Program-made: the position numbers and the translations under genes | The notes under the pieces: generated by a model | Told to the model about the DNA's origin: nothing | What the model saw: only the letters and a program-made list of their open reading frames with translations | Database searches by the model: none | From: Leucoraja ocellata | Taxonomy: Eukaryota | Assembly (NCBI GenBank): GCA_036785375.1 | Contig: JAWMAR010000030.1 | Span: 7,626,001 to 7,690,000 of the forward strand | Direction: 5' to 3' | Length of the DNA stretch: 64,000 bases | In this document: positions 1 to 64,000 of the stretch, in pieces | How the letters are laid out: every line of letters begins with the position of its first letter | How positions within the stretch are numbered: the stretch's first letter is position 1

Positions 1-286
1 CATTCAAAGATAGCTGTTTCAAATATAATTAAGTGCCCTGGAATGATGAGGTATGAAAAGACTTTATAAAAATCAAGGGTCTTTCAACAGGCATAACTAA
101 TTACAGTGCGATTAAAGGATATAGTTTACATTCAAATTTACACCTTGTTAATGGATCACCTCTGCTGATGCAATACCCTTAAAATTAAAATTAAGCGTAA
201 CTCTGCGAGCAAACGTATTGAGTATGAGAGGTCATGCTAGCTTCGTCCTCGTCTTTCATCCCAAGTTGAGAAGAATGGAGGCTTAC

Positions 287-337
287 CTTTGGACCTGGGG
301 GGCCCTCAGGCCCAGGTATTCCTGGCGGCCCAATAAC
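287..337 (-). CDS. Collagen exon 26 (51 nt) [17 protein letters not shown]
   Basis: ttttgcag acceptor, gtaagc donor, phase 0. Confidence 0.93.
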
Positions 338-3300
338 CTGCAAAAGGAAGAAACATCTTTCAGTGTATACACTAGGCAAACTTTGCAAAAGGTTCATGAA
401 ACAGTGGACTGTGCTGTGCAGGTTCTGATTGTGACTTGTAAAATGGATAGTAGTTTGCTGATTGAGTGGAAATCCTTTTACATGTTGCCATTTGACAGAC
501 AAAAAGATTTCGGGGGATTTAGGCCAAATACGGGCTAATGGGACCAGCTCAGATGGGGTATCTTGGTCAGCATGGATGAGTTGGACCGAAGGGCTGGTTT
601 CCATGCTGTATGACATTAAACACACCAAATCACACATACGTCAGTAATACCCAGAGCTATCTTTTGTCTAATTCTTAGATTTAATTGTTTCCAAAATCTG
701 ATTTTGCTGGATGAAAAATGTTTTGTGTTTTTTTTACAATTTGCTTCAAGTTTCATCTGAAATTGTCCTTTCCTGTGATCTGGATTGCATTGCAAGCTTC
801 AATGGTCATTTTCAGAAAAGGGTAAATTTGTAAAGAAGATACATTTTCAGGGCTAGGGACTAATAGCAAAGTTCTTTCTAAGAGGTGGAATTGCAAATTG
901 GGTGAATAGCCCCCCTTTTGGATGCCCTCTGGTACAAACATAGGGCATCGATCCTGCCCTCGGCTGCTGCATGTGTGGTGTTTGCACGTTCTCCCTGTGA
1001 CTGCGTAGGTTTCCTCCGGGTGCAAAGGTTTCCTCCCACATCCCAAAGACGTACGGGTTTGTAGGTCAATTGGTCTCTGTAAATTGCCCCCAATGTGTAG
1101 GGAGTGGATGGCAAAATGGGATAACATTGAACTTGTGTGAACGGGTGATCAATGGTCAGCCTGGACTTGGTGGAGAGAACGGTTTGTTTCCATCTCTAAA
1201 AACAAAACAAAAACTAGAAAAGGATCTAAATCAGGCACTGGGATGAAGAGTGGGAATTAAATAGGGCTAGATGTTAAATGGAAGTGGTTAAATGTAATGG
1301 GAACTTAAACGGGATGGAGAGGAAATCGAGACCAGCAGCCATTTCCTTGGCACCAATATGGTACTATTCTTCAAGACCACTTTGACCCTATAGTGTTAAG
1401 CACCAAAATGAAGCGAGCATCAGCTGCAGATACTCACAGTTGAGCCTGGAAGTCCAACAGGGCCTGGCAATCCAGGAGGGCCTTGTAATCCTGGCTCTCC
1501 CCTTTCTCCTTTTTCACCTGTGGGCCCATCTAAACCCTAAACACATAATACAAAAGGAAACTACTTCAGGGCATTGAAGGCTAATTCAAAATGCTCTAGT
1601 CTAAGTGTTCAAGAAGGAACTGCAGATGCTGGAAGATCGAAGGTACGCAAAAATGCTGGAGAAACTCAGCGGGTGCAGCAGCATCTATGGAGCGAAGGAA
1701 ATAGGCGATGTTTTGGGCCGAAGAAGGGTTTTCGGCCCGAAACGTCGCCTATTTCCTTCGCTCAATAGATGCTGCTGCACCCGCTGAGTTTCTCCAGTAT
1801 TTTTGTGTACCTTTATGCTCTAGTCTAAGTTGGATTGGTCAGAAATGGGATAGTATTTCAAAAGTAAAGTAACATTTAAGTCTTCTGACTCAACTAACAC
1901 TATAGGGTCAATTTAACTGCAGTTAATGCAAGAAGAATTTATCGTATTTCATAACTTAGCCAGTCTGGTCAACATGTAAAACTTTTGCAGTTCATGATTA
2001 TAAATGAAAACCTTTTGCATATAATTGTCAAAATATTTAACTATGATGAAGATTGGACAGATTTATATTAATGTTTATAGACTCGAGGGCGTATATCTGA
2101 AGTGAGGTTTTGAAGACTTGAACTCACAGGTGATCCGACCATTCCGGTATCTCCTTTGGCTCCCTTGGGACCGGGGAATCCCATAATTCCTGCCTCGCCC
2201 TTGGTTCCTTCGGGTCCCAGTGGCCCTTGTGGACCTGAGGGTCCAAAGTCTCCTGGCTTCCCGCGGGGGCCCTGAGAGGATTAAACCATGTTATCCAGAC
2301 AAACTCTTATTGCCACAAGAAGGGTGAACAAGGGTAAAGACAGATTATGTGAACTCTGTACGCCCATGACGAACAGTGGCTTTTTAAAAATGCAATATTA
2401 CCTTTTCTCCATCAAGTCCTGGTACCCCCGGTAGGCCTATTTCACCCTATAAAAATAGAGTAACATATCAGTAAATACATTCTGCCAATGCATAGCAAAC
2501 AAACTGATTGTGTTTTAGAAACAAGTACGGTGGTGCATAGGTAGCGTTGCTGCCTTGCAGTGACTAAGAGCTGGGTTCAATCTTGACCACGGGTGCTGTC
2601 TGTACAGAGTTTGTACGTTCTTCCCATGACCGCATGGGTTTTCTCCGAGATCTTCGGTTTCCTCGCACATTCCAAAGATGTACAGGTTTGTAGGTTAATT
2701 GGCTTGGTGTGTAGGATAGTGTTGTACAGCTTTTAAAAAATATATATATTAAAGAAAGATTAGAATAAGAAAAAGAGATTAGATAGTAAAGGATAGAAAG
2801 ACGTGAGATATATAGTGTGTGAAGAAAAAGAAAGAAGACGGATGAGTGAAGAAAGTTGAGAAAAAGGAAATAGGAAAAAGAGAATAAAACATAAATTAAA
2901 AAAAAAAAAAAAAAAAAAAGTAAGGAGATCATCATTTATAATCTTGACCAACCCTTGTCCGGTCCTGAAACAGTTATTTTTTACAATTGTGTTGCACCAT
3001 ATGATTCCAAAAAGACGACAAATGGAGACCAACTCGTTATGAATTGGTCTGATTTATCCATTAGGAGGAATCGCATTTCCTCAAGATGAGCGGTGGCCAA
3101 CATACTTGCAATCCACATTTTAAGCGTTGGTATTGATGTATTTTTCCAAAATTTAAGTATTAATTTTTTTGCTATTATTAAACCATAGTTAAAATAAATT
3201 TTGAGATGTGTTCAATTTATTCCCATCTTCCATTATGCCAAATATAATCATTTCAGTATTAGGTTCCATTCTTATCTTAAATAATTTTGTAAATATTTCG

Positions 3301-6300
3301 AAAATATCACTCCAAAATCTATAAAGATTTATGCAGGAAACTAAGGAGTGTGTTATAGTTGCATTTTGGGATAGACATTTATCACAAATGGCGGATATAT
3401 TTGGATAAAATTTGTTCAATCTTGTTTTTGAATAATATAATCTATGTAAAATTTTAAATTGAATTAGGTTATGTCTTACATTAATCGAACATTTGTGAAT
3501 ATATATCAAGTACTTTTCCCATGTAACCTTCGTAATTTTTATCATTAGTTCCCGTTCCCACTCTTCTCTAAGTACCTCTGTCGATGGTAGGTCTATATTT
3601 AAAATACTATTATATAAATATGTGTTAGGATAGTGTTAATGTGCGGGGATTGATGGTCTATGGGGACTCAATGGGCTGAAGGGCCTGTTTTCGTGCTGTA
3701 TTTCTAAACCAAAAAAAAACAAAACTAAAGTAACTGCAGATGCTGGGTTTACAAAAAAAAGGCACAAAGCATCTTCAGATGGTCTGAAGATGAGTCCTGA
3801 CCCGAAATGTCATCTATCCATGTTCTCTAAAGATTCTACCTGACCCACTGAGTTATTTCAGCACTTTAATTGTATTTCAGCTTGCATTTCAAGGTACTTA
3901 AGACATTTCAGTATAAATTCCCAAGTCGCTAACAAGCAACAAACGCAATACAACATTGGGAAAGAAGTGTTTATATTTGCTACTGTATGAAAATGTTTCA
4001 AAAACCAGGAAGCTTCTAATAACAAATACAGCAAAGGAAGTCTTTTTAATATTTATGGGGCTGAAATGAGTATTGCGAGACAGTAAATTGGGAGCCAGTT
4101 TGTATTGNNNNNNNNNNNNNNNNNNNNNNNNNNNNNNNNNNNNNNNNNNNNNNNNNNNNNNNNNNNNNNNNNNNNNNNNNNNNNNNNNNNNNNNNNNNNN
4201 NNNNNNNNNNNNNNNNNNNNNNNNNNNNNNNNNNNNGGCATATATGCATGCACTGAACTTTTTCTCGTTTATTATATTACTTACAGTGTTCTAGGTTTAC
4301 ATATTCCATTGTGCTGCTGCAAGTAAGAATTTAATTGTTCTATCTGGGACATTTGACAATAAAACACTCTAAACTCATGAAAAGCGCCCCGGGTGTAAAA
4401 CAAGTGGAAATCATTACTGTCAACGTGGAAGCTTTCCTGCTTTGAGTCAATTAACTGGGTGAAAACATACCTTCTGGCCTGGTAGACCTGGCATTCCTGG
4501 AACTCCTGGAGGTCCCTAAACATAAATGATACATGTCCTCATCAGTTCATCAGGATAGCGTGACATATTAAGTCATAACCTTGATTTTAGACTGCAAAAT
4601 CATGTAGAATTTCATCCAAAAGTACAATCTGGTGCAATGTTTTTGGCCCATGCCACAATCATGGCCAATATGTATTATTCCTTTAATAACTCAAACAGAA
4701 AAGATATGCCATTATTGTCCAATTCCATGAAACAGAAATGAAATTGAAGGGAAGATCTGCATCATTTTGTTGGGAAACACTTTACAGATAATGATGTCAT
4801 CACTGTTGCAATGTGATGGGTGTGGCAGCCATTTTGTGCACGGCAAGCTCCCATGAACAGAAATGCAACCAATAACTAGAGGTTGTGATGTTCAGTGAGG
4901 ATAAAGGTTGGCCATAATGCCATAGAGAAATACTTTGATCTTCAAAACAGACCCACGGGATCTTCTGCATCCACATGTGAGAGGCTACTAGGCCTCATCT
5001 GAAATACAGCACTTCCTGCAGTACAGCACTCCCTCAGAGTGGGGGAAATCAGTGAGAGTTAAATGCTCAGGCCTCTGGGTTGGGCCTTGAACCTACGATT
5101 GCTAGGAACTATGCCATAGATAATGATACTGGATTCTTGATTTGGTTCTTTCTTTATTCATAATGGAATCATGGAGCAGGATAGAAGATGCAGCCTTGAC
5201 CTTGGTGCAAGAATTGGGCAGTTTCTGCTCTCATCCATTTATGCAGAAGTGAATCAATACTGTGTACTTCAACACAGCAGGTTGGTGTGAGCTGGTGCTT
5301 AATGCAGGAAATGTCGTGAAACCAGGCATGCAGGTATCATTCCAAATGAAGCGGGGTGAATGCATGGGAAGAGAATCAGTTGCAAGCAGAGGAAAGGAAC
5401 TAATTTGAGAGCTGTTTTAATCATAAGCACAATAGACTCAACGGTCTTCACTTATGGCGTGTGACTCTACCATTTGTAAATTGATCTGTTCACACCACCC
5501 CTGGACTATTTACAAAATATATACAGCCACATTGCAGAAAACAACTACAGTGCGTAACTCGGCTCTTAAATAACGTGTACCTGGAGTGCTTCATTGATGT
5601 TACCATTATAGTCAATTATCTCAGTTTTTCCTGCTTCGCCTTTCATACCTGGAAGGCCCTATAGAACAGACATGAGGAATTAAACAACACACTGTTAGAG
5701 TCAGCCTGAAACCTGCCTAATTGAAGCTCATTTTATTCATTCCACAGCCAAACTGGAGGATTAGTGGATGATCTTCAACCATAAATTGTGTCTACAGAGT
5801 ATATGACTTCCCCAGTTTTTAAATGTATTATTTATGATATACAAACCACATCCAATGTAAAATCAGTCAGAAAAAAATGCATAATGTTGAGACTGTTTGT
5901 CCCACCCCCCCCCCCCCCCCCCCCACTTTAAAATTGAAGTCATACTGTAATCTCAGAGAAAAGTGGGAATCACTTTTCATAATCTGCTATTTGTTCCCAC
6001 ACAAGACGGAGGGGTGGGGTTGTAGCTGTGGATGTAGAAACGGAAGGAGGTAGGAGAAGGTGAAAAAGGCTAGAGTGTGTGAGTGTGCGAGTGAGTAAGT
6101 GAATGTGTCTCTCGGGGTCTTTGTGTGGGTATGGGCATATGAGGGTATGCATATTTGTGTATATGCATATGTGTGTATATGCTTAGGCGTGTTTGTGTGT
6201 GATCACATGTGTTGGCATGTGCCTGTTCATACATGTATGTGTGCATATCATTTCCAAATGTAGCAAAACAGCTGCTTTGTCTCTCCTTAGAGGAATTAAT

Positions 6301-9300
6301 TACTAAAACAAACTTGCTTTACATTGAATGTCACCAACTACCAAAGCCAAACTCACCTGAACTCCTCGTTCACCCAATTCACCCTGCAAGAAATACCATA
6401 ACAAATGTTTACTTGAATATTGCAAAAACATGATAGGAGTACAACAATAATTATTCTCCTGGTAACGCCTTCTAATGGTGGCTTTGATAATATCAAGGAG
6501 CTCCAGTGAAGGAAACAAGAGAATATTGAACCCAGGTGCAACTGAGGAGATGGAAACAGGTCACCAGGTGTGGGAAGGTTCAGAAGGACTCTCCTGGGAG
6601 ATGAGGATGATCTTTCACCTGAAAACTGGCACCCTCCTCTATCCTGGAACAACCCCCTACAGACCTGTACACAGGACATCTTCCCAAAGCCCCCCCTCTG
6701 TGTGTTTCTCACTCAAGTGAGTCCCCTCCAATGACTATCATAAAAACAGTCTACACTTCTGGACATCACTCTCCATCTACAGAATCCCTCCTTTCCCAAC
6801 AACCCAGGTCCGTTCTTGACCTAGCCTTCATCTGCTAGCTGAGCCTTTCCACCTTCACTCATAAAGGGAATGAAACAACGACATTGTAATGCACTGCAGA
6901 GTCAAATTAATGAATGGACAGAAATACATGAGGGTGGGCCTCTCTCCGCTTGTTCCCTACACCAGGAACAGGTGATTCCAAACTGCAGATAGTGCGGAGT
7001 GCTCTCGGGTCACTTTGCCAGGTATTGAATTAATGTGCCGACTCCAGTGAGCTGAGCCCCAAACCCCAACAATCCATCCAGTTCCAATACCACCTTGTGG
7101 ATAAGACATTAAACTAGTTGGCTGTAAATTGTTTCCCTGCACGAGCTTAAAGAAATACAGTGGAATTGTCTCCAATGCCCTGGCCAATGTTTATCCCTCA
7201 CTCAGCACCCTGAAGCAGATACATAAGTGTGATTACCCACTTGTTGTGGACCTCACTTTGCTCACATGTCCTGTACCCCTCATTACATTGATGACCATGA
7301 AAGAACTTCATCAACTTCAATGACATTTTGGGTATCCTGAGGTTAGGAAAGGTGCTGTAGGAGTGCAAGTTCTTTCTCTCTAAAATTGACGCGAGTCACA
7401 ACAGACTTCATTCACAGTTTTAAATTTTGATTAGAATAATTTGCTATCATTATGGGGATTAATGAAGAAATAAATGGATACGCACCTTCTGACCTGGAGG
7501 GCCTACAGGTCCAGGCAGGCCTGAATCACCCTTAATTCCACCAGCAGCAGATCCTGGCTCTCCTCCTTCCCCCTGTTTAAGGAGACCACATTGTTCCATT
7601 AAACACAGATGTAGATTAGTGATCATCTATTATTTATCCACAATTGGCAATCTTCTTGTTGGACTCAAATAACAGTGCAACAGATAAAAACTGAAAGGCG
7701 CACACCTTTGTGAATGGACCCAAGAAACATCAGCGAGTCTCGGATTTTTAAGCGCATGACGCTGAAGTCCAAGTCTCACTGAGTGATAAATGGTTGCTCC
7801 AACACTGGATTTCATGGAGAGACCAATGAAAGAGCCCAAGGTAGACACAAAATGCAGGAGTAACAGTGAGTCAGGCAGCATCTCTGGTGAAAAGGGATAG
7901 GTGACATTTTGGATCGAGACCCTTCTTCAGAGGAAGAAAGACTTCAGTCTTCCAAAAGATCAGAGACCTCCATTGATTTCAGATACTCTTTCAGGCTTGT
8001 AGAATGCACGATTTGCTTTTAATTGAATGTCATACTCGAATATTTAATGACGTTATCATTCTTATGCATTTTTAATGCATGTTATATTTCTGGTGTCAGA
8101 AATATTTAAAAATGTTAAGACATAAGATTTTGCCAGAAGACAAATCTCCACGGACAGATTTGCCTCCTTTTAATGCCTGTTCAGGCCGTGCTGGAAACAT
8201 TGGGGGAGTGTAGCTTCAGTTCTACACCATTGCTGCTGATTCCTTGCCTTCTGACCTCAGTTTGCAGACGGGCCGACAAGATTGATCCTTCTAATCCGGA
8301 CATGATGGGAACCACAGTGTTTCCAGCAGAAGTGACGAGCTCTGGGTCTAGCATCTCTGGGTCTGACAGTCTACAAAAGTCACTTCAACACCATCCAAAC
8401 TTTGGTTGTTCGTGTACATAGTTCTAGAATAGTGGCAGTCAGCTATTCTTATATAATTAGCACAATGGCTTCTTTGGTTTCAAGTCATTGCTGCCATTTT
8501 ATTATTCTACCAATCAAAGTAATGTTAGGTAACAAAAACCCCGCATTTATATTGCGTCTTTAATGAAAGAAAGTTCCTAATGAGCATTGTCAGCCAAAAT
8601 AGTAGAAATATTAGGTTACCAAAAGCTTGATTGTTTGAAGGCAAAAAATACCTTAAAGGTGGAGAGGGGAAGGGAGGGAGGGGAGAGAGAGAGAGTGAAA
8701 GAGAGAGTAAGGGAAGTCTGGATGTTGGCATCCAGAACTTCCTAATTTTGTAGTTCTGCCCCAACTTTGGGGTCAACATGATATTAACATTTTAAATTAA
8801 ATTCAAAATATGACTGCAAAATTAAATTATACTGCATACTTTTTTTTCCTTAATATTTATATGCTTTTAAACCGATGAGATGACTGGAAGCAATGAGAAA
8901 GCATAGGGCTGATGTGGCTTTAAATTCTGCTGGCTGAGGTCTAGTCACACTGTTCCCCTGTGCCCCCATCCACAGAACAAATGTAATGACAAGGTTTGGC
9001 TTTGTTAGATACAGCGCGGAAACAGGCTCTTTGGCCTACCGAGTCTGCACCGACCATCGATCCCTGCACATTAGCACTATCCTACACACACACACACTAG
9101 GGACAATTTACACATACTCCAAGCCAATTAACCTACAAACCTGTATATCTTTGGTGTGTGGGGGAAAAACGAAGATCTCAAGATAAAACACACGTGGGTC
9201 ACGGGGAGAAGGTACAAACTCCGTACAGTCAGCACCCGTAGTCAGGAAGGAACTTGGGTCTCTGCCGACGTAAGGAAGCGACTCTACCACTGTAACACCA

Positions 9301-12300
9301 TGCCGCAGGGTGGCAGGTCAGTGGGTTCCAAGTTGTTGCAGGTATCCCGCTAGGTGAGTAACCTGGTGGATCATTTGGTGATGGCGTGGAGTAGGGTGAA
9401 GGAGGTAAAATCTGTCACCATGTTGCCTGCAGTGTTGCTGAAGGACAGCATGTGGACAACAGATCAGTTAGGTCAAAGATAGATCCCTGTGCACAGATGC
9501 ACAGATAATTTGTTTATAAAAATGAAGAAATACTGTAGATATTCCCATTTTGTTCCAGTCAGACAGGGGTGCGCTAATGAACAGTTCATATTGCCACTCA
9601 TTTCAAATAAACAAGCCCTTAATTGATGCCAGTTATCTGTGTGAGGTATTCTATATAAAGTAGCTTCTGAAAGAGCAGACTTACTTTCTGCCCTGGGGCA
9701 CCTTCAATCCCAGGTATGCCACTTTCACCCTGTACAATATAAACACCCATGTTAGAAATCAAGCAACATTAGTGTCTATTGCAAGCTAGCAATATCCCAA
9801 TTCGATAAGAGGGTTTCAAATTCAGAGTGAAAAAAATGCATTTTAAAATTAGAAACCAGCAGAGTATCTTCCGTCAAAATCTAGAAAATCAATTGGAAGT
9901 GAAAGAAGAATGAACTGTGATATTTCTTATCATTTTGCTGAGATTTTTCTTACTTAAAAACCATAACTCTCCTCTGCTGTAATGCTGGCCTGTAACCCGA
10001 ATCTAGCTTCCATATATCACCACGTTGTATATTACTATCCATCAAGGATAAGCTATTCGACAGCTATGAGACACGGAGGCTTTGCACAACTACAAAGCAA
10101 TATTTTAAAGAAAATTCACTGAACCAAAATGATGAAAGACACACATGCTAGAAAAATGGTAGAACCTGGCTTAGACATCTCCACTATCAATCACTGGGGT
10201 CAACTTTCTCTTGAACCTACTTTACTCCCCAATCTATACTCGTTTCACTCGAGTCTCAGAGCGCCCCTGTTCTGAAATATTAATGTGCTGTGACGTAATG
10301 TGTTCACAACAGCACCACAGCTCCACAGGTTAGCACTGCTTTGTTCTTGTTGTGGTCGGATGCCCATGAACTACGTGATTAAACATTTTTCAGTAACTTT
10401 CAGGAGTTAGTGAATGATTGTACACAGTACTTGTTAACTTATGCTCCATCCTCACAACATCCTGAATCACTATCCAACTGTTTACAAACATATTAATCAC
10501 CTGCAAAACTTAACAACACTCGGCTCTTTTTTTTAATACTCTAACAATTAAACTAGATTTTTTTCTGAATGCTCCATACTTGTATCTGATTATGGTTTGG
10601 GATGGTGCGAATTTTCATTACCATTGACGTAACAATTATTGTCACAACTTCTAGTGATTTGTGTGTGGGAGAGGAGTGATTTAAAATGATTTGCTCAGCT
10701 CTTGAATCCAATTAGCTGGTTTGCCATTGATTTTCTTTGTCCTAACTTTGGTTATAATCACTCATGGGGAAATTAATCAAATGTTTAAACAGTTGATTTT
10801 TATTAGTTTGACATAAAAATTAAGTTATTTCTTGTTGAAATTCACCAAATGTGTATTCATGGAGTGTGTGTACCAAAGGAGATGGGAATTGGTAAGAGAA
10901 TGAATGCAGGAGAGGATCACCTTGGAGCATTTTGAGAGATCAGGTATGAGAATACAAATAGCCAGTGCCTGCACCTCAATCTGATCTTCTTAAATAATGT
11001 TAAAAGTCTGTAAATATGGCAGAAGGCAATGGAAACTCTTCTTAAGATCTCGCAATGAAGTAACGCAAGGCAAGCAACCGCAAATCCAACCACATCAGAC
11101 CAAACATAATCATCTTCAGTGTGATTAAAATCTCACTGAGGTCCTGAATTCCTTCAGACAGGGTTACACTGAGGATCTTATACTGAATGGGTGGGGGACA
11201 TGCACATGCACATAGAGGAGATACTATCAGATGTTACCATCACATGCAGCTGTGCATCAAACAGTGCACAGGGACTTTCAATGTAAAGTGCCAACTTTAG
11301 CTGTGATTTCCCACACTACCCATGCATTGTAACTTCCAAAAATAACAAAGTCCATTGTCTGAATCAAACTTAAAGAGTCATCACACACATCTCCCCAAGT
11401 CCAGAGTTTGCGCTTAAATCACAATCTACATTCAAAGTGGAAATGAATATTTAATTATTTATTCTAAATTTTACAAAGCAAAATGCATCTAAAGTATCCA
11501 TACTGGAAGTGCTTACATCGAACCTCCAGCATAGAAACAGGACTTTCAGCCACACAGTTGGGTTGACATATTTATGTATTTTTCAGGATCTAAACATTGC
11601 TGACAAGGCTGGTATTTATTGTGCAGAGTGAATGGTGAATCAGCTCTCGAACTGGTGCAGTCTGTCTGTCCAAAAGGACTGCTCCAGCTCAAGACGGTGG
11701 TTCACCTTTACTGATGGGTAAGGACCTATAGAGTGGACAATGGCATTGACAGTTATGCAATCATCAGCAATCATCCCTACTTCTGATCATATAACAGAAA
11801 GAGGTTATTAATGAAGCACTTCAGGATGGCCGGGCCCAGGCCACTCCCTAATGTCCCTGTCCCACTTGGGAAACCTGAACGGAAACCTCGGGAGACTTTG
11901 CGCCCCACCCAAGGTTTCCGTGCGGTTCCCAGAGGCTGCAGGTGGTTGCCGGAGGTTGCAGGGAGTGGAAGCAGGTAGGGAGACTGACAAAAACCTCCGG
12001 GAAGCGCACGGAAACCTTGGGTGGGGCGCAAAGTCTCCAGAGGTTTCCGTTCAGGTTTCCTAAGTGGGACAGGGGCATTAGGAACTCAAATCAAGCGATC
12101 GTAGTCTGCAGAAACCTTGGATCATTTAATCCAGTGAACGTATCCTTATATTTTATGGGAATGGGAAGGGAGTTAAAATGATTAGTAATCGAGAGATCCA
12201 GCAGGCCTTGACAGACCGAGCTCAAGGGGTCAGCAAAACGATCGCCTAGTCTATGTTTGGGGTTGTCGATGTAAAGGAAGCCACATCAGAAACTCTGAGT

Positions 12301-15300
12301 GCAATAGATGGGACTAAAGGAGGTATACATGAATCTCTGTCTCACCTGGAAGGACTGTTGGGGTCCATGGATGGATGTGAGGGTGAAGGTGTGGAGACTA
12401 TGTTGCATCTCCTGCTGTTGCTGGGGAAAGTATCTGGGGAGGGGGTGATTTGGGTGGGAAAGGATGAGTGAACCAATGAGTGGATTTATGACAGCTAAGG
12501 GGAGCCATGTTTACTAAAGAAAGAGGATGTCCTAGAATGGAAAGCATCATGTTGGGAGCGGACGTGGAAGAGATGAAGACATTGAGAGTAGAGGATAGCA
12601 TCTTTGCAAGAGGGAGAGTCAGAGAAGGTATAGTCCTGATAACTGTTGGTGGAATTTGTAGTAGATGCAAGTAGATAATTTGTCCCCTGTTTTGGAGACA
12701 GAGAGATCAAGAAAAGGAAGAGAGATGTCAACCATAGTTCAAGAGGGAAAATCTTCTACCTTGGTTTAATTCTCTTTACTGGTTTTGTTAGCAGTAGTTT
12801 GCAAGGCAAGTTCATGCATCAATATATCAGGCACACCCACACTATAGATCCTACCCTGAACCCTCTCTTTCCGGGAAGGCCACGTGGACCAGCTTCTCCT
12901 GGCTCCCCCTAAGCATAAAATATGAAGATATGAGATCAATACACAGGACCTGAAAGGAACGGTGAAACGGGGCGAACATCGAGGACAGACGAGGAGAATT
13001 CAAGAACATGAGAAAACTTCACAGACAAGGAAACAACAAGGCACTTTGTTCAATGTGATGAGACCACATTGTGATACATGGCATGAAACATGTATCTATC
13101 TCATTTTGCATAGGAAGGAACTGCAGATGCTGGTTTAAACCGAAGATAGACACAAAATGCTGGAGTAACTCAGCGGGACAGGCAGCATCTCTGGAGAAAC
13201 ATTTTGGGTTGTTTCAGTCTGAAGAAGGGTCTCGACCTGGAAAGTCACCCATTCCTTCTCTCCAGAGATGCTGCCTGTCCCACTGAGTTACTCCAGCATT
13301 TTGTTTCTATCTCGTTATGCAATTCTATGATCATACAATACTCGTGCAATGAAGTTATTACTTCTGACAGTTGTTTGAATATTTAATTATAGTCACCTGT
13401 TTTAAATATTTCATGACTTATCAGAGATATTGCAAAAAAATCTCATACAGCCTAATGCATAAAACAGCACTGTCGATAAAACGTATTAAATTATGAATAC
13501 TAAACAGCAAGACAAGCTTTGGAATTAAAATATCATCAGCTATACAAATACTTCTCCAATGATGTGGAGTGGTGCAGCTTGATTGCTTTTCTTCAAGAGT
13601 CTGCAGTCTCACTTCTCTGTTGCTAAAGCTATGTTTTGTCGCTCAGGCCAATGGTTTAATCTCTCTGGTCAAATATTGTGTGACTCACACTGACCTCCGC
13701 TCAGCTATAATGACAGTGGTTCACTGCTGGTCAAGGAAAGAATTAAATGGATAGTGCCCATTCAATAAAGGGCAACATAGAAAACAGAATGTACAAAGTA
13801 GAGGGATTTGCACAGGGGGAATTGAAGATTAAAATGGAAGGTGAGGAAGTGAATAATAAGGGGAGAATGGTAGAATGGCAGCGAGTGTTACGGCTTTTTA
13901 ACCCCAGCTTGATCCTGACTTTGGAGATTCGAGAGTCTGAAGAAGGGTCTTGACCTGAAACGCCACCTATTCTTTTTCTCCAGAGATGCTGTCTGACCCA
14001 TTGAGTTACACCAGTTTTTGTATCTATCTTCGGTTTCAGCCAGCATCTTCAGTTCCTTCCTACACACTGGGAGTTATCCCTGTGAGATCTAAGATCGCTT
14101 CTGGATGATCCATTTTTCTATCACACTCCAAACTGTCAGGTTGAATGGCGAGCATAAAGAACTCCTTAGTATGTAGCTAGATAATGACAGTATGAAAGGG
14201 GAGTTGCCAGGCATATGAGAGACTAAATTGCAAGGATATTGGGAAATAAGACAAGTGGAAAGGTTGATTGAGGGAAGGGATCTACTGAGAGCCAGCATGA
14301 ATGCTAAACATGATGAGCTGAATGGCCTCCTATGTATAGAAAGGAACTGCAGATGCTGGTATATACCAAAGATAGACAGTTGGAGTGTTGGAGTAACTCA
14401 GCGGTTCAGACAACATCTCTGGAGAAAAAGGATGGATGATGTTTTGGGTTGGGTCCCTTCCTTAGACTCAAGCCTAAGACCTTCGTCTATGCAAGTTGAA
14501 AACCTCAGAAAAGAAGCACCCAGTAAACACTGATTAACCATGACACATGGTGCTATTATAAGATTGTTCAATGGAGTAACGTGTCACAAAGAGCATCACA
14601 GATTGAAAAGGACAAAAGGAATTAAACCCGCCGGGTGTGAAATAAGCTAAAGTTCACCTTCTCTCCAGGTGGTCCAGTCTTCCCTGGCTCTCCCTGTGTC
14701 CAAGATAAATGCACGAGAGGAAGGCAAGTCAGAAATGCATAGAGACAAGCGAACAAGAGTAATTGGGTTTAATGTCGTGTTGCACCGCGACTAACCTTTA
14801 ACACAGGAGCAGTTGAAATAAATGCACCCTATTGATTGAAGGCAGATAATAGTTTGGAGTTAGATATCAGTGGAAAGTATAATTAGAGATAAAGGTGAAT
14901 GAATTACAGAAATAGTAGCAGATTATTTGGGCACACAATCTTTGCTGGAATTTTAATCAAATATTTGGCTTAACTATAAATGTATCTCTATAAATGCAGA
15001 AACAAAGAATTGCTGATTTTGGTTTATACACAGTGCTGGAGTAACTCAGCAGGTCAGGCAGAACATGGATAGGTGATGTTTCATGATAGGTGATCTCTGG
15101 AGAACATGGATAGGTGATGTTTTGGGTCGAGACCTTTCTTCATGCATTATTTTGTTGAGAGGAATATTTAAATCGTTCAGATTTACTTCGTAGTATTGGC
15201 TGCAGGAAAACTCGCATAATCCAGGAGCATTGACAATTTGGTGGTGTCAGACTGGCAGATTGTCCTGACTATTGTACCTTACTCTGACTAACAGCTCAGC

Positions 15301-18300
15301 AATTTTTTAATCCAGACCTTATGAAGACAAACATAATGCAAGACTCGGAGCACAAATAGAAAAACGTGAGTACTGAGCACGCTGCCTTTTCCATATTTTG
15401 TCTTGTTTGACATTTATCATCAGCTTTCCGGATCAAAAGTATTTCAAAGCCCATTTCACTGTCCATCTGTCTGTCAGGTTTAGTTAGGCTTAGCTTAGAG
15501 TTGATAACTCTAAGAATTCTCTAGCATCGAAGCAGGCCCACTGAGTCCACACCAACCATTAATCACCTGTTTATACTAGTTCTGTGTTATCCCATGTTCT
15601 CATCAAATTCCTACACACTTGGAACAATTTGCTAAGGCCAATAAATATACAAACCCGCATGGCTTTGTGATGTGGGAGGAAATCAGAGCACTTGGGAGGA
15701 ATGCAAATTCCGCACAGTCAGTGCCTAAGGTCTCTGGTGCCTTGAGGCAGCAGATCTACCAGCGGCACCACTGTGCTCTTAAGCCTTTGAAAAATAATGC
15801 ACATTTTTGTAAGATACCGAAAAAAATGATTCTTTAACAATCAGCACAGATCTAAACTTGAATGGAAGATAGTAGTTGCACTTGATTGGTGAATGTACCT
15901 AACACTGGCATAGGATCCTTGACCTAAAATGACACTTAAATCAGCTATACTGGCAGAAAGAAACACTCTCTCAAAGGATCATCTGCATATTTTTGAACAT
16001 TACTTACAATTTCCCCAAACATTTGGAAATAGTACAAGGAATACAATAGCCTGTTTGTAGCTACTATAATTTTTAAAAGGGTGCACTGGGATAATAAAAG
16101 GAAGAGGCTTTTGCTTCAAAAATGCTTTTCCAACACTTTGATGTGTATGCATTCGTGTCGTGGGTGGTGCAAACAAGGAGGACGAGGCAGTGTGCGGAGA
16201 TGGAATACCTTTGTTCCAGGTTTTCCTGGGATACCAGGTCTTCCAAATTCTCCCTATGAAGACAGGAAAGTAAAAGCATATACAATTTAAACAGAAAGAA
16301 TTAAGAAGAAATATTGTCACTTCTATTCCAAGGCAGGATGGGAATGAGGAGAGACAGAGATAGGAAACAGGATAGGATAGGATGGTAGGAATAATGAAAA
16401 GGGGATACATTGTTCTAGTTTTGTAATTAAGCTGAAAATTCACATAAACTCCTCATTTCAATTTATTGCCACTGAACCTAACAGTGACTGCTGGTGATAA
16501 TGATGTAGTCAGTTTCTGACCTATTTACTAACAATGCCAAATGGCAATTAGTCTCAAGCGTGCAAGTGTGTTAAGATTAAGTTTCAAATTAGCTTCTCAG
16601 AATCCGGTCCAAGGGCCCAATATCATCAATCAGTGAAATGAATCAGCATCAGTTATCTGAGACTCTGCTTATAACTGGAGACTTCACAGAGACCGACTCG
16701 AGTTTATTTAACCAAATGTAACATCAATATTTTGCACGACAGACAGTCCAATCAGTTTCAGTCATAGCAATATGAATACAGTCTTACCTACAGTATCTCT
16801 ATTGAATGCTTATATAACTGTTTTATAGGCAAAATAACTCAATAAACTTCAGAAATAAAAGTGTTGGTTGTGCTACACGCTGGGATGCCCGAGTATGTGC
16901 AAAAAATACATCTTTCCTTGTCTTCACACTTAAGGCTTCTTACTTTTACCTCTTGAGTTGAATTTTTATTTTAGTCTGATTTGACAATTATTCATGTTGC
17001 CGACTTGATCTCAGACATTAAATCTTGAGTATTTTTATTGCTTCCACTAACCCCACTGTAACCAGCAAGACTAATCAACACAGCAGCAGCACGCACAACC
17101 TAAATCCCCTCAGTCCTCTAGAGCTCACTCAGCGCTTTCCAGCAGCAATCACTGGGACCAGGACACTAGTCTGGTATTGTATTCCCCAGGCTTGAGGTGC
17201 TGCCAAAATGATGTTGCTCCTTCAGAGATCAGACACAGTTAGTCACACCCAGGAAATTCATGAGTTGGGTGGCTAATATCAGTTGTCTTATGCAGTTGAA
17301 AGTCTGGGTACCCCATTTCCAGCAGTAGAACGGGATACTGCAACTCAAGATGAATATTAGATATGTTTCTTCCAGCAGAACACTGGGCATCACATCTCGT
17401 TGAACAGGCCTCTGCAAAAATAGGTAATTAACCTCCATTTCTGCAGGTGAGATAACTCACCTCGAGATGAGCAGTGGATACCCATCTCCAGGTAAACATG
17501 GGTACTACCTCACGCTGAACATTCAGACACATCATTGCTTTCTGAACTAAGTGCAGAGGCCACCTTCAGCTCTACATGAGGCACCTCACCTCCAGGTGAC
17601 TAGGTCGCTACTAGATTGTCATTTGAACAAGTCGGATATCTAATCTCCAGCTCTGCAAGTTGGGTATCCATCTCCAACTCTACAAGAGGGGTCCCCCACC
17701 TGTAGCAGACAAGCACCAGTTAATGACACATGGATCTCATCTCTAGCTAAAAGAAAGCTACCCTTACTTCTACCATAGGAATGAGGTAACCCATTGCTGG
17801 CTGGGTGTCAGGAACACTTTCTCCTTCCTTCAAACTTTCTTCACAGCTGCTATCAGGCAGCTGAATCATCCTACCACAACTAGAGAGCAGTCCTGAACTA
17901 CTATCTACCTCAGTAGTGACCTCGGATTATCCTTGATAGGACTTTGCTAGCTTTATTAATTCCTTCATTCATTCCTTCCTTTGATACCAGGCACTAAACA
18001 TTATTCCCTTATCATGTATCTACACACTATAAATGGCTAGATTTGTAATCATATATTGTCTTTCCGTTGACTGGATAGTATGCAACAAAAGCTTTTCACT
18101 GTACCTCGGTACATGTGACAATAAACTAAACTGTAAAACTGAGATATCACTGAGAGTGTGATTTGAGTCCAATATATTGATGAAACAGCACTCACTACAT
18201 AATGACACTGTGCTCATACATATTATAAATCCTTAAGTAACAACTGAGATCCACAATGACTTTACAATGTGGTGGTGCAATCTGAAAATTATTTTGTTTA

Positions 18301-20908
18301 TAAATACTGCCACTAAAATGCTTGAACTTTAATCTTCAGACTACTGTTGCTCATCATCTATCAAGACTGAAACAAAACATGACAATTTTCCACTCTTAAA
18401 ATGGAAGAATGATTACTTACTGATTACATGCATAAATATTTAAAAGAATACTGAGTTGGAACATGCCCACGTCTTATTAGCCAGAGTTTCTCTTACTGTT
18501 AACTCTACCTCATTCAGTTATTGCACTTGTGTATTTCTTTGCAGTACTTCAGAAAGAACTACATTGTTTGCATCATTCTGTGACTTTGTTTTATTCATTG
18601 TTTAGAACAGTAAATCACAGAAGCAGGCCCTTTGACCCATAATGTTGTATATATCACTATCATGCATACTGCATACAAAGAATTTCATTGCATCCTGCTC
18701 TATATAAAAAACAATAAACTTATCTGAATCTGAATGCCATTTGCCATCACTTGGTCTGCAGCCTAATATGCCTTCAGGTATTTGTCCAGATGCTTCTTAA
18801 ATGTTGAAACAAGGAATTGCAGACATGGGTTTACAAAAAAAATACACAAAATGTTGGAGTAACTCAGTGAGTCAGGCAGCATCTCTGGAGAATGTTGATA
18901 GGTGGCATTTGGTTCAGGACCCTTTTCATACTGATTGTGGTGAGGGTGGGGGAGGGGGAGACAAGGGAACTTGTACTGCCAAGTTCCTCCAGCACTTTGT
19001 GTCTTTTTTTGCTTCTTAAATGTTGAGTACCTGCTTCCACCATTCCCTCACTTAAAATACATTCAACGTCATCCTTGAGAACATTTCAATAATCAACAGA
19101 ATTAATACTTTATTTTGTATTATTCAAAATTAAAGAAAAATAATGTTGTAAGATTTCAGTCGGAGCTATCATTATATTGAATTAACTAATGCAAAAAAAT
19201 ATTATGGAGCCAGATGTTTGTATTGGGTAGGCACCAGGGACAACAAATTGGATGTTTAGCTTCAAATAATTGTGCATTTGGTGTCACCTTTGAAACGGGG
19301 AACGAACTAAAAGCTCTTTGGAACCAAGTGCTTTTAAATTGTGGTGTCTTTTCTCTCGAGGCATTGGCTCCTGGCCACCAGGGGGCAGCACTGTTAACAT
19401 GCTGAAAGGTCCACCGCTTGTCCCACCAAGGTAGAGTGAGTGAAGGAAAACAGGTAGTCGATGAATTTGGACAACATGCCTGGATCGCAAGGAAGAGAGT
19501 GGCCAGGAATAGGATGTTGGTCACAAAACAAGGGGATAATAAAATTCTTGAGAGTTGAGTTGAGCATTGTTGGGAAGGAGTTAAGATGATTGGGATCGGC
19601 TGCCAAATGGATATCAGAGTGGTGATTGTGGTGGTGTGAAGGGCCAGTGTGGGAGGATTAGAGGTTGTTACTTTAGACAGAGTTCAGAGATACAGCGTTT
19701 AAACAGGCCCTTCAGCCCACCACCGGTCGCCACGTACAGTACTATCCAACACACTGGGGACAATTTGTAATTTACAGAAGCCAAAACCTGCACATCTTTG
19801 GAGTGTGGCACTCGGAGAAAACCCATGTGGTCACAGGGAGAACTCCATACAGCCAGCACCTGTAGTCAAGATGAAACCCGGGTCTCTTGCGCTATAAGGC
19901 AGCAACTCTACCACTGCTTCACCGTGCCCCATAGGTTGCTGCACAGCTTATGCTTATTTACAGTATATTGAGCATCTTCACTAGATGGATGGTCAAATTT
20001 ACATGAAGGAGGATGGCAGTCCATTTGCTAGCCCTATCTGCCCAAGTCCAGAGGGCATCTGAGATACACCAGTATCTTTTCTCCAGCACGTCACAGCTCC
20101 ACTGCTGTACTAAATGATGAGTCCAGGAGCAGAGCTCAAGTTTGTCTTTGACTTCAGCCTTTCATCACATCCAGGCTCAAGTTCAACAGGAGCTGAGCCA
20201 CAAGCAGCTGATAGCTGGCCATGCTGCAGATTAAACCGTACGATTCGGCCTGGCGACATTTTTAGCCTTTGTGCCACTGACTGGAAATCCAGTGATGCCT
20301 ATGGCCTAAACTATCATTGTTGCTGCATCACATTTACATAAGGGAGAGCTTTCATTTGTGCCCTGTTATTGCAGATTGTGCGAAAGACCTTGGGTAAATC
20401 AGTCACCTAGTTTAAGTCAGTAAGCTCTAAACAGACAGGGCCAGTGCTGATTTAGAACCATTCTGGGAGATGGAGTCAAGCAAGGTAAAAAACCAGTGAT
20501 CTAAAAATCAATCACTTAATAGAACTCTCCTCCATACATTAATTTTAATTTACTGCTAATCCCAATATAATAATTCATTTTCCTCCCTTTTAAAATACTC
20601 ATAAAATTGACATGCTCATTATTGTAGTCTTGGTTTATACAGGGGAGCCAACATAACTCTGTTTGACTGACTCGATTAACATTTTGATCAGATAACAGAG
20701 AACGTTGGTGAAGGAATGGAGTAGATTTTTTCTAGCTTGTCAGAAACCACTTGAAAAAAATCCCATGCAAAATGTTGGTCACAAAATTGAGGCCCTTGGA
20801 ATTAACTATTCAGTCAGAGTTTTTAAGGAAATGGAGAGCAGGAGTATACAGCTCTTTATTCAGACTTATACGATGCGCTTTCCACGAGGTTATAGAGCAT
20901 TCACTGAC

Positions 20909-20967
<59 letters not shown>

Positions 20968-23900
20968 TGCAAAAGTTCTAAATTTGCGAAAAGGCTGAAT
21001 CAATAGTCAGACACGTGGCAGCTGAACTGCAACAGCAAAGCATGAAGTGATACGTGCAGACTGAAAAAGCAGGAGACAAGATGGAGTAAATGGGACTGTT
21101 CAAAAGATGTGCGGCAACAGAGAGTGGATGCAGCCATATTGAAAGAGTGCTTAGTAAAATATATGGGCTCCTAGGATTCATAAGTTGAGATATAGATAAC
21201 AAAGCAAAAAGATAATGTTGAAGATAGACACAAAAATCAGGAGTAACTCAGCGGGTCGGACAGCATCTCTGGAGAAAAGGAATAGATGACGTTTCGGGTC
21301 GAGGCCCTTCTTCAGACTTTTGTTGAATCTGGTTTAGTCACAACTGGGATATAGTGTTTAAGAAAGAACTGCAGATGCTGGAAAAATCGAAGGTGGACAA
21401 AAATGCTGGAGAAACTCAGCGAGTGAGGCAGCATTTATGGAGCGAAGGAATAGGTGACGTTTCGGGTTGAGACCCTTCTTCGGACTGGGATATAGTGTTC
21501 AGTTCTGGTCACATTTAAAAAAGAATATAAAAGCTTTGGAGAGGGTGTAGGAAAGATTTATTGGAATGGCTGCAGGTGTGAGTATCTCAGTTGCAAGGTT
21601 AGACTACAGAAGATGGCCGATAGATATTTCAAAGAGCTGCGGCTGTTCATGAAGGGTGTCGATGGAGTATTGAGAGCAAAACTGTTGCTATTCTCAGCTG
21701 GTTCAAGGATCGGAACCGCAGGCTTAGAGTTTTGGGACACAAACAGAAGGAAGGCAGGAGGAAAAGTCTTTATTACGCGGAGAGCAGTGAAGATCTCATC
21801 ATGGATGAGCATGGTGGAAATGCAAGGAAACATAATATCCAGGATTATGGGGAGAAGGTGGTGGACTGAGACTGGCAGGGTTGCTGCAAGAGGAACTGGC
21901 AGAGACTCGCTGGATTGAACAGCATCCTCTGTGCCACAACATTACAAAATCAAAGCGTCCTTGCAACACAATTCAAATTGACAGTTTTGCTCTTTATCTG
22001 AAGAAGATCAGACCCATCCGTAAGTATGATGAATGTAGCAGGGAGTGGTTGAGTAACTACTGCCTGCTTTTTTTCCCTCCCCTACTCATACCAGTAACAC
22101 TAGGAAGCCTGATTCTTAATCATTCCTCGATAACAATCAGCACGGGAGCACCTCAAGGCTGCTTGCTCAGCCCCCTGCTGTACTCACTCTATACTCATGA
22201 CTGTGTAGCTGGACATAGTGCGAACTCCATCATCAAGTTCACCAATGACACCACTGTTGTGGGACGAATCACTGATGGTGACGAGTCAGAGTATAGAAGT
22301 GAGATCGACCGATTGACCAAATGGTGCCAGCACAATAACCTGGCTCTCAACACCAGCAAAACCAAGGAACTGATTGTGGACTTTGGAAGGGGTTGGACAG
22401 GGACCCACAATCCCATTTATATCAACGGGTCGATGGTGGAATGGGTCAAGAACTTCAAATTCTTGGGCGTCCATATTTCTGAAGATCTTTCCTGGTTGCA
22501 GCACACTGATGCAATTATAAAGAAAGCACATCAGCGCCTCTACTTCCTGAGGAGATTACGGAGAGTCAGTTTGTCAAAGAGGACTCTCTCGAACCTCTAC
22601 AAGTGCACAGTAGAGAGCATACTGGCTGGTTGCATCATGGCTTGGTTCGGCAACTTGAGTGTCCAGGAGCGGAAAGGAATGCAGAAAGTTGTGACCACTG
22701 CCCAGTCCATCATCGGCTCTGATCTCCCCACCATCGAAGGGATCTATCGCAGTCACTGCCTCAAAAAGGCTGCCAGCATCATCAAGGACCCACACCATCT
22801 TGGCCACACGCTCTTCTCTCCGCTGCCATCAGGTAGAAGGTACAGGAGTCAGAAATCTGGTACATCCAGGTTCAGGAACAGCTTCTTCCCCACAGCCATC
22901 AGGCTATTAAACTTGCCATCAAACAAACTCTGAACTATAACAGCCTATTGCACTTTATCTGTTTATTTATGTGTGTGTATATATATATGGTCTATGCTAT
23001 ATAGACACACTGAACTGTTCTGTATTTATGCTTACAATACTCTGTTGTGCTGCAACAAGCAAGAATTTCAATGTCCTATCTGGGACACATGACAATAAAC
23101 TCTCGTGTTCAAGAAGGAACTGCAGATGCTGGTACACAAGAAGATAGACAAAAATGCTGGAGAAACTCAGCGGGTGCAGCAGCATCTATGGAGCGAAGGA
23201 AATAGGCAACGTTTCAGGCTGAAACCCTTCTTCAGACTGATGGGGGGTGGCGGGGTGAAGAAAGGAAAAAGGAGGAGGAGGTACCTGAGGGATGGGAGGA
23301 AACAGCAAGGGCTAACAAAATTGGGAGAATTCAATGTTCAATAAACTATCTTGACTTGACTAGACTTGACTACTTAAGAGAGCAAAAGTAGCCAGCAGAT
23401 GGCGCTCTTGGTGTACAAGCACAAATGCCAAGACCTCAAACTGCTACAGCCATCACTCATAATGTACGCCCACAGGTACGTTCTATGCCATTGATTCAAG
23501 ATCTGCTTTTTTTTCAGAAGGAGCAACAGCTGACAAATTCTAATGATTTACCTTTCTGCCTAAGAAGGCATGGGGTTTCTTTGGATTTGAATCCAGTTCA
23601 AGATATTTCAGATTAATGTTCAGGCTCAATGCTCGGGTAGTTCTTTCTGTTGCTATGTTATACAACCACCTGGACCTCTAAAGTGCGAATAACAAGGAGG
23701 GTAATTGCTATGTTTCCGTAATACCTGACAAAGCAAACAACTCTCCCTGTCCAGGTGCAGGAACAGGTTCCTTTTAATTAAAGTTTGCTGGTGTGCCAAA
23801 GAAAGCTAAGCGCAGATTCTATCTCGGACCAAAATCCCTGGTTGCACTTGCCACTGTGTGAACTTCACAATAGTTCACTCTTGGTCAATGTAAAGTTAAT

Positions 23901-26900
23901 TACAGCAGGCAAGCAAAAGCATCGTATGAATCACAGCTTAACCTCAGGCTAGAGGTAAATGAGATTGTATGGTGTGGGATCAAATTTTCACCCTTATACC
24001 ACTGGGAAACGACGCACCATATAAGATGCTACCATGTACTAGTGACCTCCCAGAAGATGAAACACTGAGATCATACAGCTTGGGGTGAGATTACTAATTC
24101 AAAGTTGCCACAAAGATGGAACTTCTCACTGAAGCAACCACTGAATAAATCAGAAGTCAAAATCCATGCTACTCACCAATAATTTCATCTGCTCCAAGTA
24201 CTTTCCAAGATTTGTATGCAGCATGTATTTGTTTAGTTGAGTTTATTATTGTCACGTGTACCGAGGTACAGTGAAATGCTTTTGTTACCTGCTAACCAGT
24301 CAGCAGAAAGACAATTCATGATTGCAATTGAGCCATTTACAGTGTACAGATGCACGATAAAGGATATAATGTGAAGAATGTTTAGTGCAAAATAAAGCCA
24401 GTAAAGTCTGATCAAAGATAGTCCGATGATCTCCAATGAGGTAAATAGTGGTTCAGGACAGCTCTCTAGTGTATGTTCTCCCTGTGACTTGCATGGGTTT
24501 CCTCCCATACTCCAAAGACATACAAGTTTGTAGGTTAATTGGCTTGGTAAATGTAAACATTGTCCACAGTGGGTGTAGGATAGTGTTCATGTGCGGGGAT
24601 CGCTGGTTGGCGCAGATCCGGTGGGCCGAAGGGCCTGTTTCCATGCTGTATCTCTAAACCTAAGCCTAAACTAGGTGTGAGATGAATTGGTGGGGGTTAG
24701 ATACTCAACGGTCAGGCAGTATCTCTGGAAAAAAGGCATTTTGGATCGGAACCCTTCTTCAGGCTGAAAGATAGAGGTGGGGGGAGGGGAATACTGGAAG
24801 CGAGAAATGGCCAGTTAGGTCAGGATAGTGTGGGGGCTGAAGTAGAGCATATGAGTGGCCCACCAATGTGATCACATTTCCTGGCCATTGCTGCTATGGA
24901 GCTTTGCACCAGGAATGATGTTGCCCTGAAAGCATCTGAAGCAAAAATCACAACAGAACCACCATGTTTTAAGTTCCTGCTCCCTGACATCGTTCCAGCA
25001 AATCAGACAGGATCGCTTAACTGCTCTCTGTAAATGCATTCGTGAACACAAAACATTCACTCAAATCTCAGGATTGTGTATTTTTTAACCTTCTACACTG
25101 GAAGTACAAAATGGTAACTAAGAAACTACACAACGTATACTAAATGTAAGGATTTATCTTCTCTTCCTTGTATCATTTCTTTCAAACTCTCAGACATTCC
25201 ACAGTACTTTATAGCCTCCGAAGTATTTCTGAAGGCACAGTGGTAAGGTTGGAAATATAATGTGTCTGGGTCTGGAATTGTTGACCTGATTTCAACAGAC
25301 AGCCTGTATTTTCGCATTCCTAACGGAACACAGCCAGAACTGAAATGCACAACGACGATGGAATAGCAATTACAGCTAATAACCTGGTTGTTTCGAAGTA
25401 AGCAGCAGACAGTAAGATGAGGCCGTGGGCCATCTGCATTTACCATTTCAACAACCAGGCTCAATGACAAACACAACATGTGATTCATTGGAGACGGTGC
25501 AGAGGATGTAGAGACTGTGCTGAGATGGAACATTTCCAGTTATAAGGGAGACTGGATAGGATGGATCTGGCTCCTTTGTAGAGGAGGTTGAAGCTGGACT
25601 TGATAGTGGTGTACAAAAATGATGAGGGGCGTAGATCAGGTAGATAGTAGAAAACCTTTCCTCACAGCAAAGGTTTCTAAATCTCAGAGGGCACAGTTGA
25701 GGGTAAGAGGTAAATCAGGGGTCGGCAACCTACGGCCCCAGGGCCGAATGTGGCCCGTAACCCAAAATCATCCGGCCCGCAGGCGGATTTTTTTCTCGTA
25801 ATCATCCGGCACGCCGAACGTGGCTGAGCGCCCCCCCCCGAGCACGGCCGGGCTCTGGCTGTACCGCATCCTGCGCAAAGCCGCCGGCACGGCTGCGCGC
25901 CTTCCGTGAACACGTTTAAGAAAGAATTGCAGATGCTGGAAAAATCAAATGTAGACAAAAATGCTGGAGAAACTCAGCGAGTGGGACATGCAAGGACTGC
26001 ATGAGGCTGCCTCACCCGCTGAGTTTCTCCAGCATCTTTGTCTACCCTCTGTGAACACGTGATTTGATGCCTGCCATCCGGGGCGGGATGGGGGCAGGAT
26101 CCATATGTACACGTGATAGATGCGGCCCACCATCCGCTCACAGACATGCGTCCCGACCCCTATGCAGAACAAGGTTGCCGACCCCTGAGGTAAAGGAATC
26201 CGAGGAAGAATATTTTCACCTGAGGGTGTTTGTAATCTGAAATTCACAGCCTGAAATGATACTTTCACATCATTTAAGAAGTATCTGGATGGACACAAGA
26301 TTCAGAAAGGCTCCTAATGCCATGGACCTGGAAATGCTGGTAAATGGAATTCATAGAGATGGGTACTTGACACTTGACATGCTCATGTGGGCTGAATGGG
26401 CGTTCTGTGCTAGATGACCACTAAACTCCATTCAGGTTATCAACAACGAGTGATCAGTATCAATCATTTCCATCAACTTACTGTTTCATAAAACGTCCTA
26501 AATCTAAATAAGTAGTCATGTCTCAGATGACCGCATGAAGCTCAGGAATTATTTCAACACAATTTGGCTAGACACCAGAATATAATAACACATTTACATC
26601 CGATTCCCTCTACCTCATTGTGAGGTACAATACTGAGAACTATATTTTTCACTCTATTTCTTTTTTTCTCCCTACCTATTGTAATAATAATAATAAATGT
26701 TATTTATGGGCGCCTTTCAAGAGTCTCAAGGACACCTTACAAAAATTTAGCAGGTAGAGGAAAAACATGTAAGGGGATTGAAATAAATAGTAGAGACATG
26801 ACTAGTACACAAAGTAAAGACAGAATTCAATTCAAAACACAATATGAGGCAATTAATGCACAGATGAAAAGGGAGGGGGACGTGGGGCTAAGGATAGGCA

Positions 26901-29900
26901 GAGGTGAAGAGATGGGTCTTGAGGCGGGACTGGAAGATGGTGAGGTACACGGAATTGCGGATCAGTTGGGGGAGGGAGTTCCAGAGCCTGGGAGCTGCCC
27001 TGGAGAAGGCTCTGTCCCCAAAACTGCGGAGGTTGGACTTGTGGCTGGAGAGGAGACCGGCTGATGTGGATCTGAGGGTTGGTAGGGGGAGAGGAGGTCA
27101 GTGGGATATGGGGGGGGGGCCAGATGGTGGAGGGCTTTGTAGGTGAGGACCAGGATTTTGTAGGTGATCCGGTGGGAGATTGTACTTGAGTTTGGCTTGA
27201 TTGTATCTATCTATGTAGATACCTATCAGATTTGATTGGATAATCTGTGGAATTCTCTGCCACAGAAGGCAGTGGAGGTCAATTCGCTGGATGTTTTCAA
27301 GAGAGAGTGAAGGGGCTGTCCCACTGGGTCATCATTCGCGCGCCATTTACGTGACCTGCCAGCGCCTGGGTAGCGCAGGACGGGCGCATGGAGTGGTGTG
27401 GAAGAGTGTGGAGTGGCGTGGAGGAGTGTGGATTTCGTCCTGCACAAAATCTTCGCGTGCCACCGGCCTGTCGCGTAACTGACGGCCAAAGTCGGACAGG
27501 CCCAAGAGATATAGCTCTTAGGGCTAAAGGATCAAGGGATATGGGGGAAAAGCAGGAATGGGGCACTGATTTTAGATGATCAGCCATGATCATATTGCAT
27601 CGTTTGAAGGGCCAAATGGCCTATTCCTGCACCTATTTTTCTACGTTTCTATGCAAAACAAACCTTTTCACTGTACCTTGGTATACCTGACAATAATACA
27701 CCCAAACCTAAGCATAGCATCTTCAATGAAGTTGAGGGCTTTCTCTGAACTTACAAATGCTTCACAGTCACAGGCTCATGTATGGTAAAGAAACAATGGC
27801 AGCCAATTTACATAACAAACTCACTCAAGCACCAGAACTAATTGAAGTGACAGTTACACTTCACTGACAGATTGAAGGGGAAATGTTAGTCAGGAAATTG
27901 GCAAACCATTTATTTTTCTTATAGTTACATATATACCCATTTGAGAGGAGATGTGCATTGTTTAACATTTAATTTGTGGGACAGCACTCCACTCCCCTCC
28001 CCCCCCCCCCCCCCCCCCAAATGCAGCTTTCCCTCTGTTCTGCAGCAACGGATTAGCCTGGATTATGCATCAAATCCCTGGAAATGGACTTGAACTGCAA
28101 CATGACACAGTAACAATGTTCCACTCACTCTGACATGACCGGCATCTGGCACCATCAACAGAAGCACGCTGTTCTCTTCTAATATCAAAGTAACTCCATT
28201 GAACCCCTCATGTCAAAGCCAAGAAATCCTAATCCTTTCACTTCTTCTTTGATAAATGGTCAGGGGTGTGGATGACTAACTTCACAAGAGCACAAGGAAA
28301 TGGGAGCAGTCGTAGATCCCCACAAACCTGCCTGCCATTCAATACGATCATCGCTGATCTACGCTAACCTCAACTCCTCCACGATGCTACCACTCACAGC
28401 TATCTGTTACTCAATCTTGCATATATTTATTTACTGACCTCTACCAGGTTTGGGGGCAGAGAATCATCTGACGGAAGAATTTTCTACACACCCAAGTTTT
28501 AAATGATCGGCTCCTATCTTGTATATACATCCCCTTGCCTATGACTTTCCCTCAAGTCCAAACATCTCAGCATCTGCCCTATCATGCCTGCTTAGGATCT
28601 TACACTTTTGAATAGGGTCACCACTCATTCTTCTAGACTCCAAGGAATACAGACCCAAGGTTCGACTACACTGGATTCTGAGATGGCTAATAGTCAGGTA
28701 CAAGAACCACCGACTCTCCCACAGGTAGTGCAGGTGGGATGCAATCAGGGTAACATGCATGGGTTTGACCTGCATGCCAAAGGCTAAGGTTTCCATTTTA
28801 AAGCAACATCAAGTGTGGGTTTATATAAAGCTACACGCAACAGAAATTGCTTACATTTAAACATGCACAGTAGGTGCACAGAATTGTATGCGTCTTATTT
28901 AAAGCGATTAATTAATTCTGTTAATATTAAATAATAAAGATTAGCGATTAAAACATTTTTATGCAAAGGTTTCGGTTTTGAAAAGTAGCAATGGTCCTGT
29001 TCCAATGTGTCCAATCTACTGTAGAACTGAATGTATCAACTTTTGAACTATTGTCCCATTAAACTATCCTGTTACAAAACATTTGTTTCCTATTGACTGG
29101 AAGATATGACGGAAGTGGCAGATTTTCAGACTTCCTTTTTAAAAATGAGCGTGAGTATCTAATTAAGTCACGGACTGCCAGTGACCCTGCAATGCTGATC
29201 ATGAAGCTTTGCAATTACAACAATTACGGTGGTTCAAACTACCTTTGCTCCTCTATCGCCTGCCCGGCCCATTTCGCCAGGATCTCCCTGTGTGTGTAGA
29301 GGGAAAACAAAAGTTTAAATAAAGAGAAAAAGTAAGTAGTCACACCTTTACTTGCAAGGACCCATGCAAAATAATTGTGCCACCAATCACTGTAATCAGT
29401 ATACGTGGCTCCTGAATTGATTATGACACTGAACGGATGCAGATCCAAACCTTCCCCTTTGCTCCCCCACCGCACCCCCTCCCTTAACCACAGAAACACC
29501 CCCTGCAGAACCGTCAATGTCTAAATAATAACATTCACAAGACACTCAACATACACAGGGGTGTTGAGGATTGGGTGCGGAATCTCCACCTCTTGCTTGG
29601 GTCAAAAGTTGTGAAATGCGCGATGTATATTCTAGATCTTGAATTCTAGATTGTGAATTGCCCACTTAGTTATCAAGAGTACTTTTAACCCCAACTGCCG
29701 CCTGGAACTTGGGGAGGACCAGCAGTTAACACCGAGAAGAATGCTCATGGGACCAAAATAGGATCTTTATAGACTTACATACCATTGGTTCAGAGTGACT
29801 TCAGAGAGCAGGGCTTTTTTTTTTGTCAAGTTTGTGCTCCAACTGGGGCCTGAGCAGAAAATTATCATCTCAGTTCTGCAACTCATCACCAGCTAAAATG

Positions 29901-32900
29901 GATCTCCACAATAAGTGCAGAACATTATGTTGTAGAACCAGGAATACATGATGTCTCTCTGGCTGGATTCTCTCCACCCTATCTTCCAACTCCCTGACTC
30001 TCTCCGACCGCACTCCTTATGCTGCAACTCCCTAGAAGGTAACCAGCCTTCCCTCAGATTTCTCAGTGGAAATGGTCAGTTTCTATAATGGCTGTCTTTC
30101 AAATGAAGCACCAGGTTCACATCCAACTAAGAGTTAGTCCCAAGTATTAAACTTATTCTATCCCTACACATTACTGACTGACGTGTTGTGATCCTTTCTC
30201 CTCCGAGCTTTGAACTGTTGAAAATATTCCAGATTTCTGATTAATTAATTTCTGTACCGGACACCACAAGAGAGTCTGCTTGAACGCAACATGCAGTTGT
30301 CTTGTAGATCTAACTTTCCTCAGTTTGAACTAACTGCTAATTTGAGGAAACACTGCAAGATCAGCCTCTGCATTTTTAAAATTGCTGTATTCATCTTACT
30401 TGATAAATCATTATTTTTTCCCAACTTAAATAAAAGCTCGACAGTGCCATATAAGCAACAACTCCACAAAGGCATATCTAAAACAGAGTCCGCTTGAGCT
30501 CCAGACAATGTACATGTTGTACTTTTTCATCAAAACCGTGCTGAATTAAAGCACAATAGCAAAGCAAACACATTTTGGAAGCAACATTAGTGCAATTGTT
30601 GTGTTTAGGAAAAGCTATTTGAGTACAGACAGCATTGCATTATACACCCCACGGGACCACATAAATCTTAATTATTGACAATTCTACTGTAACACCGCAC
30701 TGAAAGGTCTCTTCGACTGAGCTTAGTTTAGTGTGAAATTCACAAATTTGATTCACTGGTGGTAGAACCGCGGAAAGATTTAAATGATTTAGGAAAGATA
30801 GATTAGTCAAAGTGAGACAATAATAGACTGAGACAACATCGACATGGCTTAGAGATTAAAAGAAGAGAAACATGGCTCTATTACCTTTTGTCCGACATCT
30901 CCCTGGTCTCCCTGTTAATATAAATAGGGAAGCCAAAAGGAAAGCAGAGATAAGTCACCTTTATAGAATGCAGACAGAAGCAGGTAAAAGAATGAGGTCA
31001 GGTCAGATAACATTCACATGCACAAACTTTAACTTAACCATCCTGAAAGTGTTAAATAATTACAAACTTAACATCCCCAGAATGAAAGATAACTTGAAGC
31101 TTGTTACCGGTTTATTAAATGGAAATTGAAGGGGGCTTTCAACGATAGTGTAACTAATTGCACTTGACAACTGTAACCATTCTTTATTAAGAGATGTTAT
31201 TTTCTATTAAAAACAGATGTCTCTGTGCTTCCTCATAATAATGTGCAATTAATCGCTGTTAATAAACTGACGTTGGGGACTGATGCAAGGCACAGATCCA
31301 TCCTCGGAGTTTACCTTTCGGCCTACGGATCCCGGTAATCCGGCTGGACCAGGAAGCCCTAATTCACCAACCTCACCCTGAGGGAAAGAAGAGAAAATAA
31401 TAGCACAAAAGACCAAACTGGAGAGCACCCAGCAAAGAGAAGTAGACTTGCAAAGCAAAGCGTGAAACAAGGCAGAATTAACTGTAGGGAAGAGAAAGAA
31501 CCTCGTGGAAGTTGTCAGAGTTTGTCACGGTGGAGGAGATGTTTTTTACTCTGGAGAAACTTCAAAAAACTCATAAGGATTAAATGGCCACTAACAAAGC
31601 CAACAGGAAATTTTGGAGAATATTCAAAGGTCAGTGAAGGTGAAGAATTCCCATAAATATCATTGATGCATTGAAGGAGAATCTTGTTGAGAACAGAGCA
31701 GAAGGTTATTCAGACAGAGAGGCAGAGGCAGAGGGAGAGACATACTGTTCTACGACTGAGGCCCAGGTGAATAGAAAAACCGGCTTGCGGGGCAGATGTA
31801 CTGCATTGTCTGCTTGTGTGCTGGAAGCTCAATAAATTGAATGGCTTTGTCCATGAATTAATGATGGACCACAGATAAGGCACAAAATATGGAGTAAATC
31901 AGTGGGACAGGCAGCATGTCAGGAGAGAAGAAAGGGTGACGTCTCGGGTTGAGATCCTTCTTCAGACTGAACCAATATTCTTTACAATTTCAAACAAAAT
32001 CTTTAATATTTCTTTAAACACAAACCCAGTCTGTCAAGCAGCACTTCTGGAGGACATGAATAGGTGACATTTTGGGTCAAGACTTGAAATATCACCCGTC
32101 CATATCCTCCAAAGGCACTGCCTGGCCCACTGAGTTACTCCAGCACTCTGTGTTTTGCTCAGGATTCTAGCATCTACAGTTCCTTATTTCTCTCTCAATA
32201 ACCTTTCACTACTTGTGGTCCTACAATGTCTTTTACCCCCACTGAAGTTGTGTTTGAAATGATTTGTCACTCATTTGGGAAGTATGAAGAAGTTTGCTTT
32301 CTGAAAAGAGGGGTGAAAATCTGTAGAGCTTGATTCGAAAATGCCACAACGCACCTGGGATTGAATGAATAGATTGGACTGATGTTTACAGATTTAATTT
32401 GGATCTATAAGGTAAGCCCTATAGAAAAATATCCATTTCCTTTGATCAAAGGAATAAAGGGCTGAAGATAACTTTGCAAAGAATCAGACCCTCTCGTGGA
32501 GACAAAGTGCGAAGTGAAAAGGTAACTTGGTACTTGTGTGGCTGTGTTATTCAGTGATAATCCCACCACAAATTAAACAAATTAGTTCCACAGTGATTGG
32601 GTTTCAGGCTTGGCACACTGAAGTTACTGACTAATTTGTATTTAACCACCTATCACAGAGCTTTGACAAGATTGCTGATATAACAACTTAAAAAAAAGAC
32701 AAATGTATATACCAGTTATTTATTTAAAATGGTAATTTCCAATATCATGTTACGTAGAATTTGCAGCATAGGAACATGTCACCAGCCCAACAAATCAGTG
32801 CTTCATATGAGGCTTCTTTATCTCATTCCATTCACATTCCTCTCCCTTTCACTCTCCAATGTAAATTTAATATTGCTCAGAACATCTTCAAGTGGCAATA

Positions 32901-35900
32901 AAATAAAATGATTGGCACAGCCACTGCAGCTGAGAATCTCTTTCTCTTATCAACAGAACTAACATGTAATGGCAAGAAAAAAAAACTAGAGGCAAAAGGA
33001 ACTACAGATGTTGGGATCTTGTGTAAAAGACAAAATGCTGGAGTAATTGGGCAGTCAGGCAGCATCGCTGAAAGACTTGACAGAATACCTTTCATGTCGG
33101 GGGTCTTTCTTCAGACTGGACTTCAAAGTCCGAAGAAGGGTCCCAATCTGAAACGTCCCCTATCCATGTCCCCTCCATTGAGCAATTCCAGCACTTTGTG
33201 TTTTACTTTAAAAAAAACCTAGAGATTTTGGAAATCTGAAGAAAAAACAGAAAATGCCGGAACCGTTCAGCGGGTTAGGCAAAGTTACCACTTCAGGCTG
33301 GGAAAGTTTTGTTGAAGGGTCTTAAGACCTGAAACAAAAACTATATCTCTTTCTCCGGAGGCTGCCTGATCTGCTGAATGTTTCCAGCGTTTTCTGTTTC
33401 TTGTTCAGATATCCTTGCATTACATGTTAGTCCTGTTGATTTGGCAAAGAGATTAGAGTCATAGAGTAATGCAGAGTGGAAACAAGCCTTTAGGCCCATT
33501 TTCCCAATCCGACCAACATGCCCCATCTACATCAGTCCTACTTGCCTGTGTTTGGCAACTCTTTCCATATACTTACCATCCTTTGTGTAAAGAGGTTGGC
33601 CCCAGGTTCCTATTAAATCTTTTCCCCTTCACATTAAACCTATGCCCTCTGGTTCTTGGTTTCCCTATTCTGGGTAAAAGACTCAGTGCATTTACCCTAT
33701 CTATTCCTTTCATGATCATATACACCTCTATAAGAACTTCCTCATCGTCCTGTGCTCCAAGGAATAAAGTCCTAGCCTGCTCAACCTCTCCTTATAGTTC
33801 TGGCTGCCGAGTCCTGTAAACACCCTCGTAAATCTTCTATGCACCCTTTCCAGCTGAACAACAAGAAGATATTCTCTGCTGCACTGTAGGTTCTCAGCTA
33901 TAGTGATTGATCCAATAATTCATTTTAACTTTATTTAGGATTGAGATACAGCGTGGAAACAGGCCCATCCGCCCATTGAGTCCATGCCGACCAGTGATTT
34001 CCATACACTAGTTCTATCCTACACACTAGGGACAATTTACAATTTTTACCGTAGTCAATGAATCTGAAAATCTGTATGTGTTTGGGGTGTTTTGTGTGCG
34101 GAAGAAAACCAGAGCAGTTTGGGAAAACCCATGCGTTCATGGAGAGAACATACAAACTCCATACAGACAGCAGCTGTAGTCAGGTTCAACCCCGGGTTTA
34201 AATGTGTACCATAATTAATGTAGAAATATTAGGAACGTTTCTGTAGTAGATGTCTAGATGACACAAGTAGGAATAACTTAACTTTTACCATCTATGCTAT
34301 TCACATTGCAAAAGTCAATAAAGGTAAATGCTAAAAGATTTAACTTGAAGTGCATGGTAAAACAAGACCTGAGATATTGGATAAACAAAGCTTCCAGCTG
34401 GGCACTTTACAAAGAAGAAGATGAACATCTAAATTTATCATATGTGGCAGAACCAGTATAAACACTTATTTTTCCGATTGTGAGGTTAGATATACAGCAT
34501 CTCAGTTCAACTGCCCCATGTACATATGACCTACTTTACAGATTATTTGTTTAGGAGAATTTAAACGGCTATATGAAGCAACTCAAGTGCACAATGACAC
34601 TGTGTAAGTCCATTAGCGAGTGTAACATTACACGGCCAACTGCACAAGCCAAATGTTTCCAGTTAAACAAATAGTTGCTGAAACTCAAGGGAACTGGAGA
34701 GAGATGGAGATTTGTTTCCACCTGCAACTTGGGTGCAACCCAATCCTATCAAGATTCTGGTTCATTTTAAATATCCCTCTGAATTCTAATGTGAGGTAGG
34801 GAGTTACAAGGAGGAGGGGGACATTCCTCGTCTTTGTCGACAATCGTTTTCTTTGTCTCCTTGAAATACTGCGGCAAAATGCCTGCTGGCTGAGTTACTT
34901 TGAAGCTTTCTGCATCTCTTAAGACTGGCGATACTGGCAAGTCCAGAAGGATCATTTATCTCCCTTGTGAAAGTTGGCTCCAGTAGGATTTGAGTCAAAT
35001 GCTTTTTATCTTTCCGGGTATTGGTCGGTCCTCAGTGGCTACCCCCTTCCACTTTATGGGGGGGTGGGGGGGTGGAGCGCACTGAAACGGCTCATTAATG
35101 GGCAACTATAGGCACTGGGTTTCATCCCATGAAAGCTCTCCAAAAGAGTGGGCGGGTCTGGCCTGGGAAGGAGAAGACGGGAATAACTGGCAAAGCTTAT
35201 AATTATCCACATTCTGCGGGCCAGAAAATAAACATTCATGGAAAGCTCTGCCAAGTATTAGACACGTGATGCTTCATTATGTGTAGGAAGAACTGCAGAT
35301 TCTGGTTTACACCAAAGATGGACACAAAATGCTGGAGTAACTCAGTGCATCAGGCATCATCTTTGGAGAAAAGGAATAGGTTTGTCACTCTGAAGTAGGG
35401 TCTCGACCCGATGCAGCACTTATTCCTTTTCTACAGAGATGCTGCCTGACCCGCTGAGTTACTCCAGCTTCTTGTGTCTATCTTTGTTACATCATTATGT
35501 TGCACATCCTGCAAAGTGAAGGCTATTTTTGCACTGATGGGCAAGGAGGCACACACAACTCATCACACCACATTGGACTTTAGATGGGGTAGTCTGAACA
35601 GTTGCAATGTGCCACACACTTGCCAACTCTCCTGGTTCCAAACAACCCAGGAATTACAGCAGCGATTTAGCTCACAGAGAAGCTGGGATTTGGCAGTATT
35701 CAAGTTCCACATTTCCCACCTACAGTCCAACCAGCTATTAGACAACCTGTCACTATGCTCCAAATACAATAGCAACATGGGAAGAAAATCTTTGTCACAA
35801 TCCATTGATCAGCGATGATTAACGATCACAGACTTGAAGAGTAATTTTGATCTTGTTTGGTCCAGCTTACATCTCTCGTATAAAGCTTTTGAGAAGAATG

Positions 35901-38900
35901 GAATAAAATTGTACATTTCACTATGTAATCTGCCTGTAGTTGAGCTAAATTATTTGGATTATAATGAGGATTTGCTCTTGATACGTGTGCCAATACCAAT
36001 GCTCTTAAATGTACATCCGTTTTCTTTTTGAGAGAAATTGATATGTTGCTGCAGACCTTTTCACCTTCCCTGAGGAGCTCATATTCTCAACGCTTTAAAA
36101 AAAAACCCCAATCAGCTACCTAAAGGAGTAACAAATACAGCAACAACAAAAAAATGGGGATTTGATGTGATGCATAGAAACCTAACACCTTTATTACTAA
36201 CCCTCACCCCTTCTGGACAATTTCCTTTTTCTTCCTTCCTCACTTCCTGACTTTTTTTTAGTTCCCCTTCCCATTTTTCTCTCTCTTTCACATTCCTTCC
36301 TGCATTTCTACTCATCTACCCCCCCCCCTTCTCTTTCTTTCCCCTTCCTCATTCCTTATTTTCCTTGCCACTCTCCTGCATTTATTAATCTTTACATTTC
36401 CTAATTCCGACATCTTCATTGGGCAAGCTGCAAACGTTTACCACATACTAATGATGCTCATTCCTTTCCGCAGTGCATATAGTTTTGCTTCATCATCTGT
36501 AATAAATGCTTTAAAATCTCTTCTAATTTTCACCTTGCTGTGGACTACCAATGGCAATAAAGTAGGAAAGAATGGCCATGATATCCAGTCAAATGGCCCA
36601 CCCCCCTCCTTTGCAAACAACTCAACGACTCACCCTAAGCTGGTAGTTGTTTAGAAGCCAAGCCAATGAATGATGTTATGGTTCAGTTACAGAGCAGCTC
36701 ACAAGACTGATAACATGCCTATTTTCCAAATGCTTAAATGTTCAAATCCTAGATCATTAACTTACTTTATCCCCAACATCAAAATCCACGCTAATTCCAA
36801 GGAGGAATGAATCCAGTTTGGCTCAGGGGCTTCAAAGTGCATAACAGAAGTAAATTGAATTGTAGCTTTGATTGCTGAAAGTGGTGCTGAGTATTGAGGT
36901 TAGAGCATTATTAATAACAGCATCGCAGTTGGTTTCCTTTGCAGTTCTGTTTACAATAAACCATCATAACTAATGTGAAAGAACCAACACATTTTAAGTG
37001 GTTTTACTCATGGTCTGGGAATAGTTTGAGCTGATATAATCTGCCAAATTCCCAGACAGTGTTTTTGGACTAAAATTGTGCCGAAATGGATTCCGTACAA
37101 AACCTGAGATCTTTATATTTAAATGATAATTAGACCAAATGTGCTTCTGATCATCACCTCAACACATGAAAAAGCCAGCATGTCATGAATTGTCAATATT
37201 CCAATCAACTTATTTATCTGCAAATATTGGCATCGTTGCTTTTACAAAGTTCAGAGTTAATATGAATCATGTCTTGATCTGCACCTTTATTTGTTTTCTT
37301 TGGACACTTTCTACTGCAGTAGGAGCAGTGGATATTTTTTGTGCTGCTTCTTATTAGAGTCATACAATGTGGAAACAGGCCCTTCGGCCCAACTTGCCCA
37401 CACTGGCCAACAGTATTCTGTTGGGAAGTTGACTACTTGCTTGGTCTGACCTGTGGATGGTACAAGAAGGACATTGGAGACTCTTGTGTGCATGGGTGTT
37501 CTGCTATCAGGCCCAACAGCAATATTAGGGTCCACAGAAGCTAGTCCTCATCCGTCAGGGAACCAGGAGGCCAGCTGACAGTGTTAGGTCCCTGGCGGAT
37601 GGCCAGCATCATCTTCCCATGAAGACAGTCAGCAATGCCAGCAGTTCCAGGAGGCTGATTGGAAACATTGCAAATGGGAGCTCGGGAACATTGGCATCAA
37701 GATGTTGAGGTGGTGGTAGGAACTGGCATCAAACGGGTCATGGAGAATGGCATCAGGGAGGATAGGGTAACGGTTGGGTTTGGACACTCCTCACTTACAT
37801 GCAAGTCCCCCTTGTGTGAATGTGTGTTGTACATGCACCTACTGGGCCATGTCCTCCATGCTCCCTGCAATGCTCTATAAGAAGTGATGCACACTGAATG
37901 ATGGCATCATCTATGCCCTGAAGCAGTGGGCATGTTGGGTCATGAGGGTGACCCATGGTCGCTGGTGTGTCCAATCACTTTGCAATCAGCAATATAGGCA
38001 ATCTAACTCCCAAACACACTTCCCGTCACACCAATGATTTAAGGCGGTAACTCCACACCTTCTCACCCATCAGGGTCGGGCAATAAATCCTGAGCTTTCC
38101 TGTGCTAAGATGAGAAGACTGTCTGGAGCCACGTCTTGAGAGCCGGTTGCCTGCAGAGTCTCCGACTCTGTGTGGAATTAGTTTGGCTCCTGATGCAGGA
38201 TTTACAGCTTTACAGCCGTCTCCAAAAAAAACAACTTCAAGTGAAGAACTGTAATGTTTTACTGCTCAGCTACAAATACGCTTCCACTCTTATAGTGATA
38301 GTCGACACCAACACAAATGAAATCTAGTTTTGCAGCAGCAAGCGAAGGAAATGGCCACACATTTTGAGGCCTATGTTGACAGCAGGTTCATGCAAATCCT
38401 TTGAAGTAGGGTTAATGCCAAGAGTGATGGTCAGGAAGAGCACGCAGTGTTGGTCTAGACATGTTAGTCACGACCACATTTGCCTGCGTTACCTGGTGTT
38501 CATAACGCCAATCACGTTTAGTGAACAGTGTGGGTGCACACATGTGATCACCTCTCATGTGGCCCCAACTACAGTCCATCTCTACGTGCAGATAAAGCCA
38601 CTGAGCTTCCTGCAGGATCAACCACAAAGCACTGTAAAGAAGTTTATCCAACCTTTCTTCCTGGGAGCCCGGGTATTCCTGGTTTTCCTTGCAATCCTGG
38701 TTGCCCCTGATACAAAAAGAGGAGATAATTTGTTATTTTTTCCTTTATCAGACACTATTTGCATTAATTATTACCACCTCAGCTGTTTTCATTTGAAAGA
38801 GCTATTTACATATTAAGCGCCACTATTGAAGGGACATTTACTAGGGTGTGACACAGATCGACAACCGTTTGGTAAAAGTTCCCTTCATTATATAAACACT

Positions 38901-41900
38901 GTTTTCCTGTAAAAGCAACTCCTTTTTAAGCTTCCTGGCAACATCCTTTAAAGTTCCCGCAGCTCCCATTTCCTGATTTGATTTGCTCTGTGTATCCCAG
39001 TCTCAGGCAGTTTACTGCAGTTGTCTGTTTAAGATTAGAACACAGAAATCCTGAGGGAAACTCTAAGGGTGTAGCAATAACTAAAGATATCGCAAAGGCT
39101 TGACATTGTGTGTGTGCGTGTCTGCCTCTCAGTGGTTTAACACCTGAAATGATAGTCAATTGCTCATGCCCTCATTGCAATGCCCCATCACTTGCTGACT
39201 TTACCTTCTATTGTCTCAGTGTCAAATTCTAAAATCCACACTTTAAACTGCTCAGCTATTCCACATCTGTCTCCATCTTTAGGTTGCTCTGTAAACTCAA
39301 GCTCTTTGACCATGATCTGCTTTGTGGTTTGGAGTCAAACTTTTACTGTGGCTCTTGTAAACTGGGTTGTTTTACTACAAGAAGAGTGCTTATGCACAAC
39401 CTTGCACCTGGATTCACAAAAGAGGATGGGAAAATCATTTGAAATGTTAAAAGGGAGAATATTCTTTCAAGAAATGTATTTGGATCATCCCGCCAATTTT
39501 TCCCAAGCTTGGTATGGAAAAAAACGTTTAATCAAAAGGACATTTCTGAAAATGTGTATACTTCAAAAAAATGCATCTTTGCATAGGATATGCAAATAGT
39601 TAACATCAGCCAAACAGTATATCATATTTAGCTAAACAAAACCACACTGTACCTTGGTATGTTTTCTTTGATTAATAGAAATTTAGAATTTAGAAATTTA
39701 GGGATGGCACAGTGGTGCAGTGGTAGAGTTGCTCCCTTACAGCAACAGAGACCTGGGTTTGATCTTGATTACAGGCGCTGTCTGTGCAGAGTGTGCACGT
39801 TTTCCCTGTGAGCACGTGCGTTTTACTCCAGGTGCTCTGGACATTCCAAAGACATGTAGGTTTGCAGGTTAATTGGCTTCTGTGCATTGTCTCTTGTGTG
39901 TTGGATAGAACTAGTGTATGGGATCACTGTTGATCAATGCGGACTTGGTGGGCCGAAGGACCTGTTTCCATGTTGTATCTCTAAACTGAACATGGGAGCT
40001 ATTTAAATATCCAACATTGTCATAATGGCACAGAAATTGGTCCCTTGGCACACCAAGTCAAAATAACTATCATACCAACCCTACACATTTTATTCTCCTC
40101 GACATCCAATAAATATCTGCAGTTATTTGTAACATGTTTATGTTCAAAGCCCAGAGAAAACCTGAACTGAAGAATCAGTGTACATAAATACAGTAGTCTA
40201 AATGGCTACCAGTCAGTCTGACTGAGGGCAATGACTTTATGATACAAGTTTAAGCACAGATTGTCTCCTCTCTGTCTTTCTCTGAAGCAGTTGACCTATT
40301 TCCACAATGCCCTTAATGTTTACATCTGTAATGATTCATTTAAGGTCAGTCAGTTAGTTAGTTCATGAGCTGTCTCTGATTCACAACTATTAATTGCTGC
40401 CATATTTCTAATTCAAGATGCTTGCCATTTTCTTTTTAATAATTAATGGGGGATTTAACCATCCACAGAATGCAATGCAGTCATTAATTTCAATGCTGTT
40501 TTTGGATCTCTAGGACGAATTACAGGTATTATTTAGCACATCAAACATCAACAATGTTTGGCTGTCTGTATTGTATTTTGGGGCATTTTGAGTCAAGCAA
40601 GGTACACGGCCAAGGAGGAGAAGCTCCTACTTGACTTGGAAATTGAGGAAGTCCATCTGGGCGTCTTCCGTGCAATGTTTAGTGCTCTTTCAACCGCACT
40701 GTGACTTCATGTTTCCTTTATAATCCATCAAAAGGGTTAGGCTGGTAATTACTTTGCACAGTTCCCGACACTTGTGTGATATGGTGGTAAAACCAGCCAA
40801 AGCTGGAGACCGGCAGGTCCATTATTGAATGAGTGGGCCTTTAAAACTTGGCACATATCACTGATGTTCTTTTTGATCTCGCTCTTCTTGGAAGAATCTT
40901 TCTTTAACCTTCCCCTTCCTTTTGTGTTTGATCACCCCATCTTCTCTCTGAGGAAGTCACCGTTTTACTTTGCCAAAGAGGAAAAAACATTTCCTAAATG
41001 CACAATAACAGTTCACACCTTCTGGGCTTGTCCCGAGACCCTTGTTCATCTTATGCATTGGAGGGGAAAATACGACTACTTTCAATTTTTGCCCCTGTCT
41101 TATGAATCTACTTTCTGTACACTCTCTGGAAATGTTATATATAAATCTATCCAGATTTATGTAAACGTTCAATGACTGTATATGGCAAAAACTGACTACA
41201 CAGTTCAACTGATCCATTGCAGTCAATGTAGCCACTTTTTTTTTTTATTTTTTTTTTTTTAACTGTACTGTTTTTTATCAGAAACTGGATTGTTTTTATT
41301 TATGCGTGAAATGTTTAAGTTTTTATGTGCGATGCTCCGGTATTCCCTGAAAAACGTCTTCTCATTTCGCACTGTACAATTGTTGCTTTGCATGATGACA
41401 ATAAAAGGATGATAATGATAATGATATTCTCCACTTCAACAACAGTACTTAAAAACCTTTCTGCCTTCTGCAATTAGACCGCCAAACTTTAGTAACCCAA
41501 GTAGATTCAGTTAAGGGCCAAACTAACTGAGGAAATAATAGTAAAACTCTCTCATTCTGACACACAGAACTCCAAGTCTAATTCTGTCATTAAGGTAGAA
41601 CCACAAGCCAGAAGAAATGCTACACAAATAGATCTTAATTGTACCAATCCACCCCAACTTCAGAAATTAAATATGATGGAGTGGTCATGGGGACCGATAT
41701 AGGTTCAAAATATACACTAGGTATTCCAAGACAGACCTTAATAAAGGGAAGGTTACTCCCGCTGCTGAATGGATTCACTTTTGTCTATCCAGATTTATGA
41801 GTTAGTTCTTCTTGGGATTAGTCTACCATATAATCCAGATTGGTTTGTAGCTACACAGAGTACATCCAACCATGATACAGTCAGCCTTTTAAGCTGCATC

Positions 41901-44900
41901 ATGATACTACTTGTATCTATTACTCTGCTTAATTACCTATTTGGACTGAAATAATAAAATCAGCAGTCCAGATTGCTCCTACCCGAACCATCCAAAGGAC
42001 CAGGGCTGCAAGGTCTAGCCTGCATCACCATTTAGCATGAGACAATGATGGGAGGATCACAAAGGCAGGAGATAGACACAAAATGCTGGTATAACTCAGC
42101 GGGACAGGCAGCATCTCTGGATAGAAGGAATGGCTGGTGTTTCAGGTCGAGAGCCTTCTTCTTGACCCATTCCTTCTCTCCAGAGATGCTGTCTGTTTTA
42201 CTGAGTTACTCCATCATTTTATATCTATCTTCGGTATAAACTAGCATCTGCATTTCTTTCCTACACAAAGGGTAGGAGATGTGATTTAAGGAAATAGACA
42301 CATCCTACCCACCTTAATTCCGTCTCTTCCAGGTTGTCCACCGTCTCCGGATTTTCCCTGAAAATAGAAATTCTGTGGTTATTTGTGGCCAGAATGTTTG
42401 TTTCATGCGATTGCCATGTATTGAGGTGAGAGGCAAGGGCTGGCTAATGTTACTGTCACAGGGACAAAAGCTTTCATCCTTTCATGATGGCCATGGTTGT
42501 AATCCATGATATGGACCACAATCAACCTGTGCTCTCTTGCTTTCTCATTCTAGTATGACAAAATGTGTTTTGTATTTGTATATAGGCTTTAATCCTGTAA
42601 AATGCCCCAAAGTAGTACAGACAAGCTGGATGAGCTTGTCCCTCACAGCTCCAGTGACTTAGGATGTTGGGCACTATCAGTGTGGAGTTTGTACACTATC
42701 CCTGTGACTATATGGCTTTCCTCTGGGTACACTGATTTCCTACCATCTCCCAAAGCATACGGGGGTCAGTGGGCTCAATAGCCATGGGGAATTGCCCAGT
42801 GTGTAAGTGAAGGGGAGCAGGGGGAGGTTGATGGGAATGTGAAGGGAATGGGTTGTTGGGAAAGTTTGTGGGGAATGGGATTGCCCTGAGAGCCGGAATT
42901 GATTTGCAGCACTGAAATGGTCGCCTCGAATCCTATGGAATTATGGAAATAGGGAAAGGACTGGAATGGGAAGCATTTTCTTAACCCAAGACAGTACACC
43001 CAATGGCGGAGAGTGAAGTTTCAGAAGCAGAGGCTCACAGAGACAGGATGGAGTGATTACAACTGCAGATAGTCATGTGGCTGAAACAGAAAGTGTACAG
43101 ACTGTAGGGTTGACGATCACAGTAGAGGGTTGGGGAGCATTGATGTTTAGTTAAGAATAAGAATTTGCATTGTTGAAGTATTAATGGAGGAGAACCAATG
43201 TAGGTCAGGAGCCGAAGACAGACACAAAAAGCTGGAGTAACTCAACGGGACAGGCAGTATCTCTGGAGAGAAGGAATGGGTGATGTTTCGGGTTGAGACA
43301 CTTCTTCAGACAGGAGCAGATGGCGCTATTTTTGCAACAGTACAGGGAGACACAATGGTGTAATGTCACAGCGCCAGAGACACGGGTTCGATCCTGACCA
43401 TGTGTGCTGTCTGTGTGGACATTGTATGTTCTCCGTGTGACCATGTGGGTTTTCTCTGGGTGCTCCGGTTTCCTCCCACATTCCAAAGACGTGCAGGTTT
43501 CTAGGTTAATGTGCTTCTGTAAATTGGCTCTAGTGTGGAGGATGTGAAAATGGGATAACATAGAACTAATGTATGTGTGATTGATGGCTGGCATAGACTC
43601 AGTGGGCTGAAGTGCCTGTTTCCATCCTAGATCTCCAAAATAAACTAAGTGCGCGCCGGTACATTTAAAAGGTTAACCGAGATTGTTTGTTTTTCCAGGC
43701 ACATGACACTTATGTTTAGTAATCATGCATACCAGCGTTTTATTGTGTATAAAAAAACACTGCAGTTGGGCTGCCTTTCCTAACCAAGTCTACAAATGCA
43801 AAATGCAGAAGGTTAAGGAGAAGCTGCTGGGATTGATATCATGAAAGCTGCATCCAAGCCAGCAACGGCCTGTCCCAATCTGAACCCGAGTCATGCAGGA
43901 GAAACAAGGAATCTGCCATTTCATGATCTTTCCGATTGTAACCAGGAATCTGACACTTTTTCAGTTCCTGACTGGAAACAATCAGTTTCGTGTGGGGTGA
44001 AGGAAGTTGATCAATTTTGTCCAAACATAACTACCAGTCTGACCCACTACTTCTGATGTAAAGCACTAATCAATCCAGCTTTGCAATATAACTTCAAGCA
44101 ACTATGGTCGGTGATGGATAACATCCAATGACTCATTAAAAAGCGGCCAATTTCTTAAATGTCTTGGCCCTAAATTTGGCCATGGTACACCAATTGAAGA
44201 AATGCTATTGCACTTCTGAAGGCACACTGCCCTGGATTTTTGGAGCAGTTGAATCATCTATTTAACTAAAGGAAGAATGCAGTCATGAATTTGAAGGAAA
44301 CTTGTTGAGTCTCACTCTGTCAGTGGCTCCCCATGAACACAGACTCTGCAAAGCTCAATAACAAACCCCCAGTGCCAGCAAATGTTATTCTGTTGGACCT
44401 GAACCATTTTAGCACAAATGTCCATCTCCCGATTCTGTACTTTGTTGCCCGAGCAAACATGCCCTAGCAAACGTAGCAAAAATGTAACTCAGGTAGTTCA
44501 TGTCTGTCAGTGCCTGTGAAGCATTGCATCTGTTCTGTAATTAGCACACTGAGTACTCTTTGACACTGCTGAAATAATTGTGTTTGCAAAGCCTCACAAC
44601 ATCCTGGGTTTAGGCATTGGGACAATACAAACAGGAAGAAATGTAAATGAAGATTAATTCTTAATTCCATTGTCACATGGCTGCTTGGCAAATGACAAAG
44701 TTCCAGAAGTCCGCAGGAGAACGAAAAGTCAAGTCAAGTCACATTTATTTATATAGCACATTTAAAAAACGACTCTCGTTGGCCAAAGTGCTTTACATTG
44801 GTATAAGAATAGTATAACAAACAAATTACATACATATAGCCCTGGCTCAGAGGACGTCAAGAAAGGCTTGGGAGTACAGATGAGTTTTTAGTCTCGACTT

Positions 44901-47900
44901 AAAGGAGTCGATGGAGGGGGCAGTTCTGATGGGAAGAGGGATGTTGTTCTACAGTCTAGGAGCTGCAACCGCAAAGGCGCGGTCGCCCCTGAGCTTATAC
45001 CTAGACCGCGGGATGTTCAGCAACCCCAAGTCGGCCGATCTGAGGGACCTGGAGGTGGTGTGGTGGGTGAGCAGACTTTTAATGTAGTTGGGGGCAAGCC
45101 CATTGAGGGCTTTGCAGACATTTGTAGAAAAACGATCAAAGCCAAAACTTACCGGTAAACCGTCAGCCCCTGATTTTCCTGAATCCCCTGGAGGTCCTTT
45201 TGGGCCCGGAGGTCCAGGTGGTCCTGGGGAGCAGTTTGCTTGTCCTTGTTCACCCTGGGATTGAAACAACCACCATTAGAATCCACAAAGGCAGTGAGTG
45301 CAACTTCCAACAACTAGCTTGCTTTGTCAATTCAAGGAGTAAGTCATTAATATGATGCAGAGCAGCCAATAAGCATACTGCATGACCAAAGAATGGGTTA
45401 TTAGAGGTGGGAGGAATGAATACAGAGCAGAATAAAGTGGGGCCTAGTCACAGAAAAGGCATTTACCTTGAGATAGAGACGTCTGATGATCTGGTCAGCA
45501 GGTGGTAGTATATTCAGTCGAGGTGTTGTAAACTGAACAGGCGTAAGCCAGAGTTCACGGATCAGTACAAAACCAAAGGTCAAGAGATGGTATGTTTGGT
45601 TTGGAAGGGAAAGGGGTAAATAGAGGAGGGAGGGAGGAGGGAAAAAGAGAAGAATGTTGAGAAAAAGCAGCAGAGCTCAGTCACAGAGCGAAAGCCAGCA
45701 ACAAAAATATTTATAAGTGGGCGTACAGTTGGTGAAAGGAAAATAAATCTAAAACCTTTCATCATTTGCCAAATATTACAGCAAAAACAAACTTACAAAT
45801 TAAAACACTAAAACAATTTTTGTTTCACCAAAGGACTGCCCTCAGTATTAGTTGCTGGCTTTAGTAAAGAATATTTGGATCCAGTCTTATAACAAAGTGA
45901 ACAAGGTTTTGTGTTCTAGAAATGTCACCTGCCATTGGTATCATGGAATTCTCCCAATTAAAAGTGAACTCCACTCATTAATAGGGTTGCCAAACCTATA
46001 GGACTGTCCAGCAATTTAAGATCAATTTCTTAGATGCTGCTAGTAGTAAAATCCCAGGAAGAATAAAATCACCGGGGTGTGAAAATACAATTATTCCTTT
46101 AAAAAAATTGGTTGCTCTGAAAAAAAATACAGGATTGGACCTGGATTTAGTGACTAAAGATTAGTCAAACATCATTCAATTGAGCAGTGGAAGTATATTT
46201 TCCTTTCCAAAGTGGCCTTGGAAAAATCAATCACTGATAAGATGGATATGATTTTCTTTCTTAAACAGATGTATATGATGGGCTGCTTATAGTGGGGGGA
46301 ATGGGAGCAGCATAACATAACCAGGTGTCCATGTAATGAACCTTCTAAGAGTATGTAAAAACTAGTTGGTCAAATCAATGAGACTACATCAACATGCTAG
46401 GCAAGTATAATATGTAATATTATACACGTATAATGGATTAATATCCAATCAGTGCTGGAAATAGATTTTTGTTGCATATTGCTTCACAAATCTAGCCAGT
46501 TGCAAAACCAATTTCAGGCTGTTTTCTAGGAACACAAGTCACTCTGTTGTAAGATGGACCATAATGACAGTGAAAGCACTCACAAACCTTCACAGTCAGG
46601 ATCTGATTTAGCCGCAGTGCTGCTAGTGAAGTCCCAGGGAACTCCTACAGAATGTAACATAGAAACTAAGTGATTCTATCCAAGGGGCAGACAGAATCCG
46701 TTCAATACATATGGCTCAGAGAGTAGCTCTCTTATCTCTGTCAGGTTATTGGTGGTTATCCCACTCAACAGGATGAAGCACAAACATTTACAATGCACTG
46801 AGGTACTAAGTGAGAACTGCATTGTCAGTGGTGATTTATTTCAGACGATATGTTACTCGTTTGTCCTCTTGGTTGGTGTGAAAGAGCTTGTGAAACTATA
46901 TTGAGGAAGAGCAATGTCCAGGCCAATTTTCTTCGCTCACCTCGGAGAAAAATGATCACTTTGCTGTTTGTGGAAGCTTGTGATATGTAATTGCAAATGC
47001 TGCACCGTTTATAATGTTAAAAGTACTTAGTGCTCCTATATCCTCCCACATCCCAATGGCATGTTGGTAGTTTATTTGGTGACTATACATTAACTGTTAT
47101 TGTTGTGTAATGCCAAAACAAGTCAAAGGGGAATTGATGGGCATGTGTGAGAGGGAAAAGTTTGGAGAGCAATCAGGAAAATAAGGAGATGGAGAATTTG
47201 ACTGATGGAATGGTCTAATGGGAACCAGTATGGGCTTGATGCACCAAAATAAACTAATTATGCATTGTTATAAGTATAAGATGAAAATCACTTTTAGACA
47301 TTATATGAATGAAAAGTGATAGGAATATTTTACTTTAATATAGCCACTTGTTTTTATTTAAAGTTACCCAATTACCCTCAATGCCCATAGAGATATTTTT
47401 AATGTTCCTTGTAATAATCTCCTTTTCGCGAAGTATGGGTGCTTGTGACAGATATAGGGGTAAAGAGTTCTTCAAATACCTAAGGCTGGTTTCATTATAA
47501 ATGGGTAGAAATGCAAAATGAAGGATTTCAAATATGAATAGCTTTGAAAGTGATTGACCAAGTCTTAAAAAAAAAAAAGATTTTGTTGTCCTACCCATAT
47601 GCCAAACCTACCCAAAACAAAGATCAGGGAGTCAGATGCATGCTTCCATTTCTATACCATCCATATTAATGAACCAAATAACATGGGGAAGTGCAGAGCC
47701 ACTCTTGCAAACCAATTACTGTTGCAGAACAATATTTCCTGGGACATTTTGACTTAAACAGTATAATCGCCACTGAATAATGAACTTGAGAGATCATCTT
47801 GAGAGAACACATAATCTATCGCTCAACCTAATTATGCGAAATGAAGCTAATCAAAATGTTTTAACAAAAATACAGAATATATCTTTACTCAAACAGGAAG

Positions 47901-50900
47901 GAAAAATATAGATAGCAGAGAGGAATTTAAGGAAGATCGTCACAAAGGAATGTTTAGAATTTTGACACAGATCGGGAAGGAACTTTGGGAGAGTTTATTA
48001 TCTCCATGGTGTTAGAGTAGCAATTGCCTCTCCAGCGCCTATTGTAATGACAAAGTTTGGGCATTTAAAAAAAAATACAGAAAAACTCCTAAACTTAATA
48101 CTGCTAAAGCCCATGTCCCACTGTACGAGGTGATTCACGAGTTCGCCCAAGTTTTTTCCTAATTTGAACTCGGAGAATGTGCGTAGGGAGTTCGTGGATG
48201 TCTCGTAGCAGCTGGTAATGCTAACGGTAGGTACTCGGAACATCCAGTAAACTCGTGATGTTTTTTCATCAGTGTAAAAAATGTCCACGAGTAAAAAAAT
48301 ACTCGTGATAAAAAAATCTTTTACTTTTTACTCGTAAGAGCCGCTACGAGACATCCACAAACTCCTACGGACCCGCTACGGACATTCTCTGATCAGGGGA
48401 AAACTCAGGAGAACTCGTGAATTACCTCGTACAGTGGGACAGGGGCTTAAGTTATTTCCAAAAAAATAGAAAAAGCTTCATGCAGCATTTCTTAGATTGC
48501 ATTGTTACTGTGAGGGTGACAGGATAGATTCTGACTGCTTGGATTCAGTAAGATCTTTTCCTCCAACACCATTCTCCTTCGTTATTTCTATATCCCTTGA
48601 GTTCTCTCAATAGCTAAAGAATGATTGGTCTCCTCCATGGGAGGACCAGGAAAGGACATGGAAGGGAGATGCAATTTGATGTTCCTGGAGAGTGATTAAG
48701 CCAACACATTCATAAATGTTGCCAAATGCAACCATTACACAAATCATTTATTTGGAAGCATGCTTCGGAAACCCAACCATCCATGTTAATGGTCAAAGCA
48801 CAATGAGAAATATGGCCCTCCCCCTCAAAAAGAGATTGCTGGGAAATTGACTGCTGTTCCATTCCACATAACTATACATATTGGAACATGAATTCTGAAG
48901 ATCCATGCAATTGAGCAACAGCAAGTTTAAAATATGTTTTTTATAAACCAGATCGACTCTTGGGAGAGCGAGTTTTTGAGGTGAGAGTAAACAGACTGGA
49001 TCTTCACTCCTAAGAGTTTAGCAGGATGAGAGGTGACCTCATCGAAATGTACAGCAACTTTGCAATGTCGATGCAGAGTCATTGGTAACTGGAGCTAGCG
49101 ATCACATTCTCACAATAAGGGGTTAGCCATTGAAGAGAGGGAAGAGAAGAAATGTCTTCACCCAGTGGGTGGTGACATTTTGAAATTCTCCACCAGAGAT
49201 GACTATGGAGCATCAGTCATTGTGAACTGTATATTCAAGTCAGAGATCTATGGGATTTTAGATATTAAAGGAATCAAATGATGTGGGACTAGTGAGGGAA
49301 AGTAGTGCTTTAGAAGTTTAAATATTCTTATTGAGCAGATACAAATGGCGAGTGGCTCACTCCTTCTGTTTCCTATCTCATGCTCCCCTATAAGTATTTC
49401 AAGTCTTGACCTGAAACATCACCTACCCATGCTCTCCAGAGATGTGAGCTGACCTGCTGAGTTATGCCAGCACTTTGTGCCATTTTTGTTTGTAAATCAG
49501 CATTTTAGGTCCTTATGTCTATATTCAATGTAATAGTCATCATCACTGCATCAATTATGGAAGAGGAGTCAGAATTATGGCCTTGAATGGTCACTATTCT
49601 AAGGCATTGTAAAACAACAGTATGACTAAACCATTCCACAGTGTGTGCTAAACAAATCCACTTTAACTGATTTAAATTCCCTTGAGATTGAAAAAAAAGC
49701 AACAATCTACCCCTGTGAACAGAAGTTCTACAATCTTTGTTATCAAAGCAGCCAGACATGCCAGGATTTTACAGTCTGGGGTTAATTTAGACGACTTTCT
49801 AGATGTCCTGGTAATAGGTCTGTACAGGATCATGAGATGTGATACAATTCTTTTGGCTATCAAACAATCTATGATGTAACCTTCCGAAAAGACTGCTGAT
49901 TTTGCTACATCTACAAAAGCTGAGATGAGCAATAAACAGCTCATTTATGAATATTGGAGGCATGGTTCCAACAGATAAAATACGAAATTGCTTAGATAAT
50001 AAACATTTATAAGTTCTGATAATATTTTTATCTGTCACTTTAGTACAAACCTAGAAATAAATATGTTTGGTGAACATTGAATACAAATATCACCAGTCAT
50101 ACTAAATAAGGGGGTTTCCAATAATAACAATTAGTCAAATAACAATGGGAAAAGATAAAATTCAACGTTTAATTATTGTTACAGGATTGGTAGTGCTATT
50201 TCATTTAAAAACCCAAAGGAATCTTTTCAGTTTGTAATTGTAGTTTGGAGACCAATGTTTACGCAACCTTCCATTTTAAGGTCTTAGTTATAATCTCAAA
50301 GCAGCATATAGTTTAATTCCTCACCAGCCACCAATAAAGTGAAACGATTATGTCAAGCCCGTTTAGGAAAGGGGACTGAGAACATGGGGACTCCTCTGTC
50401 ACAGATGAACATGGCTGCCGGACTTTAAGTTAGATTTGAGATTCAGTTTTAATCAATTCCCATAAGGAGGATTAAACAAATTGAAGCCAAGTGGTATACA
50501 GCCACCAGGCAGTTTCTGTATCAGATACCCAGACCCACATTATTTTATACCATGGTTTAACAAACTGTATATGTGGAATTTGCAAACATTGGTAGGGCAG
50601 GATAACAGTACAGGTTGTTAGGGAGTAAAATAAAAACAATGGCCAATATCAGGGCTGTAGGAAAATCTGAATATTTCTTTACTTGTATTTGTAAATGGAA
50701 TGTTGATAAGTCCTGACCCTGCAAAAATGTCATTATTTTTCATTGTGCATTGTGTACTGTGGAAATAAGAATGCTTTATCCTCAAATGTCCCAATCTGAT
50801 GTTAAACTATGAGTGACCATGTTTTCACGTGTAAATATTTGTCCAGAGACCTGTCTCAGGAAGTGAAAGTGTAGAATGGAACTGCAGATGCTGGTTATAC

Positions 50901-53900
50901 ACCGAAGATAGATACAAAATGTTGGAGTAACTCAGCGGGACAGGCAGCATCTCTGGATAGGAGGAGTGGGTGACGTTTCTGGACGAGACCCTTATTCAGA
51001 CTAGGGTCGAAGACCTTAAAGAAAGGTCTCGACGCGAAACGTCATCCATTCCTTCTATCCAGGGATGCTGCCTGTTCCCGCTGAGTTACTCCAGCATTTT
51101 GTTTCTATATTCAGTGGGGAATGAGGGATCAGAGTGATCATGCAGAAACCACAACTGTAATGTCTTTACCCAGAGAATAATTACATTCAATTTAATTATT
51201 TTAGAAAAAATGAAAATCAGCGGACGTATAAAGCAGAGACTGTTGTAGTTACCATGTTGAAACATGCACCAGATTGTTTAATGGTTTATTAAATGGACAT
51301 GCCAACACCAGTGTGATATGGCTGCGTTCTCGAGATCTATATTGTAGATGTGATCACTAGAGGGATGCTCGTATCAAAATGTAACTTAATTTGGGGGCTC
51401 TGGATTGATTTTACGAAACAAATTAATTATTTTAATGATCGCCAACGGCTTTCACTAAGATTGAAAATAATTGCAATGTGAGAAAAACACAGTAAATGTT
51501 TTCAGTAAAACTGGTATTTCAATAATAAAAGTGAGTCAAACTGAATTATGGAGAAAGTTAATTCAGAAAGCGTTAAATCAAAGGGAATGGATGGAATGAA
51601 ACACCATTAATTACATTCTTGAACCGTTAAAATTGAAATTATAGCCATATTTAAGGACTAACTTTGCATTCCTCCCCCTTGCTAGAGAATATATAAACTC
51701 ATTATATGACCTTTTACGTACATGGCTATGAAAACAGACTTTTCAAGAAATATTACTTACAGTCAATGCTGAATCTCCACGTTGACCCTAGGAAATGACA
51801 GAATAATCATATTTGAGTTTGCATTTAGTTTATTATTATGTGTACCAATTAACAGTGACATTTTTTGTTGTGTGCTAACCAGTCAGTGGAAAGACAATAC
51901 ATGATTACAATCGAGCCATTCTTCTTTATGTTCTCAGTTAGTTTTATATCTTCTCTCAGTTTTGCAAACAAATAGTTAACACATTGGAACTTTTTACTTA
52001 ACATTGGTAAAATTTGTAAACTGTGAGCTCTCACCTTGTCTCCTTTTGCACCATGTAGACCCTGTGCAAACATAAACAGTGAGCCATATCCAAAACCACC
52101 TCACTATATCAAAATTACATCTTTAAAGTTCAACTCAGCATTACGATGGTTATAAAGAATGGAACATAAGAATTCAGAACATAAATACATATCTTATGAT
52201 ATCTTGTTTTATATTTACAATAAGAGTATATATTGACATTGACCTAGAGTCTCTCTGTTAGACATCTCATCATAAGCAACGGCAAACAGCAAAACTTCAA
52301 GTAATATTCAGTAAAGCTTCAAGTAATATTCAGTATATTTCAAGTAATAAAATGAAGCTCATGCAAATATATATTAATGCCAGCAAAAAAATGTAATGTC
52401 TCAAAAATATCCATTGACTTGGCCTCCGGTGTATATGCAATGAATTCCACAGATTCAACAGCCTCTGACTAAAGAAATTCCTCCTCATCTCCTTTCTAAA
52501 GGTACGCCCTCTTATTCCGAGGCTATGGGCTCTGGTCCTAGACTATCCCACTAGCGGAAACATCCTCTCCACATTCACTCTATCAGGTCTTTCTTTTGGG
52601 TGATTGGTGGACTGACGTTGGTGAATAAAACCCTACACAGCATTGCTTACTGTTCTGGGTGAGCACTGGAGTTGTGCTGTGAATCTGCACAATGCTTAGG
52701 CCGTGTGTGAGGCTGCCCTGATTATGTTACGGCACAGTTTTGAAAGGGAAGGTAACATGCTTGTGAGGAAAGGTATCTTCCGTGGACAATCGAGTAAATT
52801 GTGCTTGTAGCGGCCAGAAATGCCAAACAGGTCAATATCCTTGAAATCCAGAAACATAGCAAAAGGCACCTTTTTTTTCTTTAGGGAAGTGTTAGATTCA
52901 GTGCTACCTGAAGAAATACATAGGCAAACCTTCTCTTAATATTATGAGTGGGTTATTCTTTGCCATGGAATCTATTCAGTTGATCATTTCCTTCTCCCTT
53001 CCCATCAATCCAAGATTCCTGCAACCCCTAACACTAACCTCACATCTTTCTCTACTTCTCCCACTCCCTTTGATCCTCCAGCAGTAGTTCTTGGAAGAAC
53101 ATTTATTCTCCCCTCGTGTCATTTTTCCCATCTGTTCCTGTTCTTATAAAACCTTTCACTCACAGTCTTCTTTCTAGTAACTTAGCGGGCAGTAATTGAC
53201 TATTTTATTCCTCGTGTTTAAAAGAAATTTGATCTGTTGGGCAGCTGAACTGGCCTCCGACAAAAGAAGCAAAAATAAATAGTATTAGTTCGAACAGCAG
53301 CACTGGGCCAGCATTTTAAATACACACAAACAAAAAAAACCCTCAAAACCAGTCCCCTCAGGAGCTATACAACACGTTCAAATTAGGCTGAAAGATTAAA
53401 CGGTCCCAACCCTATAATTATGCATTCATTACAATAGATTTGAAAGGATTGAATGGCAATATTAAAGCTGGAGTAAGGAGTTTGAAAAAGTAATCCAATG
53501 AACTTGCAATGCACACTGAAACCAGACCAGTTAGTTTGTCCTTGTATACTATTATGCCAGTGTAAAACCTTTGATGATTAATTCATTCAAAGCGTCCAGT
53601 TAGCTACCTGAGATTCACCAATAAATATTCAACTTGGTTGTCAGAGACTGCACACTTCAAAAGCTGCCGCCAGTGTACGTGATTTGTTTTCAGATCATGT
53701 GACTTTCAGCATCAGAATTGTGACTTTCAGATCTTAAAATATGTCAGGAAATAATTTTGTAATGAAGGTTGCCAAAGGCCAGGAATAATCTCATCAACCA
53801 GGAGAAGGGAATGTTCGAATAAAATGCAATCAACCCTGCTCCACATTTTCAGGGTTGGGATTGGTAAATTTATCCACAAAGTTACACTTCATCCAATATC

Positions 53901-56900
53901 CTGCCCACACCATTCCCATGACCACTCTAACTATTTAAGACCCTGTAGGTCTGATTAAACTATAGGTTTATTTATTGCAGCTGTTGCACAAAGTGGAGTC
54001 ATCTATGAGCTATTGCTAGGCCTCAGGAGGTGGGATTAATTTTGTGTACAATTCCTCTTGCTATAAACGTCACAATGCTTCAGAAATACTTGATTGACTG
54101 TTTTGAGATGTCCTAAGGTTATTAAAGGAACTCTTGTAATGCACTTCTTGCCTCTTTCCATTGGTTACCAGATTACCTTCCTTTGGTTATCCAACAATAA
54201 ACATCACCAAAAACAGATGAAGTGGCCATTTGTCTCACTGATGTTACTGGGATTTGTCTACAAAATTGCAATTCATCAAAAATGTGCTTCAAAATACAAA
54301 TTCTCCCCTTCAGCAACTTATTTGATTGTGCTAGCCTTGTTACAAAATTCTTAAGGGGTTGGACAGGCTAGATGCAGGAAGATTGTTCCCGATGTTGGGG
54401 AAGTCCAGGACAAGGGGTCACAGCTTAAGGATAAGGGGGAAATCCTTTAAAACCGAGATGAGAAGAACTTTTTTCACACAGAGAGTGGTGAATCTCTGGA
54501 ACTCTCTGCCACAGAGGGTAGTTGAGGCCAGTTAATTGGCTATATTTAAGAGGGAGTTAGATGTGGCCCTTGTGGCTAAGGGGATCAGGGGGTATGGAGA
54601 GAAGGCAGGTACGGGATACTGAGTTGGATGATCAGCCATGATCATATTGAATGGCGGTGCAGGCTCGAAGGGCCGAATGGCCTACTCCTGCACATAATTT
54701 CTATGTTTCTATGTTATTCCAAATGCTGGGCTTTTTTGCCTGTTGTTCCAATGCATTGATTAACTGAACATTTCAAGAACAAACTATTTTTAAATTGGAA
54801 TTATTTTAGTTTAGTTTAGAGAAACAGCGTGGAAACAGGCCCTTCGGCCCACAGAGTCTGCACCAACCAGCGATCCCTGCACATTAGCACTATCCTATAC
54901 ACACTAGAGACAATTTTACATTTTGTACCTAGCCAATTAACCTGCAAACCTGTAAGTCTTTGGAGTGTGGGAAGAAACCAAAGATGTGGGGAGAAACTGA
55001 AGATCTCGGAGAACACCCACGGGGTTACGGGGAGAATGTACAAACTCCGCACAGACAACACCCATTGTTGGGATCAAACCCGGGTCTCTGGTACTGTAAG
55101 CGTTGTAAGGGAGCAACTCTACCGCTGCGCCACAGTGCCGCCCGGGATGTACTGGAAGAATAGCAAAAATGACCAGCAGTCCTTTGAGGGGATAATGCAA
55201 TGATACAAAGCCACAATTAATGATCACTGCTTATGGCTCAGTATATCAGCACTGTTAAAGGTAGTCTTGAACCTGAGCACTTCAAGGAATAGTTTTCAAA
55301 GAGTCATCTTAAATGTTGTAAATGTTTGGCTTTACAAAGCAGAAGGCTTGCAAAGGGTACAGAAATGAAAATCAAACTTTTGGGCACCTCAAAAATGGAA
55401 CAAAAATTTGTGACTTTAAAGAACAAATTCAGCGATTTCTAGAACAGCCGATGTTGGTTTACAAAAAATGACACAAAGTACTGGAGTAACTCAGTCGGCC
55501 TGGCAGCATCTCTGGAGAACCTGGATAGGTGACCCGAAATGCCACCCATTCATTCTACCCACCAAATTACTCCAGCACTTTGGGTCTTTTTTTAATGAGT
55601 GAATTCTAACTTGCTTTCATTTTACGGTACGTTGCTGTAATCTGTGCAATTTGTAGTGCAGACACCAGCTATTGCAAGCACAGAAGAAATGACACATGCC
55701 AGCAGATAAAAGTGCATCTAGTTTGGAATGAATAGCTGTGACTTAAAGGCATAGACTGGAACTTTAAAATATATGCACAACAGCGTGACTGTCTCTCTGG
55801 TTAATGTGGAAACATGTGCGGCCATTTTCTACATTGCAAGCTCACTCTCATTCATTACTGCTACACATGGGACTAGTTGCACTGGTGATGTTATTTGTTC
55901 CTGTACACTCCTTTATAATTTGAATTACTTTGTATAGATAAAATATATATAAACCATTTTTTTGCTGTTCATTATGGTGTTTACAGAGTAGTACTGCATG
56001 TTGACACATCTGTTGTGCTGATGCAAGTAAGAATTTCATTGTTCCGTTTCAGGACATATGACAATAAAACACTTGACTCAGTCCGTGTGAACCTATCATT
56101 TTAGCCAATTAATAAATGCATTTCTAAACTTCACAAGTTTATTCTTCAATATGTTAAATTCAGAATTGCAACTTACCTTTTCTCCTTTAAGACCAATGTA
56201 TCCCTTTAGAAAGCAACAACACAATGTGATAATATTAGGGAGCTTAAAAACATTGCAACAAAGAACAGATGGAGGTCATTACACCCCCAGGACTGATTTG
56301 CATTCAGTGAGATCATGGTTGACCTGTGATTGTAATTTGTTATATTTATCCTTTTCCAAGATATCATAATTCTCACAGTTATCAATGACAAAATATATGA
56401 AATTGGTAATTTTGCAGCATCAAGTGTTGCCTATGGAACAGTTCCACATCGCCTAGCCCTCTCCGTGTAAATGTGTTCCCTCGCATTCTATCAGTCTTTT
56501 TGATTATTTGTACCTCTTAATGTAATAGCGATCTCTGGACAAAGTTGCTTGGGGGCACCACGTTTTCTAGTTTTTTCACCCAGAGAGTTGTGAATCTGTG
56601 GAATTCTCTGCCTCAGAAGACTGTGGAGGCCAATTCTCTGGATGCTTTCAAGAGAGAGTTAGATAGAGCTCTTAAAATTGGCGGAGTCAAGGGATATGGG
56701 GAGAAGGCAGGAACAGGGTACTGTTTGTGGATGATCAGCCATGATCACTGTGAATGGCGGTGCTGGCCCGAAGGGCCGAATGGCCTATTCCTGCACCCTT
56801 TGTCTTTTATTGTTTCAAACAAATATGACAGTTTACTCAGGACCTCTAAGGCTTAAAATTTTAAATAGATGATATTATCTCTTATTATTGCAGACTTGCT

Positions 56901-59900
56901 CACCTTTTCACCTTTTGGACCAGGTGAGCCCTGCAAAAACATAAAATTAAGTTAGAACTTGAATGTGGATCGTAAAGTTTACTCCCTGTAAAATATGAGA
57001 GGGTGCTTTTCGAATCTTGAACAAAAGTGCAGAAGTGATGAAATTCTGCAGAGGTATTTAAAATCACGTCACATGGTAGGAAATGCTGAATGTAAAGATT
57101 TACATGTAAAAAATTGCAAGACACAGACTCCCATTTCAGAAACTTCAGAGAAGTTGGAAATAATATCCAAAAATATCTGATAATAGTTATTTCACAATTT
57201 CGCCAGATAGTGGTAAGCATTAGTCATTCATGCTGCTGATAAAATTCAACTTGCTAGGAAATAAATATATGAGATTTTGGTTTGTACTTTGGATCTGCAA
57301 CTAAAGATTCCGTGGCTGCATACTGCATACTGCCTATGGGGCTTAAGTTTTGATTTGTGTCTCCAACACTTGAAGCCAGATCACAAATGTCAGTTAGCAA
57401 AATGTAACCCATATTATCTAATTGTTTACACATGCACTCAAATATTCATGTATCAACTTGTATGCATATGGTTTCTTCAACAGCAGTGGGTGTACAATGC
57501 ACATCAAACAATCCTAACAGAGTCCACCAAATAAAGGATTCAATTCAAATTCAATTCAATTAGCTGGAAAGGGTACAGAGAGGATTTACAAGGATGCTGC
57601 CAGGGCCAGAGGGTCTGGGCTATAGGGAGAGGTTAAGGAGGCTGGGACTGTATTCATTTGGAGCACAGGAGGATGAGGGACATGTTGGTCCAAAGGGCCT
57701 GTTTCCACACTCTATCACTCAATGACTTTGACTCTAAAAGTTGAAGAAGGGTCTTGACCCGAAAGGTCACCCATTCCTTCTCTTCAGAAATGCTGCCTGC
57801 TCCGTTGAGTTACTCCAACATTTTTTGTCTATCTTCGGTGTACACCAGCACCTGCAGTTCCTTCCTACACAGATAACTTAAGCTGCCTTTGTTGGTCCAA
57901 CGCTCGATGAAGATGGATAACATTTTGCATGCACCTTCTTAAAGGAAAGCTACTTTGATTTTTGTTATACCTACCATGTCACCTTTAGATCCAGCTTTCC
58001 CCTGAAAAAGCAAAAATAAAATATTAAACAACAGAACACGGACAAAAAGAATATTGCAAATTTATTTTTATTTTCCAACTCCCGCTCCCCAACTTATGAA
58101 ATCAGATGAAAAATATACAAGGAATGAATGTCCCAAGCCCATGTCCACATATGTGCTACGTTGTTTTACTCAGACATTACTGCTTTGAGCCTTCTACTAT
58201 GATATACCATGAGCACATAATCAAACGTTTCATTCATCAATTCAACAATCACTTTAATAAAAACGTCTGTAAGAACAGTATTCCTTTGATTAAAACGTGA
58301 AAAGGCAGAATTGCCCATTTAGCTAATGTAGCCAAATGTTTCTAAGTGCAATGAATTGACTGAGGATTTCAACTTTAAATGAAAGTTCACAACCAAAGCC
58401 AAGTTCAAAGATGTTAGATCAGCTGCTAGACTGATTTTTCTTCATATCAATGTATGTTTGAAATTCCAATCCCGCCAATTTGTGTATCAAACTTGAAAGG
58501 TTAGATGTTCACACAATGGGTAGTTGTGGATAATATATTGCAGTACTACTGAGATCAAAACAACAGCATATTGTGAGCACATTAAAGCTTGGAAATGGGC
58601 TCCAGCCAGATCGCCAGATATCAAATGCCACCAGCAAGCGATATTGAACAAGAAGGCAAAGCGCAATAGATTTAACATTGTGGTTCTCAATGTTTCAAAT
58701 TATTCTGAAATGTTTTGTCTCAATGTATTATATAATAAAAACACATTGAAGACTGATCACTTGCCAAGCACTGAGCAGTCCAGGGCTCACCATGAGGGGT
58801 TCCCAACCATGTCTTCATTTTGAATTAATCATTGGCTTTAGTTGTGGACTTCCATTGCAATATATCCCCCTGTCCTCACTCCATACCTCAGTCCTGAGGA
58901 GGGGTCATAGTATCTTCTGATCCATTTGGCCAGAAGATTTAACCATCCCTTTGAATGTGTTAGCCTGGCTAGTTCAATACCTATACATGGAAATTCAACC
59001 TTGGGACCAAGATGAAGTTTTGTAGCCCAGATGAAGTTTGGCGCTAAGGGTGTCTAAGAGTTTCTCAGAATTAAATAAAATCTCACAGAGTAACCCAGGA
59101 GATGAATGTATCTGTCAATACAGATCATGGATTGAACCAGACTGATGCTGCACGTGATCTCAGGGACAAATAGCAATGGACAACAAATCCTAGCTTTGCA
59201 CATAGCCTGAGAGGGATTAAAAATGATGGAGACTGTTTTTGCTATTGCCTGATTTGATTTGGTCTAAAACCAACACCACTCTCTTAACACCTTCTGATGT
59301 GGACAAGTAATCCAATATGTTGTGGAGTTGCAGGGAAAGGAATAAATATGAGGCACATGCACACGCACAAAAGCTGGTACGGAATGTTTTTTATGATGTT
59401 ACATAATCTTATAACAATATATAGAAAAATGAAATACTTACAGATTTACCATCCAAACCTATAGGGCCCTTCAAAATAAATTAAACATTGATGAATACAA
59501 ATTTAGAATCAAAATGTTTCACAATATAAAATTTAAGGCAGTTGATTATTTTCAAAGACATTTCAGCATCAATGTGACTCTGAATCCATTAGTTGAATCG
59601 AGCAGTGGAAGAGTTAGTACACAAACATAGAAGCAGAGAAGATGCTCTTTTCCAGACTTGTTTAGTCACCAGCATTTTGTTAAGATGCAGATTTTAGCTG
59701 GCTCCCATCAGCTGGTAGTGAAGTGTGTAAAGCACGCTCAAACCTGGTCAGTTTATTGTTTCAATATGTTCACCAAAAAATAAGAAAAAAGACAAACGGA
59801 AGCAGCTTGGCAAATTGAACACAACACAGCTGGCAAGAAATGAATATGTTAAATGGTAAATCATTTCTGACAATATTAACTGTTAAAATATATTTTTCCA

Positions 59901-61936
59901 GTTTGGTGCAAGCGCCAGCACTCAACATCTGGCAACTTAACAGTTTACTGTAGGCGTGAGTAAATTAAAAGCACAGGAGCAAAATATTTTAAAATGCTGT
60001 TCAACTTCACAAGGATAATTCTACATCATTAATAATCACAGTACTTTGGAATAGGTCTGGGCCTTTCACCAATGTATGGATTATATACAAGTATGAAGCA
60101 AGATGTATGCAATATGTTTGTACTAAAGCTGAAGTCACAGTCTCAGCTTTCCTAAACCATGAATGATATTCTATTCCAAACCTCATTACTTCCCGACTAA
60201 TTCCCTTGCTTACACTCTGTAGCTGTTTGTTAAAGGTATGTATGCACGCTGGCTGATCAGAGAGCAGCTGAATCATGAGCAAAGTACATTCCCACAAATG
60301 GCTTCATGTTTCGCTACTATCTTGAGCTCAAGCGCCGAAGATGTACAAACTGTACTCTGCCTTCTGCGCAGCAAATCATTCATGATTAAAGCAGTGTTGT
60401 ATGCAACACTTAACATTTCTAATCAAACACGTGGCAAAAATAGCAACATTCCCATTGCTTCCTAACCCATTCCCAAAATGCTCCATTGGATTAGAATCAT
60501 GGATTCTATGATACAGAACTGAAATGATATGAGAGAACTGCTTGATGTCAGATGAGTGTTCTTCATCACTTTGCTAACACAGAATTCAAAAGCGCATGAG
60601 TGTTATTTCCCTGAACTTTGGGAAGGAATAAGTGACATCCCAGCCTACAAACTCTCAGGGTCAGTAGAACTCCAAAATAATTTAAGTTCCTTCATTTTTT
60701 ATTGAACTCAGATGCAACTTTTAATTTTAACTGAGAATCCATATCATTATGTCTTAGTCTTTTGCTTACTATTACTGATCTATGAAAATATTATCACTCC
60801 CCACTAATTGCAATCCTTGCCTCACACCTTGCTAAGTAGCAGTGACAGGTTAGAATAATCGATATCTGTCAACCCAAATTTCCAGGATCACATTTGCAAG
60901 TTTGCGTTTAAAAAGAGATTGCGCACTTCATAGCAATCCACATAAGTATTATTAGTGATATTTATAGAAAGCTTTCACATGTCAGTCCAAAATGCAGATA
61001 CACAATTCAAGCATTAAAGTTAAGTTTAAGAAAGCCAAAACAGATTTTCCTATCCTCCTATAAGGTCATCAATAAAACTAAAAAAAAAAATAGTTGTACA
61101 ACTCATTTTAATTTTCCATGCGTTCATGGCCACAGACTTTGATGATCTGACAATTGTGGTTGTGCATCAAATTAAGTCATCGTATGTGAAGCGCATTGGG
61201 ACTGTTCAGAGAAAAGTGGAAAACACAACACTTTACCTCTGACTAAACACAATGGGAAAATAACATTGCTTCATTTTCTAGAATAAGTTCAATTTGACAA
61301 TTTAAACGATTATGTCTAAAAGTACTTGACCTAATCAGAACCTGATAAATTTGTTTTGTTTTGAAATATGCTACTGTGCAGAAAGGTCTCGCATATCCCC
61401 ATTCTTGGCAGACGTTCCAGAGACCTTACGCACTGCAGAGATGTGGCTGCCGTCACTTGCAGCTTCCTGCCTGCATCTCTGATTCATCCCTGATATTATT
61501 AGGAGCCTTCCTTAATTAATTTCAATCAGATCATTTTGACAAGTTTGCACTCAAGTTCCAAGGGGCTTCACAGGACTGCTACGTAAGGATATTTGCTGCT
61601 GAGTTTTTAGCAGAGGTACTCAATTGGATATGTTGGAATGGAATCCAAAATGTATGAGAACAGCTTTAATGTGGCGAGCAAGCTAAGCTCAAGGTAATGT
61701 GAAAGTATCAATCAAACCATGCAACTATAGGACAGGCAGCATGTATAACTTATAAATCAAGGTGGATCTAAATACATTATCAATTCCTTTCAGAGTGTCC
61801 ATCCATTCAATCGTACAAATAAATCAAAGAAACTTGGTTATCAACAGCAAACTGTTAAATATTACTGAATAAGTGGATTTCCAAAAGTCTCGCAACACAC
61901 CGGATATCCTGGGAACCCTCTTGCTCCTGGTTGACC
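287..61936 (-). CDS. Partial multi-exon MACIT collagen gene (collagen XIII/XXIII/XXV family), 26 exons, 452 aa visible
   Basis: 26 phase-0 GT-AG exons splice into one open frame of Gly-X-Y repeats with two interruptions. It contains [22 protein letters not shown]2 ...[13 protein letters not shown]3 [12 protein letters not shown] and [19 protein letters not shown], all matching recalled COL13A1/COL25A1 motifs. Paralog identity is unresolved. Confidence 0.93.
945..1215 (+). mobile_element. HE1-like V-SINE, 5'-truncated
   Basis: V-domain ggtttcctccgggtgc..ggtttcctcccacatcccaaagac and ctaaa-type tail. Confidence 0.8.
1438..1536 (-). CDS. Collagen exon 25 (99 nt) [33 protein letters not shown]
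   Basis: gtttag acceptor, gtgagt donor, 11 Gly-X-Y triplets. Confidence 0.95.
1607..1814. mobile_element. Palindromic Penelope-terminus element with 16-bp TSD
   Basis: ATGCTCTAGTCTAAGT at 1591-1606 and 1815-1830; internal inverted arms of about 80 bp; degenerate hammerhead core. Confidence 0.85.
2128..2271 (-). CDS. Collagen exon 24 (144 nt) [48 protein letters not shown]
   Basis: ctctcag acceptor, gtgagt donor, 16 triplets. Confidence 0.95.
2402..2446 (-). CDS. Collagen exon 23 (45 nt) [15 protein letters not shown]
   Basis: tttatag acceptor, gtaata donor. Confidence 0.95.
2527..3730 (+). mobile_element. HE1-like V-SINE split by an L1 insertion (SINE parts 2527-2723 and 3626-3730)
   Basis: tRNA-like A/B boxes and V-domain on the left, SINE 3' tail on the right, TAGGATAGTGTT duplicated at the break. 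Confidence 0.85.
2724..3625 (-). mobile_element. 5'-truncated L1-clade LINE (ORF2 C-terminal cysteine-rich region and 3' UTR)
   Basis: ORF 3189-3545 has [20 protein letters not shown]; after a frameshift it continues [13 protein letters not shown]; pyrimidine-rich 3' UTR. Confidence 0.85.
3731..3866 (+). mobile_element. Penelope-terminus element with hammerhead-like core
   Basis: actgcagatgctgg end; CTGAAGATGAGTCCTGACCCGAAATGTC at 3784-3811. Confidence 0.7.
4108..4236. other. Assembly gap (129 N)
   Basis: run of N. Confidence 1.
4471..4515 (-). CDS. Collagen exon 22 (45 nt) [15 protein letters not shown], start of COL3
   Basis: gtttag acceptor, gtatgt donor. Confidence 0.95.
4795..5100 (-). 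mobile_element. Old Deu-domain SINE (SacSINE1/AmnSINE-like)
   Basis: ggcagccattttgtgcacggcaagctccca ... cagcactccctcag ... ttgaacc motifs; similar decayed copies near 27740-28130, 46770-47030 and 62640-62810. Confidence 0.6.
5581..5658 (-). CDS. Collagen exon 21 (78 nt) [26 protein letters not shown], end of COL2 plus NC3
   Basis: ctatag acceptor, gtacac donor; DYNGN motif diagnostic of MACIT NC3. Confidence 0.95.
5905..5924. repeat. C20 homopolymer (G20 in the collagen pre-mRNA)
   Basis: direct read. Confidence 0.95.
6357..6383 (-). CDS. Collagen exon 20 (27 nt) GELGERGVQ
   Basis: ttgcag acceptor, gtgagt donor. Confidence 0.9.
7486..7572 (-). CDS. Collagen exon 19 (87 nt) [29 protein letters not shown]
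   Basis: aaacag acceptor, gtgcgt donor; contains a short helix imperfection (GSA-AG-GIK). Confidence 0.94.
7840..7932 (-). mobile_element. Penelope-terminus fragment
   Basis: gacacaaaatgc..cagcatctctgg..gagacccttcttcag. Confidence 0.7.
8992..9306 (-). mobile_element. HE1-like V-SINE, near full length
   Basis: reverse complement of the SINE seen at 39703 and 2527. Confidence 0.85.
9685..9729 (-). CDS. Collagen exon 18 (45 nt) [15 protein letters not shown]
   Basis: gtacag acceptor, gtaagt donor. Confidence 0.94.
11852..12077. mobile_element. Harbinger/PIF-like MITE with long terminal inverted repeats
   Basis: about 75-bp near-perfect TIRs starting TGTCCCTGTCCCACT; flanked by TAA and TTA. 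Confidence 0.8.
12165..12745 (-). mobile_element. Decayed Penelope-like element ORF (RT C-terminus and GIY-YIG endonuclease)
   Basis: minus frames read [22 protein letters not shown] and [26 protein letters not shown], with stops and frameshifts. Confidence 0.8.
12855..12908 (-). CDS. Collagen exon 17 (54 nt) [18 protein letters not shown]
   Basis: gcttag acceptor, gtagga donor. Confidence 0.93.
13110..13313. mobile_element. Palindromic Penelope-terminus element
   Basis: inverted arms; CTGAAGAAGGGTCTCGACCTGGAAAGTC at 13219-13246. Confidence 0.8.
13933..14066 (+). mobile_element. Penelope-terminus element
   Basis: CTGAAGAAGGGTCTTGACCTGAAACGCC then cagcatcttcagttccttcctacaca end; an oppositely oriented copy lies at about 14333-14462. 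Confidence 0.78.
14658..14693 (-). CDS. Collagen exon 16 (36 nt) [12 protein letters not shown]
   Basis: acacag acceptor, gtgaac donor. Confidence 0.92.
15478..15778 (-). mobile_element. HE1-like V-SINE, diverged
   Basis: tttag tail, body motifs and tRNA-like head on the minus strand. Confidence 0.65.
16209..16253 (-). CDS. Collagen exon 15 (45 nt) [15 protein letters not shown]
   Basis: ttcatag acceptor, gtattc donor. Confidence 0.93.
17300..17765. repeat. Highly decayed tandem repeat, unit about 24-28 bp, consensus near GGGTACCCATCTCCAGCT..
   Basis: recurrent gg(g/a)ta(c/t)c-ca(t/c)ctcca(g) cores at roughly regular spacing. Confidence 0.55.
17840..18135 (+). mobile_element. 3' end of a LINE (Rex1/RTE-like 3' UTR family)
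   Basis: atcaggcagctgaa..gtacctcggtacatgtgacaataaactaaact; opposite-strand copy at about 24230-24468. Confidence 0.65.
19372..19390 (+). promoter_or_regulatory. CTCF-binding motif
   Basis: TGGCCACCAGGGGGCAGCA, near-consensus core. Confidence 0.65.
19670..19929 (-). mobile_element. HE1-like V-SINE
   Basis: reverse-complement head, V-domain and tail. Confidence 0.8.
20909..20967. repeat. (TAGA)n microsatellite, about 14.75 units
   Basis: perfect tetranucleotide run. Confidence 0.98.
21284..21317 (-). ncRNA. Minimal type I hammerhead ribozyme motif in a Penelope terminus (element about 21220-21318)
   Basis: minus strand reads GU-CUGAAGA-A-GGGCCUCGACCC-GAAAC-GUC-AUCU; activity untested. Confidence 0.6.
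21359..21483 (-). mobile_element. Penelope-terminus element inserted in an old CR1
   Basis: ACTGGGATATAGTGTT duplicated at 21343-21358 and 21484-21499. Confidence 0.8.
22120..23104 (+). mobile_element. 5'-truncated Rex1/Babar-type LINE (RT C-terminal half and 3' UTR)
   Basis: open frame to 22933 with [28 protein letters not shown] (canonical FADD), [36 protein letters not shown]; (cttga)n tail resumes at about 23350. Confidence 0.9.
23105..23339 (-). mobile_element. Penelope 3' fragment: ORF end, pyrimidine-rich UTR, hammerhead-like motif, terminus
   Basis: minus strand TGAACATTGAATTCTCCCAATTT (NIEFSQF, typical Penelope ORF end) precedes CTGAAGAAGGGTTTCAGCCTGAAACGTT; caataaact(c/a)tc duplicated at the flanks. 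Confidence 0.8.
23389..23407 (+). promoter_or_regulatory. CTCF-binding motif
   Basis: TAGCCAGCAGATGGCGCTC. Confidence 0.6.
24469..24672 (+). mobile_element. HE1-like V-SINE 3' part
   Basis: V-domain and gggccgaagggcctgtttcc..ctaaa tail. Confidence 0.8.
25716..26187. mobile_element. hAT (Charlie-like) MITE
   Basis: 16-bp TIR CAGGGGTCGGCAACCT; 8-bp TSD AGGTAAAT/AGGTAAAG; sits in an old CR1 (about 25530-26410). Confidence 0.88.
25916..26050. mobile_element. Short palindromic Penelope-terminus element nested in the hAT MITE
   Basis: GTGAACACGT duplicated at 25906-25915 and 26051-26060. Confidence 0.85.
26684..27178 (-). mobile_element. L2-clade LINE 3' fragment
   Basis: minus strand [19 protein letters not shown]; (TTA)n tail; ATTGTA duplicated at 26678 and 27179. 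Confidence 0.8.
27238..27652 (+). mobile_element. CR1/HER1-type LINE 3' end, interrupted by a MITE
   Basis: aatctgtggaattctctgccacag..gatgatcagccatgatcatattg..gaagggcc. Confidence 0.82.
27311..27504. mobile_element. Harbinger-like MITE, CpG-rich
   Basis: TIR core GGCTGTCCCACT / GTCGGACAGGCCC; internal homology (inverted) to 62818-63063. Confidence 0.7.
27999..28018. repeat. C20 homopolymer
   Basis: direct read. Confidence 0.95.
29243..29287 (-). CDS. Collagen exon 14 (45 nt) [15 protein letters not shown]
   Basis: acacag acceptor, gtagtt donor. Confidence 0.92.
30885..30911 (-). CDS. Collagen exon 13 (27 nt) GDQGDVGQK
   Basis: taacag acceptor, gtaata donor. Confidence 0.9.
31315..31377 (-). 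CDS. Collagen exon 12 (63 nt) [21 protein letters not shown]
   Basis: cctcag acceptor, gtaaac donor. Confidence 0.94.
32995..33420. mobile_element. Two adjacent diverged palindromic Penelope-terminus elements
   Basis: ggaactacagatg.., gaagaagggtcc..gaaacgtc and cagcactttgtg motifs; further copies at about 31875-31970 and 32030-32190. Confidence 0.65.
33455..33860 (-). mobile_element. CR1/HER1-type LINE 3' end
   Basis: reverse complement of the CR1 ORF2 tail and 3' UTR ending (ctctatga)n. Confidence 0.72.
33930..34198 (-). mobile_element. HE1-like V-SINE
   Basis: tail, body and B-box on the minus strand. Confidence 0.8.
35280..35485. mobile_element. Palindromic Penelope-terminus element
   Basis: gtgtaggaagaactgcag start, inverted arms, ctgaagtagggtctcgacccg core remnant. 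Confidence 0.78.
38653..38706 (-). CDS. Collagen exon 11 (54 nt) [18 protein letters not shown]
   Basis: tatcag acceptor, weak gttgga donor. Confidence 0.92.
39703..39990 (+). mobile_element. HE1-like V-SINE, full length
   Basis: ggcacagtggtgcagtggtagag A-box, gggtttgatc B-box, V-domain, ctaaact tail. Confidence 0.85.
42070..42267. mobile_element. Palindromic Penelope-terminus element
   Basis: inverted arms; terminus cagcatctgca..cctacaca; cacaaa(a/g)gg.aggagat repeated at the flanks. Confidence 0.78.
42313..42357 (-). CDS. Collagen exon 10 (45 nt) [15 protein letters not shown]
   Basis: ttttcag acceptor, gtgggt donor. Confidence 0.93.
43210..43648. mobile_element. Penelope-terminus fragment (43210-43311) followed by HE1-like V-SINE (+, about 43348-43648)
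   Basis: family motifs as above. Confidence 0.78.
44727..45118 (-). mobile_element. L2-clade LINE 3' end
   Basis: [32 protein letters not shown]; (TGACT)n tail. Confidence 0.85.
45153..45254 (-). CDS. Collagen exon 9 (102 nt) [34 protein letters not shown]
   Basis: tcccag acceptor, gtaagt donor; resembles COL25A1 [28 protein letters not shown]. Confidence 0.95.
45467..45532 (-). CDS. Collagen exon 8 (66 nt), non-collagenous NC2: [22 protein letters not shown]
   Basis: gttcag acceptor, gtaaat donor, phase 0; positional and motif homology to NC2 of XXV (SADQQLIKRRLIK) and XIII (PPPVIKRRTFQ). Confidence 0.85.
48108..48447. mobile_element. Harbinger/PIF-like MITE with TAA TSD
   Basis: TIR AGCCC(A/C)TGTCCCACTGTACGAGGT..; TAA at 48105-48107 and 48448-48450; interior largely palindromic. 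Confidence 0.85.
48985..49380 (+). mobile_element. Old CR1-type LINE 3' end
   Basis: aggatgagaggtgacctcatcgaa..ttcacccagtgggtggtg motifs. Confidence 0.65.
50869..51112. mobile_element. Palindromic Penelope-terminus element with two inverted hammerhead-like cores
   Basis: arms of about 100 bp; gacgtttctggacgagacccttattcag and gaaaggtctcgacgcgaaacgtc. Confidence 0.82.
51761..51787 (-). CDS. Collagen exon 7 (27 nt) GQRGDSALT, end of COL1
   Basis: ttcctag acceptor, gtaagt donor; equivalent position to XIII GQCGEYPHR. Confidence 0.87.
52035..52061 (-). CDS. Collagen exon 6 (27 nt) GLHGAKGDK
   Basis: gcacag acceptor, gtgaga donor. Confidence 0.91.
52295..52349. repeat. 22-bp tandem duplication, about 2.5 copies
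   Basis: cttcaagtaatattcagta repeated. Confidence 0.8.
54341..54715 (+). mobile_element. Young CR1/HER1-type LINE 3' end
   Basis: [38 protein letters not shown] frame; (ttctatgt)n tail. Confidence 0.9.
54806..55142 (-). mobile_element. HE1-like V-SINE, full length
   Basis: (tttag)n tail, V-domain and tRNA head on the minus strand. Confidence 0.88.
56177..56203 (-). CDS. Collagen exon 5 (27 nt) GYIGLKGEK
   Basis: ctaaag acceptor, gtaagt donor. Confidence 0.9.
56570..56812 (+). mobile_element. CR1/HER1-type LINE 3' end
   Basis: [22 protein letters not shown] frame. Confidence 0.85.
56904..56930 (-). CDS. Collagen exon 4 (27 nt) GSPGPKGEK
   Basis: ttgcag acceptor, gtgagc donor. Confidence 0.92.
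57740..57870 (+). mobile_element. Penelope-terminus element
   Basis: TGAAGAAGGGTCTTGACCCGAAAGGTC..cagcacctgcagttccttcctacaca. Confidence 0.78.
57975..58001 (-). CDS. Collagen exon 3 (27 nt) GKAGSKGDM
   Basis: tttcag acceptor, gtaggt donor; XIII has GHPGPKGDM. Confidence 0.92.
59442..59468 (-). CDS. Collagen exon 2 (27 nt) GPIGLDGKS
   Basis: ttgaag acceptor, gtaagt donor; XIII has GPIGLDGKP. Confidence 0.93.
61901..61936 (-). CDS. Collagen exon 1 of window (36 nt) [12 protein letters not shown]
   Basis: atttag acceptor, gtgtgt donor; XIII has GQPGTRGFPGFP. Confidence 0.93.
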
Positions 61937-62817
61937 CTAAATTAAAAGAAAACACAATTGGGGGAATTAATTAATCCAAACCATCATGTTTTTTTCTCTC
62001 TGATCACTTGCATTCATCAGGTCTCAAGCCAGGCACAAACTTGGTCTTTTAAATCATTAGTAATCATTTTTCTTCTCAAGTACGGTTTTCTAAACAATTA
62101 TCCTCATTAGCAACTCATTTGAATTAAACCATGCCAACACGAGCGGAAATAGTGAGTAGTTGTCCCAGCAAGTCATAGCAGAAGTCCTATTGTGGATAAA
62201 TGCTGTCAGCGCCATCAGTGCATTCATTATGAGTGTCCTGTTCAATGTAAATTTATGTTACTTCCCCAATGTCCATTTTTAACTTTGGAAGAACAAAAGG
62301 CCGACTATAGAGCCAATTGAAGCATTCAAACCTCCAACATACTGGCAGCAGAGTTGAAGGCTGAGCTTGCACAGTTTTAGCTCCTGGATGAAGTATTTTT
62401 ATTAAGGGAGGTATGAGAACAGGGAGAATGAAAAAGCTGCAAATCGCTTGGAGCCTGTGATCATGATGTGAAATTAGTGCTTCTTATGTTTCTTTACCAC
62501 TTGTCTGACAAACAAACCCAAGTGCCACAACTTCTCTTCAAATCAAAGTAAGGGTCAAGGCTCCTCTGAATCTTTACCTCAGTATCCGTGCAAGCTGGGA
62601 ATTACAGGCCATCTTGCTGCTTGCTGCTGCATTACAGAAAAGCTCTACCAGTAAAGTGGGCAACCCAAGACCCTGGACTGATGCAACTTTCCCATTCACC
62701 CTTGAAAGGGGCATTTGGCTGCAATGCCGGACTCCCCAAATGCAGGTGCTAATTGAGGACACTTGTGCCCTTTCAGATCTTGAGCATAAAACACACAGTG
62801 CGGGACTAATGGAGTAA

Positions 62818-63063
62818 AAGGCCTGTCCCACTTGGGCGTTATTTGCGCGTCACGCAGATGGCGAGCGAAGATTTTGTACATCCCGAAATCCTGGGACGCC
62901 GCACGCGACCGCTCGTCACTGCCTACGTCACCACGCACCATGCGCACGTAATGCACACCATGCACGCATCATGTCCGTGGCATGACATGCGCGTCGTACA
63001 TCGTGACGCATCAATGAAGTCGCGTAAATTACGCGCAAATTATGCCCAAATGGGACAGGCCCT
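62818..63063. mobile_element. Harbinger-like MITE, CpG-rich
   Basis: TIR GGCCTGTCCCA(C/T)TTGGGC(G/A)T(T/A)ATTTGCGCGT; flanks TAA and TAG. Confidence 0.8.
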
Positions 63064-64000
63064 TAGCTAAGCAGATCCAGGACAAGGATAAATGACATTT
63101 TAGGCCGGAGTCCTTCAAACATCTACAGTTCCTTGTGTCTCCCTTTCTGATCTTCCCTGGCATTTTTGCACAGTAAGCACCCTTTGCACAAGGAAGCTGT
63201 TTCCTGTAGCCTGTGCATGTCCCTCTGTTTTCTGAGAGGACTCTGCCACCTCCTCCCAGCCACAATCGTGGCATGCACTCGTTCCTTGCCAACACGACCC
63301 AGTCGCTGAATGAAAGGGATTGCATTGTGGTATGACCCTTTAAGTGCCAGAGCTACTTCCTGAGGTCAGAGCTGTGAGGAAAGGTACTATTAACGGGAGA
63401 AACATGACACCTACCTCCAGCTGTTTCTGAAAACGAGTACTGTTACACCAGGGAGCCTGTTGGCATTGTCTTGGAACTGGTGCTTATTCATTTCACAAAC
63501 TTCTTTTTAGAGTTTATTTCAAAGCAACATCGGGGAGACTGTTAATTTCAGAGAAGCGTGGCAGATGAATTCTTAGGCCTATACTCAGTCCCTCTAACAA
63601 GTGGCCATATATGTGCACACTTAGACGGTCTGGTTGGCAAACTATTCTGTGTGGATCCTGTTACTGAATAAATTTGGGAGAGGTGATAGTGATGAAGGAA
63701 GAAAACTAACACAACCCAGCAGAATCTGACAAGGCCCATCATGGGCAGTGAGGAGCACATCTGCCTGAGTCAGAAGGTTACATATTTAATTCTCTCACCA
63801 GAGGAGTGAGCACCAAAATGTCAATTACTCTAAACTGTTAATGTTGAACAGGGTTCCAACCATTTGCTCAGGTGGAGAGGAAAGAACGTTAAAGGTGTAC
63901 TGTTTCAAAGAAGAGCAGGAAAGTCCGGATTGACAGCCTGTCCAACATCAATTAAATCTCACCAAAGGGATTACTTGGCAACTATCACACTCCTGCTTTT

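Follow-up and report, generated by a model that had tools for sequence, protein, structure and literature searches.

A spliced MACIT collagen gene of the skate Leucoraja ocellata, probably the orthologue of COL13A1

A collagen gene of the skate Leucoraja ocellata carries segments that resemble collagen XIII next to segments that resemble collagen XXV, which raises the question of whether it is one of the three known MACIT genes (COL13A1, COL23A1 and COL25A1) or an additional member of the family. The gene lies in a window of 64,000 nucleotides (contig JAWMAR010000030.1 of assembly GCA_036785375.1, positions 7,626,001 to 7,690,000), and all coordinates below count from the first letter of this window. 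A first-pass annotation of the same DNA had proposed two readings, a fourth paralogue and a slowly evolving orthologue that keeps ancestral states. Our sequence comparisons indicate that the gene is likely the skate orthologue of COL13A1, one that probably keeps segments that mammalian collagen XIII changed or lost.

Gene model and transcript support

The minus strand carries all 13 motifs of the first-pass annotation. A phase-0 exon scan recovered 26 phase-0 exons running from position 61936 down to 287 on this strand, every one with AG/GT ends, and together they form a stop-free, in-frame chain of 452 aa. Pure Gly-X-Y exons with splice signals number 17 on the minus strand, versus none on the plus strand and none in each of 20 shuffles. 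The spliced 452-aa protein that had been described earlier is confirmed by this chain and the shuffle control. The exon chain is far beyond chance expectation, and the gene is a real, spliced MACIT collagen. Its exons, all on the minus strand, are listed in the order of transcription.

61901..61936, minus strand: exon 1, 36 nt, COL1
59442..59468, minus strand: exon 2, 27 nt, COL1
57975..58001, minus strand: exon 3, 27 nt, COL1
56904..56930, minus strand: exon 4, 27 nt, COL1
56177..56203, minus strand: exon 5, 27 nt, COL1
52035..52061, minus strand: exon 6, 27 nt, COL1
51761..51787, minus strand: exon 7, 27 nt, last part of COL1 and first part of NC2
45467..45532, minus strand: exon 8, 66 nt, NC2 hinge with basic end
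45153..45254, minus strand: exon 9, 102 nt, last part of NC2, carrying the single Cys, and first part of COL2
42313..42357, minus strand: exon 10, 45 nt, COL2
38653..38706, minus strand: exon 11, 54 nt, COL2
31315..31377, minus strand: exon 12, 63 nt, COL2; a candidate alternative donor would end the exon at 31327
30885..30911, minus strand: exon 13, 27 nt, COL2
29243..29287, minus strand: exon 14, 45 nt, COL2
16209..16253, minus strand: exon 15, 45 nt, COL2
14658..14693, minus strand: exon 16, 36 nt, COL2
12855..12908, minus strand: exon 17, 54 nt, COL2, basic stretch
9685..9729, minus strand: exon 18, 45 nt, COL2
7486..7572, minus strand: exon 19, 87 nt, COL2 with helix imperfection
6357..6383, minus strand: exon 20, 27 nt, COL2
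5581..5658, minus strand: exon 21, 78 nt, end of COL2 and MACIT NC3 motif
4471..4515, minus strand: exon 22, 45 nt, COL3, supported by contig spacing
2402..2446, minus strand: exon 23, 45 nt, COL3, 14/15 identical to the pangolin XIII-type record P0168
2128..2271, minus strand: exon 24, 144 nt, COL3, XIII-type
1438..1536, minus strand: exon 25, 99 nt, COL3, 24/33 identical to the same-place exon of mammalian XIII
287..337, minus strand: exon 26, 51 nt, COL3 after the imperfection; the transcript runs on past the window

The 3' part of the model was compared with four sequencing runs of a related species, taken by guess to be RNA, which were aligned to positions 200-6000, a region with exons 1-20 outside it. 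Junctions 26/25, 25/24 and 24/23 occur at the predicted sites in contigs of two of the four runs (X17 and X19, from two studies). Run X24 has one read across junction 25/24, and run X15 has none of the three junctions in the region 200-6000. Splicing of the 3' exons 26 to 23 is observed in the related species. Exons 24 and 21 lie 90 nt apart in one X19 contig, which equals the combined length of exons 22 and 23; in that transcript, this spacing leaves no room for an exon inside the assembly gap of 129 N (4108-4236) that interrupts the exon 22-23 intron. Each listed exon piece differs from the related-species contigs by 0-2 letters, the one difference that was checked being synonymous, and one contig extends about 800 nt beyond exon 26. 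Repeat-derived reads pile up on the intron that contains 3192-3635 (minus strand), a LINE fragment with a weak zf-RVT match under the Pfam cut-off.

Some further features of the locus lie in or beside its introns. The intron between exons 14 and 15 is 13 kb long and holds, at 21836-22930 on the plus strand, a 365-codon open frame with matches to RVT_1 and ALKBH8_N (DUF1891-type), which is read from these matches as a piece of a LINE retrotransposon. A perfect (TAGA)15 microsatellite occupies 20909-20967. In exon 12, a possible second donor 12 nt earlier (31315-31327, minus strand) would give a 51-nt exon and a second COL2 imperfection. Two COL2 imperfections are the state of both XIII and XXV, and use of this donor would give the same.

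Domain layout and database searches

The predicted protein begins with the last 63 aa of COL1 (residues 1-63), followed by NC2 (64-98, 35 aa), COL2 (99-310, 212 aa), NC3 (311-324, 14 aa) and COL3, which starts at residue 325 and leaves the window. COL2 and COL3 each contain one helix imperfection. As predicted from this layout, the molecule is a rod in which two non-collagen hinges separate three collagen domains. Its single Cys is residue 96, at the border of NC2 and COL2 (exon 9, 45153-45254, minus strand), and could crosslink chains. None of the three human MACITs has a Cys at this position in the alignment of PMC4678570 (supplement 1).

MACITs are recognized by an N-terminal type II transmembrane segment, a juxtamembrane furin site, an interrupted helix and a two-cysteine C-terminal motif (PMC4678570). 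The window gene has the interrupted triple helix, with COL1 to COL3 divided by NC2 and NC3, and exon 21 encodes the NC3 motif common to XIII, XXIII and XXV. No transmembrane segment, furin site or C-terminus was found within the 64-kb window; the stretch upstream of exon 1 (61937-64000) has no collagen or membrane exon among its top candidates, and no flanking gene was found in the window.

Database searches agree with the family assignment at NC3. With exon 21 as query, 33 proteins were returned among 1.84 billion representatives, and 32 of them carry the MACIT NC3 motif, the remaining one being an unrelated repeat protein. Pfam Collagen matches exons 24 and 25 above its cut-off. The exon 24 homologue search returned 118 collagen-domain proteins, of which none is named as a MACIT or carries either the NC3 or the C-terminal motif, and a search with the NC2 exon and its flanks had no return. 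Even well-known full-length MACITs are missing from our profile search, so these blanks likely reflect low-complexity filtering and are uninformative on novelty. The exon 21 query gave no hits in the PDB and only generic collagen clusters in the Atlas. A metagenome scan yielded five loci, two with XXV-type exons and three that are AT-rich chance matches.

Relationship to collagens XIII, XXV and XXIII

Of 1536 candidates in the profile search, 35 were hits, some of them partial models that carry a name; none of the 35 is an XXIII or a cartilaginous-fish MACIT. The XXV-type references taken from it are P0161-P0165 (carp, two lizards, bird and vole), and the XIII-type references are P0166-P0169, four mammalian records. 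The named XIII references are thus all mammalian, and they are partly mis-predicted; exons 23-25 are whole only in the pangolin record P0168, whose nearest named Atlas clusters are collagen XIII, after one generic collagen fragment. Human XIII, XXIII and XXV and the worm collagen COL-99 were taken from the supplement 1 alignment of PMC4678570 and compared by hand counts. Identities refer to a block of exons 21, 23 and 24, aligned triplet-wise with the in-frame glycines dropped. Block counts exclude P0166, P0167 and P0169 (XIII-type) and P0164 (XXV), models that lack these exons or are corrupt in them. A six-sequence tree (one XIII, no XXIII and no outgroup), which by its sampling cannot separate an orthologue from a sister ohnologue, was discarded along with its distances because exon 24 of XXV was out of register, and the triplet-wise alignment was used instead.

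Over the block, the window gene is identical to P0168 at 41 of 64 positions (0.64), and the hand count against human XIII gives the same fraction (41/64). Orthologues of known relationship, carp XXV against three amniote XXV sequences, reach 0.64-0.69 with no gaps. Identity of the window gene to the four XXV sequences is 0.45-0.52 and needs 4-6 gap triplets, and XIII against XXV gives 0.40-0.47. Measured against this benchmark, identity to XIII is at the level of orthologues and identity to XXV at the level of paralogues. Hand counts against human XXIII range from 26/60 to 28/56 (0.43-0.50), and the sister pair XXIII and XXV, in which mammalian XXIII may evolve fast, gives 28/58 (0.48). About six shared states or gaps unite the window gene and XIII against XXIII and XXV, versus about two for each other pairing. 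The block of exons 23-25 reaches a score of 378 with P0168. Its score is 257 with bird XXV and no higher than 261 with any of the 118 collagens from the exon 24 search. Among the references, a counterpart of exon 25 at the same place occurs only in XIII-type records (24/33 identical), and the XXV models seen have none. Orthologue-level identity to XIII, the shared states and gaps, and exon 25 together lead us to reject XXV and to consider XXIII unlikely. On these comparisons, the gene is placed on the collagen XIII side of the MACIT family.

The likeness to collagen XIII (human and P0168) extends to the order of COL1 segments, the 22-aa length of the NC2 segment and the NC3 motif, along with the orthologue-level identity of exons 23-25. 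Unlike XIII, the window gene has one more 27-nt COL1 segment, an NC2 sequence identical at only about 5 of 22 positions (by eye) with its Cys placed differently, and one COL2 imperfection instead of two. Its COL2 is 40 aa longer than that of human XIII (212 versus 172 aa, hand count), and its NC3 exon encodes 26 aa, as in XXV, versus 23 aa in XIII-type records. For two exons the search gave no candidate: the short one placed after NC3 in human XIII and XXV, and the one that XIII has between exons 25 and 26.

Collagen XXV (COL25A1, also CLAC-P; P0161-P0165) is the closer match in several of the remaining segments. Exon 9 scores 142 against XXV and 109 against XIII, exon 19, with the COL2 imperfection motif, 88 against XXV and 75 against XIII-type records, and exon 26 80-84 in three of the four XXV models that have the exon and 65-68 against XIII-type records. 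Part of NC2 is also XXV-like, exon 8 being identical to vole XXV at 7 of 22 positions. Unlike XXV, the window gene has a different series of COL2 exons, and its COL3 exons 23-24 are at paralogue level. At 25 sites of the six-sequence alignment where the four XXV sequences agree and XIII differs, the window gene has the XIII state at 10, the XXV state at 7 and neither at 8. Collagen XXIII (COL23A1, human) likewise has no short exon after NC3 and, judged by eye, has some residues of exons 4, 21, 23 and 24 in common with the window gene; it differs in its low identity by hand count, in having no comparable NC2 segment, and in a collagen region much shorter than that of the window gene.

The mixture of XIII-like and XXV-like segments noted in the first-pass annotation is therefore real, and the single invertebrate MACIT helps to interpret it. 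By eye, in the supplement 1 alignment of PMC4678570, the motifs present in exons 1-2, the INE in NC3 and one exon 10 motif are common to the window gene and C. elegans COL-99, whose collagen domains number seven and whose NC3-type segment is longer. Because the worm has them, these motifs are ancestral and carry no information on orthology. The motifs singled out earlier as XIII signatures are indeed present, but two of them also occur in COL-99 and are ancestral rather than XIII-specific. The imperfect motif of exon 19 had been likened to the 29-aa segment of XIII; it is a better match to the first imperfection of XXV and XIII. By the logic that applies to the worm-shared motifs, and with mammalian XIII as the reference, the XXV-like segments (exons 8, 9, 19 and 26 and the NC3 exon of 26 aa) probably represent ancestral states altered in mammalian XIII.

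If the gene is COL13A1, it is an ordinary gene, and its value would be mainly that of a slowly evolving reference for late changes in mammalian XIII, namely a short COL2, a 23-aa NC3 exon and an altered NC2, and of a warning that motifs which seem to be signatures when seen from the human paralogues are often ancestral. By analogy with mammalian XIII (PMC7848082; PMC4678570), an N-terminal type II membrane anchor and a furin site would be encoded upstream of the window, chains would trimerise via coiled coils with the helix folding from N- to C-terminus, and the rod would have its hinges in NC2 and NC3. Both a membrane-bound and a shed form would serve cell-matrix adhesion, and both may help the neuromuscular junction to mature on its pre- and postsynaptic sides, as in mammals (PMC7848082).

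Alternative placements and chromosomal context

Grouping with XIII would also be expected of a sister ohnologue, and sequence grouping cannot separate the two. The gene might be a fourth ohnologue from the genome's two duplication rounds (2R), sister to COL13A1, retained on the skate chromosome corresponding to chicken 22 and lost in bony vertebrates. Such a gene would work as the other MACITs do, bound to the membrane or shed. A gene that groups with XIII yet differs from it in NC2 and in the lengths of COL2 and the NC3 exon, and lacks two exons, would suit this origin. PMC4678570 reports XXIII and XXV as the closest pair and a fourth copy as lost early; from this pairing we infer that the lost copy would be XIII's sister. 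Chondrichthyans are known to keep ohnologues lost elsewhere, with 19 genes kept there and lost in bony fishes (PMC10115646). However, the 0.64 identity to XIII is at orthologue level and exceeds the 0.48 hand-counted between the sisters XXIII and XXV, of which mammalian XXIII may evolve fast; only three MACITs are reported in the elephant shark (PMC4678570); and the chromosomal evidence from the little skate described below also points away from a fourth gene. No report of a fourth MACIT was found in a literature search with most subscription journals outside its coverage, passages of PMC8455134 contain nothing on MACITs, and the PMC8040251 supplement gave no hits for three gene names. We regard a fourth ohnologue as unlikely. 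If it were one, it would be an intact, spliced gene with a longer COL2 and an NC2 hinge of its own, databases would mislabel it as XIII-like or XXV-like, the published three-gene model would be overturned, and the family would gain a member of potential interest at the neuromuscular junction and in electric organs.

In the little skate, a gene named Col13a1 (LE18532) corresponds to a Hi-C bait at 8.74-8.79 Mb of Leri_34C (PMC10115646). In the same study, Leri_34C and Leri_15C form a pair of alpha segments whose beta partner is Leri_35C; the Col13a1 region corresponds to Leri_34C and chicken 6, the fourth paralogon to Leri_35C and chicken 22, and COL23A1 would be expected on Leri_11C. The GC content of the window is 0.4099. 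The 500-kb bin of Leri_34C that holds Col13a1 also has 0.4099 and is flanked by bins of 0.4095 and 0.4056; these are the three lowest of the 15 bins listed there. The 15 bins listed for Leri_35C have 0.424-0.471, so that none is at or below 0.415 and all lie above the window. This comparison assumes that our skate is near the little skate and covers 15 bins per chromosome, and low-GC stretches occur elsewhere; it is weak, circumstantial evidence that the window fits the skate Col13a1 region rather than Leri_35C. Three MACIT-named models occur among the rows listed in the skate tables of PMC10115646, which cover differentially expressed genes and loop baits only; they are on Leri_34C, on Leri_1C or among the chromosome 1 gene ids, and col23a1 is absent from the rows listed. 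Skate gene ids were rejected as a position map, as the Sowahb-1, Exoc1-2 and Stim2 baits lie at 95.5, 64.0 and 82.5 Mb despite close ids. With identity to XIII, exon 25, the COL-99 motifs and GC all in its favour, an orthologue that evolves slowly and keeps ancestral states, here COL13A1, is the better supported of the two readings offered in the first-pass annotation; the other, a fourth paralogue, appears improbable.

Assignment to one of the other two known genes is less probable still. A slowly evolving COL23A1 orthologue that retained exons lost in bony-vertebrate XXIII would account for the missing short exon after NC3, as in human XXIII, and for the XXIII-like look (by eye) of exon 4, of the first part of exon 21 and of a stretch within exon 24. 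We consider it quite unlikely, because identity by hand count, for which human XXIII is the one available sequence, is at paralogue level (0.43-0.50), the window gene is without the states that XXIII and XXV have in common in exons 9 and 24, and exon 25 is otherwise found only in XIII-type records. COL25A1 itself, or a chondrichthyan-specific duplicate of a MACIT gene, seems very unlikely even though XXV is at least as close as XIII in exons 8, 9, 19, 21 and 26, since XXV remains at 0.64-0.69 without gaps from carp to bird and the window gene reaches only 0.45-0.52 with 4-6 gap triplets. A duplicate might be suspected from two Col25a1-named models among the rows of the little-skate tables (PMC10115646, supplementary file 2), LE13442 with no Pfam match and LE13836 with Collagen, whose neighbouring ids give conflicting positions. 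In frog and gar, COL25A1 is represented by two adjacent models (PMC10972751, supplementary file 6), which may account for the two skate names, and the two skate models are probably one split gene.

Among the rows listed in the same supplementary file 6, the COL25A1 and COL13A1 orthogroups (OG_3847 and OG_5509) include lamprey and hagfish genes, in contrast to the statement in PMC4678570 that cyclostomes are without MACITs. The sea-lamprey genes of these orthogroups are on chromosomes 8, 21 and 22, and the hagfish genes on 5 and 6.

Follow-up and report, generated by a model that had tools for sequence, protein, structure and literature searches.

The window (the whole 64,000-nt stretch of skate DNA that was analysed) carries a minus-strand collagen gene whose introns contain a dense family of short repeats (Table 1). 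A profile HMM identified 38 arms of one ~135-nt unit at E ≤ 0.05, which group into 25 loci, all of them intronic. The arms cover 3602 bp (5.6% of the window). Two are weak matches (33209–33281, E 0.0036; 63080–63116, E 0.03), and the seed model had no match at E ≤ 1 in the reversed window. The earlier note on this DNA had described about 20 such elements, often palindromic, at about one copy per 3 kb. The elements are present, at a somewhat higher count than it gave, and the palindromic layout and density agree with our measurements: 12 loci are head-to-head inverted pairs, 13 are single-armed, and there is one locus per ~2.6 kb. All twelve motif cores that it had placed were recovered at the same positions and strands. 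Damage in the copies is mainly in the form of CpG transitions, and the copies fall into subfamilies, one of them a well-supported clade (98/94). Palindromic copies are predicted to fold into long hairpins (−65 to −146 kcal/mol). For the body and tail, RNAalifold gave no common fold when applied to 15 long arms. Other, MITE-like elements occupy 11847–12082 and 48104–48451. Literature searches found no account of the family from rays or skates; Repbase and Dfam, which lay outside the search, may well hold it.

Table 1. Loci of the repeat family, and the separate Penelope-like element (PLE) fragment, in window coordinates.
Feature	Coordinates	Strand or arms	Core, TSD and other details
Inverted pair	1607..1814	long-ended arm -, short-ended arm +	core on +, C3/U4 lost at junction; 16-bp TSD
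Inverted pair	3728..3880	tail-bearing stub 3728-3768 on -; short-ended arm +	core 3784 on short-ended arm; TSD not found
Single short-ended unit	7831..7931	-	core 7903-7930, G12 mutated
Degraded Neptune-type PLE ORF fragment	12169..12738	-	tblastn E 3e-25 to 1e-11
Inverted pair	13111..13313	long arm -, short arm +	core 13219 (+); 20-bp TSD with 3 mismatches, overlapping short end
Single long-ended unit	13934..14067	+	core 13937
Single long-ended unit	14333..14468	-	core degenerate
Unit with short internal duplication	14999..15145	-	two profile matches
Inverted pair	18808..19009	long arm - (runs upstream into C-rich tract), short arm +	17-bp TSD
Single short-ended unit, best-preserved core	21223..21320	-	core 21288-21315, 12/12 catalytic positions and ACGT; 7-bp TSD
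Single long-ended unit	21359..21487	-	U4 mutated; 16-bp TSD
Long-ended unit with C/T-rich 3' UTR and last ~8 codons/stop of PLE ORF	23102..23341	-	core 23208-23235, fits descriptor
Partial unit with upstream C-rich tract	24703..24790	-	
Inverted pair without core	25916..26044	long arm -, short arm +	10-16-bp TSD
Single short-ended unit	31868..31970	-	core 31938-31965, A14 mutated
Inverted pair, junction within stem II	32023..32188	long arm +, truncated arm -	
Inverted pair, both cores	32992..33209	long arm -, short arm +	plus core 33130; 15-bp A-rich TSD
Inverted pair, older and more diverged	33209..33401	both strands	
Inverted pair	35283..35491	long arm -, short arm +	damaged core on short arm; 9-bp TSD
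Inverted pair	42066..42263	short arm -, long arm +	TSD at least 8 bp
Single short-ended unit	43213..43310	-	core 43282-43309; 7-bp TSD
Long-ended unit, start within stem II	49395..49514	+	
Inverted pair, both cores	50869..51115	long arm -, short arm +	minus core 50972-50999; TSD not found
Inverted pair, junction a microhomology inside motif	55442..55592	long arm -, short arm +	
Single long-ended unit	57739..57871	+	core 57741, C3 missing
Short, diverged, weak fragment	63070..63120	-	E 0.03

Several copies are flanked by TSDs of their own, as the earlier note had claimed, with lengths that vary more widely (7–20 bp versus its 10–16 bp). TSD scores reach at least 9 in 8 of the 25 loci, compared to 1% of 600 random position pairs, and at least 7 in 13 loci, compared to 14% of such pairs. 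The other 12 loci score below 7, leaving about half without a TSD found. Among the inverted loci, 7 of 12 score at least 8. The neighboring copies at 21223–21320 and 21359–21487 lie on the same strand, with cores 168 nt apart and separate TSDs.

The 3′ ends form two classes ~32 nt apart, a segment corresponding to the PLE ‘tail’. Local alignment placed 14 of the 38 arm ends at u86–103, none at u104–119, 20 at u120–132 (two of these being alignments that enter the TSD, by which they are short-ended) and 4 at shorter positions. Ends defined by TSDs are at u126–135 for the long class and mostly at u91–98 for the short one. A heptamer recurs at a spacing of 30 nt, one copy preceding each end class; we rejected an internal duplication as not significant (p 0.10). 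All 11 classifiable inverted pairs combine one long and one short arm (p about 5e-4 if the arms are independent), and the 12th joins a long arm to a truncated one. The junctions differ in all 12 pairs. The arms of one pair are mutual best matches in only 3 of 12 pairs and rank in the top 3 in 5 of 12. The 5′ starts pile up just before the core: 22 of 38 are at u≤4, far more than a uniform spread would give (p about 1e-10), and the mode is u-2, the A of TCAGT.

The sequence upstream of the copy at 23102–23341 (minus strand), which inserted inside a LINE 3′ end with a 9–12-bp TSD, links the unit to PLEs. It contains the last ~8 codons and the stop of a PLE GIY-YIG protein. Scored against the C-termini of three PLE proteins (...NIDFSNFR or ...NIDFSGFR in Hypanus and Mobula), the 8-mer ending this ORF ranked first among 83,171 six-frame 8-mers, a link carried by one copy of 25 over about 8 codons, the first of which overlaps the TSD. 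The C-rich tract upstream of the unit is common to two further copies (C fraction 0.56–0.68; 0.52 is reached by 1% of background 25-mers). We also identified a minus-strand fragment (12169–12738), standing apart from any unit, that spans the end of an RT, a Cys-motif linker and the start of a GIY-YIG domain and is frameshifted with one stop. The PLE homologues that we compared have YIDD, CxxxxCxxC linker and GIY-YIG-type motifs; the linker is present in P0001 and P0015–P0017 and degraded in the fragment. Atlas look-alikes of P0001 are GIY-YIG clusters (0.95–0.96; family on 22–55% of members), and a PDB sequence search with P0001 had 0 matches. Pfam had no match to the fragment at E<0.01 and no PLE domain among the 150 longest of 212 stop-free frames of at least 65 aa (only LINE RT, zf-RVT, collagen and one sub-threshold match), because the PLE fragment is too broken. 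The window holds no full-length PLE flanked by two pseudo-LTRs (pLTRs).

The junction with a PLE ORF end and the RT/GIY-YIG fragment in the same window bear out the Penelope derivation proposed in the earlier note. A zinc finger in the linker is a mark of Neptune and Nematis (PMC8557442). On sequence grounds, the unit is a pLTR of a PLE, probably of Neptune type, an assignment taken from the Cys-motif linker. A search with the open frame through one unit copy recovered no longer homologue. In a representative protein library the frame matched 13 proteins, 11 of them short (54–247 aa) translations of similar-looking sequence and 2 of them unrelated long repeat proteins; no full PLE protein was among the 13. 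In P0007, one of these 13, a piece of a PLE C-terminus lies out of frame after the unit. The ~135-nt unit showed neither an in-frame ATG nor a conserved frame. The frame varies across subfamilies and, therefore, we do not claim the unit as coding sequence. A tRNA-derived SINE was also rejected: ARAGORN predicted 0 genes, no tRNA family was among the Rfam matches, and the unit traces to a PLE. Bacterial and archaeal genomes, scanned for the exact pattern, had 0 matches.

The family consensus has the elements of a PLE minimal hammerhead: CUGANGA-H, GAAA, NUH and palindromic 15.2/16.2. The motif with an ACGU palindrome proposed earlier is thus sound as a consensus (compare Fig. S3 of PMC4209133), but most copies are mutated. 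A strict minimal-hammerhead descriptor, run on the window, found two sites, 21315 and 23235 on the minus strand (shuffle mean 0.005 in 200 shuffles), and so fits 2 of the 12 cores listed in the earlier note and misses the other 10. All 12 catalytic positions are intact in 3 of the 22 core-bearing arms, and in 1 of the 22 (21288–21315, minus) together with the ACGT palindrome. No hammerhead family was among the 12 Rfam matches at E≤10, which are hairpin-driven, miRNA-type matches below gathering scores. Helix I has 0–3 contiguous pairs (2 in most of the 22 arms), and stem II has 4–5 bp with a tiny loop. Stem II cells are paired in 78% of cases versus 7–42% when slid, and the covariation that the earlier note had suggested checking did not exceed shuffles (96/500), both in 22 decayed copies that give little power.

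The core is better kept than its surroundings: catalytic positions are 92% conserved versus 86% for the body at non-CpG sites (column permutation p about 0.005), a difference that edge effects of local alignment inflate. The non-catalytic N7 and extra A are conserved equally to the catalytic positions. This difference suggests that the motif was probably under selection in the parent lineages. The hammerhead would have been inherited from the parent, decaying neutrally after insertion, and would be dispensable for making short copies. Fourteen of the 22 cores lie on the sense strand of the host pre-mRNA and, thus, there is no depletion.

We propose, with good though not full confidence, that the family consists of solo and inverted pLTRs of a Neptune-type PLE that most likely arose when reverse transcription began internally on uncleaved RNA. 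The parent would have had, in order, the ORF end, a C/T-rich 3′ UTR, the minimal hammerhead, ~65 nt, a first RT start, the ~32-nt tail and a second RT start. The PLE RT/GIY-YIG protein would nick the target and begin cDNA synthesis internally, at one or other of these RT starts. Priming on one strand would yield a single copy of ~97 or ~130 nt. If both nicked strands were primed, one per site, the cDNAs could be joined, often at microhomologies, into an asymmetric palindrome between TSDs. Synthesis would pass the uncleaved hammerhead and mostly end a few bases before the core. An Anolis PLE initiates in vitro at two internal sites bounding the tail, with both strands extended from uncleaved RNA (PMC11167929). 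The long and short ends in every classifiable inverted pair point to two-strand priming at two sites, and the 5′ ends before the core point to an uncleaved template RNA.

The template RNA may alternatively have come from the short copies themselves, acting as transcribed, SINE-like source genes that are non-autonomous, have an internal promoter and are mobilised in trans. This is compatible with the pLTR explanation, from which it differs only in the origin of the template RNA, and we regard it as possible but somewhat doubtful. The excess of short loci (25 versus one ORF-linked copy and one loose ORF fragment) and the subfamily structure, with its one well-supported clade, are consistent with source genes, as are the coverage by the unit of the region sufficient as template for the Anolis PLE, the internal promoter in Penelope (PMC2377424) and the non-autonomous Chlamys elements known. 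However, the best-supported subfamily contains the ORF-linked copy (23102–23341), which suggests an origin of that subfamily, at least, from ORF-bearing RNA, and no captured flank shared among the copies was seen. It is unlikely that rays and skates have a self-propagating ~135-nt ‘Penelope SINE’, a solo pLTR with an initiator before the hammerhead, both RT starts and SINE-like density. If they did, the long-plus-short palindromes would prove for the living cell that the two target strands are primed by a PLE dimer, one per site, and the hammerhead might still cut when bound by the PLE protein or paired in trans.

For the 5′ boundary, the simplest cause may be run-off at the RNA 5′ end, at the initiator-like TCAGT, a reading of the sequence that we put forward tentatively and at slightly less than even standing. 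We make no claim from a match to a downstream promoter element, which was too weak. The pile-up could instead reflect arrest of the RT at the C-rich tract, or a splice acceptor, made up of a pyrimidine tract and CAG, that ends at helix I; we consider these less probable than run-off. Three copies read through the tract, AAAG precedes the unit in three copies and could be an exon end, and the intron of the D. virilis Penelope ends on the 5′ flank of helix I (PMC4209133); the Penelope start site is 46 nt upstream of a 75-nt intron (PMC2377424). Yet the other starts have no common upstream exon, and the modal start lies before the tract is reached.

The inverted copies could also have formed by self-priming fold-back on an antisense template (proposed in PMC3846280) rather than by priming of both target strands. 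Several junctions do lie in short palindromes or microhomologies (stem II; fold-backs at 3770–3790 and 33114–33130), but fold-back does not itself explain the one short and one long end per pair (11/11), and with sense RNA as template the PLE extends both strands in vitro. Thus, we consider fold-back improbable.

The earlier note had called the family retrozyme-like, with hammerhead cleavage of tandem transcripts freeing unit-length linear or circular RNA for reinsertion by the PLE protein. The hammerhead consensus, the two descriptor sites and the slightly better conserved core are in keeping with this, and non-LTR retrozymes derive from pLTRs and were found in one sampled chondrichthyan (10.64898/2026.07.22.740005). 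Furthermore, two of the 38 arms have their start at the cleavage site, slightly above the expectation for a uniform spread (p about 0.02, post hoc): the minus-strand long arm of 35283–35491 begins exactly at the first base after it, and the plus-strand long arm of 42066–42263 is ambiguous between the cleavage site and a microhomology deletion. The label is unsupported, however, because the descriptor fits only two copies, helix I has mostly 2 bp, stem II covariation did not exceed shuffles in the few decayed copies, tandem arrays are lacking and the 5′ ends pile up before the core. None of 27 TRF rows involves the unit, the ends are neither cleavage-set nor circularly permuted, and palindromic copies are predicted to form hairpins instead. 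For the one same-strand pair that lies close together, a forced dimer fold is 23.6 kcal/mol less favourable than the free fold, and the cores sense to the pre-mRNA show no depletion. A retrozyme origin is therefore very improbable. Still more remote are MITEs (DNA transposons) with a chance likeness to hammerheads, which would match the palindromic shape and the true MITE-like elements in the window but are contradicted by the ORF link and the long, variable TSDs, by arms unequal by a fixed tail, by junctions that all differ, by the 13 single-armed loci and by the lack of fixed terminal inverted repeats.

The solo and inverted pLTRs resemble those of EN+ PLEs of the Neptune clade (PMC8557442, PMC3846280), which also have a hammerhead in the pLTR, a 30–40-nt tail at one end, a head-to-head inverted 5′-truncated copy, solo pLTRs and a Cys-motif linker in the protein. 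Rotifer EN+ PLE examples have TSDs of 8–10 bp, and the skate family has TSDs as well. Unlike Neptune pLTRs, it is almost wholly pLTR-only (98–250 bp), occurs once per ~2.6 kb and has a 5′ boundary that falls sharply just upstream of the hammerhead core. The motif shares with metazoan PLE minimal hammerheads (PMC4209133) the CUGANGA, the extra nucleotide before stem II, G10.1-C11.1, GAAA, the palindromic 15.2-16.2 and NUH. Those hammerheads are mostly single motifs, and dual motifs 100–700 bp apart on opposite strands are known; cartilaginous fish are absent from the rows of Fig. S3 of that paper considered here. Helix I, at 2 bp, is at the low end of the published 2–6 bp, stem II is 4–5 bp with a tiny loop, and most copies are mutated. 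The Anolis Poseidon PLE (PAc; PMC11167929) likewise has a hammerhead followed by two internal RT starts bounding the tail and uses an uncleaved RNA template. However, PAc belongs to a different clade, its ORF starts at stem II, and its cleavage site is ~85–92 nt from the first RT start versus ~68 nt here. Animal non-LTR retrozymes (PMC7229834; 10.64898/2026.07.22.740005) are also short, non-coding and pLTR-related, with a type I hammerhead. They consist of head-to-tail tandem repeats that typically carry canonical hammerheads and are processed to circles, whereas the skate copies are dispersed, single or head-to-head, and have a minimal motif. The pLTR hammerhead, the tail, the inverted copies and the solo pLTRs have all been described and, thus, the family adds no new kind of element. 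It is of value as a large set of natural data, with countable footprints for PLE integration and the role of the hammerhead. At its share of the window, the family may rank as a major repeat in the host genome and give rise to long hairpins in introns.

Self-comparison of the window places the short repeats of the earlier note in one family with a unit of ~135 nt. Fifteen seed arms (an arm is one unit copy on one strand) gave a profile that matched 38 arms in 25 loci at E≤0.05, and the reversed window used as a control gave no matches with the seed model. The arms cover 3602 bp (5.6%) of the window and are 72–95% identical to their own consensus (median 86%). All 12 hammerhead cores quoted in the earlier note were recovered in place. 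The note's remark that several copies have their own TSDs holds: TSD scores of at least 9 were reached at 8 of the 25 loci versus 1% of 600 control pairs, and 12 loci had no TSD above background.

By the sequence features tested, the unit is the pseudo-LTR (pLTR) of a Penelope-like element (PLE) and would work like one, because one long copy joins a PLE C-terminus and the C-rich tract next to it is kept in two further copies. The long copy is flanked by a TSD and splits the 3′ end of a LINE, its insertion site. Upstream of its core are a C/T-rich tract and then a short reading frame with a stop. Among the 83,171 six-frame 8-mers of the window, the C-terminal 8 residues of three ray PLE proteins score highest at 23341, the exact start of this copy. 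A separate, broken ORF matches P0001, a protein from a representative library (E 2.6e-13), and the ORF fragment matches the ray proteins with E values of 3e-25 to 1e-11. P0001 lies beside GIY-YIG clusters in the Atlas and matches three ray proteins (named homologues in Hypanus and Mobula), two of which carry PF26215, presumably a PLE-associated family. From these homologues, the host is probably a ray or skate. By eye, the related ray proteins have an RT motif, a Cys-motif linker and a GIY-YIG-type domain. The Penelope origin proposed in the earlier note therefore stands. The linker motif suggests that the parent element belongs to the Neptune clade (PMC8557442).

The 3′ ends of the 38 arms, as aligned, fall at u86–103 (14 arms) or u120–132 (20 arms), with none at u104–119 and four shorter (u1 is C3 of the hammerhead core; cleavage is expected after u28). 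The alignments of 18982+ and 43192−, both within the 20, run into TSDs that make these arms short, giving corrected classes of 16 short and 18 long ends. TSD-defined boundaries lie at u126–135 (long) and u91–98 (short), with two outliers (u83 and u106). The PLE tail accounts for the ~32-nt gap between the classes. Head-to-head inverted pairs make up twelve of the loci: eleven combine a long and a short end (p about 5e-4 under independent ends), and in the twelfth a long arm is joined to a truncated one. No two of the 12 pair junctions are alike, several falling at microhomologies; the palindromes were therefore made at insertion rather than inherited from a palindromic master. In only 3 of the 12 pairs do the two arms match each other best, a weak signal, yet one expected of old copies. 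At the 5′ side, 22 of the 38 arms start at u≤4 (three reach further upstream), with the mode at u−2, the A of TCAGT. Only two start at the cleavage site (u29), one of which could alternatively be a deletion between two short repeats. An identical heptamer lies at u75–81 and u105–111, 15–19 nt before each 3′ end class; its duplication does not reach significance (p 0.10), and it could be an RT-positioning signal.

These copies would be the expected leftovers of integration as in an Anolis PLE, for which internal starts of reverse transcription at two tail-bounding sites, cutting and extension of both target strands, and uncleaved RNA as the main template are described (PMC11167929). By analogy, a single cDNA from one start site would yield a copy of ~97 or ~130 nt. 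Two cDNAs on opposite strands, one per start site, would yield an inverted pair when joined head to head between TSDs. Some of the short copies may in turn have acted as source genes. We favor run-off at a transcription start as the reason why cDNAs would stop just before the core, within a TCAGT that we take to be initiator-like. An initiator-like TCACT is reported for a rotifer pLTR. Arrest at the C-rich tract is a real rival. So is a splice acceptor with its end at helix I, for which the D. virilis intron is a precedent (PMC4209133, PMC2377424). In Fig. S3 of the former paper, UCAG directly precedes helix I in several PLE hammerheads (e.g., Nasonia, Ixodes 2, Trimeresurus), as it does in the unit, and could be an initiator or acceptor common to them.

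The window is animal DNA (G+C of 41%), and every unit copy discussed is intronic within a collagen gene. Its 16 Gly-X-Y exons (three matches listed represent one exon) are bounded by AG/GT and share one strand; the gene presumably resembles the transmembrane collagen COL13A1. The host sense strand holds the long arm of 10 of the 12 pairs and also the copies at 10 of the 13 single loci (20/25 combined, p 0.004, in this one window).

Features of the window discussed in the text and other repeats
Feature	Coordinates	Strand	Evidence or remark
Collagen gene	1438-61936	minus	Gly-X-Y exons
Long unit copy	23102-23338	minus	joins PLE C-terminus
Further copies with C-rich tract	18808-19009, 24703-24790
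Broken PLE ORF	12169-12738	minus	P0001 match
LINE 3′ part	21836-23400	plus	365-aa RT frame; RVT_1 and ALKBH8_N matches
3′ ends related to this LINE	4297-4368, 56009-56073
LINE fragment	3192-3635	minus	zf-RVT match, sub-threshold
Two MITE-like palindromes	11847-12082, 48104-48451		common terminal repeat, TTAA-like ends; presumably Kolobok-like
Second dispersed family, ~250-340 bp	948-1194, 9007-9307, 39706-39991, 43368-43648, 54801-55141, others		15 intervals, self-comparison; taken to resemble the elasmobranch HE1 SINE

The unit consensus agrees with the minimal PLE hammerhead shown in Fig. S3 of PMC4209133, making the motif a putative hammerhead of this type. The motif claimed in the earlier note thus holds for the family consensus but has decayed in individual copies, mainly through CpG transitions: among 22 core-bearing arms, three retain all 12 catalytic bases and one of these also ACGT, and a strict descriptor search of the window found two sites. 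Outside CpG, catalytic positions are 92% conserved versus 86% for the body (p about 0.005, column permutation). This difference suggests that the parent elements were under selection, though neighboring non-catalytic purines are also kept. Stem II is paired in 78% of cells, but the covariation sought as support did not exceed that of shuffles. Helix I has 2 bp in most arms (maximum 3), and the dimer fold of the only close same-strand pair (21223-21487) would cost 23.6 kcal/mol; the palindromic copies form long hairpins when folded. In earlier work, cleavage by minimal PLE hammerheads was weak and confined to dimers (PMC4209133), and that of the Anolis PLE cleaved only with protein (PMC11167929). 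Of the 22 cores, 14 are in sense orientation within the collagen pre-mRNA, which gives no indication of selection against cleavage.

Overall, the repeats observed in the earlier note are confirmed, and its interpretation is partly supported. We rejected its retrozyme-like reading, that of a non-LTR retrozyme, because the family has no tandem units in the window and its ends are not cleavage-defined. Earlier studies already describe minimal hammerheads as widespread, both singly and on opposite strands, along with tails and with inverted or solo pLTRs (PMC4209133, PMC8557442, PMC3846280). Within the literature covered, we found no description of the unit family in rays or skates, nor of strict long-short pairing in inverted copies; repeat databases may well include the family, and the retrozyme families of a bioRxiv study (10.64898/2026.07.22.740005), one chondrichthyan among them, may bear on this. 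The family is now most valuable for testing PLE integration at genome scale.
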